The translations under genes and the position numbers were made by a program. Source: Antedon mediterranea (taxonomy: Eukaryota > Animalia > Echinodermata). From it: a stretch of 64,000 bases of DNA. The stretch is taken from positions 18,721,648-18,785,647 of the forward strand of contig NC_092673.1 of the NCBI RefSeq assembly GCF_964355755.1. Direction: 5' to 3'. The notes under the pieces were generated by a model. That model was not told the origin of the DNA, did not search any database, and saw only the letters and a list, made by a program, of their open reading frames with translations. Of the stretch, positions 1 to 64,000 are shown one piece after another. Numbering within the stretch: position 1 is the stretch's first letter; every line of letters begins with the position of its first letter.

Positions 1-213
1 TCCACCACAAAAATATTTACAAAATTATCTCATTTAGTAGGTTTTTGCAATTTATTAAAAATCACCTGTCTCTCATTGTTACGCACAGTGAAAGGGTTAA
101 ACCACAATACTGTATTATACCAAATACCAACACATGGTTCATCTATATTCTAAATGCTATTTCCGTCATCCTCACAAAATACGATGCATGGTTGATAGTT
201 GGTTTTTTTTTAG

Positions 214-2079
214 GCCGCTAAATTTAGAGAATCTTTTGATAAGCTGGACAAAGGCATACTGGAAGAAGACTTGTTGCGAAAATTATGGAAAGATAGTAAA
301 GTTGACAACGGAAAGAATTTTGAGTTCCTTGTAGCACTGATGATTCAATTAGGTTTTATTTGTGAGAGGAAGACAACCATCAGCCAAGATGTGGCAAGTA
401 CATCTACAGTAGGTTTTGTTTCTTTAATCTTTCATTTTATGCATGTAAGATTTGGGATAAAAAGTATTATTTTAATAGTTTGGATGTTTAATGTTCAGAC
501 AAAGCTTGAATAAACTTTCTAATGAAAATGTCTACATGACAGAGTATCTTTAGTTTGCTTAAAATAGTTTAAATGGCATTGTTACAAATTAACAATTTCA
601 GAAATCAGTTGGAAAACGATCCTTTTTTGTGCCACTGCGACTTGCTATCAAGACAAGTAAAGTGAGACAATTACCTGATGATTCACAATCTATCAGCAGG
701 CCTATCTATTATGACTTTGAGGGATATCTGCCAGACGTGTTGTTTCCGTATTTAATTATTGAATTCCTTAACAAATTTCAAAAGGAAGGAGTTAACCCAA
801 TACTCGCATGTAATTATGCAGAACTTTACCTCGACGAAAATCATCATGTGACTTTGTCTCTTGACAAATTTATTACTAAGAATGATGAGCGAAAGTTCTT
901 GTTAAAGGTAATATATAATCTCTAATGTTCAATAAATATCACTAAATTATGAAAGTTAAATATTGTTGCTTAGTCTTTCCCTGATCTGTCATGTCAGAAT
1001 CTACTTTAAATGCATATAAAACTAAAACTAAATTCTGATAACAAAACATTACATCTATTTTTACTTTCTAGATGGCTATTAAAAGAACAGATTCTTTTGA
1101 TGAAACGAGTAATGAGGAGCCTTCAGCTGAAGCATGTAAATTGGTATGTATCTATACCAGTTTTGTTATCTATCTATTTGAAGGTAGTTTATGAAAATAC
1201 ACGTAGAAAGTTTTCTCCTCAATTTTTTGTCAGGTTTGCTTGATGTCTGAAAATGTCTGCATATTTACAATGTATACTGATTTTAAAAACCAATTACATA
1301 TTACTTTCCAACATTGCATTGTATAGTATAATAATGAATGTCTATGAGTTGGATGGTAAGAATATTTTATGAGTTGAAAGATTGACTGCACTATTTTTAA
1401 CAAAGCATAGCCGAAAATAGAGCAATCAATGAATAACATATTCTCTCCATTCAACGAATACAAAACATTCATTATTTATTTTATAACACACCTATTTTTG
1501 ATTAAATTTGTCCATCGTAAATCAGTGACGAATGTTAGGTCCGGGAAGCTAGGTCATTTAAAAAGGCGGTGATCCAACTTTGGACACGGAGTAGAACCGT
1601 AAACAGCGTAAACAAATTACATCCATGTTCTCTTTTATTTTTGTAATTGAATTGTAATTAATTTTAATATGTATCTGCCTATTCAAAGATTTATTCCCAA
1701 TCAAGTTTTCAGATTTACACCATAAATCTAAAAACATTGCCTGCCTCACATTACATAAAATTTCTAACTTTGTAAGCTACTGCACCATTGATGCTTTTAT
1801 ATTTGTTGATATGATATTTGTTAAATTCAATTAAATTCAAATCAACCTTAAATTTATATCTTTAGGTTTTGTCAACAGTTGAGAAGTCATTCAAGCAATC
1901 TAAAGATGGTGGTAGAAGAGGGATTCCATTCAAGAGATGCATTCCTTGTCGGTGTAGTGATCAATTAGACAAAAAGCATTTTCAAATTCTTAAAGATTTC
2001 CAATGCAGGAAGTTTACGTGCACAGAAACTGGCAAGTCTGTTACGATGGATGTCACATGTTACAAGCGGCTGTTTGGAG
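214..2079 (+). CDS. COR-like (C-terminal of Roc) domain exons of gene 1
   Basis: Motifs LDKGILEEDLLRKLW...FLVALMIQLGFIC, FFVPLRL, YDFEGYLPDVLFPYLI and a Cys-rich end (CIPCRC...C...C) resemble COR-A/COR-B of invertebrate ROCO proteins. Recognised by eye. Confidence 0.6.
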
Positions 2080-5000
2080 GTAAGAGTCATTAAATTTATT
2101 TATTTTAATTAAGTACATTTTCATTAATACACTACTTTCTTCATGAAGGACTCTCACTCATAGAGCACAGGAAACTGAAAAACAAAAGGCTATTTCTGTT
2201 CTATAAACAATTTGTGACCTATTTCTGCAAAAAAGTGACATGTTTAAATAATTATAGAATAGAAAAAGAGGATACCTTACCTTATTTGAAAATAGACATT
2301 TGATAATACTCTTCCAGTAGTAGTACAACAATCATTATTGATAATCTATACATTGTTACAACATGCTGCTATTAGCTGTGATATTTTCATTCCTCTTAAT
2401 ACCAGTAGTAGTACAACATAATCATTATTGATAATCTATACATTGTTACAACATGCTGCTATTAGCTGTGATATCTTCATTCCTCTAATACCAGTAGTAG
2501 TACTATCAGAATCATTATTGATAATCTATACATTGTTACAACATGCTGCTATTAGCTGTGATATCTTCATTCCTCTTACCAGTAGTAGTAGTATCAGAAT
2601 CATTATTGATAATCTATACATTGTTACAACATGCTGCTATTAGCTGTGATATCTTCATTCGTCTTACCAGTAGTAGTACTATCAGAATCATTATTGATAA
2701 TTTCTTCTTAGAGAATGAATTAAAATATTAACAATCTATTCAAGATATTTAGAATAAAAAAAATGTTAATGTTGGTTCAATATTATAAACCTTTTTTTTT
2801 TATTTGAGAAGAGTTTAATTTGTTGGCTCACTAGGATGCAACACAAGAATGTAGGCACAACAAGTAATTTGACCAATGACAAGTGAATAAGCTCAGATGA
2901 GCTGTGCATTGCATCTTTGTGTGCATCCATGAGATACTTTGCTGGACCCAATGGTGTCCACTTACAGGAGGTTCAACTAATATTTTTTATTTTATTTGCA
3001 GATGAAACAGAAAGAAAAAGAAGAAATTCAGATGAAGGTAATTGATTGAAATAAGTAGATAAGTTTTGCAAAATGTTGTACTTTTATGGACTCATTGATA
3101 TTTAATTATAATAAAGTATTTGCCTTTGTTAATGCTGTGCTGCCCTCAATGACGATTATTTGGATCTCTAGGATGCAACACAAGAACGTAGGCACAACAA
3201 TAGTAATTTGACCAATGACAAGTGAAGGATTACTTGCATAGCAATTTGATCTTTGTGTCTCAAGTGATTATAGTTAAACATGGTATGCAGTGCTCCTCCC
3301 CTCCCTTAAAATGGACCTGAAATGGATTTTCGATTTTTTTCATTTTAGAATGATGTTTTGGGGGCTATTAGGTGTTGCTAGAATGTATATTGTTACAAAA
3401 TATAAATTGGCCCTTTTGGGGAAAGCCCCATTTGAAAATCAAAAAAATTCGCGGGTGACGTCACTTTGCGAATATATTCCTACTGTATCCCTCCAATGGA
3501 CAATTTGCAGTTTTTTGGCTATAACTCTTGAAATCTATGGAGTATTTTCTAAAAAATGCTTGTGCATTTGCAGAAACGTATTTAGAATTTTTTTAGATAA
3601 AATTATTACCGTATAAACGGTTATTCATCGAGTAAATGACGATTTAAAATCTTAAAATCAACGGTTTTTTTCTGGCAATACCGAAGTTGGCCTGGCAACG
3701 TTGTCCGGGATACAGCTCCGTGCGCAATGATGCGTATCCATATTTTCCGTTCGTCTATTTTGTATCGTTCGTAATTTATACTGCTAAAATGTGTTAGTTT
3801 CTTTAGTTTTTAGTTTAGCAGAATTAAATTAGTAATATGAGATGATAATTTATTTGTCACAAATCAGGCAGTTCGAAAACGAATTTTATTCATATTTTAC
3901 TTTGGCTTGACAATGAGCGCAGCAAGTTGTTGATATAAACGGAGCCTCGCCGCATGATGTGGGTGGTGGATCGACTCCGCGCACTGGATTGGGGGCCTGC
4001 CTAGTAAAGGTTTGGGAGGTAGGCCTTCTAAATTCGGGTTTTAGAACAAACGAAGTACATTTTAGGGACCTATATTTCAACAACATTAGATATTGAATAA
4101 ATTAGTATTAGTGTCAACGCTTCGCGTATCTTTCCAGGCCGTCGATCATTCACTGACTATCGGGCGGCATACACGCTCTCGATATCATCGTGTGTATATG
4201 TGACGTCGTGAATATAGAGGCTTCCGACGGCCGTTGAAATAGAATATTGCAATGGCGTGAGTAATTTTCGCTAATTTACCATGGTATCTTAAAATTTCGT
4301 TTTTACTCAAAATACTATACATTTTGTTTTTATTGGGTTTGTGTTAATTTGATACATTTAAATAACATGTGTGAATTTCTTGAAAATCGAAATTCCATTT
4401 CAGGTCCATTTTAACAAACACTCAATTGATACTATCAGCTGAATCTGTCATAAGTAGGCACTTTTTTAAGCAGATACTTTTCTGGACCGAAGGGTGTCCA
4501 CTTACAGAAGGTTCACCTAGTGTAATATTTTTCATTTTATTTGCAGATGAAATTGGGCCAATGATGAGAAGAAGAAAAATACGATACCAAGGTGATTGAA
4601 ATATTATATATCAGATAAATAGATTATTTAAAAAAAATTTCAATTGTTACTATGTTTTACTCTTATGGACTCAATGATAATTAAATAGTATATAACATGG
4701 GTTCAAGGATGTACAGTAGCCAATCAGATGCGCTGAAATGAGTCACGTGTGCCCTCTTTATTTTTTCACTATCATGCACTGGAGTGCAAAAAGTGCCCAG
4801 CAAAAAAGCATAACACCACTGTGTGTAAATAGTGTGGCAGAGTATTAAACATTTTCCTATAGTAAATGTACATCTCATTTTGATCCTTTTTAGGCAGTGA
4901 TGATGAAGACCAAAATGAAGGCGCATCATCCAGTCACCAATCTCAGCCAAGAGAAGGTAAGTTACTAGTAGATAAAGATTATGATACGAAAAATCTCTCA

Positions 5001-8000
5001 ACCTATGGAAACACATGGTGTACTGGTTACCTGAATTTACTAGTATTTATTTGCACTCTGCACACCTTCGAACAATATATAATATAATAATAAAAACCTT
5101 TAAACAATATAATTATATATTATAGTCTCTAGTATGCAACACAAGAACGTAGGCACAACATAAGTGAGTGAGTGGCCGAGCGGTTAAGACAGTGGAACAG
5201 TAATCACGTAGCCATAACATCGGCAGGGGTTCGAGGCTCACTCACTCCATGGTTCTGGTGGTAGAACGAGTCTTCTCGGATAAGGACTATAAACCGTAGG
5301 TCCAGTGTACACAACTTGTTCGTGTGCACTTTAAAGAACCTAGTACATCTTTCGAGACGAGTAGGGGGTTACCCCGGTGTATTAGTACATCACAGCCACT
5401 GATCACCAACTGGGCCCTCTGGGAGATCAGTCTTCGACTGAAGAGGTCACCCAGTATAAAGATAAAACAAACAAACAAACAAATAAGTAATTTGACCAAT
5501 GACAAGTGAAGGATTGAATAAGCTCAGATGAGCTGTCGCTTGTTGTAGATTACTCGCATAGCAATTTTATCTTTGTGTCTCAAGTGATTATAGTTAAACA
5601 TCGTATGCACAGGGATACCTCTTGTAAGTCCCCCCTCCCTCTATACTATCAGCTGAATCCGTCATAAGCAGACACCTCTATAAAATACTTTTTCTGGACC
5701 CAAGGATGTCCACTTACAGAAGGTTAAACTGTAATATTTTTTATTTTATTTGCAGATGAAATTGGGCGAACGAAAAGAAAAAGAAGAAAACCAGGTCAAG
5801 GTGATTAATTGAAATTAGTATATTTAAACTAAATAGACCTATGTTTTATGTAACATAATAAACTAGTAATCAACTAGTGCTTTTTATTTTAGCAAAAGAT
5901 AATTTATCAATGTTCTAAAGGCAACAACAGAACTCGCTGTCAACATAATTCAACAGCACACAGACAACTGTAAAAAGGCATTGTGTACTATAAATATTTT
6001 CCTAATTTGAAATATACATCATCTTATTTTGATCCTTTTTAGGCAGTAGTGATAAGGACCAAAATGAAGGCACATCATCCAGTCACCAATCCACACAAAG
6101 AGAAGGTAAGTTACTAGTAGATAAAGATTATGATACGAAAAGAGTTTCTCAACCTTACAACTTTACTTCCTTAATAGAAACACATGGTATATACCCCTAC
6201 CCTGACTTTACTAGTGTTTATTTGCACTCTATGAAAACCTTACAACTTTACTTCATTTATAGGAACACATGGTATATACCCCTACCCTGACTTTACTAGT
6301 GTTTATTTGCACTCTATGCAAACCTTACAACTTTACATCCTTTATGGAAACACATGGTATATACCCCTAACCTGACTTTACTAGTGTTTATTTGCACTCT
6401 ATGCAAACCTTACAACTTTACATCCTTTATGGAAACACATGGTATATACCCCTACCCTGACTTTACTAGTGTTTATTTGCACTCTATGCAAACCTTACAA
6501 CTTTACTTCCTTTATAGAAACACATGGTATATACCCCTACCTTGACTTTACTAGTGTTTATTTGCACTCTATGAAAACCTTACAACTTTACTTCCTTTAT
6601 AGAAACACATGGTATATACCCCTACCCTGACTTTACTAGTGTTTATTTGCACTCTATGCAAACCTTACAACTTTACATCCTTTATGGAAACACATGGTAT
6701 ATACCCCTAACCTGACTTTACTAGTGTTTATTTGCACTCTATGCAAACCTTACAACTTTAATTCCTTTATGGAAACACATGGTATATACCCCTACCCTGA
6801 CTTTACTAGTGTTTATTTGCACTCTATGCAAACCTTACAACTTTACTTCCTTTATAGAAACACATGGTATATACCCCTACCCTGACTTTACTAGTGTTTA
6901 TTTGCACTCTATGCAAACCTTACAACTTTACATCCTTTATGGAAACACATGGTATATACCCCTAACCTGACTTTACTAGTGTTTATTTGCACTCTATGCA
7001 AACCTTACAACTTTAATTACTTTATGGAAACACATGGTATATACCCCTACCCTGACTTTACTAGTGTTTATTTGCACTCTATGCAAACCTTACAACTTTA
7101 CTTCCTTTATAGAAACACATGGTATATACCCCTACCCTGACTTTACTAGTGTTTATTTGCACTCTATGCAAACCTTACAACTTTACATCCTTTATGGAAA
7201 CACATGGTATATACCCCTAACCTGACTTTACTAGTGTTTATTTGCACTCTATGCAAACCTTACAACTTTAATTCCTTTATGGAAACACATGGTATATACC
7301 CCTACCCTGACTTTACTAGTGTTTATTTGCACTCTATGCAAACCTTACAACTTTACTTCCTTTATAGAAACACATGGTATATACCCCTACCCTGACTTTA
7401 CTAGTGTTTATTTGCACTCTATGCAAACCTTACAACTTTACTTCCTTTATAGAAACACATGGTATATACCCCTACCCTGACTTTACTAGTGTTTATTTGC
7501 ACTCTATGCAAACCTTACAACTTTACATCCTTTATGGAAACACATGGTATATACCCCTAACCTGACTTTACTAGTGTTTATTTGCACTCTATGCAAACCT
7601 TACAACTTTAATTCCTTTATGGAAACACATGGTATATACCCCTACCCTGACTTTACTAGTGTTTATTTGCACTCTATGCAAACCTTTAAACAATATAATC
7701 ATATATTATAGTCATGATGATATGATACTGACAAAGAAATTGATGTTTAAATGATGAATTTCTGGGATTATATTATAAAATAAAAAGAATAATTCTAATT
7801 ATTAACATAAAATAACAAAATTATAGGAATGGTATTTAGTTTTACTGTTGTTTCTAAAGCTGATCATAATGTTATGCACGTAGAACATTATTTTTTTTTT
7901 AAACAAGCGAGACAAGGTAGTTAATTTTTCACAATTTATTTTAACATTTTATTTATTTAACGATTTTCTACTTTGATCACACCTATGGTCAAAAACGTTT

Positions 8001-10140
8001 GTGATCACATTTTCAAATAAAACTACCTTGTCTGTACTTTTTTCGATATATTTCAGCATCATCATTTTTTGTACCAATTTTATTTAATTACTAGAAGATG
8101 GTATGGTGTTTTAGTACAGTAATTCATAATCATATTCAAGCATTGATTAGGATTTTAGCAATTATGATAATTATGCTAAATATATATATACAGTCAACTC
8201 TCCCAATACCGGACTCTCTGAAAATCAGAAACTCTCCCAATACCAGACTTTTTTTGAGGACCAAAAGGTCCCAAATTTATATTATTACATTAAAAACACA
8301 TTCCGAATACCAGACTTTCCGGAAAACCAGACTTATTTGGTCGGTATTGGGAGAGTTGACTGTATATATATTTAGCGTGCGTACAACTGAGGACTAGTTG
8401 TGTTCCAACCGTACCACGCCGAGAATGTTAAAGAGTCGTTATCCGATCGAGTTAAAGAACAATACCATGAAAGCCTCAGTGGTCTAATGGTTAGGGCAAC
8501 TGCATATCAAGCAGACGGTCCGAGTTCGAGTCTTGGTTGGGGCGACTTTTTCTCATTCTCACAGATTTCCTCATCTTTATCGTTTCAAAAATTAATTAAA
8601 TAATTTTCAGTGTATCACCGGGCGGTTTGGAATTTATTTCTATGCCTGTTGTGTTTATATATATATAAAAGTATCTCTCGAGATCCCGCTCAGTGAATAA
8701 ATATACTGAATTATAGATGAGGGCGTATCAATTTGATCTCTGGTGCGCGTGCGTACAACTGAGGACTAGTTGTGTTCCAACCGTACCACGCCGAGAATGT
8801 TAAAGGGTCGGTATCCGATCGAGTTAAAGAACAATACCATGAAAGCCTCAGTGGTCTAATGGTTAGGGCAACTGCATATCAAGCAGACGGTCCGAGTTCG
8901 AGTCTCGGTTGGGGCGACTTTCTCTCATTCTCACAGATTTCCTCATCTTTATCGTTTCAAAAATTAATTAAATAATTTTCAGTGTATCACCGGGCGGTTT
9001 GGAATTTATTTCTATGCCTGTTGTGTTTATATATATATAAAAGTATCTCTCGAGATCCTGCTCAGTGAATAAATATACTGAATTATAGATGAGGGCGTAT
9101 CAATTTGATCTCTGGTGCGCGTGCGTACAACTGAGGACTAGTTGTGTTCCAACCGTACCACGCCGAGAATGTTAAAGAGTCGTTATCCGATCGAGTTAAA
9201 GAACAATACCATGAAAGCCTCAGTGGTCTAATGGTTAGGGCAACTGCATATCAAGCAGACGGTCCGAGTTCGAGTCTTGGTTGGGGCGACTTTTTCTCAT
9301 TCTCACAGATTTCCTCATCTTTATCGTTTCAAAAATTAATTAAATAATTTTCAGTGTATCACCGGGCGGTTTGGAATTTATTTCTATGCCTGTTGTGTTT
9401 ATATATATATAAAAGTATCTCTCGAGATCCCGCTCAGTGAATAAATATACTGAATTATAGATGAGGGCGTATCAATTTGATCTCTGGTGCGCGTGCGTAC
9501 AACTGAGGACTAGTTGTGTTCCAACCGTACCACGCCGAGAATGTTAAAGGGTCGTTATCCGATCGAGTTAAAGAACAATACCATGAAAGCCTCAGTGGTC
9601 TAATGGTTAGGGCAACTGCATATCAAGCAGACGGTCCGAGTTCGAGTCTCGGTTGGGGCGACTTTCTCTCATTCTCACAGATTTCCTCATCTTTATCGTT
9701 TCAAAAATTAATTAAATAATTTTCAGTGTATCACCGGGCGGTTTGGAATTTATTTCTATGCCTGTTGTGTTTATATATATATAAAAGTATCTCTCGAGAT
9801 CCTGCTCAGTGAATAAATATACTGAATTATAGATGAGGGCGTATCAATTTGATCTCTGGTGCGCGTGCGTACAACTGAGGACTAGTTGTGTTCCAACCGT
9901 ACCACGCCGAGAATGTTAAAGGGTCGTTATCCGATCGAGTTAAAGAACAATACCATGAAAGCCTCAGTGGTCTAATGGTTAGGGCAACTGCATATCAAGC
10001 AGACGGTCCGAGTTCGAGTCTCGGTTGGGGCGACTTTCTCTCATTCTCACAGATTTCCTCATCTTTATCGTTTCAAAAATTAATTAAATAATCTTCAGTG
10101 TATCACCGGGCGGTTTGGAATTTATTTCTATGCCTGTTGT

Positions 10141-10176
<36 letters not shown>

Positions 10177-10727
10177 TCATAATATTGAAAACTTGCTTTT
10201 CTTCAACCATAGATTTCTCAGAGGATGATTTTCGACAGTTGATTACAGACTTTGCACAATGGTTTGATGAACGTGGACTCCTTAACAGGCTACAAGTTCT
10301 ATTCATAGAAATAGTAGGTGACGTTGAAGCAGTGAAAAAAGTTACCAGTACAATAAAACTTTTAGCTCTTTTAACTGCAAATGGAAAATTGAGTCAAACA
10401 AATCTGTCTGTACTGTATGATGCAATAAAAGTAACTGAACAATTTGGCTTTGAGTCAACTATCACAGAAAAGCTTCCTGCTTTCAAAGACATCAAGGAAC
10501 ATGAGGTAGTATCATTTCCTGCACACACCCTAACAATTTTTAAGCTAGGAAAAAGTCTTAGTGATTCAGATAAAGAAACTCTTGATGGACGATACAACTT
10601 CCCTGTCCTTAAGGGGTATACTGACAGCTGGAGTTTAATTTTGGATTTTGTTCCTCGAGGGTTGTTGAGTGAAGACAAAATTAAATCCGTTAAGAAGATG
10701 TTGAAAGATGAGAAAAAGTGGAGGTGA
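214..10727 (+). CDS. Gene 1 (5'-truncated by window): ROCO/COR-like protein with C-terminal tandem DED. Exons 214-408, 602-907, 1072-1143, 1866-2079, 3002-3037, 4547-4591, 4894-4956, 5756-5800, 6043-6105, 10213-10727
   Basis: Every exon has an AG acceptor and (except the last) a GT donor, phases match (0,0,0 then all 1), and the frame is open to TGA at 10725-10727. AATAAA at about 10769. Confidence 0.8.
2312..2700. repeat. 88-90 bp minisatellite, about 4.3 copies (intronic)
   Basis: atcattattgataatctatacattgttacaacatgctgct recurs at 2331, 2421, 2511, about 2599 and partially at about 2687. Confidence 0.95.
3310..4410. mobile_element. Non-autonomous TTAA-targeting DNA transposon, Kolobok-like
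   Basis: TIR aatggacctgaaatgga(t/a)tttcgatttt at both ends, TTAA duplicated at 3306-3309 and 4411-4414, RR...YY termini. Absent from the paralogous intron near 5630. Confidence 0.8.
5166..5482 (+). mobile_element. tRNA-derived SINE with Deu/Nin-like central domain
   Basis: A box tggccgagcgg, B box ggttcgagg, core ctcggataaggactataaaccgtaggtcc...ttaaagaacc...tttcgagacgagtagggg...ccccggtgt, (CAAA)n tail, TSD ataagt (5160-5165 / 5483-5488). Empty paralogous sites near 2860 and 3200. Confidence 0.85.
6151..7684. repeat. 85-bp minisatellite, about 18 copies
   Basis: Unit aaccttacaactttacttcctttatagaaacacatggtatatacccctaccctgactttactagtgtttatttgcactctatgca repeats at an 85-bp period. Confidence 0.97.
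8191..8362. mobile_element. Tc1/mariner-type MITE
   Basis: TIR cagtcaactctcccaatacc / ggtattgggagagttgactg flanked by TA. A lone related end occurs at about 17959. Confidence 0.8.
8473..8544 (+). tRNA. tRNA-like element or pseudogene, anticodon ATC (Asp-type), variant A with T5 terminator; second copy 9217-9288
   Basis: Folds as GCCTCAG/TTGGGGC acceptor, D arm with TGGTCTAATGG, CTGC-ATATCAA-GCAG anticodon arm, CCGAG-TTCGAGT-CTTGG T arm, followed by acttttt. Confidence 0.55.
8845..8916 (+). tRNA. tRNA-like element, anticodon ATC, variant B (perfect T stem, no T5); further copies 9589-9660 and 9961-10032
   Basis: Same cloverleaf with CCGAG/CTCGG T stem, followed by actttct. Confidence 0.55.
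10213..10727 (+). CDS. Terminal exon of gene 1: tandem death-effector-domain-like module
   Basis: FRQLITDFAQWF...TIKLLALLTANGKLSQTNLSVLYDAIK and HTLTIFKLGKSLSDSDKETL...SWSLILDFVPRGLLSEDKI follow the DED pattern of caspase-8/cFLIP prodomains. Confidence 0.7.
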
Positions 10728-10964
10728 CTTTGCAGTGGTTTATTGTTCAACATTGATATAACTATGCAAATAAACAATGGATTGCAATAACATAAATAAT
10801 GAAAATAATTATTATTTAGGGAACACTTGACAACTTTACACACTTCACATGGCCTATTGCAGCTAATGAGATTTAAAGCTATTCATTTTACTGTTTTTAT
10901 TTTTGGAATATTAAACACCAGAAACTTTTCAAATTGAACTCTCATTTCTTTAGCAATATATGTC

Positions 10965-11437
10965 CTGTATGTATTGTAATACTGCAATGCAGATTGTACA
11001 CTATAGTCTATCTTGTATGAGTAGCCATTTATTTGTCAATGTAGTGTTAGGGTGTCATACCTCAGTGTATGCATTATAATACCACAATGCACGTAGTACG
11101 CTATAGTCTATCTTGTATGAGCAGCCATTTATTTGTCAATGTATTGTTAGGATGTCATACCTCAGTGTGTAATTCCACAATGCAGGTAGTATGCTATAGT
11201 CTATCTTGTATGAGCAGCCGTTTATTTGTCAATGTAATGTTAGCGTGTCATACCTCAGTGTATGCATAATACCACAATGCAGGTAGTACGCTATAGTCTA
11301 TCTTGTATGAGCAGCCATTTATTTGTCAATGTATTGTTAGGATGTCATACCTCAGTGTGTAATTCCACAATGCAGGTAGTATGCTATAGTCTATCTTGTA
11401 TGAGCAGCCGTTTATTTGTCAATGTAATGTTAGCGTG
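10965..11437. repeat. About 93-100 bp minisatellite, left part (split by the LINE)
   Basis: Recurring tcatacctcagtgtatg...cacaatgcagg...gagcagccatttatttgtcaatgta. Confidence 0.93.
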
Positions 11438-11734
11438 AAAACGTACCGGTATTGACACTGAGTGTACTAACAGCTACAGAATCGGGTGTATTTTCCCGAT
11501 TTTTGATACAAATCTAACAGGATTTTGAAAATTTAGTAGGCTTATATATTTGGGTAATGTACTACTAGTATGAAATTTCAAGATCGGTGAAGATATTCTG
11601 TTAAGATTGATGTTTTTTATTCAGTCTCTGTGTCATTAAAAGCTAGCCCGAACTGTCATTGGGATCACCGTTTGTCCAACCTGTGTGAGCTCATTGTTTG
11701 ACCGGTAGCGTCCCCTTGAAATTGGCGCGTAGTG

Positions 11735-12946
11735 ATGGCGTCATCTGAAAGGGGGCTAGCTGGAACCGAAGACATTCTACAACGAAGTCAATTACATGGC
11801 GATCATGATGATAACTCGATTGCTAATCATGGTGGTGCTGATGAAGATGATGACACCCAATTTGATCATCATGATTCCACTGGAAAAGGTCCAAATGATG
11901 TATTGATTAATGAACTTCTGTGCTTTATAGTCAATAACATGGGTAGTATGACATTTGATCGGTTACATGCTATTTGTATGGCCAATTTTCCAAATGATGA
12001 CATAAAGAAGGCCAAGGAGATGTTATGCGTCTGTGTAGGTGATCCTGAAAATGCGATTCATAAACCTCGACGCAAAGCTGATGGTATACTAAATGATGTG
12101 TTGGGCTATCTCATCCAATGTGACCTGTCTAAATTGCCTATTTTTGCTGCAGCAAACCTTAATAAAATACCGGTTGTGCCTGTGGATGCTATTGATGCCC
12201 CATTGATTTTCAGAGAACTACAAAGGTTGAGGACAGAATTCCATTGTGTTAAGGCCGACATAGCCTACGCTACTAACCAGCGATGTAAACTTGCTCAACA
12301 AGTGAGGGATGTTATGGATTCCCACAAAAAGTTAGCTGATCGTGATTTGCAACCTATTACAAACACTGTAAGTAACAAACTGTTTTCTAACGTAGTAGCA
12401 ACCAATACCGGCCCAGTTGCTAATAGTAAGAACAGCAACTCCGCTTCGGTAACACAGTTTGTGAAATCAGCTACCGTACCAGTATTGAAGAGGGGAATTA
12501 CCCGTCCAGAAGTAAACAAACATGACGTAATGACTCATGCGCGTAGGCAAGCTCCGCCTTCCAGTGATCCGGACGCTCGTGATTGGATGGATTGTGATGA
12601 CGGCTTTCAGTACCCAAGACGAAAACGCAAACGGGGTAATTTCAAGCGTGGAACCGGTGTTGATATTGCTTTAAAAGGTAGGGATCCCCCACCTTACAAG
12701 ATGTATGTAGGAAACCTGAGTCCTGATACTAAAGCGGACGAAATAAAATCGTATCTAAAAAGAGTAAAGAAAATTGACGTTACTGTGGAAGTGTTGCCTA
12801 GTAAGCGTTCTGACTATACTTCGTTTATGGTTGAATGCGGTTTTGCACATAAGAACTGTATTAATGAAGCGGAGCTCTGGCCTCAATCTGCTATAATCAG
12901 ACGGTATTATGAACCGATAAGGCAAACAATACATCATGATGGATAG
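11735..12946 (+). CDS. LINE ORF1 (coiled coil plus C-terminal RRM-like domain)
   Basis: 403-aa ORF from ATG 11735; KMYVGNLSPDTKADEIKSYL...YTSFMV...WPQSAIIRRY is RRM-like as in many LINE ORF1s. Confidence 0.85.
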   Translation: MASSERGLAGTEDILQRSQLHGDHDDNSIANHGGADEDDDTQFDHHDSTGKGPNDVLINELLCFIVNNMGSMTFDRLHAICMANFPNDDIKKAKEMLCVCVGDPENAIHKPRRKADGILNDVLGYLIQCDLSKLPIFAAANLNKIPVVPVDAIDAPLIFRELQRLRTEFHCVKADIAYATNQRCKLAQQVRDVMDSHKKLADRDLQPITNTVSNKLFSNVVATNTGPVANSKNSNSASVTQFVKSATVPVLKRGITRPEVNKHDVMTHARRQAPPSSDPDARDWMDCDDGFQYPRRKRKRGNFKRGTGVDIALKGRDPPPYKMYVGNLSPDTKADEIKSYLKRVKKIDVTVEVLPSKRSDYTSFMVECGFAHKNCINEAELWPQSAIIRRYYEPIRQTIHHDG

Positions 12947-15770
12947 TGAATCTAAAATTAATTGTAGTAAACTGAAATGTGTTTCTTTTAACTGTAGGTC
13001 ATTTAAATCTCGCAAAAACGAAATTTATGATCTTTGCATGAGTAATGATATTATTGCCATTCAGGAGCATTGGCTGCTTGATGACGAGTTACCTATATTA
13101 AAATCATTACATGAAGAGTTTGATTGTTTTGGGATATCGTCTGTTAAGAGTTCCGATGGCTTACTTGAAGGACGCCCCTATGGAGGCATTGCCATATTTT
13201 ATAGAAAATGTTTGCACGACTACATCAAAACAGTTAATTACAACGACAATAGGATTATTGGTTTGGAACTAGGAAGTGGTAATGATATTACACTCCTTAT
13301 CAATGTATATCTTCCTTATGAGTGCGATGAGCACTTCGCTGAATTTGTTGACTACCTGGGTACAATTCAATCTATAATTAGTGATTTCCATGGTGATAAA
13401 CTTATTGTATGTGGTGATTTTAATGCTGATCACAAAAAAAGATTTGGTGCTGAATTGTTAAATTTTACATCCGAGTGCGACTTAATTTTAACTGATTTAA
13501 ATCTATTAGGACAGCACTCTGATAACTTTACTTATATCAGTGATGCTTTTGCTACAACGAGTTGGCTTGATCATGTCCTGTCTACCAACGGAGCTAATGC
13601 TCGGATAAAAGAGCTTTCCATACGTTATGACATGATCGGTTCGGATCATTTTCCACTTTGCTTTGTTTATGATTTTTCTTTTGAAATTGAACATGAAAAA
13701 GATGACCAAAAGAATTATACAAGCAATATAAATTGGCAGAAGGTTACTCATCAGGAAATTTACAACTATCAGGAGCGTACTGAATTGCTGCTTAATGATG
13801 TTGTTATTCCTCCTTCAGTATGTTCATGCAATGATGTAAATTGTGGTGACACTAAACATTTTGATGATATTGATACTTTGTATAATAATATAATTTCTTG
13901 TCTTAATCAAGCTGCTAATCATTCATTTGTTTCGCATGAAAGTAAATCTTTTAACGTTGTTCCCGGTTGGAACGACTATGTTTCGGAAGCTCATGATATA
14001 GCTAGGGAAGCTTTCTTGTTGTGGAAATGTAATGGGAAACCTAGACATGGTCCTTTATTTGATACCATGAAAGTTGCTAGATCTCGTTTTAAACTGACTC
14101 TTCGGAACTGCAGACAGAATGAAGAGCAACTTCGAGCTGATAAGATTGCGAACTCTTATATTAATAACGATTTTAACAGTTTTTGGAATAACGTAAAGCG
14201 TATGAACAACTCATCTTCTGGTTCATCTAACATTATTAATGATGTTAGAGGGGATAATAATATATGTAAAACATGGGCTGATCATTATGAGAAGCTTTTC
14301 AATTGTGTTAACAATGATACTCATAGAATTTATGTTGAAAGACATCTTAATGAAATTAATGTATCTGCTTTTGATGATAAAATTTGTACTGATAGTAATA
14401 TATTGGATAGTATAAATAAGCTCAATAGTGGTAAATCCCCTGGGTTTGACGGGCTTAGTGCAGAGCATTTGAAGTATGCTTCAAAACATGTTATTACTTT
14501 ACTTAGTTTATGTTTTAATGCTATGTGTATCCACGGCCATGTCACTGATGAAATGGTACGAGTTGTACTGGTGCCTATAATTAAGAGTAAATCTGGTGAC
14601 ATTACGAGTATGGATAATTATAGGCCTATAGCTCTTTCTTCTGTTGTATCTAAGATATTTGAAACATTGTTAATCAATTATTGTGGAGATACCCTTAAGT
14701 CAGGGGATCACCAGTTTGCTTTTAAAAGTCAACACTCAACGGATACTTGTATCTTTGTTTTTAAGCAGATAGTAGATTACTATAATAGGAATGGGAGCCC
14801 CGTATTTACTTGTTTTCTCGACGCGAGTAAAGCGTTCGACCGAGTCAATCACTGGTCACTGTACAGGCAATTAATTATGAGAGAAACAAACATTATTGCT
14901 ATTAGACTTCTAAAATCTTGGTATGAGAATCAACGATTTTTTGTTAGATGGGGTAACTCTATGTCTTCAGGTTTTAAAGTTACCAATGGCGTTAGACAGG
15001 GTGGTGTTATGTCTCCTCTGTTATACAATGTTTACATTGACAATTTAAACAGTATGCTTAGTGATTGTAATTTTGGTTGTGAGCTCAATAATACAAAGTT
15101 CAACAACTTAAGTTATGCAGATGACATGGTCTTACTTGCGCCCTCTTTAGATGCCCTCCAAAAGATGGTTAACATATGTGAGGATTTTGCTAATGACTTT
15201 GATGTATTATATAATTCAAAAAAATCAATTTGCATGTGTTTTTGCCCTAGGAAAAGAAAACTGAATGGTAATTATGTTACTGTTCTATGTGGTAAAGAAC
15301 TAAATTACGTTCAATCCACTACCTACCTTGGTTGTGTTATCAGCAATGATACTAGGGACGAACTGGATATTAAAAGGCAATATCGATCATTATGTATTAG
15401 AGGTAACTCTCTTTGTAGAAAATTTAGTAAATGCTCAACAGATGTTAAGATTACTTTGTTTAAGTCATACTGTATTAGTATGTATTGTGCGGCCTTATGG
15501 TGCGATTTTAATGTAAAAACTATAAAGTCATTACAGGTCTGTTATAATAACGCACTTAGAAAGATTTTAAGACGCTCAAGGAGCTGTAGTGCTAGTGCTA
15601 TGTTTGTTGATAACCATGTTCCCTCTTTCTATGAGTACATTCGGAAATCAATTTTTTGTTTCAAAACAAAAATTGAAAAAAGCTGTAATACTTTAATTAC
15701 ATGTGTTTTTTCTCGTATTCTAAAAGATTCAAAGTTGCATAGAAAATGGACAGAACTTTTGTATATTTAA
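12936..15770 (+). CDS. LINE ORF2, apurinic endonuclease plus reverse transcriptase
   Basis: SFNCRS, IQEHWL, GDFNA, LDH, SDH (APE); YRPIAL, FLDASKAFD, GVRQGG, YADD, YLG (RT); intact 944 aa. Confidence 0.96.
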   Translation: MMDSESKINCSKLKCVSFNCRSFKSRKNEIYDLCMSNDIIAIQEHWLLDDELPILKSLHEEFDCFGISSVKSSDGLLEGRPYGGIAIFYRKCLHDYIKTVNYNDNRIIGLELGSGNDITLLINVYLPYECDEHFAEFVDYLGTIQSIISDFHGDKLIVCGDFNADHKKRFGAELLNFTSECDLILTDLNLLGQHSDNFTYISDAFATTSWLDHVLSTNGANARIKELSIRYDMIGSDHFPLCFVYDFSFEIEHEKDDQKNYTSNINWQKVTHQEIYNYQERTELLLNDVVIPPSVCSCNDVNCGDTKHFDDIDTLYNNIISCLNQAANHSFVSHESKSFNVVPGWNDYVSEAHDIAREAFLLWKCNGKPRHGPLFDTMKVARSRFKLTLRNCRQNEEQLRADKIANSYINNDFNSFWNNVKRMNNSSSGSSNIINDVRGDNNICKTWADHYEKLFNCVNNDTHRIYVERHLNEINVSAFDDKICTDSNILDSINKLNSGKSPGFDGLSAEHLKYASKHVITLLSLCFNAMCIHGHVTDEMVRVVLVPIIKSKSGDITSMDNYRPIALSSVVSKIFETLLINYCGDTLKSGDHQFAFKSQHSTDTCIFVFKQIVDYYNRNGSPVFTCFLDASKAFDRVNHWSLYRQLIMRETNIIAIRLLKSWYENQRFFVRWGNSMSSGFKVTNGVRQGGVMSPLLYNVYIDNLNSMLSDCNFGCELNNTKFNNLSYADDMVLLAPSLDALQKMVNICEDFANDFDVLYNSKKSICMCFCPRKRKLNGNYVTVLCGKELNYVQSTTYLGCVISNDTRDELDIKRQYRSLCIRGNSLCRKFSKCSTDVKITLFKSYCISMYCAALWCDFNVKTIKSLQVCYNNALRKILRRSRSCSASAMFVDNHVPSFYEYIRKSIFCFKTKIEKSCNTLITCVFSRILKDSKLHRKWTELLYI

Positions 15771-15889
15771 TCTCATGTATACTTTTACGTGTGTTAACTA
15801 GTATCAGTAAAGCCATAATATGTGTTGTTTTTGTAAACTTTATGTGTTTCATATGGACAGTTTGTCTGAAATAAAGTTGAATTGAATTG

Positions 15890-17342
15890 ATACCTCAGTG
15901 TATGTCGTGTGATATCACAATGCAGATTGTACACTAATAGTTGAATGAGCAGCCGTTTATTTGTCAATGTAATGTTAGCGTGTCATACCTCAGTGTATGT
16001 ATTGTAATACCACAATGCAGGTTGTACACTAATAGTTGAATGAGCAGCCGTTTATTTGTCAATGTAATGTTAGCGTGTCATACCTCAGTGTATGTATTGT
16101 AATACCACAATGCAGGTAGTACACTAATAGTTGAATGAGCAGCCGTTATTTGTTAATGTAATGTCAGCGTGTCATACCTCAGTGTATGTATTGTAATACC
16201 ACAATGCAGGTTGTACACTAATAGTTGAATGAGCAGCCGTTATTCGTTAATGTAATCTCAGCGTGTCATACCTCAGTGTATGTATTGTAATACCACAATG
16301 CAGGTACACTATAGTTAAATGAGCAACCGTTTATTTGTCAATGTAATGTTAGCGTGTCATACCTCAGTGTATGTATTGTAATACCACAATGCAGGTAGTA
16401 CACTATAGTTAAATGAGCAACCGTTTATTTGTCAATGTAATGTTAGCGTGTCATACCTCAGTGTATGTATTGTAATACCACAATGCAGGTTGTACACTAA
16501 TAGTTGAATGATCAGCCGTTTATTTGTCAATGTAGTGTTAGGGTGTCATACCTCAGTGTTTGTATTGTAATATCACAATGCAGGTTGTACACTAATAGTT
16601 GAATGATCAACCGTTTATTTGTCAATGTAACGTTAGCGTGTCATACCTCAGTGTATGCATAATACCACAATGCAGGTAGTATGCTATAGTCTATCTTGTA
16701 TGAGCAGCTATTTATTTGTCAATGTAGTGTTAGGGTGTCATACCTCAGTGTTTGTATTGTAATATCACAATGCAGGTTGTACACTAATAGTTGAATGATC
16801 AACCGTTTATTTGTCAATGTAACGTTAGCGTGTCATACCTCAGTGTATGCATAATACCACAATGCAGGTAGTATGCTATAGTCTATCTTGTATGAGCAGC
16901 CATTTATTTGTCAATGTAGTGTTAGGGTGTCATACCTCAGTGTATGTATTGTAATACCACAATGCAGGTAGTATGCTATAGTCTATCTTGTATGAGCAGC
17001 CATTTATTTGTCAATGTAGTGTTAGGGTGTCATACCTCAGTGTATGTATTGTAATATCACAATGCAAGTAGTATGCTATAGTCTATCTTGTATGAGTAGC
17101 CATTTATTTGTCAAATGTAGTGTTAGGGTGTCATACCTCAGTGTATGCATAATACCACAATGCAGGTAGTATGCTATAGTCTATCTTGTATGAGCAGCCA
17201 TTTATTTGTCAATGTAGTGTTAGCGTGTCATACCTCAGTGTATGCATAATACCACAATGCAGGTAGTATGCTATAGTCTATCTTGTATGAGCAGCCATTT
17301 ATTTGTCAATGTAGTGTTAGGGTGTCGTAGCTCAGTGTATGT
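15890..17342. repeat. About 93-100 bp minisatellite, right part (about 15 copies)
   Basis: Same unit as 10965-11437, resuming at atacctcagtg directly after the LINE tail. Confidence 0.93.
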
Positions 17343-18708
17343 ACAGATACAGTATTACTACTATACATATTTTATGCGATTATTTCTGACATGACAAGAT
17401 TAAAGCTTTGCTTAATACTGTTTTTTTTTTATTGGTTTCCATTTTATATTAATTTAGTATTTGTTTTTTTAAATGAAATTAAATAACATTAGCTATGTAT
17501 GTGTTTAATCGCCCTTAACATTATTTGGGAAATTGTTTTTAAATGAAAACAAACTACCGGCATAAAACGATAATGCAATTAAGAAGTCATTTTTTGTTTA
17601 CAACTTCAAAATTTCAATTTAGTATAAATGACCCACCATTTGTACCTATCTAGTGAGTAGCTCAACATTTAAATGACCCACCCTTTGTACCTATTTCATA
17701 GTGAGTAGCTCAACATTTAAAAGTTTATTTGGTTTAGATGCAGTTTATTTATTTGTTGTACATTACAGTGATGAAATATTATAATATAAAATGTGAATAA
17801 GATGATTTATTTTTGTATAAAGAACATTGTAATAATAAATATACAGTAATTTATATTTTGATTCATTTTATCAGTCATTGTGTTTTGTGTGTATAGCAAT
17901 ATAAAGGATTACTTGTGTTATAAATTGTCTGCTACATTAATTTTGTAACTGTAAAATACAGTCAACTCTCCCAACCCAAAACATTCATGAAAACTCTTAA
18001 CAAGAATATTTTAAAGACCAGAATTCCTTTCATTCTTTTATAAAATGCTTTTAAGAAATCATACTTTTTAGCTTTGATCAAGTGTGTTTGGCTTCTATAG
18101 AGAGCTCTATATCTTAATTGATATAATAGGTGTTACATTTGTCTTATTTTCAGCATTGAAGCTGCTTTTTGTTTTATCTACCATAGAACAAAAATATAAA
18201 AGAAATTAATTCAATTTTTCTTTTCTAATAAAATGCGTAAAAAGAATTAAAAAAATAAAATATAAAACTGGATATTATTCTTTATACAAATTTGTAAGGA
18301 AGGATTTAATTGGAAGAGGAAGAAGAGAAATGTAGTCCTAATAAAACTTATAGCAATATAATATTTTATCCATTTTACCATGGAGAAATATGATATTAAT
18401 TATTAACCGGAGTTTTTATGTTACCGCGATGTGGCCAATCGGGCCAATTACAGTAAATCATGGTAAATGTATTTTTTTTTTTTTTAACTCTTGCGTTTTA
18501 TATAAACATTGATTGCGCCCTCAATAAAGTTTAATTTCAACAACATACCACACAAACAAACTTTGACAACATGTATCTGAATAAAAAAAAGTAAGTAGGG
18601 CCTATTTATCTTATTATGGACTTAAAAGCCAACGGAATTCTTTAGAATGGCAGATAATATTCATTGATAGGCATTATTAAACCTATCTTACTCATATTAT
18701 GTTGGACT

Positions 18709-18885
18709 TGTAATGTATTGTATTCATGATCATGTAGAATAATGATACAGCGCCCTCTATCCGATGTGGATTCATGTATTTGTTGGTGAATAAAGCACTC
18801 CAGTACACACGGCAAAACGAGGTGTCCATTGTATTTATTTTCGTTAATGAATCACATAATATTAAACATAATATCGGACATTGCA
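18709..18885 (+). repeat. 5' LTR (177 bp)
   Basis: tgtaatg...cattgca; contains AATAAA at about 18789. Confidence 0.95.
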
Positions 18886-18899
18886 TGGTGTCAGAAGTG
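18886..18899 (+). promoter_or_regulatory. Primer binding site (tRNA-Leu-like)
   Basis: tggtgtcagaagtg directly after the LTR, complementary to a tRNA 3' CCA end. Confidence 0.8.
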
Positions 18900-18934
18900 C
18901 AGGAACTGTGAAGTAAGTACTGGTGACCACAAAT

Positions 18935-21900
18935 ATGGCGGAATTAACAGGAATTCCAATACCTACGATAGATTGGAAGGCACAGAATTTGCCGGAGGCA
19001 CTAAGAAAGTTCAAGCGCACAGTGACGCTGATCTTCGAGGGCCCACTGGCTGACAAGCCAGACAAAACCAAACTACGCTACCTCCTACTTTGGGTAGGCG
19101 AAACGGGACGTGACATTAAAGATTCTTGGAACCTGGCAGATGGGGACGAAACTCTGGATAAGCATTGGGAGAAATTTGAAGCATATGTCACCCCAAAATC
19201 AAACTTCCGGGTAGCACGATTTCAACTCCGAGCAATAAAACAGAAGGAAGGAGAAGCTATTGACAGTTTCATCACAAAAGCCAAAATCATACTGGCAGAC
19301 TGCGATTATACAAACAAGGAGGAACAGCTGCTAGACTGTATCATAGCCGGGGTTCACAATGAAACCACCAGAAGGAAACTCATCGCAAAGGACAAGAACA
19401 TGACGGTAGACCAAGCCCTGACCATGATCCGAGCACATGAGTGTACAACCCGTCAAATGAACGACATTCAAGAAGCCCAGTCCATGAAAAGCCAAGAGCA
19501 AACGGTCCACGAAATGAGATTCAAGAGGCATTATGAGAGACCACAAAAGCATGGACAATCGTTCCGAAATACAAACTCACACGGTAAGAATTTTCAAGCT
19601 GCTGAACCAATATACAATCACAACAAACATCCATCGCAGAGGTTTACCACTACAGGGAACCATAACAAATGTGGGCGGTGTGGTTATAACAACCACAAGG
19701 ATGGTGTCAGGTGTCCCGCAATTGATGCGCAATGCAACTCATGCAACCGCAAGGGACATTTCAGCCGGGCGTGCAGAACAAAGGGCATAGAGAAACAGAT
19801 GAAGGAACTCAGAGTGGAAAGCGACGAAGACGGCGACAATTGCGACCTGTTTGAAATGACAGAAATAACAATATCGGAATTAGAACGAGAGAGGGCCGCA
19901 AAAGGTTGGTTCCAGGAATGCCTGGTACAACATGGGTTTCCAGTATCCTTTAAAATAGATACTGGCTCTGAAGCCAATGTAATCTCATCTGATGTAATGT
20001 CTTTAATTGATGCTGAATTTCAGCGAAAATTGATAAAGAAACAGGATAGGTTAAAGGGATTTGGTGGCAAAATAGTCAAACCAATGGGCCAAATTCAAAT
20101 GCTTTTGAAAACTAAAGTATCAAAAGCAAATGTTGAGCAGATGCTAACATTCCAAATTATAAAGGGGCCTTGTTCGCCCATACTTAGTTTAGACTCATGT
20201 GAACAACTAGGCATAATTAAGCGGGTGGAATCCATTGAGAAAGAACAAGTAAATTATAATGCCAAAATCAAGTCACTACTAGAGGCAAACAAAGATTTGT
20301 TTGAAGGGTTGGGCTGTCTTAAGAACTGTGAATTCGACATTAAGGTAGACAAGTCTATACAGCCCAAGCAACTCCCACCACGTCAAATACCGCACAGAAT
20401 CAAAGATAAAGTTAAAGAGGAGTTAGAAAGAATGACCAAACTCGGGGTAATAGAGCGTGTTACTGAGCCCACAGAGTGGGTCAGCCAAATCACATCTGTT
20501 GCGAAGAAGAACGGTAAAGTTCGAATATGTTTAGATCCTAGAGAATTGAATAAAGCCATATTAAGACAACATTACCCAATGAAAACCGTGGAAGAGGTTG
20601 CCGCTACAATGCCAAACGCTAAAATCTTCTCAAAACTTGATGCCACATCAGGCTATTGGCAGCTCAAACTAACAAAAAAGGCGTCACTACTAACGTGTTT
20701 CAACACTCCTTGGGGCCGGTATAAATTTAACAGAGCCCCATTCGGAATAAACTCCATTGCGGAAGAATGGCAACGGGCAATGATAGAAGGTTTTGAAGGA
20801 GTACCTGTTAATATAATAGTCGATGATTTCTTAATTACTGCAAAAGATACCGAGCAACATTTCGAACGGCTCAAAGAGTTCTTAGACCGTGTGAGACAGA
20901 CAGGCCTAAAATTAAATCGAGATAAGTCAGAAATCAACCGAAGCGAAGTAGAATATGTGGGGCATCTAATCACCAGCGAAGGTTTAAAACCAAATCCAGA
21001 ACGAATTAGAGCCTTGAGAGACATGCCGAAGCCTGTAGATAAAGCGCAGCTCCAAACATTCTTAGGAATGATGACATATTTGGCAAAGTTTCTCCCTAAC
21101 ATGTCCAAAATGAGCGAGCCGCTCAGACTACTTCTTAAAAAGGGGAACGAATTTGATTGGAGTACTGCCCAAGAGCGAGCGTACAATGAGTTAATCATAG
21201 CTGCTACCACGGCTCCAGTGCTAAGGTATTACGATCCGACACTACCGATCACACTTGCCACAGATGCGAGCAACCACGGTTATGGGGCAGTCATCATGCA
21301 AATGAACCAACCAGTCGCATATGGTTCCAGGTGTTTAAATTCGGCCGAATTAAATTATGCACCAGTCGAGAAGGAGATTAACGCTATTGTATTTGGGTGC
21401 AATAAATTCCACCACTACGTATATGGTAGCACAGTGGTTGTAGAAACCGACCATAAGCCCTTAATTGGCATATTTGACAAGCCACTACACAAACTGAGCC
21501 CAAGAATTCAAAGAATGAGAATGGCACTATTAAGATACGACCTGAAACTAAAATGGGTGCCCGGTAAAGACAATGTAATCGCAGATACATTAAGTAGAGC
21601 AACCCTTAACGATAAACCAAAAGACAAAGAAGAAGACACGCCGTTAGTGTTAAGCATAATCTCGCAACTACCCATCTCTGATGAAAAGCTACAACAAGTC
21701 AAACTAATGACCAATAACGACGAAACACTCGCACAAGTAAAGACATTAATTCAAGGTGGTTGGCCGGAACACATTAAAACCCTAGCCAATGACTCGCCAG
21801 CAAGGCCATATTTTAAATACAGGAACGACCTCTCATGCTGCGATGATGTCATATTTAAAAATAATCAAATAGTTATTCCAAGAAAAATGCAAAAAGAGAT

Positions 21901-22990
21901 GCTAAAAAAGCTACATGCAAGCCACCAGGGTATGGTAAAATCTAAATCAAGGGCTAAAGGGATAATGTTCTGGCCAGGAATGAACGCCCAAATAGAAGAA
22001 ATCGTCTCACAGTGCGAAACATGCATGGAGATAAAACCACAAAGGCCAAAAGAGCCGATGATTCCACACGAGTTGCCAGATGCACCCTGGATTAAAATAG
22101 GAACAGATTTGTTTGAGATTCAGGGAAGGAACTATCTGATACTAACAGACTATTATTCGAAATTCCCTGAGATCATAGAAATACCAGATAAGACTGCAAG
22201 CTCAGTAATCAAAGCTACATTGGACGTCTTTGCAAGACAAGGTGGACCACAAATTATCATTAGTGATAACGGTCCATGTTACTCGAGTGAAGAATACTCG
22301 AACATGATGAAAGAATGGGGCATTAAGCATATTACAATCAGTCCAACCCACTCTCAATCCAATGGTCAAGCCGAAAACACTGTTAAAACTGTAAAAAACA
22401 TAATCAAGAAGTGCACTAAATCGAACGAATTGAGAAATACACCATTGGATGGAACATACGGATACAGTCCAAGCCAGCTACTAAATGGAAGACCTTTAAG
22501 GTCAAAGCTCCCCACTAAACCCGGACTGCTAAGACCACAATACATACCAAACGTATACAAGCAACTATGTGCTAGACAGGACAAACAAAAGTACTATTAT
22601 GATCAACATGCATCTAAGCCCATACCACCATTGAATGAAGGACAGAAGGTTAGATTTCAAAATGGAAACAAATGGGAGTATGGTACCATGACTAAGAGTC
22701 TTGAACAACCACGTAGTATGTTGGTAGAAAGCAGCAGAGGAAGAAAATTCAAAAGAAATAGCAAGCACATTTCTCCAACAAAAGAAAAAAGTGAACCGTT
22801 AGATAGCAGTAAGATTAGTAGTGATGTTGAGGATGAGCCTACTGAAGGCCCAAATACCACTGAGGTCACACCACACCAACACAGTATAAAAACACATAAT
22901 CAGAAGTATGACTCTGTGCCAGCGCGATCTAATGTAGTAATAACAAGGAGTGGGCGTGAGTCCAAGCCAGCTAAAAGACTAGATATATAA
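18935..22990 (+). CDS. Gag-Pol polyprotein (Zn knuckles, protease, RT, RNase H, integrase)
   Basis: Double CCHC knuckle CGRCG...H...CPA...CNSC...H...C, IDTGS, LDATSGYWQ, IVDD, TDAS, ETDHKPL, H...H...C..C, GTDLF / SDNG / E. Confidence 0.96.
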   Translation: MAELTGIPIPTIDWKAQNLPEALRKFKRTVTLIFEGPLADKPDKTKLRYLLLWVGETGRDIKDSWNLADGDETLDKHWEKFEAYVTPKSNFRVARFQLRAIKQKEGEAIDSFITKAKIILADCDYTNKEEQLLDCIIAGVHNETTRRKLIAKDKNMTVDQALTMIRAHECTTRQMNDIQEAQSMKSQEQTVHEMRFKRHYERPQKHGQSFRNTNSHGKNFQAAEPIYNHNKHPSQRFTTTGNHNKCGRCGYNNHKDGVRCPAIDAQCNSCNRKGHFSRACRTKGIEKQMKELRVESDEDGDNCDLFEMTEITISELERERAAKGWFQECLVQHGFPVSFKIDTGSEANVISSDVMSLIDAEFQRKLIKKQDRLKGFGGKIVKPMGQIQMLLKTKVSKANVEQMLTFQIIKGPCSPILSLDSCEQLGIIKRVESIEKEQVNYNAKIKSLLEANKDLFEGLGCLKNCEFDIKVDKSIQPKQLPPRQIPHRIKDKVKEELERMTKLGVIERVTEPTEWVSQITSVAKKNGKVRICLDPRELNKAILRQHYPMKTVEEVAATMPNAKIFSKLDATSGYWQLKLTKKASLLTCFNTPWGRYKFNRAPFGINSIAEEWQRAMIEGFEGVPVNIIVDDFLITAKDTEQHFERLKEFLDRVRQTGLKLNRDKSEINRSEVEYVGHLITSEGLKPNPERIRALRDMPKPVDKAQLQTFLGMMTYLAKFLPNMSKMSEPLRLLLKKGNEFDWSTAQERAYNELIIAATTAPVLRYYDPTLPITLATDASNHGYGAVIMQMNQPVAYGSRCLNSAELNYAPVEKEINAIVFGCNKFHHYVYGSTVVVETDHKPLIGIFDKPLHKLSPRIQRMRMALLRYDLKLKWVPGKDNVIADTLSRATLNDKPKDKEEDTPLVLSIISQLPISDEKLQQVKLMTNNDETLAQVKTLIQGGWPEHIKTLANDSPARPYFKYRNDLSCCDDVIFKNNQIVIPRKMQKEMLKKLHASHQGMVKSKSRAKGIMFWPGMNAQIEEIVSQCETCMEIKPQRPKEPMIPHELPDAPWIKIGTDLFEIQGRNYLILTDYYSKFPEIIEIPDKTASSVIKATLDVFARQGGPQIIISDNGPCYSSEEYSNMMKEWGIKHITISPTHSQSNGQAENTVKTVKNIIKKCTKSNELRNTPLDGTYGYSPSQLLNGRPLRSKLPTKPGLLRPQYIPNVYKQLCARQDKQKYYYDQHASKPIPPLNEGQKVRFQNGNKWEYGTMTKSLEQPRSMLVESSRGRKFKRNSKHISPTKEKSEPLDSSKISSDVEDEPTEGPNTTEVTPHQHSIKTHNQKYDSVPARSNVVITRSGRESKPAKRLDI

Positions 22991-23179
22991 GTAAAGCGCA
23001 TTGAGAAAGCAAGTAGAAAGTAGTATCTTAAGTAGCGATTGTTAAAATGTAAATAAAAGAAAATGCCACAATGCAATAACTCATATTGAACATCTTTTCA
23101 AAATGTCAGTTTATCACAAACTACTGTATGTACAAACTAATTTAAAAAAAAAAATAAATAAATATATTAAAAAGGGGCA

Positions 23180-23346
23180 TGTAATGTATTGTATTCATGA
23201 TCATGTAGAATAATGATACAGCGCCCTCTATCCGATGTGGATTCATGTATTTGTTGGTGAATAGTACACACGGCAAAACGAGGTGTCCATTGTATTTATT
23301 TTCGTTAATGAATCACATAATATTAAACATAATATCGGACATTGCA
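23180..23346 (+). repeat. 3' LTR (167 bp)
   Basis: Identical to the 5' LTR except for a 10-bp deletion across AATAAA. Confidence 0.95.
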
Positions 23347-25370
23347 GACTAGGCCTAGCCTAGATGATCTATCTTATCTAGGCTAGCCTACTAGGGCCAG
23401 CCTAGGCCTAGTCCCTATCTCTATAGTACTACAGTAGGGCTAGGCCTAGCTAGGCTACTCTAGGAGGAGAGGGCATAGCATGTAGAAGTTAGATATGGCT
23501 AGGCCTAGTAAGACTACAGATTAGTGGAGTAGGAGGCCTAAGGTGTGCTATGGTCTATTATTAGGCTAGAAGGCCTGCTTTACAGGAAGACCAAGCCGGC
23601 GCGGCACTGATCCACAACTACTGCATTTGAAATCGGTCACGTTTCTAATCAGTTGCATATGGCATGCCAAATGTGCCTTATGTATATTTTCTTTTGCTTA
23701 TTCCTCCCAGGGTCATACCGTATGCGCGATATGATTCTAACAAGACAATGATGATTAGGTTTAAAAAAGGTGGTAAAAACCAAAGGCTTCCATTGATACA
23801 CTAAAGAGACGTAAAAAAATGAATTAATAAAAAATGCAATATATATGTTATGTACCTACTATATCTTTTATTATTGTTCTGAAAAAATGATAAAATAATG
23901 ATATACATTCCATAATTTTATAAATGAACATATTTCACATTTTCTGTAGGAAATTTAACTAAAAATATTGGAATCTAATAACCAGGCCATTGGGTGTTTA
24001 TATTGTTAAGTTGTAATAAATTGCAGTTGATGAAGTAATTGTTAACAATAACTAAATATGAATATCAATCAATATGTTATTACAAAATAAACAAAAAAAT
24101 CATTACAAGAATGTACTAAAGATTTAAAAATAAATCACTTTGGGAATTGACAATTTAATAATTATCGTCAAATTGACCTATTAATATTTGTTCACATTTT
24201 AATATTTCCTTTTCTCTTCATGTCAAGCAATTTCTGTTTTTTTCTTCATTACGTCTGTCTAATGAGTGAGTTCTCTCCTTTCAATTAGTTTAGTATGTCT
24301 TGAGATATTTGGGTAGTCTACAGGTAGGTTCTAGAATGTGTTTTGACATAATGTTAGTAAAAAGATAAATATATTGCCACATAAGGCGTTTCATACATAT
24401 AATGCTAATTGATCGATCATCGAAAAAAAACGCAGTAGTTTCCAAACAAAAATTGAAACGCTATCCGGTGGACTAACATAAAAAAGAGAATATAAACTAC
24501 AGACTTGGGGTAAGTCATCTAATATTTGGGCAACTAATCTTTGTTATGGATGATTTTACCAATGTACAGAAACAATTTTATTGCATTAAGTATTTTTTCC
24601 TATAGTTTAAAATGTATGTACAGTATAGTGATTCATTTGTTCATGAATGAAAGAGTTGGTGTCAGTTTATTTCAAAATGGTAGCTAAATCAATGTCGATG
24701 ACCTATTAAATATAGTACACCCTTCCTCCCCTGAAATTGACGATTAACAAGTATATACTTATTTAAACTTTACAATCAGTTGTGTTAATAATTAATGCAT
24801 TTTATTTTGGCCAAAACCCGAATAGCGAAAGCTGATTTGTTTTGGTCTTTTTTGTCATAATTGTTTATGAAGTTTTTATATTATTTTATTATTATGTTAT
24901 GAGAGTGACAAATAAAGTATTTACACAAATATATATATTTTGGCCTTATGTGTACAATATAAATGTTAAAAAAAGATATTCAAAGTTTACTTTCAAGTCG
25001 CTAGCATTACAAAGAATCTACAATTTCTTTTTAAAGAATTGTAGCCAATTTTAAAAAAATGTCCTAAATAGGATAGTTTTTGCAGTTTAAAAATGTAATG
25101 TTGTTTACTACACTAACATGAAGGAAATAAAAAAGATTACATTATTTATTTCCTCCATGATATCATAGTGTGCCTTGCTTTTGTGTGTACACTCTTTTAT
25201 TGACTTAACCTTGACTGGACAATATCCAGATGCCAATTGTGTAGTAAAATGATTTCATATGCTCTAGTTAACATGTTCTTTACAAAAGGTTGTTCTTTGT
25301 TAATATGAAGTATATAGAAACTACTTATAATAATATAAGTTGACAACTTATATTTTCTGTTATTTTCTAG

Positions 25371-25503
25371 TATGCAAGACTGACTCTCAAAGTCATGTGA
25401 CACACGGAACGCTGTAAACAGGGTGTTGGCACTTAGCATAACAATAAACACCTTTGACGATGGACCAGGGATTGGAGGAATATTCAGACATGAACATACA
25501 AGG
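25371..25503 (+). other. Probable 5' UTR exon of gene 2
   Basis: ttttctag acceptor and strong AGG/GTAAGT donor; no frame continues into the ankyrin ORF. Confidence 0.4.
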
Positions 25504-25954
25504 GTAAGTTATGGTTACCAATACCACCAACTCTTTATGAATTTATTGTTAGTGACTGTGTGTGTTTTTATTTCATTACAGTAATTTGACGTTTTAAGCT
25601 CTTTGTCATTTGAAGGTTACAAATAAACAGTACAGTTAAACAACACAAGACACATAAATTTTGCTTGATCTAATCCAGCAGAAGTATGTAGTGTGAGAAC
25701 AAAGATTACAATTTTCATCTTCATTCAGTAACACCAGCATACAGATGCAAGTTAATTGTCGTAGCCTTTAATGTTTCTGCTGTCTGATGGGATTATATTT
25801 TATACATGCTGTATGTATGAAACACATACAGTAATATTGAAATATAAAATGTTTCTGCTGGAATAGCTTGTCAGTATGTATACACTTTCACCAGTTTTAT
25901 GTTCAACAGTCTGATAATACTGAAGTTTCCATTCCATTTGTATATACAGTAAGC

Positions 25955-26326
25955 GGTTCAGGGAAGATTCGGCCCTGAGACGATTCGGCCCGGGACTATT
26001 CGGCCCACTTTTAGTGGGACGTTTCGGCCCACTTTGGGCCAAAACGTAGACCAAATTCATATTCATTTTTTGGGGTATTTATCAAGTTTTTAAAGGTGTT
26101 TAACAATCCGTATTTTATTAATATTGACAATGTTGATATAATATATATAATAAATTACTAAAAAAACGTAATTTTATATTCAATTTATTACTTCGAAAAC
26201 CTTGTTTATTTCGTGCATTCGCCAAGCGGCCAACAGAGGGCGTAACTTGTTTACATCGTTCACATGACTAAAAAATGATCATTTTCCCAGGGCCGAATAG
26301 TCTCAGGGCCGAATCGTCCCGTTACC
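25955..26326. mobile_element. MITE with tandem-repeat TIRs (MuDR/Foldback-like)
   Basis: GG...CC termini, inverted arrays of attcggccc / gggccgaat, 8-bp TSD cagtaagc (25947-25954 / 26327-26334). Confidence 0.8.
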
Positions 26327-26489
26327 CAGTAAGCAATTGATTATTATCAGTATTGTCCTTGTACCACACAGTGACTGTGACACAAACAATTGGTATTTTT
26401 TGCATTGCATTGTTTTGAATACAACACACATATTAGGAATTAATGATGATTCGCACTAGTTTCTTTTATTTCCTGAAAATTATTTGTAA

Positions 26490-26592
26490 AGCTCTGTCTA
26501 CACCACCATATATGGACATGATGAGGTCATATCACTACCCTATTTGAGAACATAACAATTTCTTTGTCAAGTTTGATATTGTAGACAGAGCT
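26490..26592. mobile_element. Short MITE (Harbinger/Tourist-like), same family as 41840-41982
   Basis: TIR agctctgtctaca / tgtagacagagct; TSD imperfect. Confidence 0.55.
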
Positions 26593-26616
26593 GTGGTTTG
26601 TCTAACAAAAGCTATG

Positions 26617-26737
26617 CATTTAATAACCTCAGGCTACAGAGTTGGAGATATGAACATTTAATAACCTCAGGCTACAGAGTTGGAGATATGAACATTTAAT
26701 AACCTCAGGCTACAGAGTTGGAGATATGAACATTTAA
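26617..26737. repeat. 38-bp tandem repeat, 3 copies
   Basis: catttaataacctcaggctacagagttggagatatgaa x3. Confidence 0.9.
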
Positions 26738-27392
26738 AATCAGACAAGATAGTATCAGACAATTTGATAGCTATAAAGATGTATTATTCCCCATTTAAAA
26801 ATAATAATTCATTTTTTTTGTTGAATGCCATTTTAATGTCCCATAATAGGTATCCACTTTGACCAAAAGTTTAATTGAAAACATTTTTTTACCTGAAAAA
26901 AATGGTAATTTAAAGCAAAAATTAATCAATTTGGCTGCCAGCCAATGGTTTTTGTGTAAAGTGAAAACGTTATTTCTTTTCTTTTTTTTTTCTACAGAAG
27001 TGATTAACTTTATTAAAACTACAAAATAACCCGCTATTCAAAGTCTGATTTAATTAATCTTCATTTTTCATGTTTTTGGGTGACAATCTTTAAACAAATA
27101 TTTTAACAAAATGACATTGTTGTGAGTATCAGTAGCTGTATCTCAATGTACAAATATAATAAGCAAAAGCTAAATTCAAACAACAAAGTAAAACAGCCAG
27201 CATCAGAAACATCTATATTATGGTATATTACTTCAATAGGAATTTAGATAGTTTAGATAGAAATACAGATAGTTTACATACCAGGAAAGATTAAATGTTT
27301 ACCTTTTATATTTTCAGAAGAGAATGTGTAGGCTTTTATACTAGAAGCTATCGGCATTAATAATTGTTAAATGAAGACACTGTATTTTGAAA

Positions 27393-30300
27393 ATGGAAAG
27401 GTAGGTTTTTTAATTGTATTATTTCAAATCAAACAGATTAACCTTCAATTAATTTATAGTTTAAATGAAAAAGAAAACACTTTAAGATATTATTTTGAGA
27501 AACTTTTCAAATACAAACATAAATATTACAATTAAAGGGCCCATTTTCATCAAATATTTATTATTGAATGAAAGAAAGAAAAAATAAATGTTTACGTTGA
27601 GTTGAGTTGAAATATAATGATGATAATATTATTTTCATCAATCGTCATTTTCATAAAATAATGTAACACTTCATTATAATCTTTTATAATCATTTTAACA
27701 GGAACAAATTAGAAGAAGCTTTGCACAGGAATGATTTGCAAACAGTTAAACACATTTGTAGAACACAGCCAGATCTTGTGAAATCTATCAATGAGGTATT
27801 AAAAATATATTTTCATAATATTAACAAAAAGAAATTCTTTTCATTGAAATTTAAAATTGTTTACTACATTATTTAGCTGTAATTTTTGCTGCTGTTTATA
27901 TTGACAGAAAACCAATTTCACATAATGTCTGTTGTCAGTATTTATAAACTATATTATTTTGATTCCTTTCCAGGATGGGAACACTCCACTACATGTATAT
28001 CTGAGTAAAGTAATTCCTACCTTAGATATACTTACTTGTCTTTTAAATCATAATGTGTCTGCAGCAACATTGCAAAATAAGGTAATCCACATGGATTTGC
28101 TAGTGTAGTAGGCTACCATTCTCTGCAGTAAACCATTCTATTTATCAATAATGACAAATATGATTTTTTACTACATTATTTAGCTGTAATTTTTGCTGCT
28201 GTTTATATTGACAGAAAACCAATTTCACATAATGTATGTTGTCAGTATTTATAAACTTTATTATTTTTATTCCTTTCCAGGATGGGAACACTCCATTACA
28301 TGTATATCTTAGTAAAGTAAATCCTACCTTAGATATACTTACTTGTCTTTTAAATCATAATGCGTCTGCAGCAACATTGCAAAATAAGGTAATCCACAGG
28401 GATTTGCTAGTGTAGTAGGCTACCATTCTCTGCAGTAAACCATTCTATTTATCAATAATGACAAATATGATTTTTTACTACATTATTTAGCTGTAATTTT
28501 TGCGGTTGTTTATATTGACAGAAAACCAATTTCACATAATGTCTGTTGTCAGTATTTATAAACTTTATTATTTTTATTCCTTTCCAGGATGGGAACACTC
28601 CATTACATGTATATCTGAGTAAAGTAAATCCTACCTTAGATATACTTACTTGTCTTTTAAATCATAATGCATCTGCACCAACATTGCAAAATAAGGTAAT
28701 CCACAGGGATTTGCTAGTGTAGTAGGCAACCATTCTCTGCTGTAAACCATTCTATTTGTTTATCAATAATGACAAATATCATTTTTTTCTACATTATTTA
28801 GCTGTAATTTTGGCTGCTGTTTATATTGACAGAAAACCAATTTCACATAATGTCTGTTGTCAGTATTTATAAACTTTATTATTTTGATTCCTTTCCAGGA
28901 TGGGAACACTCCACTACATGTATATCTGAGTAAAGTAATTCCTACCTTAGATATACTTACTTGTCTTTTAAATCATAATGTGTCTGCAGCAACATTGCAA
29001 AATAAGGTAATCCACATGGATTTGCTAGTGTAGTAGGCTACCATTCTCTGCAGTAAACCATTCTATTTATCAATAATGACAAATATGATTTTTTACTACA
29101 TTATTTAGCTGTAATTTTTGCTGCTGTTTATATTGACAGAAAACCAATTTCACATAATGTATGTTGTCAGTATTTATAAACTTTATTATTTTTATTCCTT
29201 TCCAGGATGGGAACACTCCATTACATGTATATCTTAGTAAAGTAAATCCTACCTTAGATATACTTACTTGTCTTTTAAATCATAATGCGTCTGCAGCAAC
29301 ATTGCAAAATAAGGTAATCCACAGGGATTTGCTAGTGTAGTAGGCTACCATTCTCTGCAGTAAACCATTCTATTTATCAATAATGACAAATATGATTTTT
29401 TACTACATTATTTAGCTGTAATTTTTGCGGTTGTTTATATTGACAGAAAACCAATTTCACATAATGTCTGTTGTCAGTATTTATAAACTTTATTATTTTT
29501 ATTCCTTTCCAGGATGGGAACACTCCATTACATGTATATCTGAGTAAAGTAAATCCTACCTTAGATATACTTACTTGTCTTTTAAATCATAATGCATCTG
29601 CACCAACATTGCAAAATAAGGTAATCCACAGGGATTTGCTAGTGTAGTAGGCAACCATTCTCTGCTGTAAACCATTCTATTTGTTTATCAATAATGACAA
29701 ATATCATTTTTTTCTACATTATTTAGCTGTAATTTTGGCTGCTGTTTATATTGACAGAAAACCAATTTCACATAATGTCTGTTGTCAGTATTTATAAACT
29801 TTATTATTTTTATTCCTTTCCAGGATGGGAACACTCCATTACATGTATATCTGAGTAAAGTAAATCCTACCTTAGATATACTTACTTGTCTTTTAAATCA
29901 TAATGTGTCTGCAGCAACATTGCAAAATAAGGTAATCCACATGGATTTGCTAGTGTAGTAGGCTACCATTCTCTGCAGTAAACCATTCTATTTATCAATA
30001 ATGACAAATATGATTTTTTACTACATTATTTAGCTGTAATTTTGGCTGCTGTTTATATTGACAGAAAACCAATTTCACATAATGTATGTTGTCAGTATTT
30101 ATAAACTTTATTATTTTTATTCCTTTCCAGGATGGGAACACTCCATTACATGTATATCTGAGTAAAGTAAATCCTACCTTAGATATAGTGACTTGTCTTT
30201 TAAAGCATAATGTATCTGCAGCAACATTGCAAAATAAGGTAATCCACAGGGATTTGCTAGTGTAATAGGCTACCATTCTCTGCAGTAAACCATTCTATTT

Positions 30301-33300
30301 ATCAATAATGACAAATATGATTTTTTACTACATTATTTAGCTGTAATTATTGCTGTTTTTTATATTTACAGATAAACAATTTCACATAATGTCTGTTGTC
30401 AGTATTTATAAACTTTATTATTTTTATTCCTTTCCAGGATGGGGACACTCCATTACATGTACATCTGAGTAAAGTAAATCCTACCTTAGATATACTTACT
30501 TGTCTTTTAAATCATAATGCGTCTGCAGCAACATTGCAAAATAAGGTAATCCACAGGGATTTGCTAGTGTAGTAGGCTACCATTCTCTGCAGTAAACCAT
30601 TCTATTTATCAATAATGACAAATATGATTTTTTACTACATTATTTAGCTGTAATTTTTGCTGTTGTTTATATTGACAGAAAACCAATTTCACATAATGTC
30701 TGTTGTCAGTATTTATAAACTTTATTATTTTTATTCCTTTCCAGGATGGGGACACTCCATTACATGAGTATCTAAGTACAGTAAATCCTACCTTAGATAT
30801 AGTGACTTGTCTCTTAAAGCATAATGGATCTGCAGTAACATTGCAAAATAAGGTAATCCACAGGTATTACCTAGTGTAGTAAGCAACCATTCTCTGCAGT
30901 AAACCATTCTATTTGTTTATCAATAAGAACAAATAGGATTTTTACCACATTATTTAGCTGTAATTATTGCTGTTTTTTATATTTACAGATAAACAATTTC
31001 ACATAATGTCTGTTGTCAGTATTTATAAACTTCATGATTATGATTATTAGTATATTGGAAATTGACTATACTATAGTTATGTGCTTAAACCATTTGAAAC
31101 AAACTAAATTGCTCAGAAAGCAAATGACCCCCAGCCAAAAGTAATCTTTGTTCCCGCTTTTGATTTATTTCTGGTTCCACTCCTGGGTACCCTGATTTCA
31201 GTTCCATTTTTAATTTGTCATCAAAAAGAGCAATTATATATAATGTTTATTTCTGGTTCCGCTCCTGGGTACCCTGATTTCAGTTCCATTTTTAATTTGT
31301 CATCAAAAAGAGCAATTATATATAATGTTTATTTCTGGTTCCGCTCCTGGGTACCCTGATTTCAGTTCCATTTTGAATTTGTCATCAAAAAGAGCAATTA
31401 TATATAATGTTTATTTCTGGTTCCACTCCTGATTTAAAGTATACAGTTATCCATCAAATCAAACATATATCTTTTTTCTTAATGAACAAAAAAAATCTAC
31501 TTGTAATTTTTTATATTCAGGTGAATTAGTATAATTTTGTTTAAATATTTTTTACCATAAAATAAATATATATTGCTCATATGTAGCTGTAAAGATAACA
31601 ACAATTGAAAATGGTCTAATTAATTATAAATATGAAATAAAATTGGACAACTACAGTATGTTGACAAATAATAAAATAGCAAACAAATATGTTTGTGTTA
31701 TTGTTAACAAAATTAATAGAATCTGATTTTAATAAAAAAGAATTAGTAATTGTTAATAACCTGCTCCCTCCCTTACCTTCCAAAAAAAATACTTCTGTCA
31801 GTATATCCAGCTAATTACAGTTTGAATATGGCCTTAAAGAGATCCTTTTCCAGATTTCTTTTTTGCAAACATTTTGCCACAAATGGAAGAGAAATGTAAA
31901 TAATGTTTAGTTCATAGTGGTTTCCAAAATCTAAAAATGTTTGAGCAATGCAATTGGAAAAAGAAATTTAACATGAAATTATTCTTTTCAAACAGTGCCG
32001 TATCTTATCTTATGACTTTTTGGAAAAAATGATTCTATAAAGTTGCCAGTTAAAATGTTATATACTAGTAAGTGCCCACAGATGGTTCTCGAATACATGA
32101 ACTTTGGTAAATAACTGAAATTGTCTAAGTCGCACTGTATACAAAGCAAATAAATACAGATATGATGGAATTTATGTATTCAAATATAATTGTCATCCTG
32201 AGAATTACCTTAATTTTGTTTATTGCATGGTATTGTTCACCAAATTCCTATCTTGGTACATTTGATGATAGGATGGTATAAGGCTTCATGATATGATATG
32301 ATTTTCATCGAGGCCAATGGTTTAAAATAAATTTTTTATCGTTAATATCTAACTTAGCTTAATTATGATATTGGTTTCATTGGGTGTTAAAAATCAGTAC
32401 TGAAAGTATGTACCAACTTTCTCTACCATTGAGTATAAATTCTAGAAGTTGCACTTAATTTACTAAAATTTCCTATTACCTAAATTTATATATAAATTCA
32501 TTAAACTTCTTATTGGCCTCATATTTTTAATGCTGAACATTTGTTTGTACAATTTTATGAAATATGTATTTTATTAATGTTCAAATTTTGTGTTTGATAT
32601 TGTACAGTAAGTAGATTTAATGATTAATAACTTACATTAAGTAAATAGGCTAACAATCACTAGATCTGATCCATGGTAAGATATAGTGACGTAGTGTCTC
32701 ATTCAGCATGGGGCACCAGTAGCATTGCAAAATAAGGTAAATGTACAGGGATTTGCTAGTGTAAAGTGCTGAAGTAAAGCATTCAATGAGAGAAAAAAGT
32801 AAGCACATTAACAAAAATCAAATTTGATTAAAACAAACCAAATAAAAAAATAACTAAATAGTTATATATGATTTATGATAACTGATTTAAAGTGTACAGT
32901 TTCCTATCACATAACATAAATATTTAATTTTCTTAATTTTTATATATTCAGTTATTAATGAACAATTATTGACAATGGTCTACTTAATTGTAAATATGAA
33001 ATAAAATGTGACAACTACTATTAAAACAACTAATAAAAATTAATAGAATCTGATTTTAATAAAAAATGATTATTAATTAATAATGTGCTCCTTCCCTTAT
33101 CTTACAAAAAAATGCTTCTGTCAGTCTATCCAGCTAATTATGAACATGGCCTTAAAGAAATCCTTTTCCAACCTAGGATCTTTTTGTGCAAACATTTTGC
33201 CACAAAATGAAGAGAAATGTAAACAATGTTTTGTTAGTTTTCAAAATCTAAATTGTTTGAGTAATGCAATTTAAAAAAGAAAGGTAATACGAAATTATTC

Positions 33301-36300
33301 TTTTCAAACTGAATGCTTTTAAGAAAAGTTCCGTCTCTTATCTTGTGACCTTTTCGGAAAAATGATTTCTCGTTAAAATATAATATACTAATACTAGTAA
33401 GTGCTCACAGATGCTTCTCGAATACATGAACTTTGGTAAATAACTGAAAATTGCATTGTACACAAGGCAAATATATACAGATATGATGGAATTTATGTAT
33501 TCAAATATAATTGTCATCCTGAGAATTACCTTAATTTTGTTTATTATATGGTATTGTTCACCAAATTCCTGTCTTGGTACATTTGGTGATGGGATGGTAT
33601 AAGGCTTCATGATATGATATGATCTTCATCGAGGCAAATGATAAATTTGTTTTGATCGTCAATATAGTACACTGGTTTTCATTAGGTGTTAAAAAATAGT
33701 ACCAAAAGTATGTACCAACTTTCTCTTCCATTGTGTAAAAATTCTAGAAGTTGCACTTAATTTACTGAAATTTCCCATTACCTAAATTTATATGTAAATT
33801 CATTTAACTGCTTATAATGGCCTCATACATGATGTTTAACATCTAAACATTTGTTTGTACAATTTTATAAAATATGTATTAAATTATTAATGTTCAAATT
33901 TTGTGATTGATATTGTACAGTAAGTAGATTTTAATGATTACTTACATTAAGTACTTACATTAAGGCTAACAATCACTAGATCTGATTCATGGTAAGATAT
34001 TCTATTTTGTTCTCATTTATCAATAGTCGACAATTATGATTATTTACCACATTATTTAGCAGTAATTTTTTGCTATGGTTTGGGTTGACAAAAAAAACCC
34101 AATTTCACATAATGTTTGTTGTCAGTATTACACCAGCAACATTGAAAAGAAGGTAATGTACAGGGATTATACAGGGATATTTCATTTGTATCTGGATAGT
34201 ATCCAAATATTATTTGCTTTGAAAGTTTATAGTAAAACTATTTGTTGTTATGGCTCAAACATTTTAACACATCTACCTACTGTTCCAAAGTAAACTTTTA
34301 TTAAATTTATCTCTCTCTCTCTCTCTCCTCCATCTTTCAATGTTGAAGGCGGTAGACTATAAACGGCAGCGCTTAAGTTTTGGTTTGGATACAGGAGTTG
34401 GCGCACTGTACAAATTGATGTCATTTATTGGCAAATAGTAATTTCTATTCACGTCCTTATTTACAACCAATGTTAAAAAATAGTAAATCTATGTATTATC
34501 ACGTGATGCTCTTTCATCCAATCTCTAGATGGTAAATGTTTGAGCCATGATATAATACTGTATGTATGTGATGCATAATTAAAGTGTGTTATATTGTATA
34601 TCAATAATTTCTCAAAACTACTAATAACTAAACCCATTTTTTTAATAGGATGGAAATACACCTGTCTCTCTTTTAGAAAGTAACAGGCTGATAAGTGACC
34701 AAAGAAAAACTGAAATTTTAAACTTCTTAGAAGGTAAGTGAAGTTTTAATTATTCAAATTCTAGGATCAACTAGTTTCATTGCAAACGATAAAAATTTTA
34801 CTTCTCGTCCCAAGTGAAGAAGAATGTCCAGATAAAAAAAATTAACATTTATGATATATCATTCACAGGTTTATTATAGATTAAATAATTCAGTGGGATA
34901 GTAGTATACATGGAAGTTGTGATATGTTGCAAGATGTAAAAACCTAATTTTTTATGATTTGAAAATTGCAAATAAATTAGAAAAAATATTTTGCCATTAA
35001 TACGATAAAAATAACACAAAAACGCAAACTTTAAAATTCCTTTGAAATAAAAATATTAAATAAATCATTTTTCAAATCAAATCAATCTCTTTATTCAATA
35101 CATCAAAACAATACACATAACAAAAATAAAGAGATTTTAATGATGATGATGATTTTAAGATGAAAGGGACCTCCAATAAACCTCAAGGGGCTTTTGATAT
35201 TAGGCTTTACTTTAAACTAGTTACAATAATCGGACGGGGGACATGCATTGTTAAGGAATATTTGAACTTTATTAATTGCATGTAAATGTAGATTTTTTTT
35301 TTTTAATGTAATCTATTTTATATATAATGCTATGTACAATTGGTATTCGTATTCAAGGCAAACAATTTACGATAGGAGGCGATAAATATTGAATATAAAA
35401 ATCTAATCTTGTTAAATCCCAGTTTTTGTTTCCACAATGGATGAATTTCCTTCACACATTTTAAAGCCTGCTTAAGAATACTATTTTTCTGTATGTAAAA
35501 TTAAACATAATGCGTAATGTATTTTACCTTCACTCTTACAATTGTATTATCTTATACCAGGGGTGGATCTAGTCATTTTTATTTGAACTTTATTAAGTGC
35601 ATATAAATGTAAATGTAGATTATAATTTTTTTTTTAGATTGCCGATGTGGACCAAACAATTTTTTTTTTCTAGACGCCCGGAAATAGCATCTGAAGCGTT
35701 TTGGCCGTTCGATTCTTTTAGCTCATTTTCCTGTAAAATCGTTGTATGTAAATGGGTGGCGCGTCAATAACATTTAAAAGAATATACGACCCCCTCACCC
35801 CCCCCCCCCCCTAATTTTCCCCTGTATGTAACTTTCCAAGCAAATAGCACAATGCAAAGCAATACGGAGCAGTTAAATTATTGAAAAATTGAGCTTCAGA
35901 AAACAATAATACTATTAGTACACACAGAATAATAGAATATTATACAGATATTGCCTGCTTTGAGGTAAAATATAAGATTTGACCTCCCTGAGGGAATGAT
36001 ATTTTGTTCAAGGGAATAATACATTTCCAAAAGCGCATAGTGCTGAGGGAAATATATTCTATCGAACTAGATATCATTCCCCGCGGGATGTCAAATCTTA
36101 CATTTTACCGATATAAAAGGCGATATCTGTTATATTATATAGCCAACAACAAGTTAAATATTTACTGGGTCGGGTAGCTAGGCCTCCTTTATGTAATAAG
36201 CCTGCCTAGTTAGGCGTTGCATTCACCTTATCTTGCGAAGAATAATATACAGATAATTACTAATTAATGATTCCTTGGCAATAAAATATTCACTTAGGCC

Positions 36301-39300
36301 TAGGTTGTTTAAATTAACAGAAGAATTTCCATCAATAAGCCTACATTAATAGTAATTGAAGAATTTTATGAAGAACTCTATCAAAGCAGCCAGTCAGTGG
36401 ACCTTCAATTATCCATAGACTCGGAAGAAATTCCAGACATCACATATTGGGAGGTGCAGCATGCAGTCAAAAACATGAAACGAGGGAAAGCACCAGGACC
36501 AGATAACATTTTAATTGACACAATCAAAGAGGGGGAGGACGTCATTGCTAAGAAGCTGGCGAAGCTATACACAGCTTGCTTACATCAGGGGAAAGTGCCA
36601 GAGAAGTGGAAAGAATCTAACATGATCATCCTTTTAAAGAAAGGGGACAAGAGGGATCTCAAAAACTACAGACCTATTAGTCTTCTTTCAAACATATACA
36701 AGTCAAGTTGTTTACAAGAATCCTGACAAATCGAATGGAAAATTCACTTGATAGCCACCAACCCAGAGGACAAGCAGGGTTTAGGAGTGGTTTTTCTACC
36801 ATGGATCAACTGAACCAGCTCAAAGAAAAATGCCAAGAATACAACAAACCACTTTGTATGGCCTTCATAGACTATGAAAAGGCATTTGATTCAGTGGAGA
36901 CACAGTCAGTTCTAAAAGCTCTGCAAGATCAGGGAATTCATTATAAGTACATTAACCTACTCAAGGACATCTACACCAACTGCACTACCACAGTTACGAT
37001 TCACAAACCAAGCGAGAAAATCCACATAAAGAAGGGTGTCCGACAAGGCGATACAATTTCACAAAACCGTTTACAGCTTGTTTGGAAGGCATATTTCGCT
37101 CACTGGAATGGGAGGATAAAGGAGGGAATATCAATGGAGGAAAATTTTATCATTTGAGGTTTGCAGATGACATTGTTGTCCTGGGAGAGCAAATCAGTGA
37201 AGTGGAGGATATGCTTAAAGACCTTGCCAATGCCAGCAAATGCTGTGGATTGAAAATGAATATGAAGAAAACAAAAGTTATGGCAAATTCCATGGTACCT
37301 CATGGTTCTGTGACTGTTAATGGCAATAAAATTGATGAAGTAAATGAATATATCTATCTGGGGCAGAGATTTAGCCTGAGAGAAAAGAATCAAGAACAGG
37401 AGATAAAGAGGAGAATCAGATTGGGCTGGTGCCAATATGGTAAACTGAGCAACATCATGAGAGGGGAAATCCCGTTAAGCCTAAAAAGAAAGATCTGTAA
37501 TCAATGCGTGTTACCAACCATGACATATGGAGCTGCGACCTGGGCACTGTCAAATAAAATGGAAAAGAAAATAGCAGCAGCACAGCACAACATGGAAAGA
37601 AATATGCTCGGAATCACATATAAAGACAGAAAAACAAATGAATGGGTGAGAAAACAAACACAAGTTCAAGACATGAACTATCAAATTAAGTAAGTGGAAG
37701 TGGGCTGGACATATCAGTAGGAGAAGAGACAATAGATGGCCTTCGCTAATGACATCATGGAGACCGATGGATGGGAGTAGAAATAGAGGAAGACAAAGAG
37801 TGAGATGGCAAGATGAAATAGACAAGTATTGGGGTACAGTGCAGTGGCAGGGAGCAGCTAGAGATCGTGCACTGTGGCAGAAACATGCTGAGGCTTTTGT
37901 CCAACAGTGGACTGACAACGGCTGATGATGAATAGTAATAATATTATTATCAGGTAGGCCGAATAAATAATAATTCGTCTTCTTTGGGGACAGCGCGCTG
38001 CCCGTACCAGGTTACTACCATGAGTATTGACCAATAACAAACGATCTTTCATCGTGTCTAGGGAGGGCTAATAACAAATGAGGGCGCTATATATGCATAG
38101 TTTAAATAGTTTAGTTTATTAATTTCTTCAAGCAAGTTGCGTGGCGCAACGGATGAAGCGTTGTCTTGTAATGGTGTGACTAATCTTTGCAAGTTCAAGT
38201 CTCAGTAGATGACTTTTGTTTATTTATCGCAAAATTTGAGTGTTTCCACACGAAAATTACACTATATCAATATCTTCGTATTCGAGAAATTACTGGATTT
38301 TATATGTTTAATGACAGGGACACGATAATTACGCGAAAATTACTCAGTCAATATCATCATAATCGAGTATATATACAATTTACAATCCTCGCAGTGGTAG
38401 TCATGTGATGCAGTTTCAACCAATCACGTTCACGTATTTACATAGGCTGTAATATAAATAAATATTTGGCCTTGGTTTGGTGGTACTGTTAGTAGGACTA
38501 ACTAAAAAGAAAACCAAAACTGAATTTGAAACTTAAAGTTTCAAACTTTTATAGGCTAAGACCAATCATATAAACTTAAGTCCCATTATGGGCAATTGCA
38601 GTTGAGTTTTACAAACAGTGTTAAAGGCAATTCAACTTCAGTGGAAATAAAATGTACTTAAGTCAAATGTTTTGTACTTAAGTTGAATACAATTGTACTT
38701 CAGTGCAATGTATTTGGCTTAAGTTTAACTTGGAGGTAACTGATAAAATTGCTTGCCATATAGCAGTGATGCCTTATCTTTGGTTCGCAGCGTGTGATTG
38801 TTATACTGAATTCTGTGTGTATAATGTTAATAAATGTTTTGAATTTTCAATTATGTATACTGTTCAAATATGAGTGAGATATTCTTGTTTTTGTGTACTA
38901 GTCCCCCTCCCACAATACTTGACCCCTCTCAAATTTAGCGCTTGATGCGCCCCTGCTTCAATAGGATCAAATCCCCCTTGTCGTCCCCCTCCCCAATGAT
39001 CTGTGTCATGAATATATAAAAGTGTTGCCGAGTTGACGTGACTTTTTATATAAAATTATATGTAATTGTTTTGTTTTTGGTAATGTTTCAGATTTACCAA
39101 GTCCTGTTAGTGATCAATTTCAAACACAATTTGAGAAACTAAAGGTTCAAAAACAGAATGGTGAGTTACAGTGTGTTATATGCATACATATGATTGCAGA
39201 TTTAGAAAATGCAATGAAATAATAGGAATAAAGATTATTTCAATTTATTTCCAAAATATTATAACATAAAACTAATTTGTTAATAAATATAATTGCATAT

Positions 39301-42300
39301 GTAAATACATTGTAAAGTAGTTCAGTCATGTGGAGTCGAGTCATACGTTCTATTTAATCAATTTATCAATCTTATGAAATTAATTTACGTTCATCATATC
39401 TAGAAAGTAAAAAGTCTAAACATAATTTAAAAACACAGTGTAAATATCTACAATAGAATGAGTATTGTATATACTGTTCATATAATTATGAATAAGCTGG
39501 TGTGGTGTTGATACACAACAGAAACTGGCCATGAAAAGCTTTTTTGTTATGTAACTTTGCTATAACTATAATATATAAATCATTTCTGCATGGTATAAAT
39601 AAACACATGTGTATTGTGGTAGGAGACTGCATACAAATGAAATCACAGACAGGTTCTTTACTTCATTCGATATATATAATTTATTATCTGGAACATCAAG
39701 TCACATTCATACATACAGATGTTCAATATAGTTACGACAGTATCTGGATCATTTCACATTCATATATACAGAGATGTTCAATATAGTTATAACAGTATCT
39801 GAATCGTTTCACATTCATATATACAGATGTTCACTAATCAGCGTATACGAAGATTTAAGCACAAAACAACAATGTACAGGATTACAAATTCAGTCAAACC
39901 CAAACCAAAAACCCCTTGAGTCATCTGTCAAATAAATGGAAGTTCACCGGCTCCGAGCAAACCAATCTTCTCCGAGCAAACCAATCTTCATATCATATCT
40001 ATCCATAAACCTATTACAATATCATAAAAGAATTCATCATTATTTACCTTATACAGTAGTAAAATAACACTATCAATTACAAGAACGGGAACGTCCCATT
40101 CCGCCGCCATGTTCTGTAACTAGCATACCTACAGTATGCACACACGTGTGAATGACCATACATCATAATAACCATAATAAACCACATATAATATCACTTT
40201 CCTAGTTAATTAACATGGCAAATATAAGTATAGCAAGATTATCAATCAATCACAGTATCTTAGGGTATTCTACTATGATTTCAATGCAGGTTATCTACAA
40301 TATATTTCAACGTACGAAAACTACGCAGAAACCTTGTACATGTACCCTTATATAGTACAGTACCAAAAATACATCCGCGGCATAATATAGTTCAGTAAAT
40401 ACCGCCCTCCCACAGTATGATACATCAGGTTGAAATAAAAGAATTTGCATTGTGTAATGAAGACAATTGTGACAATGGCTATTTATCAAATACCATTAAA
40501 GTAATATCTTACAGTAGATTTCTATTCTGCAGATCAAATTAAGGAAGTGTTTGTGGGATCTGCTGGTGATGTGCTTCATCTTGAGGAGGCAGACATCAAG
40601 TTGGAGATACATTCTGAAGCAATTAAAGTGGAGAAAGTTAAAGTATCACTAGAAAATTGTTTTGAGGAAACAGACATGCCTGTACTTCATCCTCATGAAA
40701 CCATTATATCACCTATTGTTAAATGTGGACCAGAAGGCACCAGCTTCAACAAGCCCATTTCATTGTCATTTCCACACGATGCTGTAAATGAAGAGAATTG
40801 GGAATTTAGTCTACTTGTTAAAGATCGCATTGAAGATGAATGGAAACAAATTGAAAAGGATAAAAAGGACATACAGTTTACTTTTAAAAACGGTCGATGT
40901 TGTATAACATTAAATCATTTCAGTTTTTATGCACTAAAGGGTCATGTAAGAAATTTCTTTGGTAAGAAAAGAATGTTGTTAGGAGTTTTTGGAAAGATGC
41001 TTGCAAATGATGAATATCAACTTCAAACAAGACTTTTTAAGCCGTCAGATAAACAGGTAATTACTATTTGTTGTTAAACTGTGTTTAAATAAAGTAGTTC
41101 TTAATTTACTTACATTAACAAAATATTGTCAAAATATAGATATAATAAATAGTTGCTTTGTCATCTTATATTTGGTCAATAACATTAACCTAGAGTAGTT
41201 AATTTGGCATAATATTTATTCTCTTATTTTTATATGCCTTAAAATTATACAGTGTGAACAAATGCATTTTCTTGACACCTACCTTCAGACCTGGGGATTC
41301 ACAGGCACTAAATTTGAGCTAACTTATGACATATTTACGGCAGAAAATTCAAAATTATTTAAAAAATGATATTAATAAATCGTGTATTGAATTGATTCCT
41401 GATCATTATAAAATATGCTGTAAAGAAGTAAACATGATGATTGCATTGTACACTTCCCTCATATAATTAATAAACTAATATACACAGTCACAAATAACAT
41501 TAAGTATATGTATATATATATATTTCAGAGGATAATAGAAGAGCACAAAGAAATCAGTGAGAAGCCTTTAATAACACCAGTAGATATACTATCTATGTAT
41601 AAGGACATGAACATTACTGTAGCAGTATCAGAACAGGAATGGAAAGTTCATGAGAAAAAAAAAGTAGGAATATCAATATTTTTAGTAGATTGGCATGGTA
41701 AAGAATTATGCATTAAACATGTTTTTGCAGGGATACCACATAACTTGAGAATTCATAATGATAATTGATCAATAAATAAAATCTCTATTGCTATCCATAT
41801 ATTTAGCATACTGGATCACGATACTGAGTTAAGATCTTTAACTCTGTCTACACTGTCAAACTAGTTTGACAAAAAAAGTGTGATATATACAAATATGGTA
41901 GTGATATGCCCAAAAATGGTAGTGATATGACATCATCTTGTCCATATATAGGCACATTTTGTTTGATAGTGTAGACAGAGCTTTAGAATAAAAATGCTGT
42001 CTTTTGATTAGTCTCGTTGGAGGATGCACACTTTTAATTGCAGTTAGCCATTTTTGTATTTCTCATTGAGAGAAAAACTCTTTGAATGAAAGCATTATCA
42101 TAACATATAACACATAACATTATAAACAAAATTATTTTAAAAAAAATGTATTCACCAAAGCAATCAATTTAACTACAGTGCCTTTGAGCTGTAACTTTTT
42201 ATCTCCTGGCTCCTTTTTTCCCTTAGACTGTCACTGCTGAATACCTATGGCGTGGAACACCATTGAAGAATTTTCTTTTAAAAAGAGGTAATTCATCAGC

Positions 42301-45300
42301 AAAAGTCCTAAAGGCAACAGTATCACTGTCACAAGAGTCAAATGATATTGATCCAGTGGAAGTGAATTGTAAGTATTTAAAATGCAACAACAATTAAAGT
42401 CTAAATTTAGAATGATTGTAATAAATAAAATGTACTATTCAAATACGGTAATCAGACATTACCATCCATGACAATAACCACCCATTATTAACTGTACCAT
42501 TGTTAGAATATGGGGTGGAATCAATATAGGTGTTGGCTTGTTTTTTATCTAGCACTACAATACACTTTGGTTACATTGCTAGTTCCTAAAACACCTTAAT
42601 TCTTCCGCATATCAAGCAGAGGATTTTTATTTCGAATATCGGTTGGGTGTTTTTTTTTCTAATTCTTACAGATTTTCTCATCTTAATTTTTTTATATTAT
42701 TTAATTTCCAGTATAATATTACTAGTCAAGTTTTTCTATATATATATACACTATATATAAATCTGGTTTCTTTTTTTATTGAAAAAATGATTAAATATTT
42801 TATTTGTTATAGGTAATGTTGAGACATCAGGACCAAATCCAGGTATGTTATATTAATTGTGGTAATGATTAAGTCTGTTTTCACCTTGACCAGAGAAAAG
42901 GCATAAGCCAATACGTCTGAGGCAGATACTAGATGCAAGGGCTGCCAGCAGTTCTGATTTTAAATGCTTGATGGGATCTCAACTCCCAGACGGTCTCCCA
43001 TCCAAGCTCCAACCGGGTCCAACGTTGCTCAACTTTGGTGATCAGACAAGAAAACCAGTGTTTCAACATGATAAGGCCGTATCATATCATGTAGTGCATG
43101 AACAAACAAAAAAACAGACTACAATTTGTAGAATTTAATTCACCACCATTTCTATGGAAAATTATACAATAAAGAGTGCCCTTAAGCACCATTTTGTCTG
43201 GCACTATTAGCCAGATTTTATCAACTTTACAGGTTATATTCCAACCAATGTGAATAGTTTTATGGTAAGCGCCGGCAGGCATCTATGCCGCATGCCTATG
43301 AACATTTTTAGACCATGATACATTATAACAAATATATTTACTGTAATTTTTAGCTAATTTGTTCATCCCATGCTGGTACAGGTGTTCCTCCCAGTACAGG
43401 TGTGTCTTCTGGTACAGGTGTGTCTTCAGGTACAGGTGTTCCTTCCAGTACAGGTGTGTATTCTGGTGCAGGTGTGTCTTCTTGTACAGATAAACAAAAT
43501 TTTCAAAACTTTCTTTTATTTAAAAGTCGAAGATAGCCAGGTCTCGGGTCCATTCTGTTGTCGTCACAGATTGATATCTTCATCAGTACTTCTATGAATG
43601 GATGATTAGGTGGGAACACGAACGCTAGTTGATCATACCCAGTACCGTTTTGATCGTACGATTAATCGGGAAACCTCCTCACGATATATATAATATATTC
43701 TATATAATAACATTAAAATGTTTACTTTTCTTGTCACAGTTACATAGTAATATTTTTAGTTAATGGTTATAGTTACTCAATAATAGTATAATTGTTTGTT
43801 GCAGAAACAAGAAATCCATTGGAAGACAAGTTCAACAAGTTAAATTATGATCTCAGTGAAGTATTTATGAAGTATCAGAAAAGATATTATTTTTTGAGAT
43901 GTTGTCTCTCTGAGCACATTGCATTACAGGTCCTTGGCAATAGAGATTGCATAGCAAATGATTATTTCAATGAACTCTCTGAGAAAGGATATATCAAACC
44001 AACTGATGTTGATCTTTTGCTAAATATTGCAGAATTATCAGAAATTCAGGAAGCTAGAAATGTTGTAGCACAGTATATGAGAGACAACAATGTTAAAAAT
44101 ACTGATAGACATAAGTTGTCCCCATATAGGAAAAGATTGTGCAAGGCATTGAGAGAGTTTAACCCAAATGAAATCAATAAGATTAATGCTTTTTATCAAT
44201 TGGAATTATCAACCATTTGGGATGTCGCATTTGAGTTAGAGAGGAAAAACAAATTAGTGAATAAATCACAGAGAAAAGCGTTTGCTAACATTCTTGGACC
44301 AACTCCTAAGAAGATACTTGGTATGTACAATATTTTTTGTATTAAAAAATTGTCTCTAGAGTAGGTGTTGTTAATAAAAATATTAGTTTTTATGAAAAGA
44401 TTTTGCTGGTGGCCTTTATTTTACACTGACAATCTGTATTGATAAGAAAATACTAAAAGTACAGTACATTTTCTCACATCAGATCAGACCATATGTTTTA
44501 GTATGTGGCTGCCTTGAATGAAAACTTCAAAACTATTGCAGAGAAATTCATTTTTAATGCTAATTTATTTAAAAAAAATAAACAACAGACAAAATAGCTA
44601 ATAGTATTGTTAAAGACACCTTCCCTACAATTTGTGACGTTTTGTAAAAATAATACATACATATTACTTTAAAAACATTAAACCAGGTCATTCCTTGTCG
44701 TAAATGTACGTTTTATGGTAAATTATGATAAAAAGTGAGAAACAATGCACTACTTAAGTAGCTCGCGGCGAGTGACCTCTCGTAGTCGGTCTTTAGGCCT
44801 AGCCTAGCTAGGCTTAGTTTTGTAGGCCTAGCTGGTAAACATCGGTAACGTACGAACATCGTACGCTACCTATATACCTAGCCTGACGTCGTATAGTTGC
44901 TGCATTAATTGTCTTTCTATTTTTGCCAGACTCCATTGATACAAATTGAGGAAAACCCGGTATTTTCGCTGAAAAGTTAGGAGTCTTCCATTTGTTTTGG
45001 CCTCACGATCGATCGAAAAGTGGGTGAATTACATACGAAAAAAAAAAAAAATATCAATCCGCGCGCAATGCATTTTGCGATTTATAGCGGGCCGCTATAA
45101 TTATTAGAATCGGCTTATTTTTCACATTTTTAATCATTTAAAGACAAAAATTAGGACGCAATAGGACCATATAGTATTAATATTAAATATAGTTTGAGAT
45201 CTTAAATTAGATCTAAAAAATGTAGGGAAGGTGTCTTTAATGTCACCAAGTTAATTTAATGATAGATGATACCACACATACCGACATGAAATTATTAAAA

Positions 45301-48300
45301 TATTTAAAAAAAATCGTATCTCTTCACAGATGAGCAAGACGATACAGCGACTACTACACAAGCCAGTGAACAAGGTATGATCCATTGATGATACAGTCAA
45401 GTGTATAAATACTAATTTACATTTTGTCAAATCAAAATTGAACTGTTCACCGCTGTTAAAAAACCAAGCATTATTATTATTAAACTATCTGTTTTTTTTT
45501 TTTAACTCTTTCACTGCGTATACATCCCTGTATTATCAACAAACTTAAAAATAAGAGATAGTTCTCTATCCAATGTAAATAGAACAGTTTATATTTCATC
45601 AAAGAACATATTGTTATTGTTAATCTTATTTTGATATGCTTGCTCTATAAATTCAACAACAGATTAATTATGATTGGTCAAAGCTCTCTGTGAAGCTGTC
45701 AACATCTTTGAAAATAGGCTTCTGGGCTCAACTTACTAAGTATTTGCTGCCCCATATATCTGGGAAAATTGGCCGTTGGTAGAGACAAAATTTGAAATTT
45801 ACTTTGTTATTTATAAAGTCGCAAATTAGCATGCAACATACAAATACATTGCAAAATAATAACAAATTGATATTAATTAATAATCAAATTAGGGTGTGTT
45901 ACATTGTATAGGTCTATGGTACAGGGCTCAGGTGGCAGGCCTTTACTTTACTTGCCAACTAATGTTTATTTTTTTCTTATATAAATTTTCTGGTTTTTTA
46001 TTGTAATAACCTAATGCTATTTTTTGTAATATATTAATAAACCATAAATCAATTAAAAAAAATGAGGTTCTGCACAGTAAATGAAGATGATAATGGATGA
46101 AAATGTATTAGAAATTTATGTTATTGTGGTTGATTGTGTTGAGTAATGAATAATCAAATGCTGTTGCTTGTGATATTTAATTCTTAATACTAATACTCAT
46201 TTCAGATCTGCAGTCGCCAGAAAATGACAGGTAAGTAGTACTGTATAATGAGTGTATCACAGTATCTATACTGTTTATTTATACTCTCCAATACCATAGA
46301 GATAGACCAACACCCTGCTAGTTAATTGTTTGCCCTGAGATGATAGTCTGGAAGGGATACATATTATTACTATCACTTGTGTGTCTATCAGTTCAGTTGT
46401 ATACTAATAACATAACCTGTTAATACAACCATAAAGTTCAACCATAGAAATAGTGTTGAAACAATTATACACAAAATCAAGAATAACAAACATCAAAAGA
46501 ACTTTTAAACCCAACAACCAAGTTATAATAGTAATGAAACAATCCTGGTTTTATATAGAATTACATTCTGCATAAGCTTAACGGAGGATGACGGACCTTT
46601 TGTCCTACCAATATTTTTAATTTCAGTAAGATATATGCCACACTTCCGTTTTGGCCGACAGACTCCCATATTTATACTTGTCTCTTAGACTAACGTGCTC
46701 CTGGTTTTATATTCTCCCGTATTACAAAGATAACTGAACTTTGATGTATATGTGTTGCTTTCTGCAATAAAATATAAAAAAAAAAGCTAAAAAAACATAC
46801 AAATTTATGGTATTTAAGTCATAATTTATTGATCACCTTATTGAAGGGGATTCTTTTCACATAGTCATTATGGTACCAATTGCTCCTTGCATTTCCTGAT
46901 TTTGATAATAATACTGTAAAAAAGGGAGTGGGGATGGGTTGCTAGAACCATAAAACCCTCCTGCTTACGAGTCTGTTATCCTTATTATAGGGAGTGGGGA
47001 GGGGTTGCTAGACCATAAAACCCTCCTGCTTACGAGTCTGAATCCGTATTATAGGGAGTGGGGAGGGTTTGCTAGACCATAAAACCCTCCTTCTTACGAG
47101 TATGTTATACTTATTATAGGGAGTGGGGAGGGTTTGCTAGACCATAAAACCCTCCTTCTTACGAGTCTGTTATCCTTATTATAGGGAGTGGGGAGGGGTT
47201 GCTAGAACCATACTTACTTACGAGTCTGTTATCCTTATTATAGGGAGTGGGGAGGGTTTGCTAGAACCATACTTACTTACGAGTCTGTTATCCTTATTAT
47301 AGGGAGTGGGGAGGGTTTGCTAAAACTATAAAACCCTCCTGCTTACGAGTCTGTTATCTTTATTATAGTTTTACTAATGTGTACATATACATTTTTATTT
47401 TTAGCCTGAAAGAAAGCATACAGACATTTGTCAAAGGTAATTTCCTTAATCATTATTGATAATCTATACATTGTTACAACATGCTGCTATTAACTGTGAT
47501 ATCTTCATTCCTGTTACCTGTAGTAGTACTCTCAGAATCATTATTGATAATCTATACATTGTTACAACATGCTGCTATTAGCTGTGAAATCTTCATTCCT
47601 CTTACCAGTAGTAGTACTATCAGAATCATTATTGAGAATCTATACATTGTTACAACATGCTGCTATTAGCTGTGATATCTTCATTCCTCTTACTAGTAGT
47701 AGTACTATCAGAATCATTATTGATAATCTATACATTGTTACAACATGCTGTTATTAGCTGTGATATCTTCATTCCTCTTACCAGTATCATTATTGATAAT
47801 CTATACATTGTTACAACATGCTGCTATTAGCTGTGATATCTTCATTCCTCTTATCAGTAGTAGTACTATCAGAATCATTATTGATAATCTATACATTATT
47901 ACAACATGCTGCTATTAGCTGTGATATCTTCATTCCTCTTACCAGTAGTAGTACTAGTAGAATCATTATTGATAATCTATACATTGTTACAACATGCTGC
48001 TATTAGCTGTGATATCTTTATTTTATGTCTGATGTTTGTCCTGACAACGTCTCATGTCCTGACCAATTGACTGATGCTCTATTCTCAGAACGTCTATGAT
48101 GATCATACATCTAACATTGATCCTGATCAGAATTTTTTTCATAGCAACATTAATCTATATATAAATTTACGTAAGGGCAAAATTCGGTAAATCGCGCCTT
48201 ACTTTTAGAATTTTTACTCGATGGTATGTAAAGTTGGTTCGTACTTTCGGTACTGATTTAACCACCTGATGCAACCCTGTTTACTAATTAAATTAAGTTA

Positions 48301-51300
48301 GATAATTAGTTATTGACGATTAAAACGAATTTAGGTTCAACAATTTGCCCCAGATAGGGGTGTTTTCCGATCGTGGTATACACTGTCTAATGGATGTCTA
48401 TCTTGAAAAATACCCGCCACAAAAATGCGAGGAGGCTTTGCATTTTCCTATCTCCTCCTACGATAATTGTTTTTAATAGCTGAAAACCGGTTGAACAGCT
48501 CGAGTACAGTATCATAATGTTGAAGACAGGCCGATTTTCTTAAAAAAATACTATTTTGATAGATTTAATATACGTTTATACAAATGTATTGATTTGCGAT
48601 GAATGGAACATTCCAATCTCTGTGTCGTTCCACAAGTGTCTATTCCCTCAGGCGTCGTAAAGGAAAGTACTGTATACTCATAACAGAAATTCGATCTGTG
48701 CTGCAGAGGTTGGATATAATTTTTTTTAAACGGATAATGAGCTAGCGTTTTCAGTCGCCGTAATTTAATATTTATTACCGATTAAATCGAATTTATGATT
48801 TGCCCCGAATAGAGGTGGTTTTCACAAATTGTTTAACATTATATATAAACATACGTCGTAGTGTATCGTTACATGTACTGTACTATTTCAATCGACTACG
48901 ACGGTGATAGTTTCAACAAAGTATTACATCGCAATGCTTTGTGGTATATTATTTGTAAAACATGTTAATTAATATTTCGTTACAAAATAAAGAATATATT
49001 TAAAAATTGTTCCTCTTTGCACCCATCCTCTTTCCCATCTCTCAACCATAGGCCTAATGTTACATACAAAACACAAATTAAGTTTGTTTAAATTTGACTT
49101 AAACAATTGGTCTCATTTTGTGACAACTTTCTCTTTCGGAAGTAATTCCCAGTGTGCTAATTTTAGTTGAGTACATAAATCACAGTGTCTATTTAATCGT
49201 TCCTGTAAACGACATATATTATTGTCCTGCATTATTGTACATTTGAAATCGCCAGTTTTTTAACGCTGAAATTACTGTATATTCGAGAACCATCTGTGGG
49301 CACGACCTAGATGGTACGCGAGCGAAGCGAGCGTGCCATCTAGTATATCAAATTATTATCCTAGTGATTTTACCCACAAAATTAATACGAATTCAGACAA
49401 TATTTTTTCATCCATCCACTTTAATGCAAGAAGTCTATTAAAAAATATTGATCCAATCGTGAGTCTTCTCTACATTTTTCTTTCGATGTGAATGCTGTTA
49501 GTAAAACATGGTTTTTAAAATTTGATAATCCCTTGGTTAAAATCCCTGGATTTTCTTTTGTCTCGAATCACAGGTCTTTTAAAGGAGGCGACGGTGTCGC
49601 CTTGTATATTTGCGATGGCCTTCAATTTTAAATAAGAGATGATCTATTTTTTTACCCCCTAGTTTGCGAATCAATATTTGTTGAAATCATCCACCCTAAT
49701 ACAAAAAATATTATTAAAAGAAGTATCTATAGAGCCCCATTAAATGATCCGCTTGTGTTTATTGATCAACTTGATTCAATCTTAGCCAAATTATCCAATG
49801 AAAACAAAATAAATTATATTCTTGGTGACTTCAATATTGATATATTAAAAAATGAATCAAATAATGATGCTTGTCAATTTGTTAACTCTCTGTTTAGTAA
49901 TTATTTTCTCCCCCTTATTCATAGACCATCCAGAATGACCAAGTCCTCTTTCTCACTGATTGACAATATTATAACCATGGAGGTTTTATACCTCCATGTT
50001 ATACCTAATAAATTTGATTTCCCTAGTATAAGTGGACTATTATATAGTGATATTTCGAACGATCTTTTTAATCCAATTCCTAAAAAAATACTTGGTATGT
50101 ATTTATGCAAACATGCTCTAAAAAAAGTGTTGAAATAATTTACTGGTACTTAGCTGTTAACACGATCACATTAAGTTGAAGACAATTTTCCCTCCCTCCC
50201 GCCCAATAACAGAGTAGGTGTTGTTAGTAATATTAGTTTTTGTGAGAATATTTTGTCTTTATTTTACGCTGACATTCTGTATTGATAAGAAAATACTGAA
50301 AGTACAGTACATTTTCTCACATCAGATCAGACCATATTTTTTAGTATGTGGCTTCCTTGAATTGAAACTTCAAAACTATTGCAGAGAAATTCATTTTTAA
50401 TGCTAATTTATTTTAAACAAGGCCAACAGCCATTAAGTCGCGTGCTACAATGCATAGTGATACCGGACCGACATACAGACCGATAAACCGACAGACAGAC
50501 CGACAGACAGACAGACAGACCGACCGACATAGTGAACTATACTGACCGAAATTACTGAACATGTTTAAAAATGTTGAAATGTTTAAAAACATTTATATTT
50601 TTTTAATTTACACGTGCGTAGCCTGTCACTTTCGACGTGCTCGTATAACGTAATTTCGAGTTGAAAAGTAAGTCAAGAAAACAGAAATCAAGCAAAAAGA
50701 GTGCGTAATAACATTTAACACGCAGTGCGCGCGCAAAAATATGCGCACTCATGGCAATTTTGTAAACGCTTAAAATTGCCTGAAATGTACTCTTATTTCA
50801 TCGAAAATAAATTTTGAAAATTTTAAGCGCGCGTACGCATGCGTTACATGCGCTACGCACGTAATTGTATTGCCATATGATGATTTATGCCCTGAAATTT
50901 ATGAGTACCAAATTTTATTTAATTGTGATTCATGGTTGTGAAGATATGATTACAAACGTGATTTCGTTAAATCGTGCGTAGACCGCGTAATTTTTTATTG
51001 CGCACCGTGAAAACATAACCACATTGATTCCTGGCCATAAGGAATATACTGTGAAAAATTGACCTAGCTAGATTAAACTGATATCAAGATAAGGTCAGAA
51101 AGGGATAAAACGCATAGTGATACCGGACCGACAGACAGACAGACCGACAGACAGACCGACCGACCGACATAGTGAACTATAGAGTCGCTTCCACGCGACT
51201 AAAAACAGACAAAATAGCTTCTTGTATTATTAATGTCACCAAGTTGATTTAATGACAGATGATACCACACACACTGACATGAAATTATTTTACAATATTA

Positions 51301-54300
51301 AAAAAAAATCTTATCCTCTTCACAGATGAGCAAGTTGATACAGCGACTACTACACAAGCCAGTGAACAAGGTATGATCCATTGATGATACAGTCAAGTGT
51401 ATAAAGACTAATTTTAATCTACATTTTGTTGAACCAAAATTGAACCGTTCACACCTGTTAAAAAACCAAGCATTATCTATATATTAAAGCATTATTATTG
51501 TTATTAAACTATCTGTTTTTTTTTAACTCTTTCACTGCGTATACAGTACTCGGTATTACCGGGTATGAGAAAAATTATTATTTATTTGTATTTGCCTATA
51601 ATATATAACACCCTCTATTGTTTTTTGATAAACTTGAAGATATTTGCAATTCATTAAAACTAATTTTTTAGCACAACATGCGCCCTCTATAGTTGTTAAT
51701 ATTATCTTGAAATATCACATATTATTATTATTATAAACTTGTAATTAAAATTATTTTGACCTTGGAAAGTTATATGATTAGCTATAATGGCACAAAAATA
51801 TCATCCACTTACCAATTTTACCCACCCCATAGGGCAATATCATGTTCATTCTGCAAAAAGAATTCTGAATTAGTCGTTAGTGTTTCTGTAACAGCGATTT
51901 TTTAGAAAAATTTCATTTTTCTATGATTTTGACCAAAAATGTTATGCCAAATTTTTTGTAAAACGATGAAAATAACTAGATTTGAACTTGTCACTTTGAC
52001 GAGTTCGGGTTATCCGCTCAAACGTAACATGTACCACATACATTATATGAACGCCGACAATTATTATGCCATCCTATGACATGAATGAAATATGTTTGGC
52101 AAGAAAGAAAGGTCATTGCGTATCATTTTTAATATTAATTGGAAATATATGTTTCCATTTATAGCCCTAAATTCGCTGGGTTGCATATAATATTCAATGG
52201 ATTGAGTCACACTAATCGACCAAGCGCCATATTGGTTGTGTACATGTGAAACTGGTATACTGTAGGTCTAATATAGATGTTTGTTACGTCCTTTATTTTG
52301 GTGAAATAAGACCAACAAGGGAAAATAAGTGAGAAGGATCAGGGATGGCCTACTAAAATTGCTCTTTGTCCGGATACGGAATTTCAGCTTCTTTGATGTA
52401 AAAACGATAAACTAAACAGCATTGATGCACGTAGATTTAAAATTTAAAAAGAAAAGATTAGAATGTTAGGTACGGTCATTTTATATTGACTATTAATGGC
52501 AAATATAATATTTTCAGCGTTAATAATGATTACTTTTCATATACCTAAGCACCACCTCGGTTAGGGTTAGATTTGTTGTTATTTCTCATTCAGACAGAGA
52601 ACACATTATTCTGTTCATCATGGCCTGAAGCATGATGATCTTAATTGATTATACTGTATATTGATGGTCCATGGTATATCTGATCCACTGAATCCAATTG
52701 AATAAATAGAGGCCCTATATGGTTATTGGCTCAACACTACAGATAAGTTTAGCTTCTAATAAAATAAGTTTTGTCCAAATTTTAAATTGATGTGCTTAGT
52801 AATCGTATTTTAAATAATGTTTTAAGATTATGAATTGTGATTTTGACATGTAAGTTAAATTTTATTATCATTATTTTTTTTTGTCGCGTTAAACTAATAA
52901 TGGGTTGTTCAGGAAGTTACTTTTATAATTTACCTCCGCCAAGGAGGTATATGTAATCGGTAGCGTGTGTTTGTTTTTTTGTTAGCAGGATTACTCAAAA
53001 AGTAATTACAAAATCTTTACCAAAATCGATATACAGATAGATATGTGGTCAAGGACCATTCCATTAAATGTTGGGACCATTTGTGACCATGGTCCCAATT
53101 CTGGACCACTTTTTAGTATACTTTTTTAGACCTGTTAGTGTTAAAGATAGGACAGAATTTTTCAAAAGCCGGCGACCAGTCTTAAAGTAACAAGTAAACT
53201 GAAATTGCATTTTCTCAAGAACTACTTGTCCAAAAAACTTTATTTTTGTATAAAAGGCAAGAGTTATATTTTGTGATTTGTAATTTTAAAACATAATTTG
53301 ATTTAATGTGCACGTTTTTTGTTGCGAGTAGTTTAAAAAACCTATTTCTTTTCAAATTCACTCGTTTGATTTTCGCGTTGCTGTTCTATTGTTAGTCAAC
53401 TGAAGCTATTGTTAATTGAAAGGCTTGTTACATAACCATTACACCAAACTTGCATACACATGCTTGTAGTGCAATTAGCCTAAATCACAAACAGCATTAA
53501 GACACACACAAATATATAAATATTATTTTTTTTGCTGGAGAAATCTTATGTATGAGAATTTTACAGTAGGCGGAGGTATGCACTCTCGGAGTGGCTTTCT
53601 AGTTTTCATTGTATTAAACATTTATATTGATATGTTCTGTGTTTAAAACACTATTGTTTGTTAGGCAGGATAGTCAGATGCTCACATCACTATGACACTT
53701 GTGAATAGATAGCTAGCTTGTCTTGACAAGTTAGTGAAACAGTGTGCCGTGGTGATGTGAGATTCCGTTTTTGGTCTTTTTTCTGTTGTCTTGGTCAATT
53801 TATTCGGTTTTCTTAGGCTATTTCGTGGTTTATTTTACATCAACATTTTTATTTTCAGACTTGTGCTAAACAGCGCATAGAGACTATTTGTATTTTGCGC
53901 TATATAAATTTAAAACCATTAAAAGTAAATAATTGTTCAAAAACATTTGTCATTTTTAATTGTAATGTATTTCTATATTATTACAATATGCATGTAATTG
54001 GAATTAGCCATTGGTTCATTATACAAGAGAGACATAAATTCAATGGACCAAATAAAAAGGTTCAGACTACTGTAGACTGGAAATAGAATGTTGGTGATCA
54101 TTAATTATCCCAAATTACTCCACTAATAATACTTTAGCTAATGCAAATGATTATCAACAGCCATCTCGTCATTTATCGTTTACAGATTCCTTATTGTGCT
54201 CCATACGTGCTCAAACGGTTTATGATGAGGAAAACATCAATTATTTCCGAATTTGTTGTTTGCTTTTTGAGGAAGGTACAAAGGCAATGAGATGGTTTTT

Positions 54301-57300
54301 CCTCACCCATGCATCTGATGGTGGCCTACAACCGGAACAAGTACATGAATTTTTAAAGAAAAAAAAACCTGAACTGAAAAAGCTAAACAAAACACAAAAG
54401 AATTTGTTATTCCCATCAGAAGGAAAAGCTGATATAGAGGATTTTGATATGACTTTATTAAACATTTTGATATGTAATCTTTGCGTATGTAATGATGATG
54501 AATCAAAAACTGTTAATGACCTCAGAATCTTCAGAAATGATCAGGCCCACAAGAAAGACTATCGCATTTATAGTCAGCATGATTTTGACCGTGAATGGAG
54601 TCGTTTATCAGGTATCCTGGACAAATTTGGAGTCAAGCAAAATGTAATTGATAGGTATGCTATTGCTACCGATAGTGACATACTGCAGTTTCTGGAAGAT
54701 CGAAAAGATCTTAAAGAGCTGAAAGAAAGTTTTAAAGACATGGAAAAGAAACTGGACCAGCACTGTGAAAGTACTTCATTTGATTTGAAAGAACTACTAC
54801 AGAAACAAGAAGAAACAAGCCAGAAACTAACTGATTTAAACCTAGTGATGATGGGAAAGGAAGAAAGGAAGGAACATACACTTCCCAGTGGTTAGTATTA
54901 TTCTGTCGTAGTTGGGCGTAATATTGTGGAAATTCAATTATTTTAAATATTTATTGAATAATTATGTTTAATAATCATAATTATTTCTATTTAAATCATG
55001 GATTTACAGTGTGTAAATTTAAGGCATTTTATGAACAAATTAGTTGATCCGCAGTTTTATAAGTACAAATCTAAAAGGTATGGAGGGCTCATTTGAGAAA
55101 ACAAATTTGAAAATCCGTCAACATGGTCCTTGCGGCTTTAAAATTACCACCTGAACCGTACCCTTCCAATCCTCCCCCTCTTTAATTGTGTCAATTAAAA
55201 TGTTTCTGGTCCTGGTGCTTTCCTTCGTTTCATGTTTTTGACTGCATGCTGCACCTCCCAATATGTGATGTATGCAGTTTCTTCTGAGTCTATGGATAAT
55301 TGAAGGTCTACTGACGGCTGCTTTGATAGAGTTCTTCATAAAATTCTTCAATCCTCCTCAAAATTATATCTTGATCTGTGATTTCTGTCTATTTTTTTTT
55401 TATCAAGTAATGATGTTATTTTCTGCTTTCCACTTGCAAGTTTCTGCTTTGTTTTCTTTAAACTTCTATTGTTTGTTATTGTTTTTTTAATTTTAAGAGT
55501 GTTGTATTTTCTTATGTCTTGTCGGAGTTTCTTTCGTATTGTCTTGCATGTTTCTGTATATTCAACATTTTGGAATCCAATTCCATCTCTCTTCATATTC
55601 CTCCTTTTCTCCATTAGCCACCTGGTGCTATCTGAGAGTTTGGACTCTTGCATTTTCTTTTCTTTCCCTGCTGTTTTTGTAAAGCTCTCATGTACTATGT
55701 CGATGATTTTGTCATTGCATTCGTCAAGGTCGGAGACATCTTCTACTTCCAGTCTTTGAAAGTGGTTTTGTAGTTAGTTGAAATTCATGCTTTCTGGCTT
55801 CCAAATTGATCATTCCGGGCTTTCTGTATTTTGCTATTTTCATTCTTTCTAGTCTTGTATCTACCTTCACTTTGCACCTAAGCATACGGTGGTCACTGCC
55901 AGTGTTTAATTTGTTGAATATGGTAACATCTTGAATTATCTTTGGCTTATTAGTCAAGATAAGGTCAATTTCATTTTTGGTGTTACCGTCTGGGCTTCTC
56001 CAAGTCCATCTTCTGGATATTTTCTTCTTGAAGAAGGTGTTCATAATTTTTAGTTTGTTTCTGGAAGCCAAATCGATAAGCATTTCTCCTCTGTCATTTC
56101 TGTGACCTGATCCAAAGTTTCCAATCACCTCTTCCTCCCCATCTTGCTTGATTCCTACTTTAGCATTGAAATCCCCTATTACTGGGTTAAAGACAAGATT
56201 ATTCCCTATTACTAGGTTAAAGACATGATACAGACAAGCATATAAATACTAATTTACATTTTGTTGAACCAAAATTGAACCGTTCACCCCTGTTAAAGAA
56301 CCAAGCATTATTATTGTTATTAAACTATCTGTTTTTTTTTAACTCTTTCACTGCGTATACAGTACTCGGTATTACCGGGTATGAGAAAAATTATTATTTA
56401 TTTGTATTTGCCTATAATATATAGCACCCTCTATAAACTTGAAGATATTTGCAATTCATTAAAACTAATTTTTTAGCACAACATGCGCTCTCTATTTCAT
56501 TTTTCTACGATTTTGACCAAAAATGTTATGCCTAATTTTTTATAAAACGATAAAAATAATTCTAATTTGTTTGATATTTTTATTCGTTACACATATCTTC
56601 ATCAATATCCAGTGGGAAAACCATATTCTATAAAAATTATAGAAAAAATAGTTTTTATCATGAATTGATAAAAAAACAGGAAATCCAAAATATATGTAAT
56701 GATGTCATTAACATGCAAATTAGCTTCTTTTTTTTTTACTTCCAACCATAGACCAACCTTTTAAAATAATTACAAAATTATGTCATTTAGTATTTTTTTG
56801 CAAATTTCTTAAAACAATTTCAATGAAATAAATGTTTGTGTATTTTAAAGGACAGGTACGGGCACAACATTTCTATTGATCATACATTCCAATAATCATC
56901 TATCTATAGTTTCCCCTATGTTTCATAATTTTTGGATTTTATTTGTGTTACACGAGCTTGTTGAAAATAAGCACTTTCTTATCAGTGGGGGGGGGGATAG
57001 TTCAAATTACACAGTAAAATCTGTATTCTTTTGTACACAAATTGTGTAAATAGAGAGGCATTTTAAAAAGCTATGAAAACTAAACGGTGTGGTAAAAAAT
57101 GTTATCAGATGACTAAATATAGGTAATATAACTTGAATTTTAGATTTCTGGTATTTTTATTCAACTTCAGATTTTTGTTTTCATGCTATAGCAAAAATTA
57201 TCCACCGTATATCCACCATCTTTTTTCACCTTCTAGGGAGTCACCAGACATGTTATTGCATTAGGTTAAACTACTGAAAAAAAATTCTTCCTGGTTTTTA

Positions 57301-60300
57301 TGGCAGAATATTGCCAAATTTTGTATTTGACCATATAAAGGAAAATTCATGTTTTTTCGTCTTGATTCTTGTTACAAATATTTGATTTATGTACAATTAA
57401 CCATCTGCCACAATTTAAATTCCCATCTTATTAAAATAATACTAATGACAATGGCAGTAAAATAAGAAATAATATTGATTATACATACTTGGATAAAATC
57501 ATGCATAATTGTATTATTTCACAAGATTCCAAAAAAAACTACTTTTTCACAGATGTGCAAGATGGTTCAGTGACCTCTGCATTACCACAGTCTGACATCC
57601 AAGGCAGTCAACAAGGTAGGATCCACTGGTTAATTCCAGAGGTTAATCATCTAAGTGGTTACATTTTAAAATAAAACTTAATAGACATATTATAATAATA
57701 ACTGTAGCACATTTTGAGTTATTCAAACTGTATACATTTTAGCTGAAAATGTATAGTTATGTTACTCTCTGCCACCATGTAACGGTGTCGTGTCGAGGGC
57801 CAAGACAATAACGATGGCACAAAATTATTCAATGTACAAAATACACTATTTATTCAATCAAAAGTAAGATATATATAAAACAATGTGACAATGTAGTGAT
57901 TCTGACTGATGTTATAGTCTCAAGAATCAATACCCAAACTAACTAACTTAACTACAAAACATATATTTATATTAAGGGGACAAAAGTATGACTAATTAAA
58001 TGGTACCACATCCTGATTGACTTTCCTTGGAATACCCTCCTCAGGAATGTAGTGTTCCAAGTTAAGTAGGCATCGGGGAGAGTAAGGGGTGAATAGCCTG
58101 TGTGACTAATAGGGTTTGGTCCCACCATGTTACAATGTATAACTCATAAAAAATCAACAGCTTTGTCATTTAAATGTGTAATGTATAAATAACTGTCTTT
58201 TCTGTATTTTTTTTAAACAGAATTAGTAACAAAACAATTAGATTCAGATTCACCAGCTACTGTTAATGAGGAATTTCAAACCCAAAAAAAGAAATTGATG
58301 ATTGAGGAACAGGAAAGAAAACTTGAAGCAGAGAGTGGTGAGTTAAGGATCATAAATGAATTTACTTTTTATTTTATTTCATCACCACACAAGTCAAGTC
58401 AGTTACAAAGTTGAACAATAGAAAATGATGAATAGACATTTATTTAAACATATAAAACTCATTCAAAATATCCTATGTCTTAAGCTGGCCTTTAATATAC
58501 TGTACTGTTCATACACATTATAGTTGTCGTTATAACAGAAGTGACGAAGGAATATCCATCAGATTCACCAGGTACTGTTAATGAGGAATCTCATACACAA
58601 TTGGAACAGGAAATTAAACCTAAACCAGAAACTGGTGAGTTAAGTCTCATAGAATAATTTGTATATTATTATATGGTTAATTTGGCCAGTTGTTGTTGCA
58701 CGCCCTTGTACACTCACTCCCGTATTCTTAAAGCAAACTTTGGTCGTAGTTCGAAGTTCGACTTGAAAAATTCCTAGTTCGAGCTATTACTTCAAATTCA
58801 ATTCATAAAAGAAGTAGTCAAAGTTTCGGTATTTCGGTAGAATCTTTGAATCGTTTCTAACGACCTGGATCATGGAGAATATTGTTAATGATATCGATAA
58901 TAAACAGTACGGAAGTCGCAAGAACTCGTCTACCACGCATTACCTTGTTGACCTTATTAACACTATCTTATCTGACATTGATTCAGGTGGAAAGTTTGTG
59001 AATCTATGTGCCATAGATTTCACCAAGGCTTTTGATCGTGTGGATCACACGATTCTGATTAGTAAATTAATAAATATTGGGGTTCGTCCGTCTATAATTC
59101 CAGTTATTAGTAGCTTCTTAACCAATCGAAATATTAACACCAAAATTTGTCAATGTGTTTCGTCCACCGTAGGCATCACGTGTGGTGTCCCCCAAGGGAC
59201 TAAGTTGGGTCCCATCCTTTATTTAGTGCTTGTCAATGATGTCGCCCAAGATACTCCTAAGAGGTGGAAATATGTGGTTGACTTAACCATCGGGGAAGTT
59301 GTTAATTATAGATGGGGAAATGATCAAAAAATGCAAACTATCCTTAACAATGTTGACACTTGGTGTTCTAGCAACAGCATGCTCCCCCACAACCTAGTAA
59401 ATGTCATATTATGAGAGTGTCCTTTTTGCAGGGCCACACACCGCAACCAATTTTTACACTTAATGACCATGTCATCGAAGTGGTTGAGTTTTTAAAATTA
59501 CTAAGGGTTGTAATACAATGTGATCTTAAATGGGACATTCAAGTTAATGAATGTGTTTCTAAAGCATCTAAACAACTTTTTACCCTTTCCATTCTTAGGA
59601 AAGCTTTGGCCCCAGCTAACGACCTGTTAACTGTTTTTACTACGTACATACGTCCAGTTTTGGAATATGCGTGTTCCTTGTGGCATAGCTCATTAACCAA
59701 TATCCAATGTACTAGAATTGAAAGGGTACAAAAGAGAGCTCTAAGATGTATTTACGGTGCTAATTACATCAGTTATGAAAATGCTTTATCCATGTCTGGA
59801 TTATGTTCCCTTGGAGCCAGAAGAGATAACTTGATGATGAAATTTGGGAAGGGGATACTACTCTCTAAAGTCTATCGTGATATGCTTCCCCTTATCATAA
59901 CCGCAGTCGCAATTTGAGAAATTTTAATTTGTTGTGTCCAACGCTCTACCATCCCTAACATTATTGATAGAATGAATGAAGCTTCTAAAACTAAAACTTT
60001 GTAGGTTTATAACATTAATAATAATTACCGCATGTTTTGGTTTTTCTGGGTCTTTTGGCATTTTAAATTTTAAATATTTTTAACGGCTTTTTAATGATCT
60101 TATTTTCTGTGTACTTGTATATATTATATTGTTGTTAGAGTCTTTTAAATTTTTTACTTTGTACGTTGTTTGCAGAATTTTTCAGCCGTTGACTGCCTTC
60201 TGTTTGTACTATTTATGTGTTTTTTATGAATAAATACCTATATATATCTTATGTCTTAAGCTGGCCTTTAATATACTGTTCAACATATACTAACAATAAC

Positions 60301-61475
60301 TGTCTTTTCTGGATGTTTTTATTGACCAGAAGTGACATCGGATTCATCAGATACTCTTAGTGATGAATTTCAAACACAAGTAGTGGAACAGGAAACTAAA
60401 CCTGAACCAGAGAGTGGTGAGTGTCATAAAATATTAGTTGTGTTATTATATGGTTAAACTAACTTTAAATGTGATGTTATAGAATGGATTTTAGCTACAT
60501 TTTTTTTTTATTTCAACATTTATAAAAAAAAGAATGTCTTTAAACAGAATTAGAAAAAAATACTAAATTCATACATTTAAACGATTGATAAGGTAAATGA
60601 CTTATTTAACTAATCTTTAAAACAACATGTCTTTTATTATTAGTCAAGAATAAAAGCTGATACACTGAACAATATCTGCATAAATACTGTCATATTTATA
60701 CATAAGTTGCTGTGACACTTACAGGTCACCGTACTTTGATCACACCAACAAAACATCCCATTATGGTCGGCAATGTATTATCAACAAACTTAAAAATAAG
60801 AGATAGTTCTCTATCCAGTGTAAATAGAACAGTTTATATTTCATCAAAGAACATATTGTTATTGTTAATCTTATTTTGATATGCTTGCTCTATAAATTCA
60901 ACAACAGATTAATTATGATTGGTCAAAGCTCTCTGTGAAGCTGTCAACATCTTTGAAAATAGGCTTCTGGGCTCAACTTACTAAGTATTTGCTGCCCCAT
61001 ATATCTGGGAAAATTGGCCGTTGGTAGAGACAAAATTTTAAATTTACTTTGTTATTTATAAAGTCGCAAATTAGCATGCAACATACAAATACATTGCAAA
61101 ATAATAACAAATTGATATTAATTAATAATCAAATTAGGGTGTGTTACATTGTATAGGTCTATGGTACAGGGCTCAGGTGGCAGGCCTTTACTTTACTTGC
61201 CAACTAATGTTTATTTTTTTCTTATATAAATTTTCTGGTTTTTTATTGTAATAATCTAATGCTATTTTTTGTAATATATTAATAAACCATAAATCAATTA
61301 AAAAAAATGAGGTTCTGCACAGTAAATGAAGATGATAATGGATGAAAATGTATTAGAAATTTATGTTATTGTGGTTGATTGTGTTGAGTAATGAATAATC
61401 AAATGCTGTTGCTTGTGATATTTAATTCTTAATACTAATACTCATTTCAGATCTGCAGTCGCCAGAAAATGACAG
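27393..61475 (+). CDS. Gene 2 (3'-truncated by window): ANK-ZU5-UPA-DED-DED-HEPN-coiled-coil protein. Exons 27393-27400, 27702-27795, ten 108-bp ANK exons 27974-30852, 34649-34733, 39092-39160, 40533-41056, 41529-41663, 42227-42368, 42813-42842, 43805-44320, 45330-45374, 46206-46230, 47405-47436, 51326-51370, 54186-54890, 57553-57615, 58221-58337, 58539-58634, 60330-60416, 61451-61475
   Basis: All exons have canonical AG/GT ends with compatible phases; 3923 coding nt with no stop; ATG in aaaATGg context. Joining them into one transcript is inferred, not observed. Confidence 0.7.
27974..30852 (+). CDS. Array of ten 108-bp phase-0 exons, each one 36-aa ankyrin repeat (starts 27974, 28281, 28588, 28899, 29206, 29513, 29824, 30131, 30438, 30745)
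   Basis: ttccag/GATGGG...AATAAG/gtaatc; DGNTPLHVYLSKVNPTLDILTCLLNHNASAATLQNK contains the ankyrin GxTPLH motif; period 307 or 311 bp. Confidence 0.93.
31164..31432. repeat. 82-bp tandem repeat, about 3.3 copies
   Basis: ctggttcc recurs at 31171, 31253, 31335 and 31417. Confidence 0.9.
31430..34170. repeat. Diverged intronic tandem duplication of about 1.3 kb, each copy followed by a decayed ankyrin-exon remnant
   Basis: 31430-32680 aligns with 32890-34000; remnants ...gcattgcaaaataag/gtaaat at 32680-32736 and ...aacattgaaaagaag/gtaatg at about 34131-34152. Confidence 0.8.
34649..34733 (+). CDS. Ankyrin C-terminal capping exon
   Basis: DGNTPVSLLESNRLISDQRKTEILNFLE, phase 0 to 1, strong gtaagt donor. 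Confidence 0.8.
36357..37930 (+). mobile_element. 5'-truncated RTE-clade LINE, frameshifted RT
   Basis: GKAPGPD, NYRPISLLS, FIDYEKAFD, GVRQGD, LRFADD, RWQDEI; (TGA)n tail; 9-bp TSD aatagtaat. Confidence 0.92.
40533..41056 (+). CDS. ZU5 domain exon ending in HFS, plus start of UPA
   Basis: VGSAGDVLHL...IKLEIH, ISPIVKCGPEGTSFNKPISLSFPH, ITLNHFSFYAL match the ZU5 pattern of UNC5/ankyrin/PIDD1. Confidence 0.88.
41529..42368 (+). CDS. UPA-like domain exons (41529-41663, 42227-42368)
   Basis: In frame after ZU5; beta-rich with W..V and EYLW motifs, as in UNC5-type UPA domains. Confidence 0.65.
41840..41982. mobile_element. Short MITE (Harbinger/Tourist-like)
   Basis: TIR ctctgtctacact / agtgtagacagag, followed by TTA. 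Confidence 0.6.
42870..43082 (-). mobile_element. 5S rRNA-derived element (SINE3-like or 5S pseudogene)
   Basis: Minus strand tacggccttatcatgttgaaacactgg...gatcaccaaagttgagcaacgttggacccggttggagcttggatgggagaccgtctggga matches about 100 nt of 5S rRNA, then unrelated sequence; 3' boundary approximate. Confidence 0.75.
43354..43489 (+). pseudogene. Probable dead exon built from 18-bp repeats (S/P-S-G/S-T-G-V)
   Basis: Good acceptor, about 6 copies of tctggtacaggtgtgtct, but 1 nt out of phase and ends ACAG/ataaac rather than GT. Confidence 0.45.
43805..44320 (+). CDS. Tandem DED-like exon of gene 2 (phase 1-1)
   Basis: NDYFNELSEKGYIKPTDVDLLLNIAEL and LSPYRKRLCKALREF...TIWDVAFELERKNKL parallel caspase-8 DED1/DED2. 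Confidence 0.75.
44614..45236. mobile_element. Non-autonomous Kolobok-like DNA transposon
   Basis: TIR agacaccttccctaca / tgtagggaaggtgtct, TTAA TSD; empty single-TTAA site in the paralogous intron near 51230. Confidence 0.85.
46923..47368. repeat. 66-bp G-rich minisatellite, about 7 copies
   Basis: gggagtggggaggggttgctagaaccataaaaccctcctgcttacgagtctgttatccttattata. Confidence 0.95.
47449..48020. repeat. 88-bp minisatellite, about 6.5 copies (same family as 2312-2700)
   Basis: Same unit sequence and orientation as in the gene 1 intron. Confidence 0.95.
48030..50060 (+). pseudogene. Decayed CR1-group LINE endonuclease fragment, split by a Helitron
   Basis: IDPDQNFF before the Helitron; FSSIHFNARSL, SIYR.P, LGDFNID, SLIDNI after it, with stops and frameshifts. 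Confidence 0.8.
48154..49343 (+). mobile_element. Non-autonomous Helitron
   Basis: A|TC 5' end, 3' hairpin gatggtacgc-gagcgaagcga-gcgtgccatc ending CTAG|T, no TSD. Confidence 0.85.
50418..51200 (-). mobile_element. Helentron-associated (DINE-1/HINE-like) non-autonomous element
   Basis: Two (GACA/GACC)n blocks, terminal hairpin agtcgcttccacgcgact, inserted in an A run; absent from the paralogous copy near 44580. Confidence 0.75.
52930..53602 (+). mobile_element. Helentron-associated (DINE-1/HINE-like) non-autonomous element
   Basis: Subterminal IR tacctccgcc / ggcggaggta, GTTT-rich tract, 3' hairpin cactctcggagtg then ctag, T-rich flanks. Confidence 0.75.
54186..54890 (+). CDS. DZIP3/hRUL138-like HEPN domain plus coiled coil (phase 1-1 exon)
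   Basis: EENINYFRICCLLFEEGTKAMRWFF, Q..LLFP, DFDMTLLNILICNLC, LRIFRNDQAH (RxxxxH), FDREWSRLSGIL match the HEPN_DZIP3 family pattern. Confidence 0.85.
55150..56180 (-). mobile_element. RTE-clade LINE fragment (endonuclease and linker), degraded
   Basis: GDFNAKVG, RNDRGEMLID, MNTFFKKK, WTWRSPDG..KNEIDLIL, SDHRMLR; overlaps the family at 36357-37930. Confidence 0.88.
57553..60416 (+). CDS. Acidic linker exons (57553-57615, 58221-58337, 58539-58634, 60330-60416), the last three paralogous
   Basis: Shared SDS..T..(E/D)E..TQ...EQE.K...E(S/T)G/gtgagt pattern; all phase 1-1. Confidence 0.7.
57778..58134 (-). mobile_element. LTR remnant with adjacent PBS
   Basis: tgtaac...gttaca termini, minus-strand AATAAA, and tggtggcagag immediately after the LTR on the minus strand (57767-57777); no TSD. 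Confidence 0.6.
58840..60240 (+). mobile_element. 5'-truncated L2/CR1-group LINE, frameshifted RT
   Basis: IDFTKAFDRVDH, GVPQGTKLGP, YVVD (degenerate YVDD), RPVLEYA, IERVQKRALR; T-rich 3' UTR with AATAAA. Confidence 0.88.
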
Positions 61476-62157
61476 GTAAGTAGTACTGTATAATGAGTGT
61501 ATCACAGTATCTATACTGTTTATTTATACTCTCCAATACCATAGAGATAGACCAACACCCTGCTAGTTAATTGTTTGCCCTGAGATGATAGTCTGGAAGG
61601 GATATTATTACTATCACTTGTGTGTCTATCAGTTCAGTTGTATACTAATAACATAACCTGTTAATACAACCATAAAGTTCAACCATAGAAATAGTGTTGA
61701 AACAATTATACACAAAATCAAGAATAACAAACATCAAAAGAACTTTTAAACCCAACAACCAAGTTATAATAATAATGAAACAATCCTGGTTTTATATAGA
61801 ATTACATTCTGCATAAGCTTAACGGAGGATGACGGACCTTTTGTCCTACCAATATTTTTAATTTCAGTAAGATATATGCCACACTTCCGTTTTGGCCGAC
61901 AGACTCCCATATTTATACTTGTCTCCTTATGCTCCTGGTTTTATATTCTCCCGTATTACAAAGATAACTGAACTTTGATGTATATGTGTTGCTTTCTGCA
62001 ATAAAATATAAAAAAAAAAGCTAAAAAAACATACAAATTTATGATATTTAAGTCATAATTTATTGATCACCTTATTGAAGGGGATTCTTTTCACATAGTC
62101 ATTATGGTAACAATTGCTCCTTGCATTTCCTGATTTTGATAATAATACTGTAAAAAA
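60774..62157 (+). repeat. Recent direct duplication of about 1.4 kb of 45529-46922, including the 25-bp exon
   Basis: Near-identical by eye, with only a few substitutions and small indels. Confidence 0.93.
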
Positions 62158-64000
62158 GGGAGTGGGGAGGGGTTGCTAGACCATTAAAACCCTCCTGCTT
62201 ACGTGTCTGTTATCCTTATTATAGGGAGTGGGGATGGGTTGCTAGAACCATAAAACCTTCCTGCTTACGAGTCTGTTATCCTTATTATTGGGAGTGGGGA
62301 TGGGTTGCTAGAACCATAAAACCCTCCTGCTTACGAGTCTGTTATCCTTATTATAGGGAGTGGGGAGGGGTTGCTAGAACCATAAAACCCTCCTGCTTAC
62401 GAGTCTGTTATCCTTATTATAGGGAGTGGGGAGCTGTTGCTAGACCATTAAAACCCTCCTGCTTACGAGTCTGTTATCCTTATTATAGGGAGTGGGGAGG
62501 TGTTGCTAGAACCATAAAACCCTCCTGCTTACGAGTCTGTTATCCTTATTATAGGGAGTGGGGAGGGGTTGCTAGAACCATAAAACCCTCCTGCTTTCGA
62601 GTCTGTTATCCTTATTATAGGGAGTGGGGAGCTGTTGCTAGACCATTAAAACCCTCCTGCTTACGAGTCTGTTATCCTTATTATAGGGAGTGGGGAGGGG
62701 TTGCTAGAACCATAAAACCCTCCTGCTTACGAGTCTGTTATCCTTATTATAGGGAGTGGGGAGGGGTTGCTAGACCATAAAACCTTCCTGCTTATGAGTC
62801 TGTTATCTTTATTATAGGGAGTGGGGAGGGGTTGCTAGAACCATAAAACCCTCCTGCTTACGAGTCTGTTATCCTTATTATAGGGAGTGGGGAGGGGTTG
62901 CTAGAACCATAAAAACCCTCCTGCTTATGAGTCTGTTATCCTTATTATAGGGAGTGGGGAGGGGTTGCTAGAACCATAAAACCCTCCTGCTTACGAGTCT
63001 GTTATCTTTATTATAGGGAGTGGGGAGGGGTTGCCAGAACCATTAAAACCCTCCTGCTTACGAGTCTGTTATCCTTATTATAGGGAGTGGGGAGGGGTTG
63101 CTAGACCCATAAAACCCTCCTGCTTACGAGTCTGTTATCCTTATTATAGGGAGTGGGGAGGGGTTGCTAGAACCATAAAACCCTCCTGCTTACGAATCTG
63201 TTATCTTTATTATAGGGAGTGGGGAGGGGTTGCTAGAACCATAAAACCCTCCTGCTTACGAGTCTGTTATCCTTATTATAGGGAGTGTGGAGGGGTTGCT
63301 AGAACCATAAAACCCTCCTGCTTACGAATCTGTTATCTTTATTATAGGGAGTGTGGAGGGGTTGCTAGAACCATAAAACCCTCCTGCTTACGAGTCTGTT
63401 ATCCTTATTATAGGGAGTGGGGAGGGGTTGCTAGAACCATAAAACCTTCCTGCTTACGAGTCTGTTATCCTTATTATAGGGAGTGGGGAGGGGTTGCTAG
63501 AACCATAAAACCCTCCTGCTTACGAGTCTGTTATCTTTATTATAGGGAGTGGGGAGGGGTTGCTAGAACCATAAAACCCTCCTGCTTACGAGTCTGTTAT
63601 CTTTATTATAGGGAGTGGGGAGGGGTTGCTAGAACCATAAACCCTCCTGCTTACGAGTCTGTTATCTTTATTATAGGGAGTGGGGAGGGGTTGCTAGAAC
63701 CATAAAACCCTCCTGCTTACGAGTCTGTTATCCTTATTATAGGGAGTGGGGAGGGGTTGCTAGACCATTAAAACCCTCCTGCTTACGAGTCTGTTATCTT
63801 TATTATAGGGAGTGGGGAGGGGTTGAGACCATTAAAACCCTCCTGCTTACGAGTCTGTTATCTTTATTATAGGGAGTGGGGAGGGGTTGCTAGACCATTA
63901 AAACCCTCCTGCTTACGAGTCTGTTATCTTTATTATAGGGAGTGGGGAGGGGTTGCTAGACCATTAAAACCCTCCTGCTTACGAGTCTGTTATCCTTATT
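62158..64000. repeat. 66-bp G-rich minisatellite, at least 28 copies, runs off the window
   Basis: Same unit as 46923-47368. Confidence 0.97.

Follow-up and report, generated by a model that had tools for sequence, protein, structure and literature searches.

The window, the whole 64-kb stretch of DNA that was analysed, contains a tandem array of a 372-bp unit a short distance upstream of a coding exon (Table 1). TRF delimits the repeat at 8375-10155, with a period of 372, 4.8 copies, and 98% matches, and a (TA)14.5 run follows at 10144-10172, in agreement with the approximately 4.8 head-to-tail units of the initial annotation. The unit is non-coding and has a GC content of 0.41. Unit starts are found at 8375, 8747, 9119, 9491, and 9863, the first unit being 5′-truncated and lacking 79 bp of the monomer that runs from TA to TA. 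Six positions vary among the units. Positions 60 (AGAGG in units 1-5), 160 and 176 (TCTCC at each), and 313 (CTCT across the four full units) define a variant A, to which units 1 and 3 belong, and a variant B, comprising units 2, 4, and 5; the differences at positions 65 (TGTTT) and 231 (TTTTC) are private. These variable positions bear out the A-B-A-B-B alternation described previously. Units 1 and 3 are identical, variants A and B are separated by 4-5 differences in 372 bases, and identity among units ranges from 98.7% to 100%. The sole informative haplotype switch, from unit 4 to unit 5, has its break between positions 314 and 59, away from the TA run.

The downstream exon is of the DED type and a bystander. 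Its acceptor lies 38 bases past the TA run, close to the distance of about 40 bp given before. Pfam does not call its product at E 0.01. In the Atlas, the clusters closest to it are those of DED proteins, at a score of 0.92 and with 191 shared features; DED is on 51% of members, and the recognition value of 2220 is just under threshold. The DED-protein clusters nearest to the exon are commonest in echinoderms, a hint at the host group that falls short of naming it, and many paralogs of the exon, with ~80-85% identity, are present in the public sequencing runs X1, X5, and X6. Other exons lie at 40505-41077, 43792-44364, and 54098-54895, with ZU5, further helical, and HEPN_DZIP3 domains. Together with the DED exon, they suggest an immune or death-domain gene cluster.

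Table 1. Coordinates of the array, its parts, its junctions, and related features in the window
Feature	Position	Strand	Remarks
Tandem array	8375..10172	+	Four full 372-bp units and 281 bp of a fifth, into (TA)14
GC-rich hairpin	8375..8419	+	Array 5′ end, in every unit; has CTGAnGA heptamer, no hammerhead
Leader segment	8421..8451	+	Complementary to tRNA 3′ arm and trailer (8532-8560); in every unit
tRNA-like module, unit 1	8473..8544	+	Variant A; anticodon ATC, purine at position 32
tRNA-like module, unit 2	8845..8916	+	Variant B
tRNA-like module, unit 3	9217..9288	+	Variant A
tRNA-like module, unit 4	9589..9660	+	Variant B
tRNA-like module, unit 5	9961..10032	+	Variant B
T5 run	8547..8551, also 9291-9295	+	Two bases past cloverleaf; broken in B; family-majority state
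Internal (TA)6 of each unit	8656..8667, 9028-9039, 9400-9411, 9772-9783	.	
Post-TA segment	8688..8722	+	Complementary to trailer (unit positions 195-249); closes predicted fold
(TA)14 at array 3′ end	10144..10172	.	Right part of likely target microsatellite
Left junction	8175..8376	.	(TA)5 and (TA)4 flanking MITE
MITE	8191..8362	.	172 bp, 21-bp perfect terminal inverted repeats, TA-flanked
Decayed family member (relic)	42607..42761	+	Unit position 128 (anticodon stem) to TA run
DED-type coding exon	10213..10727	+	Multi-copy gene family, bystander; acceptor AG 10211-10212

Junctions of the array and a second copy

The 5′ end of the array abuts a MITE that contains sub-repeats of its terminal motif and is likely a separate, later insertion; a second, partial MITE end is found at 17956-17974. 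When the MITE is set aside, there is a TA run on the left too, and the array is TA-flanked at either end. The left TA run lies between two hexamers that are reverse complements of each other, and the array begins with the final two bases of the second hexamer; by a hand estimate, such an arrangement has a chance of about 3 in 10,000. We infer that the 5′ joint contains a short fold-back copy of the flank. The palindrome was also considered as a part of the MITE terminal repeat, which was rejected, as the second MITE end lacks it.

A relic of the same family lies ~32 kb from the array (blastn E 1.7e-9, nhmmer E 2.4e-4). Its trailer matches the unit up to the TA run (only 4 of 300 shuffles score as high), and neither the leader upstream nor the next unit downstream gives a match (236 and 226 of 300 shuffles, respectively, score as high). 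The two insertions of the 64-kb window have a common 3′ end at a TA run and different 5′ ends. The anchoring in (TA)n proposed in the initial annotation therefore holds at the array, which ends in (TA)14, at the relic, which ends at a TA run, and at the left flank, which is also TA. The MITE abutting the 5′ end, the left-side TA run, and the decayed copy had been overlooked there.

Dispersed copies in public contigs

Of 16 sequencing runs listed, 11 (from organisms A, B, and C, with one unlabelled) share 0.20-0.80 of the words of the unit, and contigs were aligned onto the unit for six. Contigs matching one unit number 4437 in run X1 and 1792 in run X5, and they span all likeness classes, from <90% to >99%. 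In X1, depths summed over contigs are 0.06-2.7 million on the unit, versus 140-330 for the listed contigs that are single and long; these sums do not count copies, and a rough reading that allows for overlapping contigs gives hundreds to a few thousand copies. We are nearly certain that the unit belongs to an abundant and diverged family of dispersed mobile elements. A purely local satellite, which the near-identity of the units might suggest, has next to no probability and is refuted because the window holds a second copy and two organisms hold thousands of pieces. These same observations uphold the earlier suggestion of a dispersed, high-copy, non-coding mobile family. The family motif has no match in viral contigs and none in metagenome contigs.

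Organisms C, D, and E, with 2, 1, and 5 low-depth contigs that may be stray DNA, were excluded from the host range. In run X9 (organism C), a 247-base contig of depth 11 that is almost identical to the unit (9908-10124) contains a 30-base internal duplication and lacks the exon, and stray DNA is its simplest reading. Run X6, guessed to be RNA, also covers the exon flank and was excluded from any reading of expression.

The ends of the contigs give indications on the arrangement at other loci. Among the 22 pieces listed, five stop at the TA run and continue with 74-876 further bases, and one starts at the TA run after 8.9 kb. Two listed records continue beyond the TA run, and trailer is connected to post-TA segment in 4 of the 15 listed joints, so the head-to-tail order of units also occurs at other loci. 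The depth falls to 60,000-68,000 at 8684-8709, versus 0.8-1.2 million on either side. This drop after the TA run was considered as an element boundary and rejected, since indels in the major subfamily explain it better; the contig stops at TA may likewise be partly due to clipping, the post-TA segment carrying indels in the main subfamily. An opposite-strand joint between unit positions 178 and 350 (8552/8724), with a short side of 38 bases, is found in one contig each of X1 and X5 and is possibly a shared back-to-back insertion at another locus.

The tRNA-like module and the RNA

ARAGORN calls a tRNA-Asp(atc) with a 72-base cloverleaf in all five units, and the Rfam tRNA model gives 46.9 bits for units 1 and 3 and 50.2 bits for units 2, 4, and 5, for a gathering score of 29. 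As previously noted, in variant A a T5 run is present and the T stem includes a G·T pair; in variant B the T stem is perfect and T5 is missing. The complementarity that this implied between A and B does not survive comparison with the family, where most of the depth has both a perfect T stem (C at the variable position, 96% in X1 and 98% in X5) and T5 (99-100%). Hence, A and B are private drifts, each variant having lost one feature, and there is no trade-off. The family majority is C at tRNA position 4 (92% in X1, 99% in X5), A at position 24 (64% and 93%), and T at position 27 (62% and 91%). With the T-stem C, these letters mend the cloverleaf defects of the window, improving four pairs.

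One might expect from these features a cluster of functional tRNA-Asp(ATC) genes, as the cloverleaf is complete and improved in four pairs by the majority letters, with G at the discriminator position and T5 in place. However, the anticodon and loop geometry expected of a functional cytosolic tRNA are absent (ATC, with a purine at position 32), and the module belongs to a family of thousands of diverged pieces. According to the available text of PMC8450103, moreover, tRNAscan-SE treats 14 anticodons as unexpected in eukaryotes and marks them as probably non-functional, Asp-ATC among them. We consider functional genes highly improbable. ATC is read through the loop in the listed X1 and X5 consensus strings and in the relic, and in a table of variants that omits two nearby ones no other letter of the anticodon loop is listed at 10% or more. 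The ATC anticodon is shared throughout a repeat family and gives no indication about decoding. An inosine at position 34 would read GAA too under the wobble rule, and the tRNA-like body presumably resembles Arg/Glu-type tRNAs more than Asp. The unusual anticodon probably travels with the repeat as a passenger and has no decoding role.

The sense RNA of the TA-to-TA monomer (9040-9399) has a predicted fold with z −4.34, and none of 100 shuffles folds as well; for the same monomer, the antisense RNA gives z −0.08 and the DNA gives −1.26 and −0.88. The B monomer RNA has z −3.71. None of 38 control folds from the window reaches −3.7, the lowest being −2.46, for the unit of a 307-bp array. The predicted helices are nested, pairing leader positions 47-77 with 158-186, and 314-348 with 195-249. 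In the context of the monomer, the acceptor and T stems have a pairing probability of 0.00, and four anticodon-stem pairs have 0.98-1.00. In a short transcript of Pol III type (tRNA to T5), the acceptor stem reaches 0.71-1.00, and the T stem 0.29 in variant A. The model thus predicts that the leader masks the 3′ arm of the tRNA in read-through RNA, and that a cloverleaf would be formed by the first module of a transcript alone. Twenty variant sites were picked from two tables by their share in X1 or X5, leaving out low-share rows and 8686-8707. At six of these, a G·U pair of the window corresponds to a Watson-Crick pair in the family; two are unchanged pairs, nine are unpaired, and three break a predicted pair in the family. 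This points to selection on the sense RNA, as far as the predicted structure goes, with pair counts that favour the fold derived from the window's own sequence.

The asymmetry between strands bears on a movement at the DNA level, by which an element of the rolling-circle Helitron/Replitron type or a recombinase-integrated circle would integrate at TA with the tRNA piece as cargo. Elements of these kinds form head-to-tail arrays, and variants could become mixed if integration recurred at a regenerated (TA)n. However, the fold is significant only as sense RNA and not as DNA, no terminal inverted repeats or Helitron-type ends were found at the TA boundaries, the 5′ ends vary, and the switch from unit 4 to unit 5 does not break at TA. 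DNA-level movement is therefore quite improbable. An RNA intermediate is in our view likely.

The module lies within the element, as the initial annotation had proposed, and is not its 5′ head: the loose ends before the tRNA read as leader in 51 contigs of X1 and 32 of X5, and the loose-end consensus of each of the two organisms has sequence resembling the leader ahead of the tRNA. In an alternative scenario, a LINE would have mobilised a tRNA-headed SINE of ~195 bp with a (TA)n tail, and a copy of it would later have been amplified in tandem as a satellite, together with ~175 bp of flank. The relic does resemble a 5′-truncated SINE with a TA tail, and the tRNA and trailer have ~2-3 times the depth of the leader, which is compatible with an older class of copies lacking the leader. 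There are also precedents in the available text of two sources, with tandem SINE arrays of 4-15 units in a bivalve, introns included (PMC11481361), and SINE-derived satellites in reptiles (PMC10702118). The array shares with such tandem SINEs and SINE-derived satellites a tRNA derivation, a short intronic tandem arrangement, and a microsatellite at the 3′ end. It differs from them, as far as these texts go, in having the tRNA internal, behind a family-wide leader of ~175 bp that pairs with it, and in the T5 that directly follows. Under the SINE scenario one would expect unrelated flanks before the tRNA, and the loose ends give leader instead; divergent pieces of leader are present with the depth of a single locus (records 7, 8, 21, and 22); the leader is extensively complementary to tRNA and trailer, which is not expected of a random flank; and a T5 directly after the tRNA would shorten the SINE transcript. 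By the classical description of tRNA-derived SINEs (SINE2), the 3′ microsatellite tail is present and the 5′-terminal tRNA head is absent; among the LINEs within the 64-kb window, none matches the 3′ tail. We regard the SINE scenario as rather unlikely.

Mechanism and relation to known elements

The initial annotation had evoked retrozymes, and in the strict sense this is not supported, as no type I hammerhead was found. The Rfam scan of 7500-11000 at E≤1 gives no ribozyme, its sole non-tRNA match being sub-threshold and in the exon, and a hammerhead descriptor has no match on the sense strand. On the antisense strand, a site similar to a hammerhead core is found in unit 5 only, being absent from the other four units and from the family majority. 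The CTGAnGA heptamer at unit positions 13-19 (about 0.16 matches expected by chance, by a hand estimate) was considered as half a hammerhead and rejected, as no stem II and GAAA follow. A descriptor of an HDV-like 5′ hairpin, unchecked against a known ribozyme, has no match. The unit nevertheless has several similarities with the animal non-LTR retrozymes, as described in the available text of PMC7229834 and 10.64898/2026.07.22.740005: a non-coding tandem unit within 150-450 bp, low GC (41% here), a lack of LTR, PBS, and PPT, dispersed multimers, and a proposed dependence on Penelope-like elements (PLEs). Unlike them, it lacks a type I hammerhead and contains, in its interior, a tRNA-like module followed by a Pol III terminator; the mixture of A and B units in the array also argues against a single monomer circle as template.

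By eye, the unit has no LTR, PBS, or PPT; a PBS and a PPT are clear in the Gypsy element of the window and in the Helenus records. Still, the segment between unit positions 52 and 189 starts with TGTT, ends with CACA, and encloses the tRNA and T5, which recalls the Helenus-type TRIMs. These are tiny LTR retrotransposons with a tRNA-like Pol III promoter in each LTR, and the locus would then be an LTR-internal tandem array. According to the available text of PMC10886601, Helenus LTRs are of the form TG…CA, with an internal tRNA-like part and then a T-run, and tandem arrays occur. Our unit is similar to Helenus TRIMs and TRIMp3 in its internal tRNA-like promoter followed by a T-run and in being a short non-autonomous element; it differs in having neither PBS nor proper PPT, and the array ends at (TA)n instead of TG…CA boundaries with 4-5 bp TSDs. 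No PBS follows the candidate LTR, and the sole TGG-type candidate (8743) is misplaced and altered in 22-36% of the depth. The purine run before TGTT has five bases, and the internal parts of the animal Helenus elements examined mostly end in G-rich tracts (PMC10886601). Neither the ends of the array nor those of the relic coincide with the candidate LTR ends, and no loose-end peak falls at positions 52 or 189 among the peaks listed. None of six exact motifs was found in the Helenus data file, in which line breaks could hide matches. An LTR placed at positions 52-189 or 52-357 was rejected because both framings lack PBS and PPT and their ends do not match, and we hold a Helenus-type origin to be very unlikely.

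Further parallels are found among the PLEs. In the available text of PMC8557442, Naiad elements favour (TA)n as target, occur as partial tandems truncated at the 5′ end, and have no hammerhead; non-autonomous derivatives of Chlamys (e.g., MRC1) insert in multiple head-to-tail copies. The array resembles both in its (TA)n targets, 5′ truncation, head-to-tail multicopy arrangement, and lack of a hammerhead, and in a TSD that is obscured by the microsatellite. It is unlike Naiad in having no ORF, and it carries a tRNA module, none being mentioned for Naiad or Chlamys in that text. By analogy, the enzyme would most likely be of the Penelope type, because (TA)n preference, 5′ truncation, partial tandems, and absence of hammerheads are found in Naiads and head-to-tail multimers in Chlamys. 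The best explanation of the array is one young insertion of an abundant family. As to its nature, we put slightly more than even confidence in a non-autonomous, ribozyme-less element transcribed by Pol III, whose multimers are copied into (TA)n by a Penelope-type RT.

Under this explanation, Pol III would start at the A/B boxes of one unit and sometimes read through T5 into the next units, the tRNA module acting as promoter and not as decoder. A nicked genomic (TA)n would then pair with an internal (UA)n of the RNA and prime reverse transcription, and this pairing would account for the 3′ end being fixed at TA. The RT would cross several units and halt, here at the GC-rich hairpin; the 5′ joint would be closed by the short fold-back copy of the flank, and the MITE would have landed later in the left TA run. 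Among the routes to multimers that had been proposed, the Penelope-like one fits the features of Naiad and Chlamys, and the rolling-circle copying of a single monomer circle is not supported, as it cannot yield A-B-A-B-B with 4-5 linked differences. A single pass round one 372-nt circle is excluded because it would give identical units. The order of variants implies instead that the template was a linear multimer or a 744-nt dimer circle on which one jump occurred, or that the array grew after its insertion, which could occur by unequal exchange of a 744-bp A-B block.

Several observations count against copying by a Penelope-type RT. With T5 at 99-100% of the family depth, most Pol III transcripts should be ~77 nt long, so that read-through has to be postulated. 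The window shows no autonomous partner, and no PLE frame was recognised among its ORFs (7 of 27 frames scanned against Pfam). The RT frames of the window are of LINE and Gypsy types, and the unit has no significant match to either. Echinoderms, the likely host group, are absent from the eight host phyla listed for Naiad in the available text of PMC8557442. An adjacent inverted 5′-truncated copy is described there as frequent, though not obligatory, among PLEs; no inverted copy of the unit lies beside the array, and one opposite-strand joint per run is found at other loci.

A variant of the retrozyme idea would keep the Penelope-type RT and replace the hammerhead by the tRNA module, which would be both a Pol III promoter and a trimming site for host tRNA enzymes. 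RNase P/Z, or a cut in the anticodon loop followed by RtcB ligation, would give monomer or dimer circles. The antisense leader would be a switch that hides downstream cloverleaves and leaves the anticodon stem-loop exposed, and the RT would copy a 744-nt A-B circle into (TA)n. We find such a ribozyme-free retrozyme unlikely.

If the preferred explanation, Pol III multimers copied by a Penelope-type RT, is correct, Penelope-type enzymes have SINE-like passengers that are multimeric, ribozyme-less, and endowed with an internal tRNA promoter. A literature search, from which most subscription journals and Repbase were out of scope, found no tRNA-bearing, ribozyme-less PLE passenger. The family would also offer a small testable substrate for PLE priming at (TA)n and for tandem insertion, both of which are named as unresolved in the available text of PMC8557442. 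It furthermore explains one way in which false tRNA-Asp(ATC) annotations arise in such genomes. The surprise does not lie in the anticodon. Helenus elements inflate predicted tRNA counts, odd anticodons included, according to the available text of PMC10886601.

The window contains other repeats. A Gypsy-type LTR retrotransposon (18704-23346) has one open frame of 1357 aa and near-identical LTRs; a TGG-type PBS directly follows the 5′ LTR, the 3′ LTR is preceded by a purine tract, and the element looks young. A two-ORF LINE (11720-15770), with endonuclease and RT and 949 aa open, is flanked by two parts of one 93-97 bp tandem repeat (10970-17343), as if inserted in it. Two tandem families, one of 88 bp (2309-2701 and 47448-48022) and one of 65-66 bp (46923-47368 and 62157-64000), are dispersed tandem repeats, because each is found at two distant places. 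Finally, arrays of an 85-bp unit (18 copies, 6151-7686) and of a 307-bp unit (10 copies, 27856-31039) have 95-96% identity.

Follow-up and report, generated by a model that had tools for sequence, protein, structure and literature searches.

Ankyrin-type, ZU5-UPA, tandem DED-like and HEPN exons in one open frame at a crinoid locus

Does one animal gene join an ankyrin-type repeat array to a ZU5-UPA segment with a self-cleavage motif, a tandem DED and a HEPN domain of the ribonuclease type, or are these modules of separate genes that lie side by side? The question is raised by a stretch of 64,000 nucleotides of AT-rich animal DNA (hereafter, the window), which is assigned to a crinoid by its HEPN exon, identical over 201 residues (100%) to the Antedon mediterranea protein XP_071949167.1. 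The original prediction placed 12 ankyrin repeats, ZU5, UPA, DED-DED, HEPN and a coiled coil in one frame of about 1,300 aa. The reading preferred here, with a probability of roughly one half, is that the locus is a transcribed, spliced gene for one self-cleaving innate-immune protein with a UPA-DED-DED-HEPN effector chain; the odds that the full fusion, from ankyrin array to HEPN, is made are about even.

Modules of the 29-exon frame

Splice sites were placed by reading the sequence, and the 29 exons were then joined by coordinate in a script. The exons run from 27393 to 61475 (plus strand, as are all features below unless marked otherwise) with AG/GT at every internal boundary, and the phase-compatible join yields 1,323 codons and zero stops, which bears out the predicted frame and domain order as a sequence join. 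Random stretches of 516-705 nt from the same region were open in 22-149 of 20,000 draws. The first coding exon (27393-27400) supplies the ATG and a phase-2 donor. Exon 2 (27702-27795), included through the exon join and unmatched in Pfam, may form a helical N-cap for the repeat array. This array comprises ten phase-0 exons of 108 nt (27974-30852), each encoding 36 aa with a DGxTPLH start and each set in a tandem exon-plus-intron unit of 307 or 311 bp. It is closed in the join by a C-cap exon with an ankyrin-repeat-like start (34649-34733). The ankyrin identity is drawn from the DGxTPLH start, the layout of one repeat per exon, a match of one copy to Pfam Ank at E=0.016 (under the cut-off) and a small locally built ANK HMM, which gave the array 27.1 bits and no more than -1.3 to shuffled arrays, just 9 in 200 of which obtained a score. 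The predicted repeat type therefore stands; the predicted number does not, as there are ten full, near-identical exons and two cap-like ones.

The array was also compared copy by copy. Unit 1 equals unit 4 and unit 2 equals unit 5 letter for letter, introns included, and exons 3 and 6 are the same, which indicates duplication of a 925-bp block; an assembly artefact was considered as the source of this duplication. Mean divergence was 5.0% for the exons vs 3.4-3.8% for the intron flanks, and 12 of 36 codons were variable, nine of them changing the amino acid. Because the exons diverge no less than the introns, no constraint is evident. The array is a young, homogeneous tandem expansion with no diversified recognition surface, and on these grounds the variable ankyrin sensor of the original prediction is not supported and the idea of a hypervariable one was rejected. 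A decayed remnant of an ankyrin exon, with a stop codon, is found at 32660-32745.

The ZU5 exon (40533-41056), entered in phase 1, carries an HFS motif at 40916-40924 and the start of the UPA. It matched Pfam ZU5 with E=5.6e-18, and a profile built from five crinoid ZU5-UPA sequences aligned to UNC5B across the ZU5 and most of the UPA (E=2.5e-16); in a PDB search the window ZU5, the only one in the window, lay nearer to UNC5B than to ankyrins. The UPA continues in two exons, of which the first (41529-41663) was placed by the profile match to the UNC5B UPA and the second (42227-42368) by tblastn to paralogs (41-74% identity). Single exons gave no match to Pfam UPA. HFS occupies aa 574-576 of the joined frame, at the end of the ZU5 and directly before the UPA. 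According to the available part of PMC9162469, PIDD1 has His-Phe-Ser as its cleavage motif, Cys or Thr can serve as nucleophile as well as Ser, and Ser replaces His in NLRP1/CARD8. The equivalent site in the window and in six paralogous ZU5 copies reads HFS (four), HFT, HFC or SFT, so that the nucleophile is S, T or C in 7/7 crinoid copies with H or S two residues earlier; the residues around the site vary among these copies, and UNC5B has a different sequence at this position. Retention of exactly the PIDD1/NUP98 vs NLRP1/CARD8 residue set amid variable neighbors, judged by the same part of PMC9162469, argues for autoproteolysis. The PIDD1-like motif that had been foreseen is thus present, and there is good indirect evidence, from sequence conservation, for predicted ZU5 cleavage at HFS.

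The tandem DED-like exon (43805-44320, phase 1-1) was assigned by ESM and by fold comparison and is spliced on both sides in RNA. DED proteins made up the three ESM clusters closest to it, with scores of 0.89-0.90 that lie under the tool's usual recognition level. In the fold comparison, DEDs of caspase-8, cFLIP, vFLIP, FADD and PEA-15 took ranks 1-25 of the best 50 (top Z 7.9, rmsd 3.8, 101 aligned). The model had a pLDDT of 68.6, and its best Foldseek match was at E=0.069, with nothing under E 0.001. Pfam DED did not match the exon (43805-44320), and the paralog DEDs gave sub-threshold Pfam DED matches of 21-29 bits. RxDL, a motif expected in DEDs, was sought in the exon and is absent. No window exon matched Pfam CARD, and the ESM clusters gave no CARD for the DED exon. 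The predicted DED pair is consequently carried by ESM clusters and structural ranks and not by Pfam, with a model of low pLDDT, and the exon is called tandem DED-like with moderate confidence. No identical protein holding it was found among proteins of 104-333 aa. Of a second DED exon a truncated 3' end is left at 50060-50093, behind a LINE-like fragment.

The HEPN exon (54186-54890, with an alternative in-frame acceptor at 54138) is of the DZIP3/hRUL138-like type and was placed from Pfam, its model and contig ends. As predicted, it encodes a HEPN with RNDQAH (54533-54550): HEPN_DZIP3 (PF18738) matched with E=9.3e-11 and 42.1 bits vs a gathering cut-off of 27. RNDQAH corresponds to R116, N117 and H121 of the alignment, conserved in 62/63, 62/63 and 61/63 HEPNs, and the first HEPN helix is conserved as well (R/K in 60 of the 63, L in 58). 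The model (pLDDT 91.5) ends in a long helix C-terminal to the HEPN, a predicted coiled coil in line with the one proposed. A wide fold search of 48,161 chains returned the HEPN RNase Csm6 as the sole match with Z of at least 8 (Z 8.1, rmsd 4.0, 114 aligned), and comparison with AbiF gave Z 6.2, both values that helical bundles commonly reach; no Foldseek match to the HEPN model fell under E 0.001.

Short spacer exons separate and follow these modules. The one before the ZU5 (39092-39160) is of the type found at the N-terminus of paralog P0005. Between DED and HEPN lie micro-exons 45330-45374, 46206-46230, 47405-47436 and 51326-51370, the last a duplicate of the first (43/45 identical). Beyond the HEPN the exon join adds four acidic spacers (57553-57615, 58221-58337, 58539-58634 and 60330-60416), the first three of which also occur in XP_071949167.1. 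Phase 1-1 is shared by the DED exon, the HEPN exon and the majority of the spacers, which permits module shuffling. The last exon within the window (61451-61475, from the exon join) is an identical twin of 46206-46230 and ends in a phase-2 donor; a phase 2-1 exon comes after the 46206-46230 copy, and its second copy is absent from the window, which indicates that the gene extends beyond it. The spacers that follow the HEPN resemble the ones ahead of the ZU5 in paralog P0005, so a further module probably lies downstream. The twin exons belong to a segmental duplication (45529-47368 and 60774-62620, 96% identical) that includes a 65/66-bp satellite, much longer in the 60774-62620 copy, and 44358-45524 and 50211-51545 are 84-89% alike.

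Mobile elements were also observed in the window. An intact-looking LINE at 11720-15767 (+) has two ORFs, one of 408 aa and, after it, one of ~940 aa for endonuclease-RT. An LTR retrotransposon at 18709-23346 (+) has one open gag-pol frame of 1,351 aa (RT, RNase H, integrase) between direct repeats 18709-18885 and 23180-23346 (94% identity). Broken LINE-like fragments occupy gene introns at 36313-37922, 55121-56248 (-) and 58818-59914.

RNA joints and the UPA-DED linker

None of the runs is registered as RNA, and X1 was treated as such because its contigs contain GT..AG joints; it is a single run, represented by contigs only, from another individual. In runs X2-X4 the introns were evenly covered, and no GT..AG joints appeared among the rows listed. 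Six joints of the model were found among the 15 of 29 X1 joints listed: 39160>40533 (spacer to ZU5), 41663>42227 (within the UPA), 43453>43805 (linker to DED), 44320>45330 (DED to spacer), 46230>47405 and 47436>51326 (between spacers). The joint 46230>47405 lies on a contig with second-copy letters and so may derive from the duplicate outside the window; one X1 contig runs from exon 60330-60416 through a 61451-type exon to a 47405-type exon. Joints 34733>39092, 45374>46206 and 51370>54186 were not among the 15 of 29 listed. The ankyrin array itself lies outside the spans aligned to X1, and no joint with an ankyrin exon was among the X1 rows listed. Six joints fit the single transcript from 27393 to 54890 that had been proposed; none of them involves an ankyrin exon, and the sole RNA contig across the link from UPA to DED speaks against that link.

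At this link the exon join includes a 30-nt linker exon (42813-42842), which is followed by a repetitive linker exon (43382-43453) whose donor, 43453, is used in RNA. X1 enters the DED exon from this donor, whereas the 29-exon join had used 42842, and neither 42842>43382 nor 42842>43805 was among the 15 of 29 X1 joints listed. The one contig of X1 that leads into the DED exon retains 42908-43453 unspliced (546 nt with in-frame stops) at a depth of 28.1, which is exonic-like. Retention of this intron would bring a stop at 726 aa. Of the candidate acceptors, 43354 shifts the frame and leads to a stop at 770 aa, and 43382 preserves it (1,331 aa); the frame also stays open if the linker is skipped (1,307 aa). 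The surrounding 43373-43489 (+) is a repeat of an 18-bp type with AG|GT in each unit, and it thereby offers several in-frame linker acceptors and donors. The unspliced intron also holds a 5S rRNA-like copy at 42968-43084 on the minus strand (Rfam RF00001, 35.8 bits vs a gathering score of 38, E=2.6e-05), which could affect linker splicing or supply a start.

Entry into the HEPN exon was approached through contig ends. From 54184 on, two contigs of X1 share 30 letters, allowing for a 3-nt deletion. If 31-letter words are assumed, such a fork would be expected where the intron (depth 5.4) and a spliced route (depth 43.5) converge on acceptor 54186, the upstream exon ending in AAG; three spacer exons end in AAG. 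An X1 contig that stops at 54889 with 29 unaligned letters likewise points to use of the donor at 54890. Both indels listed in the X1 HEPN exon, a 9-nt in-frame duplication at 54521, just before RNDQAH, and a 3-nt deletion at 54195, are multiples of three. DED and HEPN are thus likely to share one transcript.

Paralogs and rival explanations

The six close ZU5 or UPA relatives found were all Antedon proteins. ZU5-UPA is in frame with DED-DED in three of these paralogs, P0004 (Roc-COR-DED2-ZU5-UPA-DED2), P0001 ((ZU5-UPA)2-DED2) and P0005 (ZU5-UPA-DED2), and ANK and HEPN are absent from all six. HEPN occurs in Antedon P0010 (HEPN-DED2) and in Anneissia P0043 (Roc-COR-HEPN). No identical protein holding the window ZU5 exon was found among proteins of 306-2000 aa. 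The crinoid ZU5 profile gave zero matches to the 150 HEPN relatives listed (157 found), most of which carry the HEPN at the N-terminus. The Pfam scan covered 135 of the 150, with 25 of 80 families listed for 48 of these; among the matches listed, NACHT/STAND, WD40 and TPR were the commonest partners, and ANK (P0034), CARD (P0013), Death (P0151) and a weak DED pair (P0010) appeared singly or paired. The order ANK-ZU5-UPA-DED-DED-HEPN was not found among the ZU5 paralogs or the listed HEPN relatives. Upstream, 1-10724 (+) holds the 3' part of another family member. Its COR-like exons matched crinoid Roc-COR proteins in tblastn (best E=6e-08); spacer micro-exons are also present, and the member closes with a tandem-DED exon (~10206-10724) that is 68% identical to P0001 and belongs to the other DED clade. 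The locus belongs to a family of crinoid genes built by exon shuffling, in which modules recur in other orders. Within this family the S/T/C of the ZU5 cleavage site is conserved over shuffled architectures, and the phase-1 domain exons explain the shuffling.

The open 29-exon frame, the several splice joints and the paralogs that recombine the same modules back the single-protein model; it is weakened by the unspliced contig over 42908-43453, by the lack of an ankyrin joint among those seen, by the separate RefSeq HEPN and by the paralogs, none of which has ANK or HEPN. A doubtful but sizeable possibility is that the locus is split in two. In that case an ANK-ZU5-UPA protein, 726-770 aa long, would terminate where the linker is retained or frameshifted, and DED, spacers and HEPN would be transcribed separately from a start within 42908-43453. 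This would account for the unbroken contig into the DED exon, for the stops met on intron retention or with acceptor 43354, and for the joints from 42842 missing among those listed. Contigs omit minor paths, however, and with an X1 intronic background of 5-14 the contig may blend pre-mRNA and exon; a DED-HEPN transcript would also have to begin at an internal Met inside DED1, and UPA and DED share one frame in paralogs. Far less probable is a stand-alone HEPN gene unrelated to the exons upstream. RefSeq does give the HEPN as a separate protein of 305 aa (XP_071949167.1), and such a gene would agree with the N-terminal position of HEPN in most listed relatives and at the start of P0010. However, the RefSeq protein starts at an internal Met (54287), past the conserved first helix. 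The exon has no earlier in-frame Met, and one has to go back to the DED exon to find the next, so a complete HEPN depends on coding exons further upstream; the contig ends, too, suggest spliced entry at 54186. A search for homologs of the HEPN exon among proteins of 411-2000 aa found none, which is weak evidence.

It is also conceivable, albeit unlikely, that tandem duplication recently produced a chimera here, now in partial decay, whose ankyrin array expanded neutrally and whose full fusion serves no function that selection maintains. The two sets of duplicated segments, the truncated second DED exon, the decayed ankyrin remnant, the identical units of the 925-bp higher-order repeat, with exons conserved no better than introns, and the presence of this module order in no paralog all fit such an origin. 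Against it, all large exons are open, the catalytic-type motifs are intact, the gene is spliced and the HEPN-exon indels in another individual preserve the frame.

On the single-protein reading, a sequence of steps can be proposed. The ZU5 fold would cleave between F575 and S576 through an N-to-O acyl shift, as in PIDD1. By analogy with NLRP1/CARD8, the ANK-ZU5 fragment may keep the bound C-terminal fragment inactive until a trigger arrives, and release would follow when the ankyrin part is bound, cut or degraded. The UPA may then aid polymerization of the tandem DED, which could recruit a caspase-8-like protease, and clustering together with the coiled coil may unite two HEPNs in a composite RNase site of the RNxxxH type. 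A short, effector-less ANK-ZU5-UPA form would likely also arise, since the UPA-DED linker would be spliced inefficiently. A bolder and rather improbable extension makes the protein an animal tripwire, in which NLRP1-style self-cleavage and release would drive a DED filament toward both caspase recruitment and HEPN RNase activation, the ankyrin bait would vary by exon copy number and linker splicing would pick an armed protein or an effector-less decoy.

Comparison with known systems

The prediction had held that no characterized protein combines all of these modules. The exact order was indeed not found elsewhere, and the literature searched gave no account of this architecture or of crinoid ZU5/DED/HEPN genes (the supplementary lists of PMC8195603 and PMC3710099 could hold one); the kind of protein is described in the available parts of both papers. 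Fusions of DZIP3-HEPN to TPR, ankyrin, CARD, NACHT, DEATH and LRR are reported from animal expansions (PMC3710099, available part), and Kaur et al. (2021) describe DED/TRADD-N expansions with HEPN, ankyrin, FIIND and UPA-ZU5 for which autoproteolytic effector release is predicted (PMC8195603, available part). Partial texts also report HEPN-NACHT expansions in cnidarians and the pearl oyster, with an RNase activity called putative (PMC8260672, PMC9646362), and ZU5 expansions in sponges (PMC3482391). The locus is thus one more of the lineage-expanded invertebrate mosaics with a module order not found elsewhere, and no new class of system.

Several known proteins resemble parts of it. The DED/TRADD-N mosaics combine DED with variable ankyrin, HEPN, FIIND or UPA-ZU5, and crinoids are unnamed in the available part of PMC8195603; no TRADD-N was noticed at the locus. 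Proteins with a DZIP3/hRUL138-like HEPN share the PF18738 membership and the Rx4H, and relatives are fused to ankyrin, CARD or DEATH; here, by contrast, the HEPN is internal, behind ZU5-UPA-DED-DED, and an NTPase is absent from the part of the gene in the window. Canonical ankyrins have 24 ANK-ZU5-ZU5-UPA-DD (PMC5135030, available part), an order that the original prediction overlooked. The succession of ANK, ZU5, UPA and death fold is common to both, whereas the locus has ten near-identical 36-aa repeats, one UNC5B-like ZU5, a DED pair and a HEPN, and identification as a canonical ankyrin was rejected from the repeat number (10, not 24) and the single ZU5. RNase L (ANK-pseudokinase-KEN) likewise has a nuclease of the HEPN superfamily on the same chain as ankyrin repeats (KEN is listed in the available part of PMC3710099). 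The nuclease at the locus is of the DZIP3 type (PF18738) and not KEN, and none of the coding exons from ANK to HEPN in the joined frame is of kinase size; RNase L orthology was rejected for these reasons. The homogeneous repeats of the locus hardly suggest a 2-5A pocket.

The closest parallels concern the predicted switch. PIDD1 (LRR-ZU5-ZU5-UPA-DD) also has a repeat domain, a ZU5 with His-Phe-Ser just before the UPA and a death-fold adaptor next (PMC9162469, available part). The locus differs in having ankyrin-type repeats for the LRR, one ZU5, a tandem DED-like segment for the DD and an added HEPN, and it was not accepted as a PIDD1 ortholog. In NLRP1/CARD8 the FIIND (ZU5-UPA) is followed by a CARD; the predicted cut at the locus would similarly leave the UPA on the death-fold fragment, and in one crinoid paralog the site reads S-F-T. 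NLRP1 is freed through degradation of its N-terminal fragment, and the UPA promotes CARD filaments in NLRP1/CARD8, according to partial texts (for the latter, PMC11874512). The locus, however, has a DED-like pair instead of a CARD after ZU5-UPA, which sets it outside this family; NACHT, LRR and CARD were not seen in the window, and the C-terminal fragment would carry the DED pair and a predicted enzyme. DZIP3-type HEPNs are abundant in corals, bivalves and amphioxus and are RNases only putatively, as far as the available sources describe them. If the full transcript exists, a single animal protein would hold a predicted RNase along with a FIIND-like autoproteolytic switch and a death fold for caspase recruitment, and it would offer a compact test of death-fold clustering as a switch for a DZIP3-type HEPN. 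By analogy, the protein would most plausibly act in the manner of PIDD1/NLRP1, its adaptor being the DED pair and its effector the HEPN, as a member of neither family.

Follow-up and report, generated by a model that had tools for sequence, protein, structure and literature searches.

Tandem single-exon ankyrin repeats at the head of a predicted ankyrin-ZU5-UPA-tandem-DED gene of Antedon mediterranea

Ten 108-nt exons, each encoding one ankyrin repeat, lie in tandem on the forward strand at positions 27974-30852 of the 64,000-nucleotide stretch of Antedon mediterranea DNA that was analyzed (the window). In our judgement these units were probably generated by recent germline unequal crossing-over and conversion, and are likely to form the binding end of a predicted intracellular immune or cell-death sensor of the order ankyrin-ZU5-UPA-tandem death-effector domain (DED). 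The locus is best read as part of a modular, immune-like crinoid gene family, with the sensor domain lengthened in the array gene.

Organization and divergence of the array

All ten exons are flanked by AG/GT and are of phase 0-0. They start at positions 27974, 28281, 28588, 28899, 29206, 29513, 29824, 30131, 30438 and 30745, the last one ending at 30852, and are separated by introns of 199, 199, 203, 199, 199, 203, 199, 199 and 199 bp, respectively. TRF delimits a forward-strand array of 10.3 exon-plus-intron units of 307/311 bp (27856-31039; 307-bp period, score 5679), both edges of which are located inside introns. Ankyrin repeats usually have 33 residues; those of the array have 36. Their identity is indicated by the TPLH motif and by a helix-turn-helix plus hairpin stacked between caps (Pfam Ank, DARPin alignments and a model of the related protein P0008, XP_071948777.1). 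Repeats within the array share on average 91% identity (minimum 78%).

Seven distinct sequences are present among the ten exons. Exons 1-3 (27974-28695; unit 1 Pfam Ank E 0.016) recur as an exact copy in exons 4-6 (28899-29620), within a 925-bp block visible as a 934-bp exact match at an offset of 925; a single base distinguishes intron 3 from intron 6. Exons 7-9 (29824-30545) are mosaics of variants found in other units, and the four-gamete test fails in 28 of 136 informative site pairs. Exon 10 (30745-30852; Pfam Ank at cut-off) is the most diverged, differing from the others by 8-14 nt, and is closest to two-repeat relatives (29/36 residues identical to repeat 1 of both P0008 and P0009, the latter XP_071947615.1). 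The ten exons have both splice sites intact and contain neither stop nor indel; the introns carry a 4-bp indel. The initial annotation had described ten 108-bp phase-0 exons with near-identical introns, units 1-3 repeated as 4-6, nine variable residues, and a frame kept upon gain or loss of a unit; exon and intron coordinates and TRF confirm the first point, the duplication holds letter for letter, all nine residues are present, and the frame is kept by the uniform 0-0 phase.

Each intron, if retained, gives a stop at codon 9, and with stops in every intron an unspliced ORF was rejected, as was the derivation of the exon from a transposon or satellite. When five further tandem arrays of the window were scanned on both strands, only two chance-looking AG..GT frames lacking homology support came up. 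The exact 22-base exon-intron junction pattern had no match among metagenome contigs. Segmental duplicates and dead unit remnants occur near the array: an older 1.1-kb intronic duplication with unit remnants (31597-34160, forward strand; 79% identity in a blastn self-comparison) and the decayed remnant of an ankyrin exon that belongs to another repeat type (32680-32736, forward strand), which has an in-frame stop, keeps its donor GT and ends in the QHGAPVALQNK form found in P0011, P0013 and P0014 (XP_071948802.1).

The introns differ by a mean distance of 3.2%. The exons show 11 non-synonymous and 7 synonymous changes (dN/dS 0.47, p = 0.16 against neutrality), and non-synonymous density (0.084) matches intron density (0.080; Fisher p = 1.0). 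Variable residues fall at repeat positions 3, 8, 9, 12, 14, 20, 25, 28 and 31; changes at positions 3, 8, 9 and 12 are restricted to units 9-10, and units 1-8 show only two versions of a set of nine surface positions. No positive selection on ligand-facing codons was detected in the array, which offers 18 changes only. Variation is biased towards the surface by a ratio of 2.3 in the array and 4.2 in P0007 (XP_071964198.1). The variability of the family is suggestive of a recognition surface, but the bias is equally seen elsewhere: eight of eight unrelated ankyrin proteins, each having at least six distinct repeats of 33 residues, show it (ratio 1.4-5.3, median 2.1). The idea of a diversifiable recognition surface thus fares differently at two levels. 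Inside the array, change proceeds at the intron rate without excess amino-acid replacement; since the lack of such an excess had been named beforehand among the outcomes that would refute the idea, it counts against it there, with little power. Among relatives repeat number does differ, and the family is most variable where helix 1 ends; binding faces are diverse from one paralogue to another, and also within older arrays, of which P0007 is an example.

Gene model, relatives and read evidence

The array forms the head of a stop-free 23-exon model, open over 952 codons and entirely on the forward strand, with the predicted protein order N-cap, ten ankyrin repeats, C-cap, ZU5 (HF/S at its end), UPA and tandem DED. 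An exon with the start codon (27318-27400, ATG at 27393) is followed by the N-cap exon (27702-27795, phase 2-0; 33/34 residues identical to P0008 and 32/34 to P0009). Downstream of the array lie the C-cap exon (34649-34733, phase 0-1; 23/28 identical to P0014), whose junction with unit 10 is predicted, and a linker exon (39092-39160, phase 1-1; 13/21 identical to P0014 and 12/21 to P0005, XP_071948765.1). They precede an exon encoding ZU5 and the start of UPA (40533-41056; Pfam ZU5 E 5.6e-18, HF/S motif at 40916-40924) and two UPA exons (41529-41663 and 42227-42368; family profile aligned to the ZU5 and UPA of UNC5B, E 4e-12). A Gly/Ser/Thr linker exon of 18-nt units, each bounded by AG and GT (43382-43453), leads to the predicted tandem DED exon (43805-44320, phase 1-1). 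An exon encoding HEPN_DZIP3 and a coiled coil (54138-54890, phase 1-1; Pfam E 7.8e-11) may continue the gene, as the frame stays open when it is appended by a predicted join. A candidate 45-nt exon at 60548-60592 was rejected for its two stops. No NACHT or NB-ARC was found among the scanned ORFs and exons of the window, past the end of which the gene may extend. ROC-COR is absent downstream of the array within the window and is carried by the upstream neighbour gene.

The close relatives of the array gene are all uncharacterized A. mediterranea proteins, including the five with RefSeq accessions given above. The same unit, 34-40 residues long (51 at most, in P0074), is found in 11 proteins of this species in 2-12 parsed copies, on backbones such as ROC-COR-DED, ROC-COR-ROC-COR and ROC; ROC-COR is carried by P0007, P0009, P0086 and P0117. 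Modules for N-cap, repeat, C-cap, linker, ZU5-UPA and DED are held in common with P0005, P0007, P0008, P0009 and P0014 at 48-97% identity. Compared as protein models, the relatives differ in repeat number (two in P0009 versus ten in the array gene) and backbone, while keeping the repeat framework. The array gene is a patchwork: its N-cap is nearest to P0008/P0009, its C-cap and linker to P0014, its ZU5-UPA to P0002/P0003 and its DED to P0005. The full ankyrin-ZU5-UPA-DED layout was found in no relative, and none of the relatives' models found joins ankyrin repeats to ZU5. In a structure comparison, the AlphaFold model of P0008 (pLDDT 85) resembles designed ankyrin proteins, the best match having E 0.004 and TM 0.66.

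The HFS at 40916 agrees with the HF/S or SF/S motif of self-cleaving ZU5-UPA proteins, and HF is followed by S, T or C in five of six ZU5 copies of relatives. These three residues are the nucleophiles named in the available text of PMC3210808. UNC5B has DQLG at the aligned site, and matches of the array gene's ZU5 to ankyrin ZU5 domains are weaker than those to UNC5B and ZO-1. The succession of ZU5, UPA and a death fold corresponds to the PIDD1/FIIND-type layout, of which the DED assignment is the weakest part. For exon 43805-44320, Atlas places three DED clusters at the top (0.89-0.90), at a level of recognition that does not reach the strong threshold, and the exon shares 41% identity with P0006, a protein with a Pfam DED match. 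The exon itself gave no direct Pfam DED match and only spurious MCM4 matches in a PDB sequence search. The structure model of its nearest relative, P0005, is of low confidence (pLDDT 41) and gave no fold match at E 0.001 or better, with the DED of caspase-8/cFLIP ranked first at E 0.01. The assignment of this exon as a predicted tandem DED is indirect.

Three predicted splices of the model are present in run X7, which is probably RNA (a guess), comes from another individual, consists of short contigs and also contains intronic pieces. Contigs of X7 join 27400 to 27702 at GT..AG, and one contig joins 27795 to 27974 (N-cap to unit 1), likewise at GT..AG, with a 22-letter side and 85% likeness; both joints are absent from X1, X5 and X6. 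Record 13 of X7 connects 43453 directly to 43805 and shows 3 differences over some 1060 letters. Three X7 contigs place an ankyrin-exon 3′ end directly before the sequence starting at 27974 and carry paralogue-type letters, so that a repeat-to-repeat splice is seen for a paralogue only. Neither such a splice between the array gene's own units nor the splice from unit 10 to the C-cap is among the joints listed. An internal-type array intron is also present in X7, i.e. in a second individual (record 28). At sites 28031, 28042 and 28048 both organism-B runs carry the unit-10-type letter at full depth and both organism-A runs contain the amplified type as well, which is only a weak hint of recent amplification because contigs drop variants. 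The array is collapsed in the contigs, and the contig depth in X1, 136 on the exon versus 8-15 on its flanks, is not a measure of copy number. Head-to-tail joints in X6 (sides 24 and 50) were rejected as proof of tandem units in organism B, because an identical joint arises from the sequence that follows unit 10. Shares near 0.2 in X5, X6 and X8 were given no weight on their own.

Origin and function of the array

Near-identical introns would let units mispair, and exchange would then add or remove whole phase-0 exons. Units 1-3 and 7-9 may have arisen, by single-unit steps together with conversion, from an ancestor resembling unit 10, with the three-unit duplication as the last step and an older repeat type decaying in the next intron. 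By analogy with PIDD1, NLRP1 and CARD8, the ZU5 would cleave itself at HF/S with both halves remaining together, ligand binding to the ankyrin solenoid would free or cluster the UPA-DED-DED part, and the freed part would recruit a DED-bearing caspase or adaptor. Amplification in the array gene would have altered length and probably avidity, not specificity.

A neutral, minisatellite-like expansion in a dispensable paralogue, in which the unit would spread as do the many intronic tandem arrays of this genome and be tolerated only because the exons are of phase 0, is an unlikely origin, albeit one with several observations behind it: the 45 TRF rows in 64 kb, the equality of non-synonymous and intron density with dN/dS not different from 1, and the dead remnants and segmental duplicates nearby. 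It is opposed by the point estimate of dN/dS, which is below 1, by relatives whose variation lies at the end of helix 1 within a preserved framework, and by ten undamaged exons between introns with an indel; the last point is weak evidence because the array is young. That the 925-bp block is a false assembly duplication, the true array having seven units, is very improbable. The 934-bp exact match would suit such an error, and no contig among those listed spans the array, but introns 3 and 6 differ by a base, and the array is real either way, as its exons comprise seven different sequences and an internal-type intron recurs in a second individual. We give least credence to the array as a splicing or somatic cassette system producing many receptor variants within one animal. 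Any subset of exons would keep the frame, and the accessible part of PMC11378527 reports repeat-exon splice variants in brown-algal ROCOs; yet with just two surface variants in units 1-8, skipping would alter length and little else, and the mosaic pattern fits ordinary meiotic exchange.

Germline exchange in a modular gene family remains our preferred reading. More tentatively, feather stars could possibly possess an undescribed animal equivalent of the shuffled-exon receptors of brown algae. In that case cassettes of one ankyrin exon, under positive selection in the helix-1 loop, would multiply, be replaced and be exchanged among clustered paralogues; their number would differ from one individual to the next, and they would be attached either to a ROC-COR GTPase or to a switch of the self-cleaving ZU5-UPA-DED type. 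The array would then be a fresh amplification whose copies have yet to diverge. To our knowledge, the genes of crinoid immunity have hardly been studied. The locus points to a modular family, expanded in this lineage, whose recognition module lengthens and is renewed by single exons; next to one another it shows the amplified unit, the likely ancestor of that unit and a dead predecessor. A single PCR or long-read experiment would suffice to type the 3-kb array, which lies between unique flanks, and would directly test whether the turnover of repeat exons in an animal is selected for recognition or only tolerated.

Comparison with known systems

Canonical ankyrins (ANK1-3) have 24 repeats, two ZU5 domains, a UPA and a death domain. 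The array gene, with 10 repeats of 36 residues, one ZU5 and a tandem DED, was rejected as their orthologue. The available portions of PMC5100051 and PMC10855541 contain nothing on exon-per-repeat ankyrins.

The likeness to brown-algal LRR-ROCO and NB-ARC-TPR genes, as far as described in the accessible parts of PMC3341825 and PMC11378527, comprises exons of equal length and symmetric phase that each encode a single repeat, intronic remnants of inactivated repeat exons (one clear case here, at 32680-32736) and clustered paralogues. The ROCO comparison drawn in the initial annotation is apt, given that relatives put the same repeat on ROC-COR. The array gene is, however, an animal gene whose ankyrin repeats precede ZU5-UPA-tandem DED, whereas the algal repeats are LRR or TPR on ROC-COR or NB-ARC, LRR and ROC-COR being joined in one protein. 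Positive selection is reported for the algal repeat-exon genes; none was detected in the array.

Fungal NLRs with ANK, TPR or WD repeats (PMC4986451, available text) exceed 85% internal identity across 100 residues or more, as does the array, and their concerted evolution with hairpin and inner-helix variation finds a family-level likeness here. Within-species repeat-number polymorphism and positive selection are described there for Podospora. Unlike those genes, the array gene shows no NACHT/NB-ARC in the window, and its repeats are N-terminal, each in its own exon. In Argiope MaSp2 silk genes (PMC9779670, available text) exon-intron units are copied together, introns are about 97% alike and higher-order repeats occur, as in the array; MaSp2 is a structural fibre protein, whereas the array encodes a folded binding repeat in a signalling-type protein.

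PIDD1, NLRP1 and CARD8, as presented in the accessible part of PMC3210808, and UNC5B resemble the array gene in the succession of a ZU5 ending in HF/S (DQLG at that site in UNC5B), a UPA and a death-fold module. It differs from PIDD1, NLRP1 and CARD8 in its ankyrin sensor, single ZU5 and tandem DED in place of a DD or CARD; the likeness is claimed for the layout only. The ankyrin-ZU5(HF/S)-UPA-tandem-DED layout predicted here would extend the PIDD/NLRP1-type logic of self-cleavage to DED signalling.

Array structure and gene model

The initial annotation described one ankyrin repeat per exon with homogenised introns, and all details of the array that were checked agree. Ten 108-nt exons, separated by introns of 199 or 203 nt, occupy positions 27974-30852, and each encodes one 36-residue ankyrin repeat. 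Exons 4-6 are identical to exons 1-3 (934-bp exact match, offset 925). The repeated unit of 307 bp, present in 10.3 copies, spans 27856-31039 and both edges are intronic; retention of any array intron creates a stop at codon 9. Pfam ankyrin matches were obtained for unit 1 (E 0.016) and for unit 10, the last and most diverged (E 0.0004). At an E-value cut-off of 0.01 the array repeat matches 75 PDB sequences, the best 60 of which are without exception DARPins, designed repeats or fusions of these.

A walk over AG/GT-bounded exons yielded a 23-exon model running from the ATG at 27393 to 47436 (952 codons, no stops), which encodes, in order, an N-cap (27702..27795), the ten repeats, a C-cap (34649..34733), a linker, ZU5 (E 5.6e-18), UPA, further linkers and a 171-residue helical exon. 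The modules are connected by phase-1 introns, and UPA was recognized through a family profile aligning to ZU5 plus UPA of UNC5B (E 4e-12). The ZU5 domain ends with HFS (40916), where the aligned UNC5B site is DQLG; HFS, HFT or HFC occurs in five of six ZU5 copies of relatives. Self-cleavage of PIDD is described at HF/S, the nucleophile in such reactions being Ser, Thr or Cys (PMC3210808).

The 171-residue exon is best read as a predicted tandem DED. Its three top clusters in an atlas search are all DED, it shares 41% identity with a relative carrying a Pfam DED, and a low-confidence model of the paralogue P0005 ranked caspase-8/cFLIP first and UNC5B second; the exon itself gave no direct Pfam DED match. 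Since six more exons of phase 1-1, one of them a HEPN_DZIP3 exon (54138-54890), leave the frame open to 60416, the gene may extend beyond 47436 toward that position.

Relatives and genomic neighbourhood

All six matches to the ZU5 exon and all four to the ankyrin repeat were Antedon mediterranea models, as were five of the best six among 63 matches in a profile search. At least three further models of this species with the repeat are among the 120 matches listed, and no other crinoid or echinoderm with this repeat type was named among the matches listed. The repeat is present in eleven proteins, with 2 to 12 parsed copies each (several models are fragments), on backbones that include ROC-COR-DED (P0007, P0086), ROC-COR-ROC-COR (P0009) and ROC (P0014). 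P0009 has two repeats, the first being identical to unit 10 at 29/36 residues, and its N-cap matches that of the array gene at 32/34. The C-cap and linker are nearest to P0014, and a dead exon (32680-32736) is a remnant of that protein's repeat type. The dead exon keeps its donor, and an AG within it would allow an in-frame, stop-free mini-exon of 42 nt (32695-32736), although the pyrimidine tract is poor. The AlphaFold model of the relative P0008 (pLDDT 85, pTM 0.79) resembles designed ankyrin proteins. P0007, P0074, P0086 and P0117 contain long Pro/Glu/Thr repeat linkers of low complexity as well as identical ankyrin repeats next to one another; amplification of repeats is therefore recurrent in the family.

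The upstream neighbour is a ROCO-family paralogue whose 3′ end occupies 214-6105 and 10092-10727, which places the array gene in a tandem cluster of its family. This end encodes a COR tail matching P0009 at 56/81 and 76/104 residues, after which comes a tandem-DED-like exon (116/174 to P0001), and its small linker exons are duplicated. Between the two family genes lie what we take from their motifs to be a LINE that seems intact (11720-15770; ORF1 plus an ORF2 of 949 residues) and a Gypsy-like gag-pol of 1357 residues (18917-22990). A 372-bp tandem unit (8375-10155, 4.8 copies) with an internal tRNA-like segment is probably SINE-derived. Segmental duplicates within the locus comprise 45529-47368/60774-62620 (96%) and 44358-45524/50070-51545 (84-89%), and include a truncated copy of the end of the DED exon, adjoining a LINE fragment. 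A LINE fragment at 36343-37936 is skipped by contigs in sequencing runs X7 and X6, as would fit a site that is empty there or a flanking repeat with copies elsewhere.

Transcripts and other individuals

Eight runs contain part of the window; four were compared over 27200-28160 and two over 30700-46300, stretches containing one array unit apiece. In X7, probably an RNA run and taken from a different individual under the same organism label, exon 1-exon 2 and exon 2-unit 1 are joined at GT..AG, the latter in a single contig with a 22-letter side and 85% likeness; both joints are absent in X1, X5 and X6. Three X7 contigs carry an ankyrin-exon 3′ end immediately before a unit start, with paralogue-type letters, and record 13 joins 43453-43805 at near-full identity with the upstream intron retained. 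No unit 10-C-cap joint was found among the 15 joints listed (206 further joints). An 18-nt coding minisatellite (43382-43490) has AG|GT at every unit boundary, giving several in-frame donors and acceptors, and X7 splices from a donor after 43453, within this region. The HEPN_DZIP3 exon is accompanied by a series of phase 1-1 acidic linker exons (54138-54890, 57553-60416, 61451-61475); one X7 joint places letters of the 60330-60416 exon beside the 25-nt exon type, which suggests that these exons are spliced.

X7 record 28 is an internal-type array intron, which shows that a second individual also has units in tandem. At three exon positions that distinguish the unit types, the two organism-B runs have only unit-10-type letters and the two organism-A runs carry amplified-type letters too, a weak hint of lineage-recent amplification because contigs show presence, not absence.

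Surface variation, origin and known systems

The proposal of a diversifiable recognition surface was supported in part. The binding surface is not diversified inside the array: 11 non-synonymous changes (83 sites) and 7 synonymous changes (25 sites) give a dN/dS of 0.47 (p = 0.16 against neutrality), the non-synonymous density of units 1-9 is 0.084 versus 0.080 in introns, and nine surface positions exist in two versions in units 1-8 and in four in all ten. In 10 relatives, the 25 distinct repeats (27 parsed; 12 repeats of the divergent P0074 excluded) have an entropy of 2.64 bits at positions 3 and 11-14 versus 0.95 elsewhere, with loop lengths of 3-9, although the positions were picked after the sequences had been viewed, the repeats are related by descent and loop-length differences inflate entropy. 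In P0007 alone the values are 1.59 and 0.39. The same positions vary among the matched DARPin repeats; DARPins are described as binding via randomised concave-face positions (PMC8229355). A surface bias was seen in all eight unrelated control ankyrin proteins with at least six distinct 33-residue repeats (ratio 1.4-5.3), compared with 4.2 in P0007 and 2.3 in the array. The family-level pattern fits recognition but is no proof of selection.

Duplication involves complete exon-intron units, one three-unit block being exact, and the four-gamete test fails for 28 of 136 informative site pairs. The near-identical units would have arisen through unequal crossing-over and conversion between them, unit 10 may be what remains of an originally short ankyrin head, and an older repeat type was presumably replaced. 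Neutral expansion of the array is a serious, though less probable, rival. A repetitive ligand would be well matched by eight near-identical faces; alternatively, these are simply substrate for divergence that has yet to occur. Judged by architecture alone, the protein would be a cytosolic sensor whose ankyrin repeats sit on a putatively self-cleaving ZU5-UPA, the DEDs providing the output. In marine invertebrates, expanded sets of DED proteins that also contain ankyrin, HEPN, GTPase and ZU5 modules have been interpreted as immune (PMC8195603).

No literature on this crinoid family was found among the titles listed, which include no subscription journals; supplementary crinoid gene-family tables could mention it. 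In vertebrate ankyrin genes one repeat is encoded per exon. At the DNA level the array gene resembles brown-algal ROCOs, described as having exon-per-repeat shuffling (PMC3341825, PMC11378527), fungal NLRs, with homogenised ankyrin repeats polymorphic in number (PMC4986451), and spider silk genes, with iterated homogenised introns (PMC9779670), but its domain content bars membership in any of the three. The array itself is confirmed, and each element has precedent.
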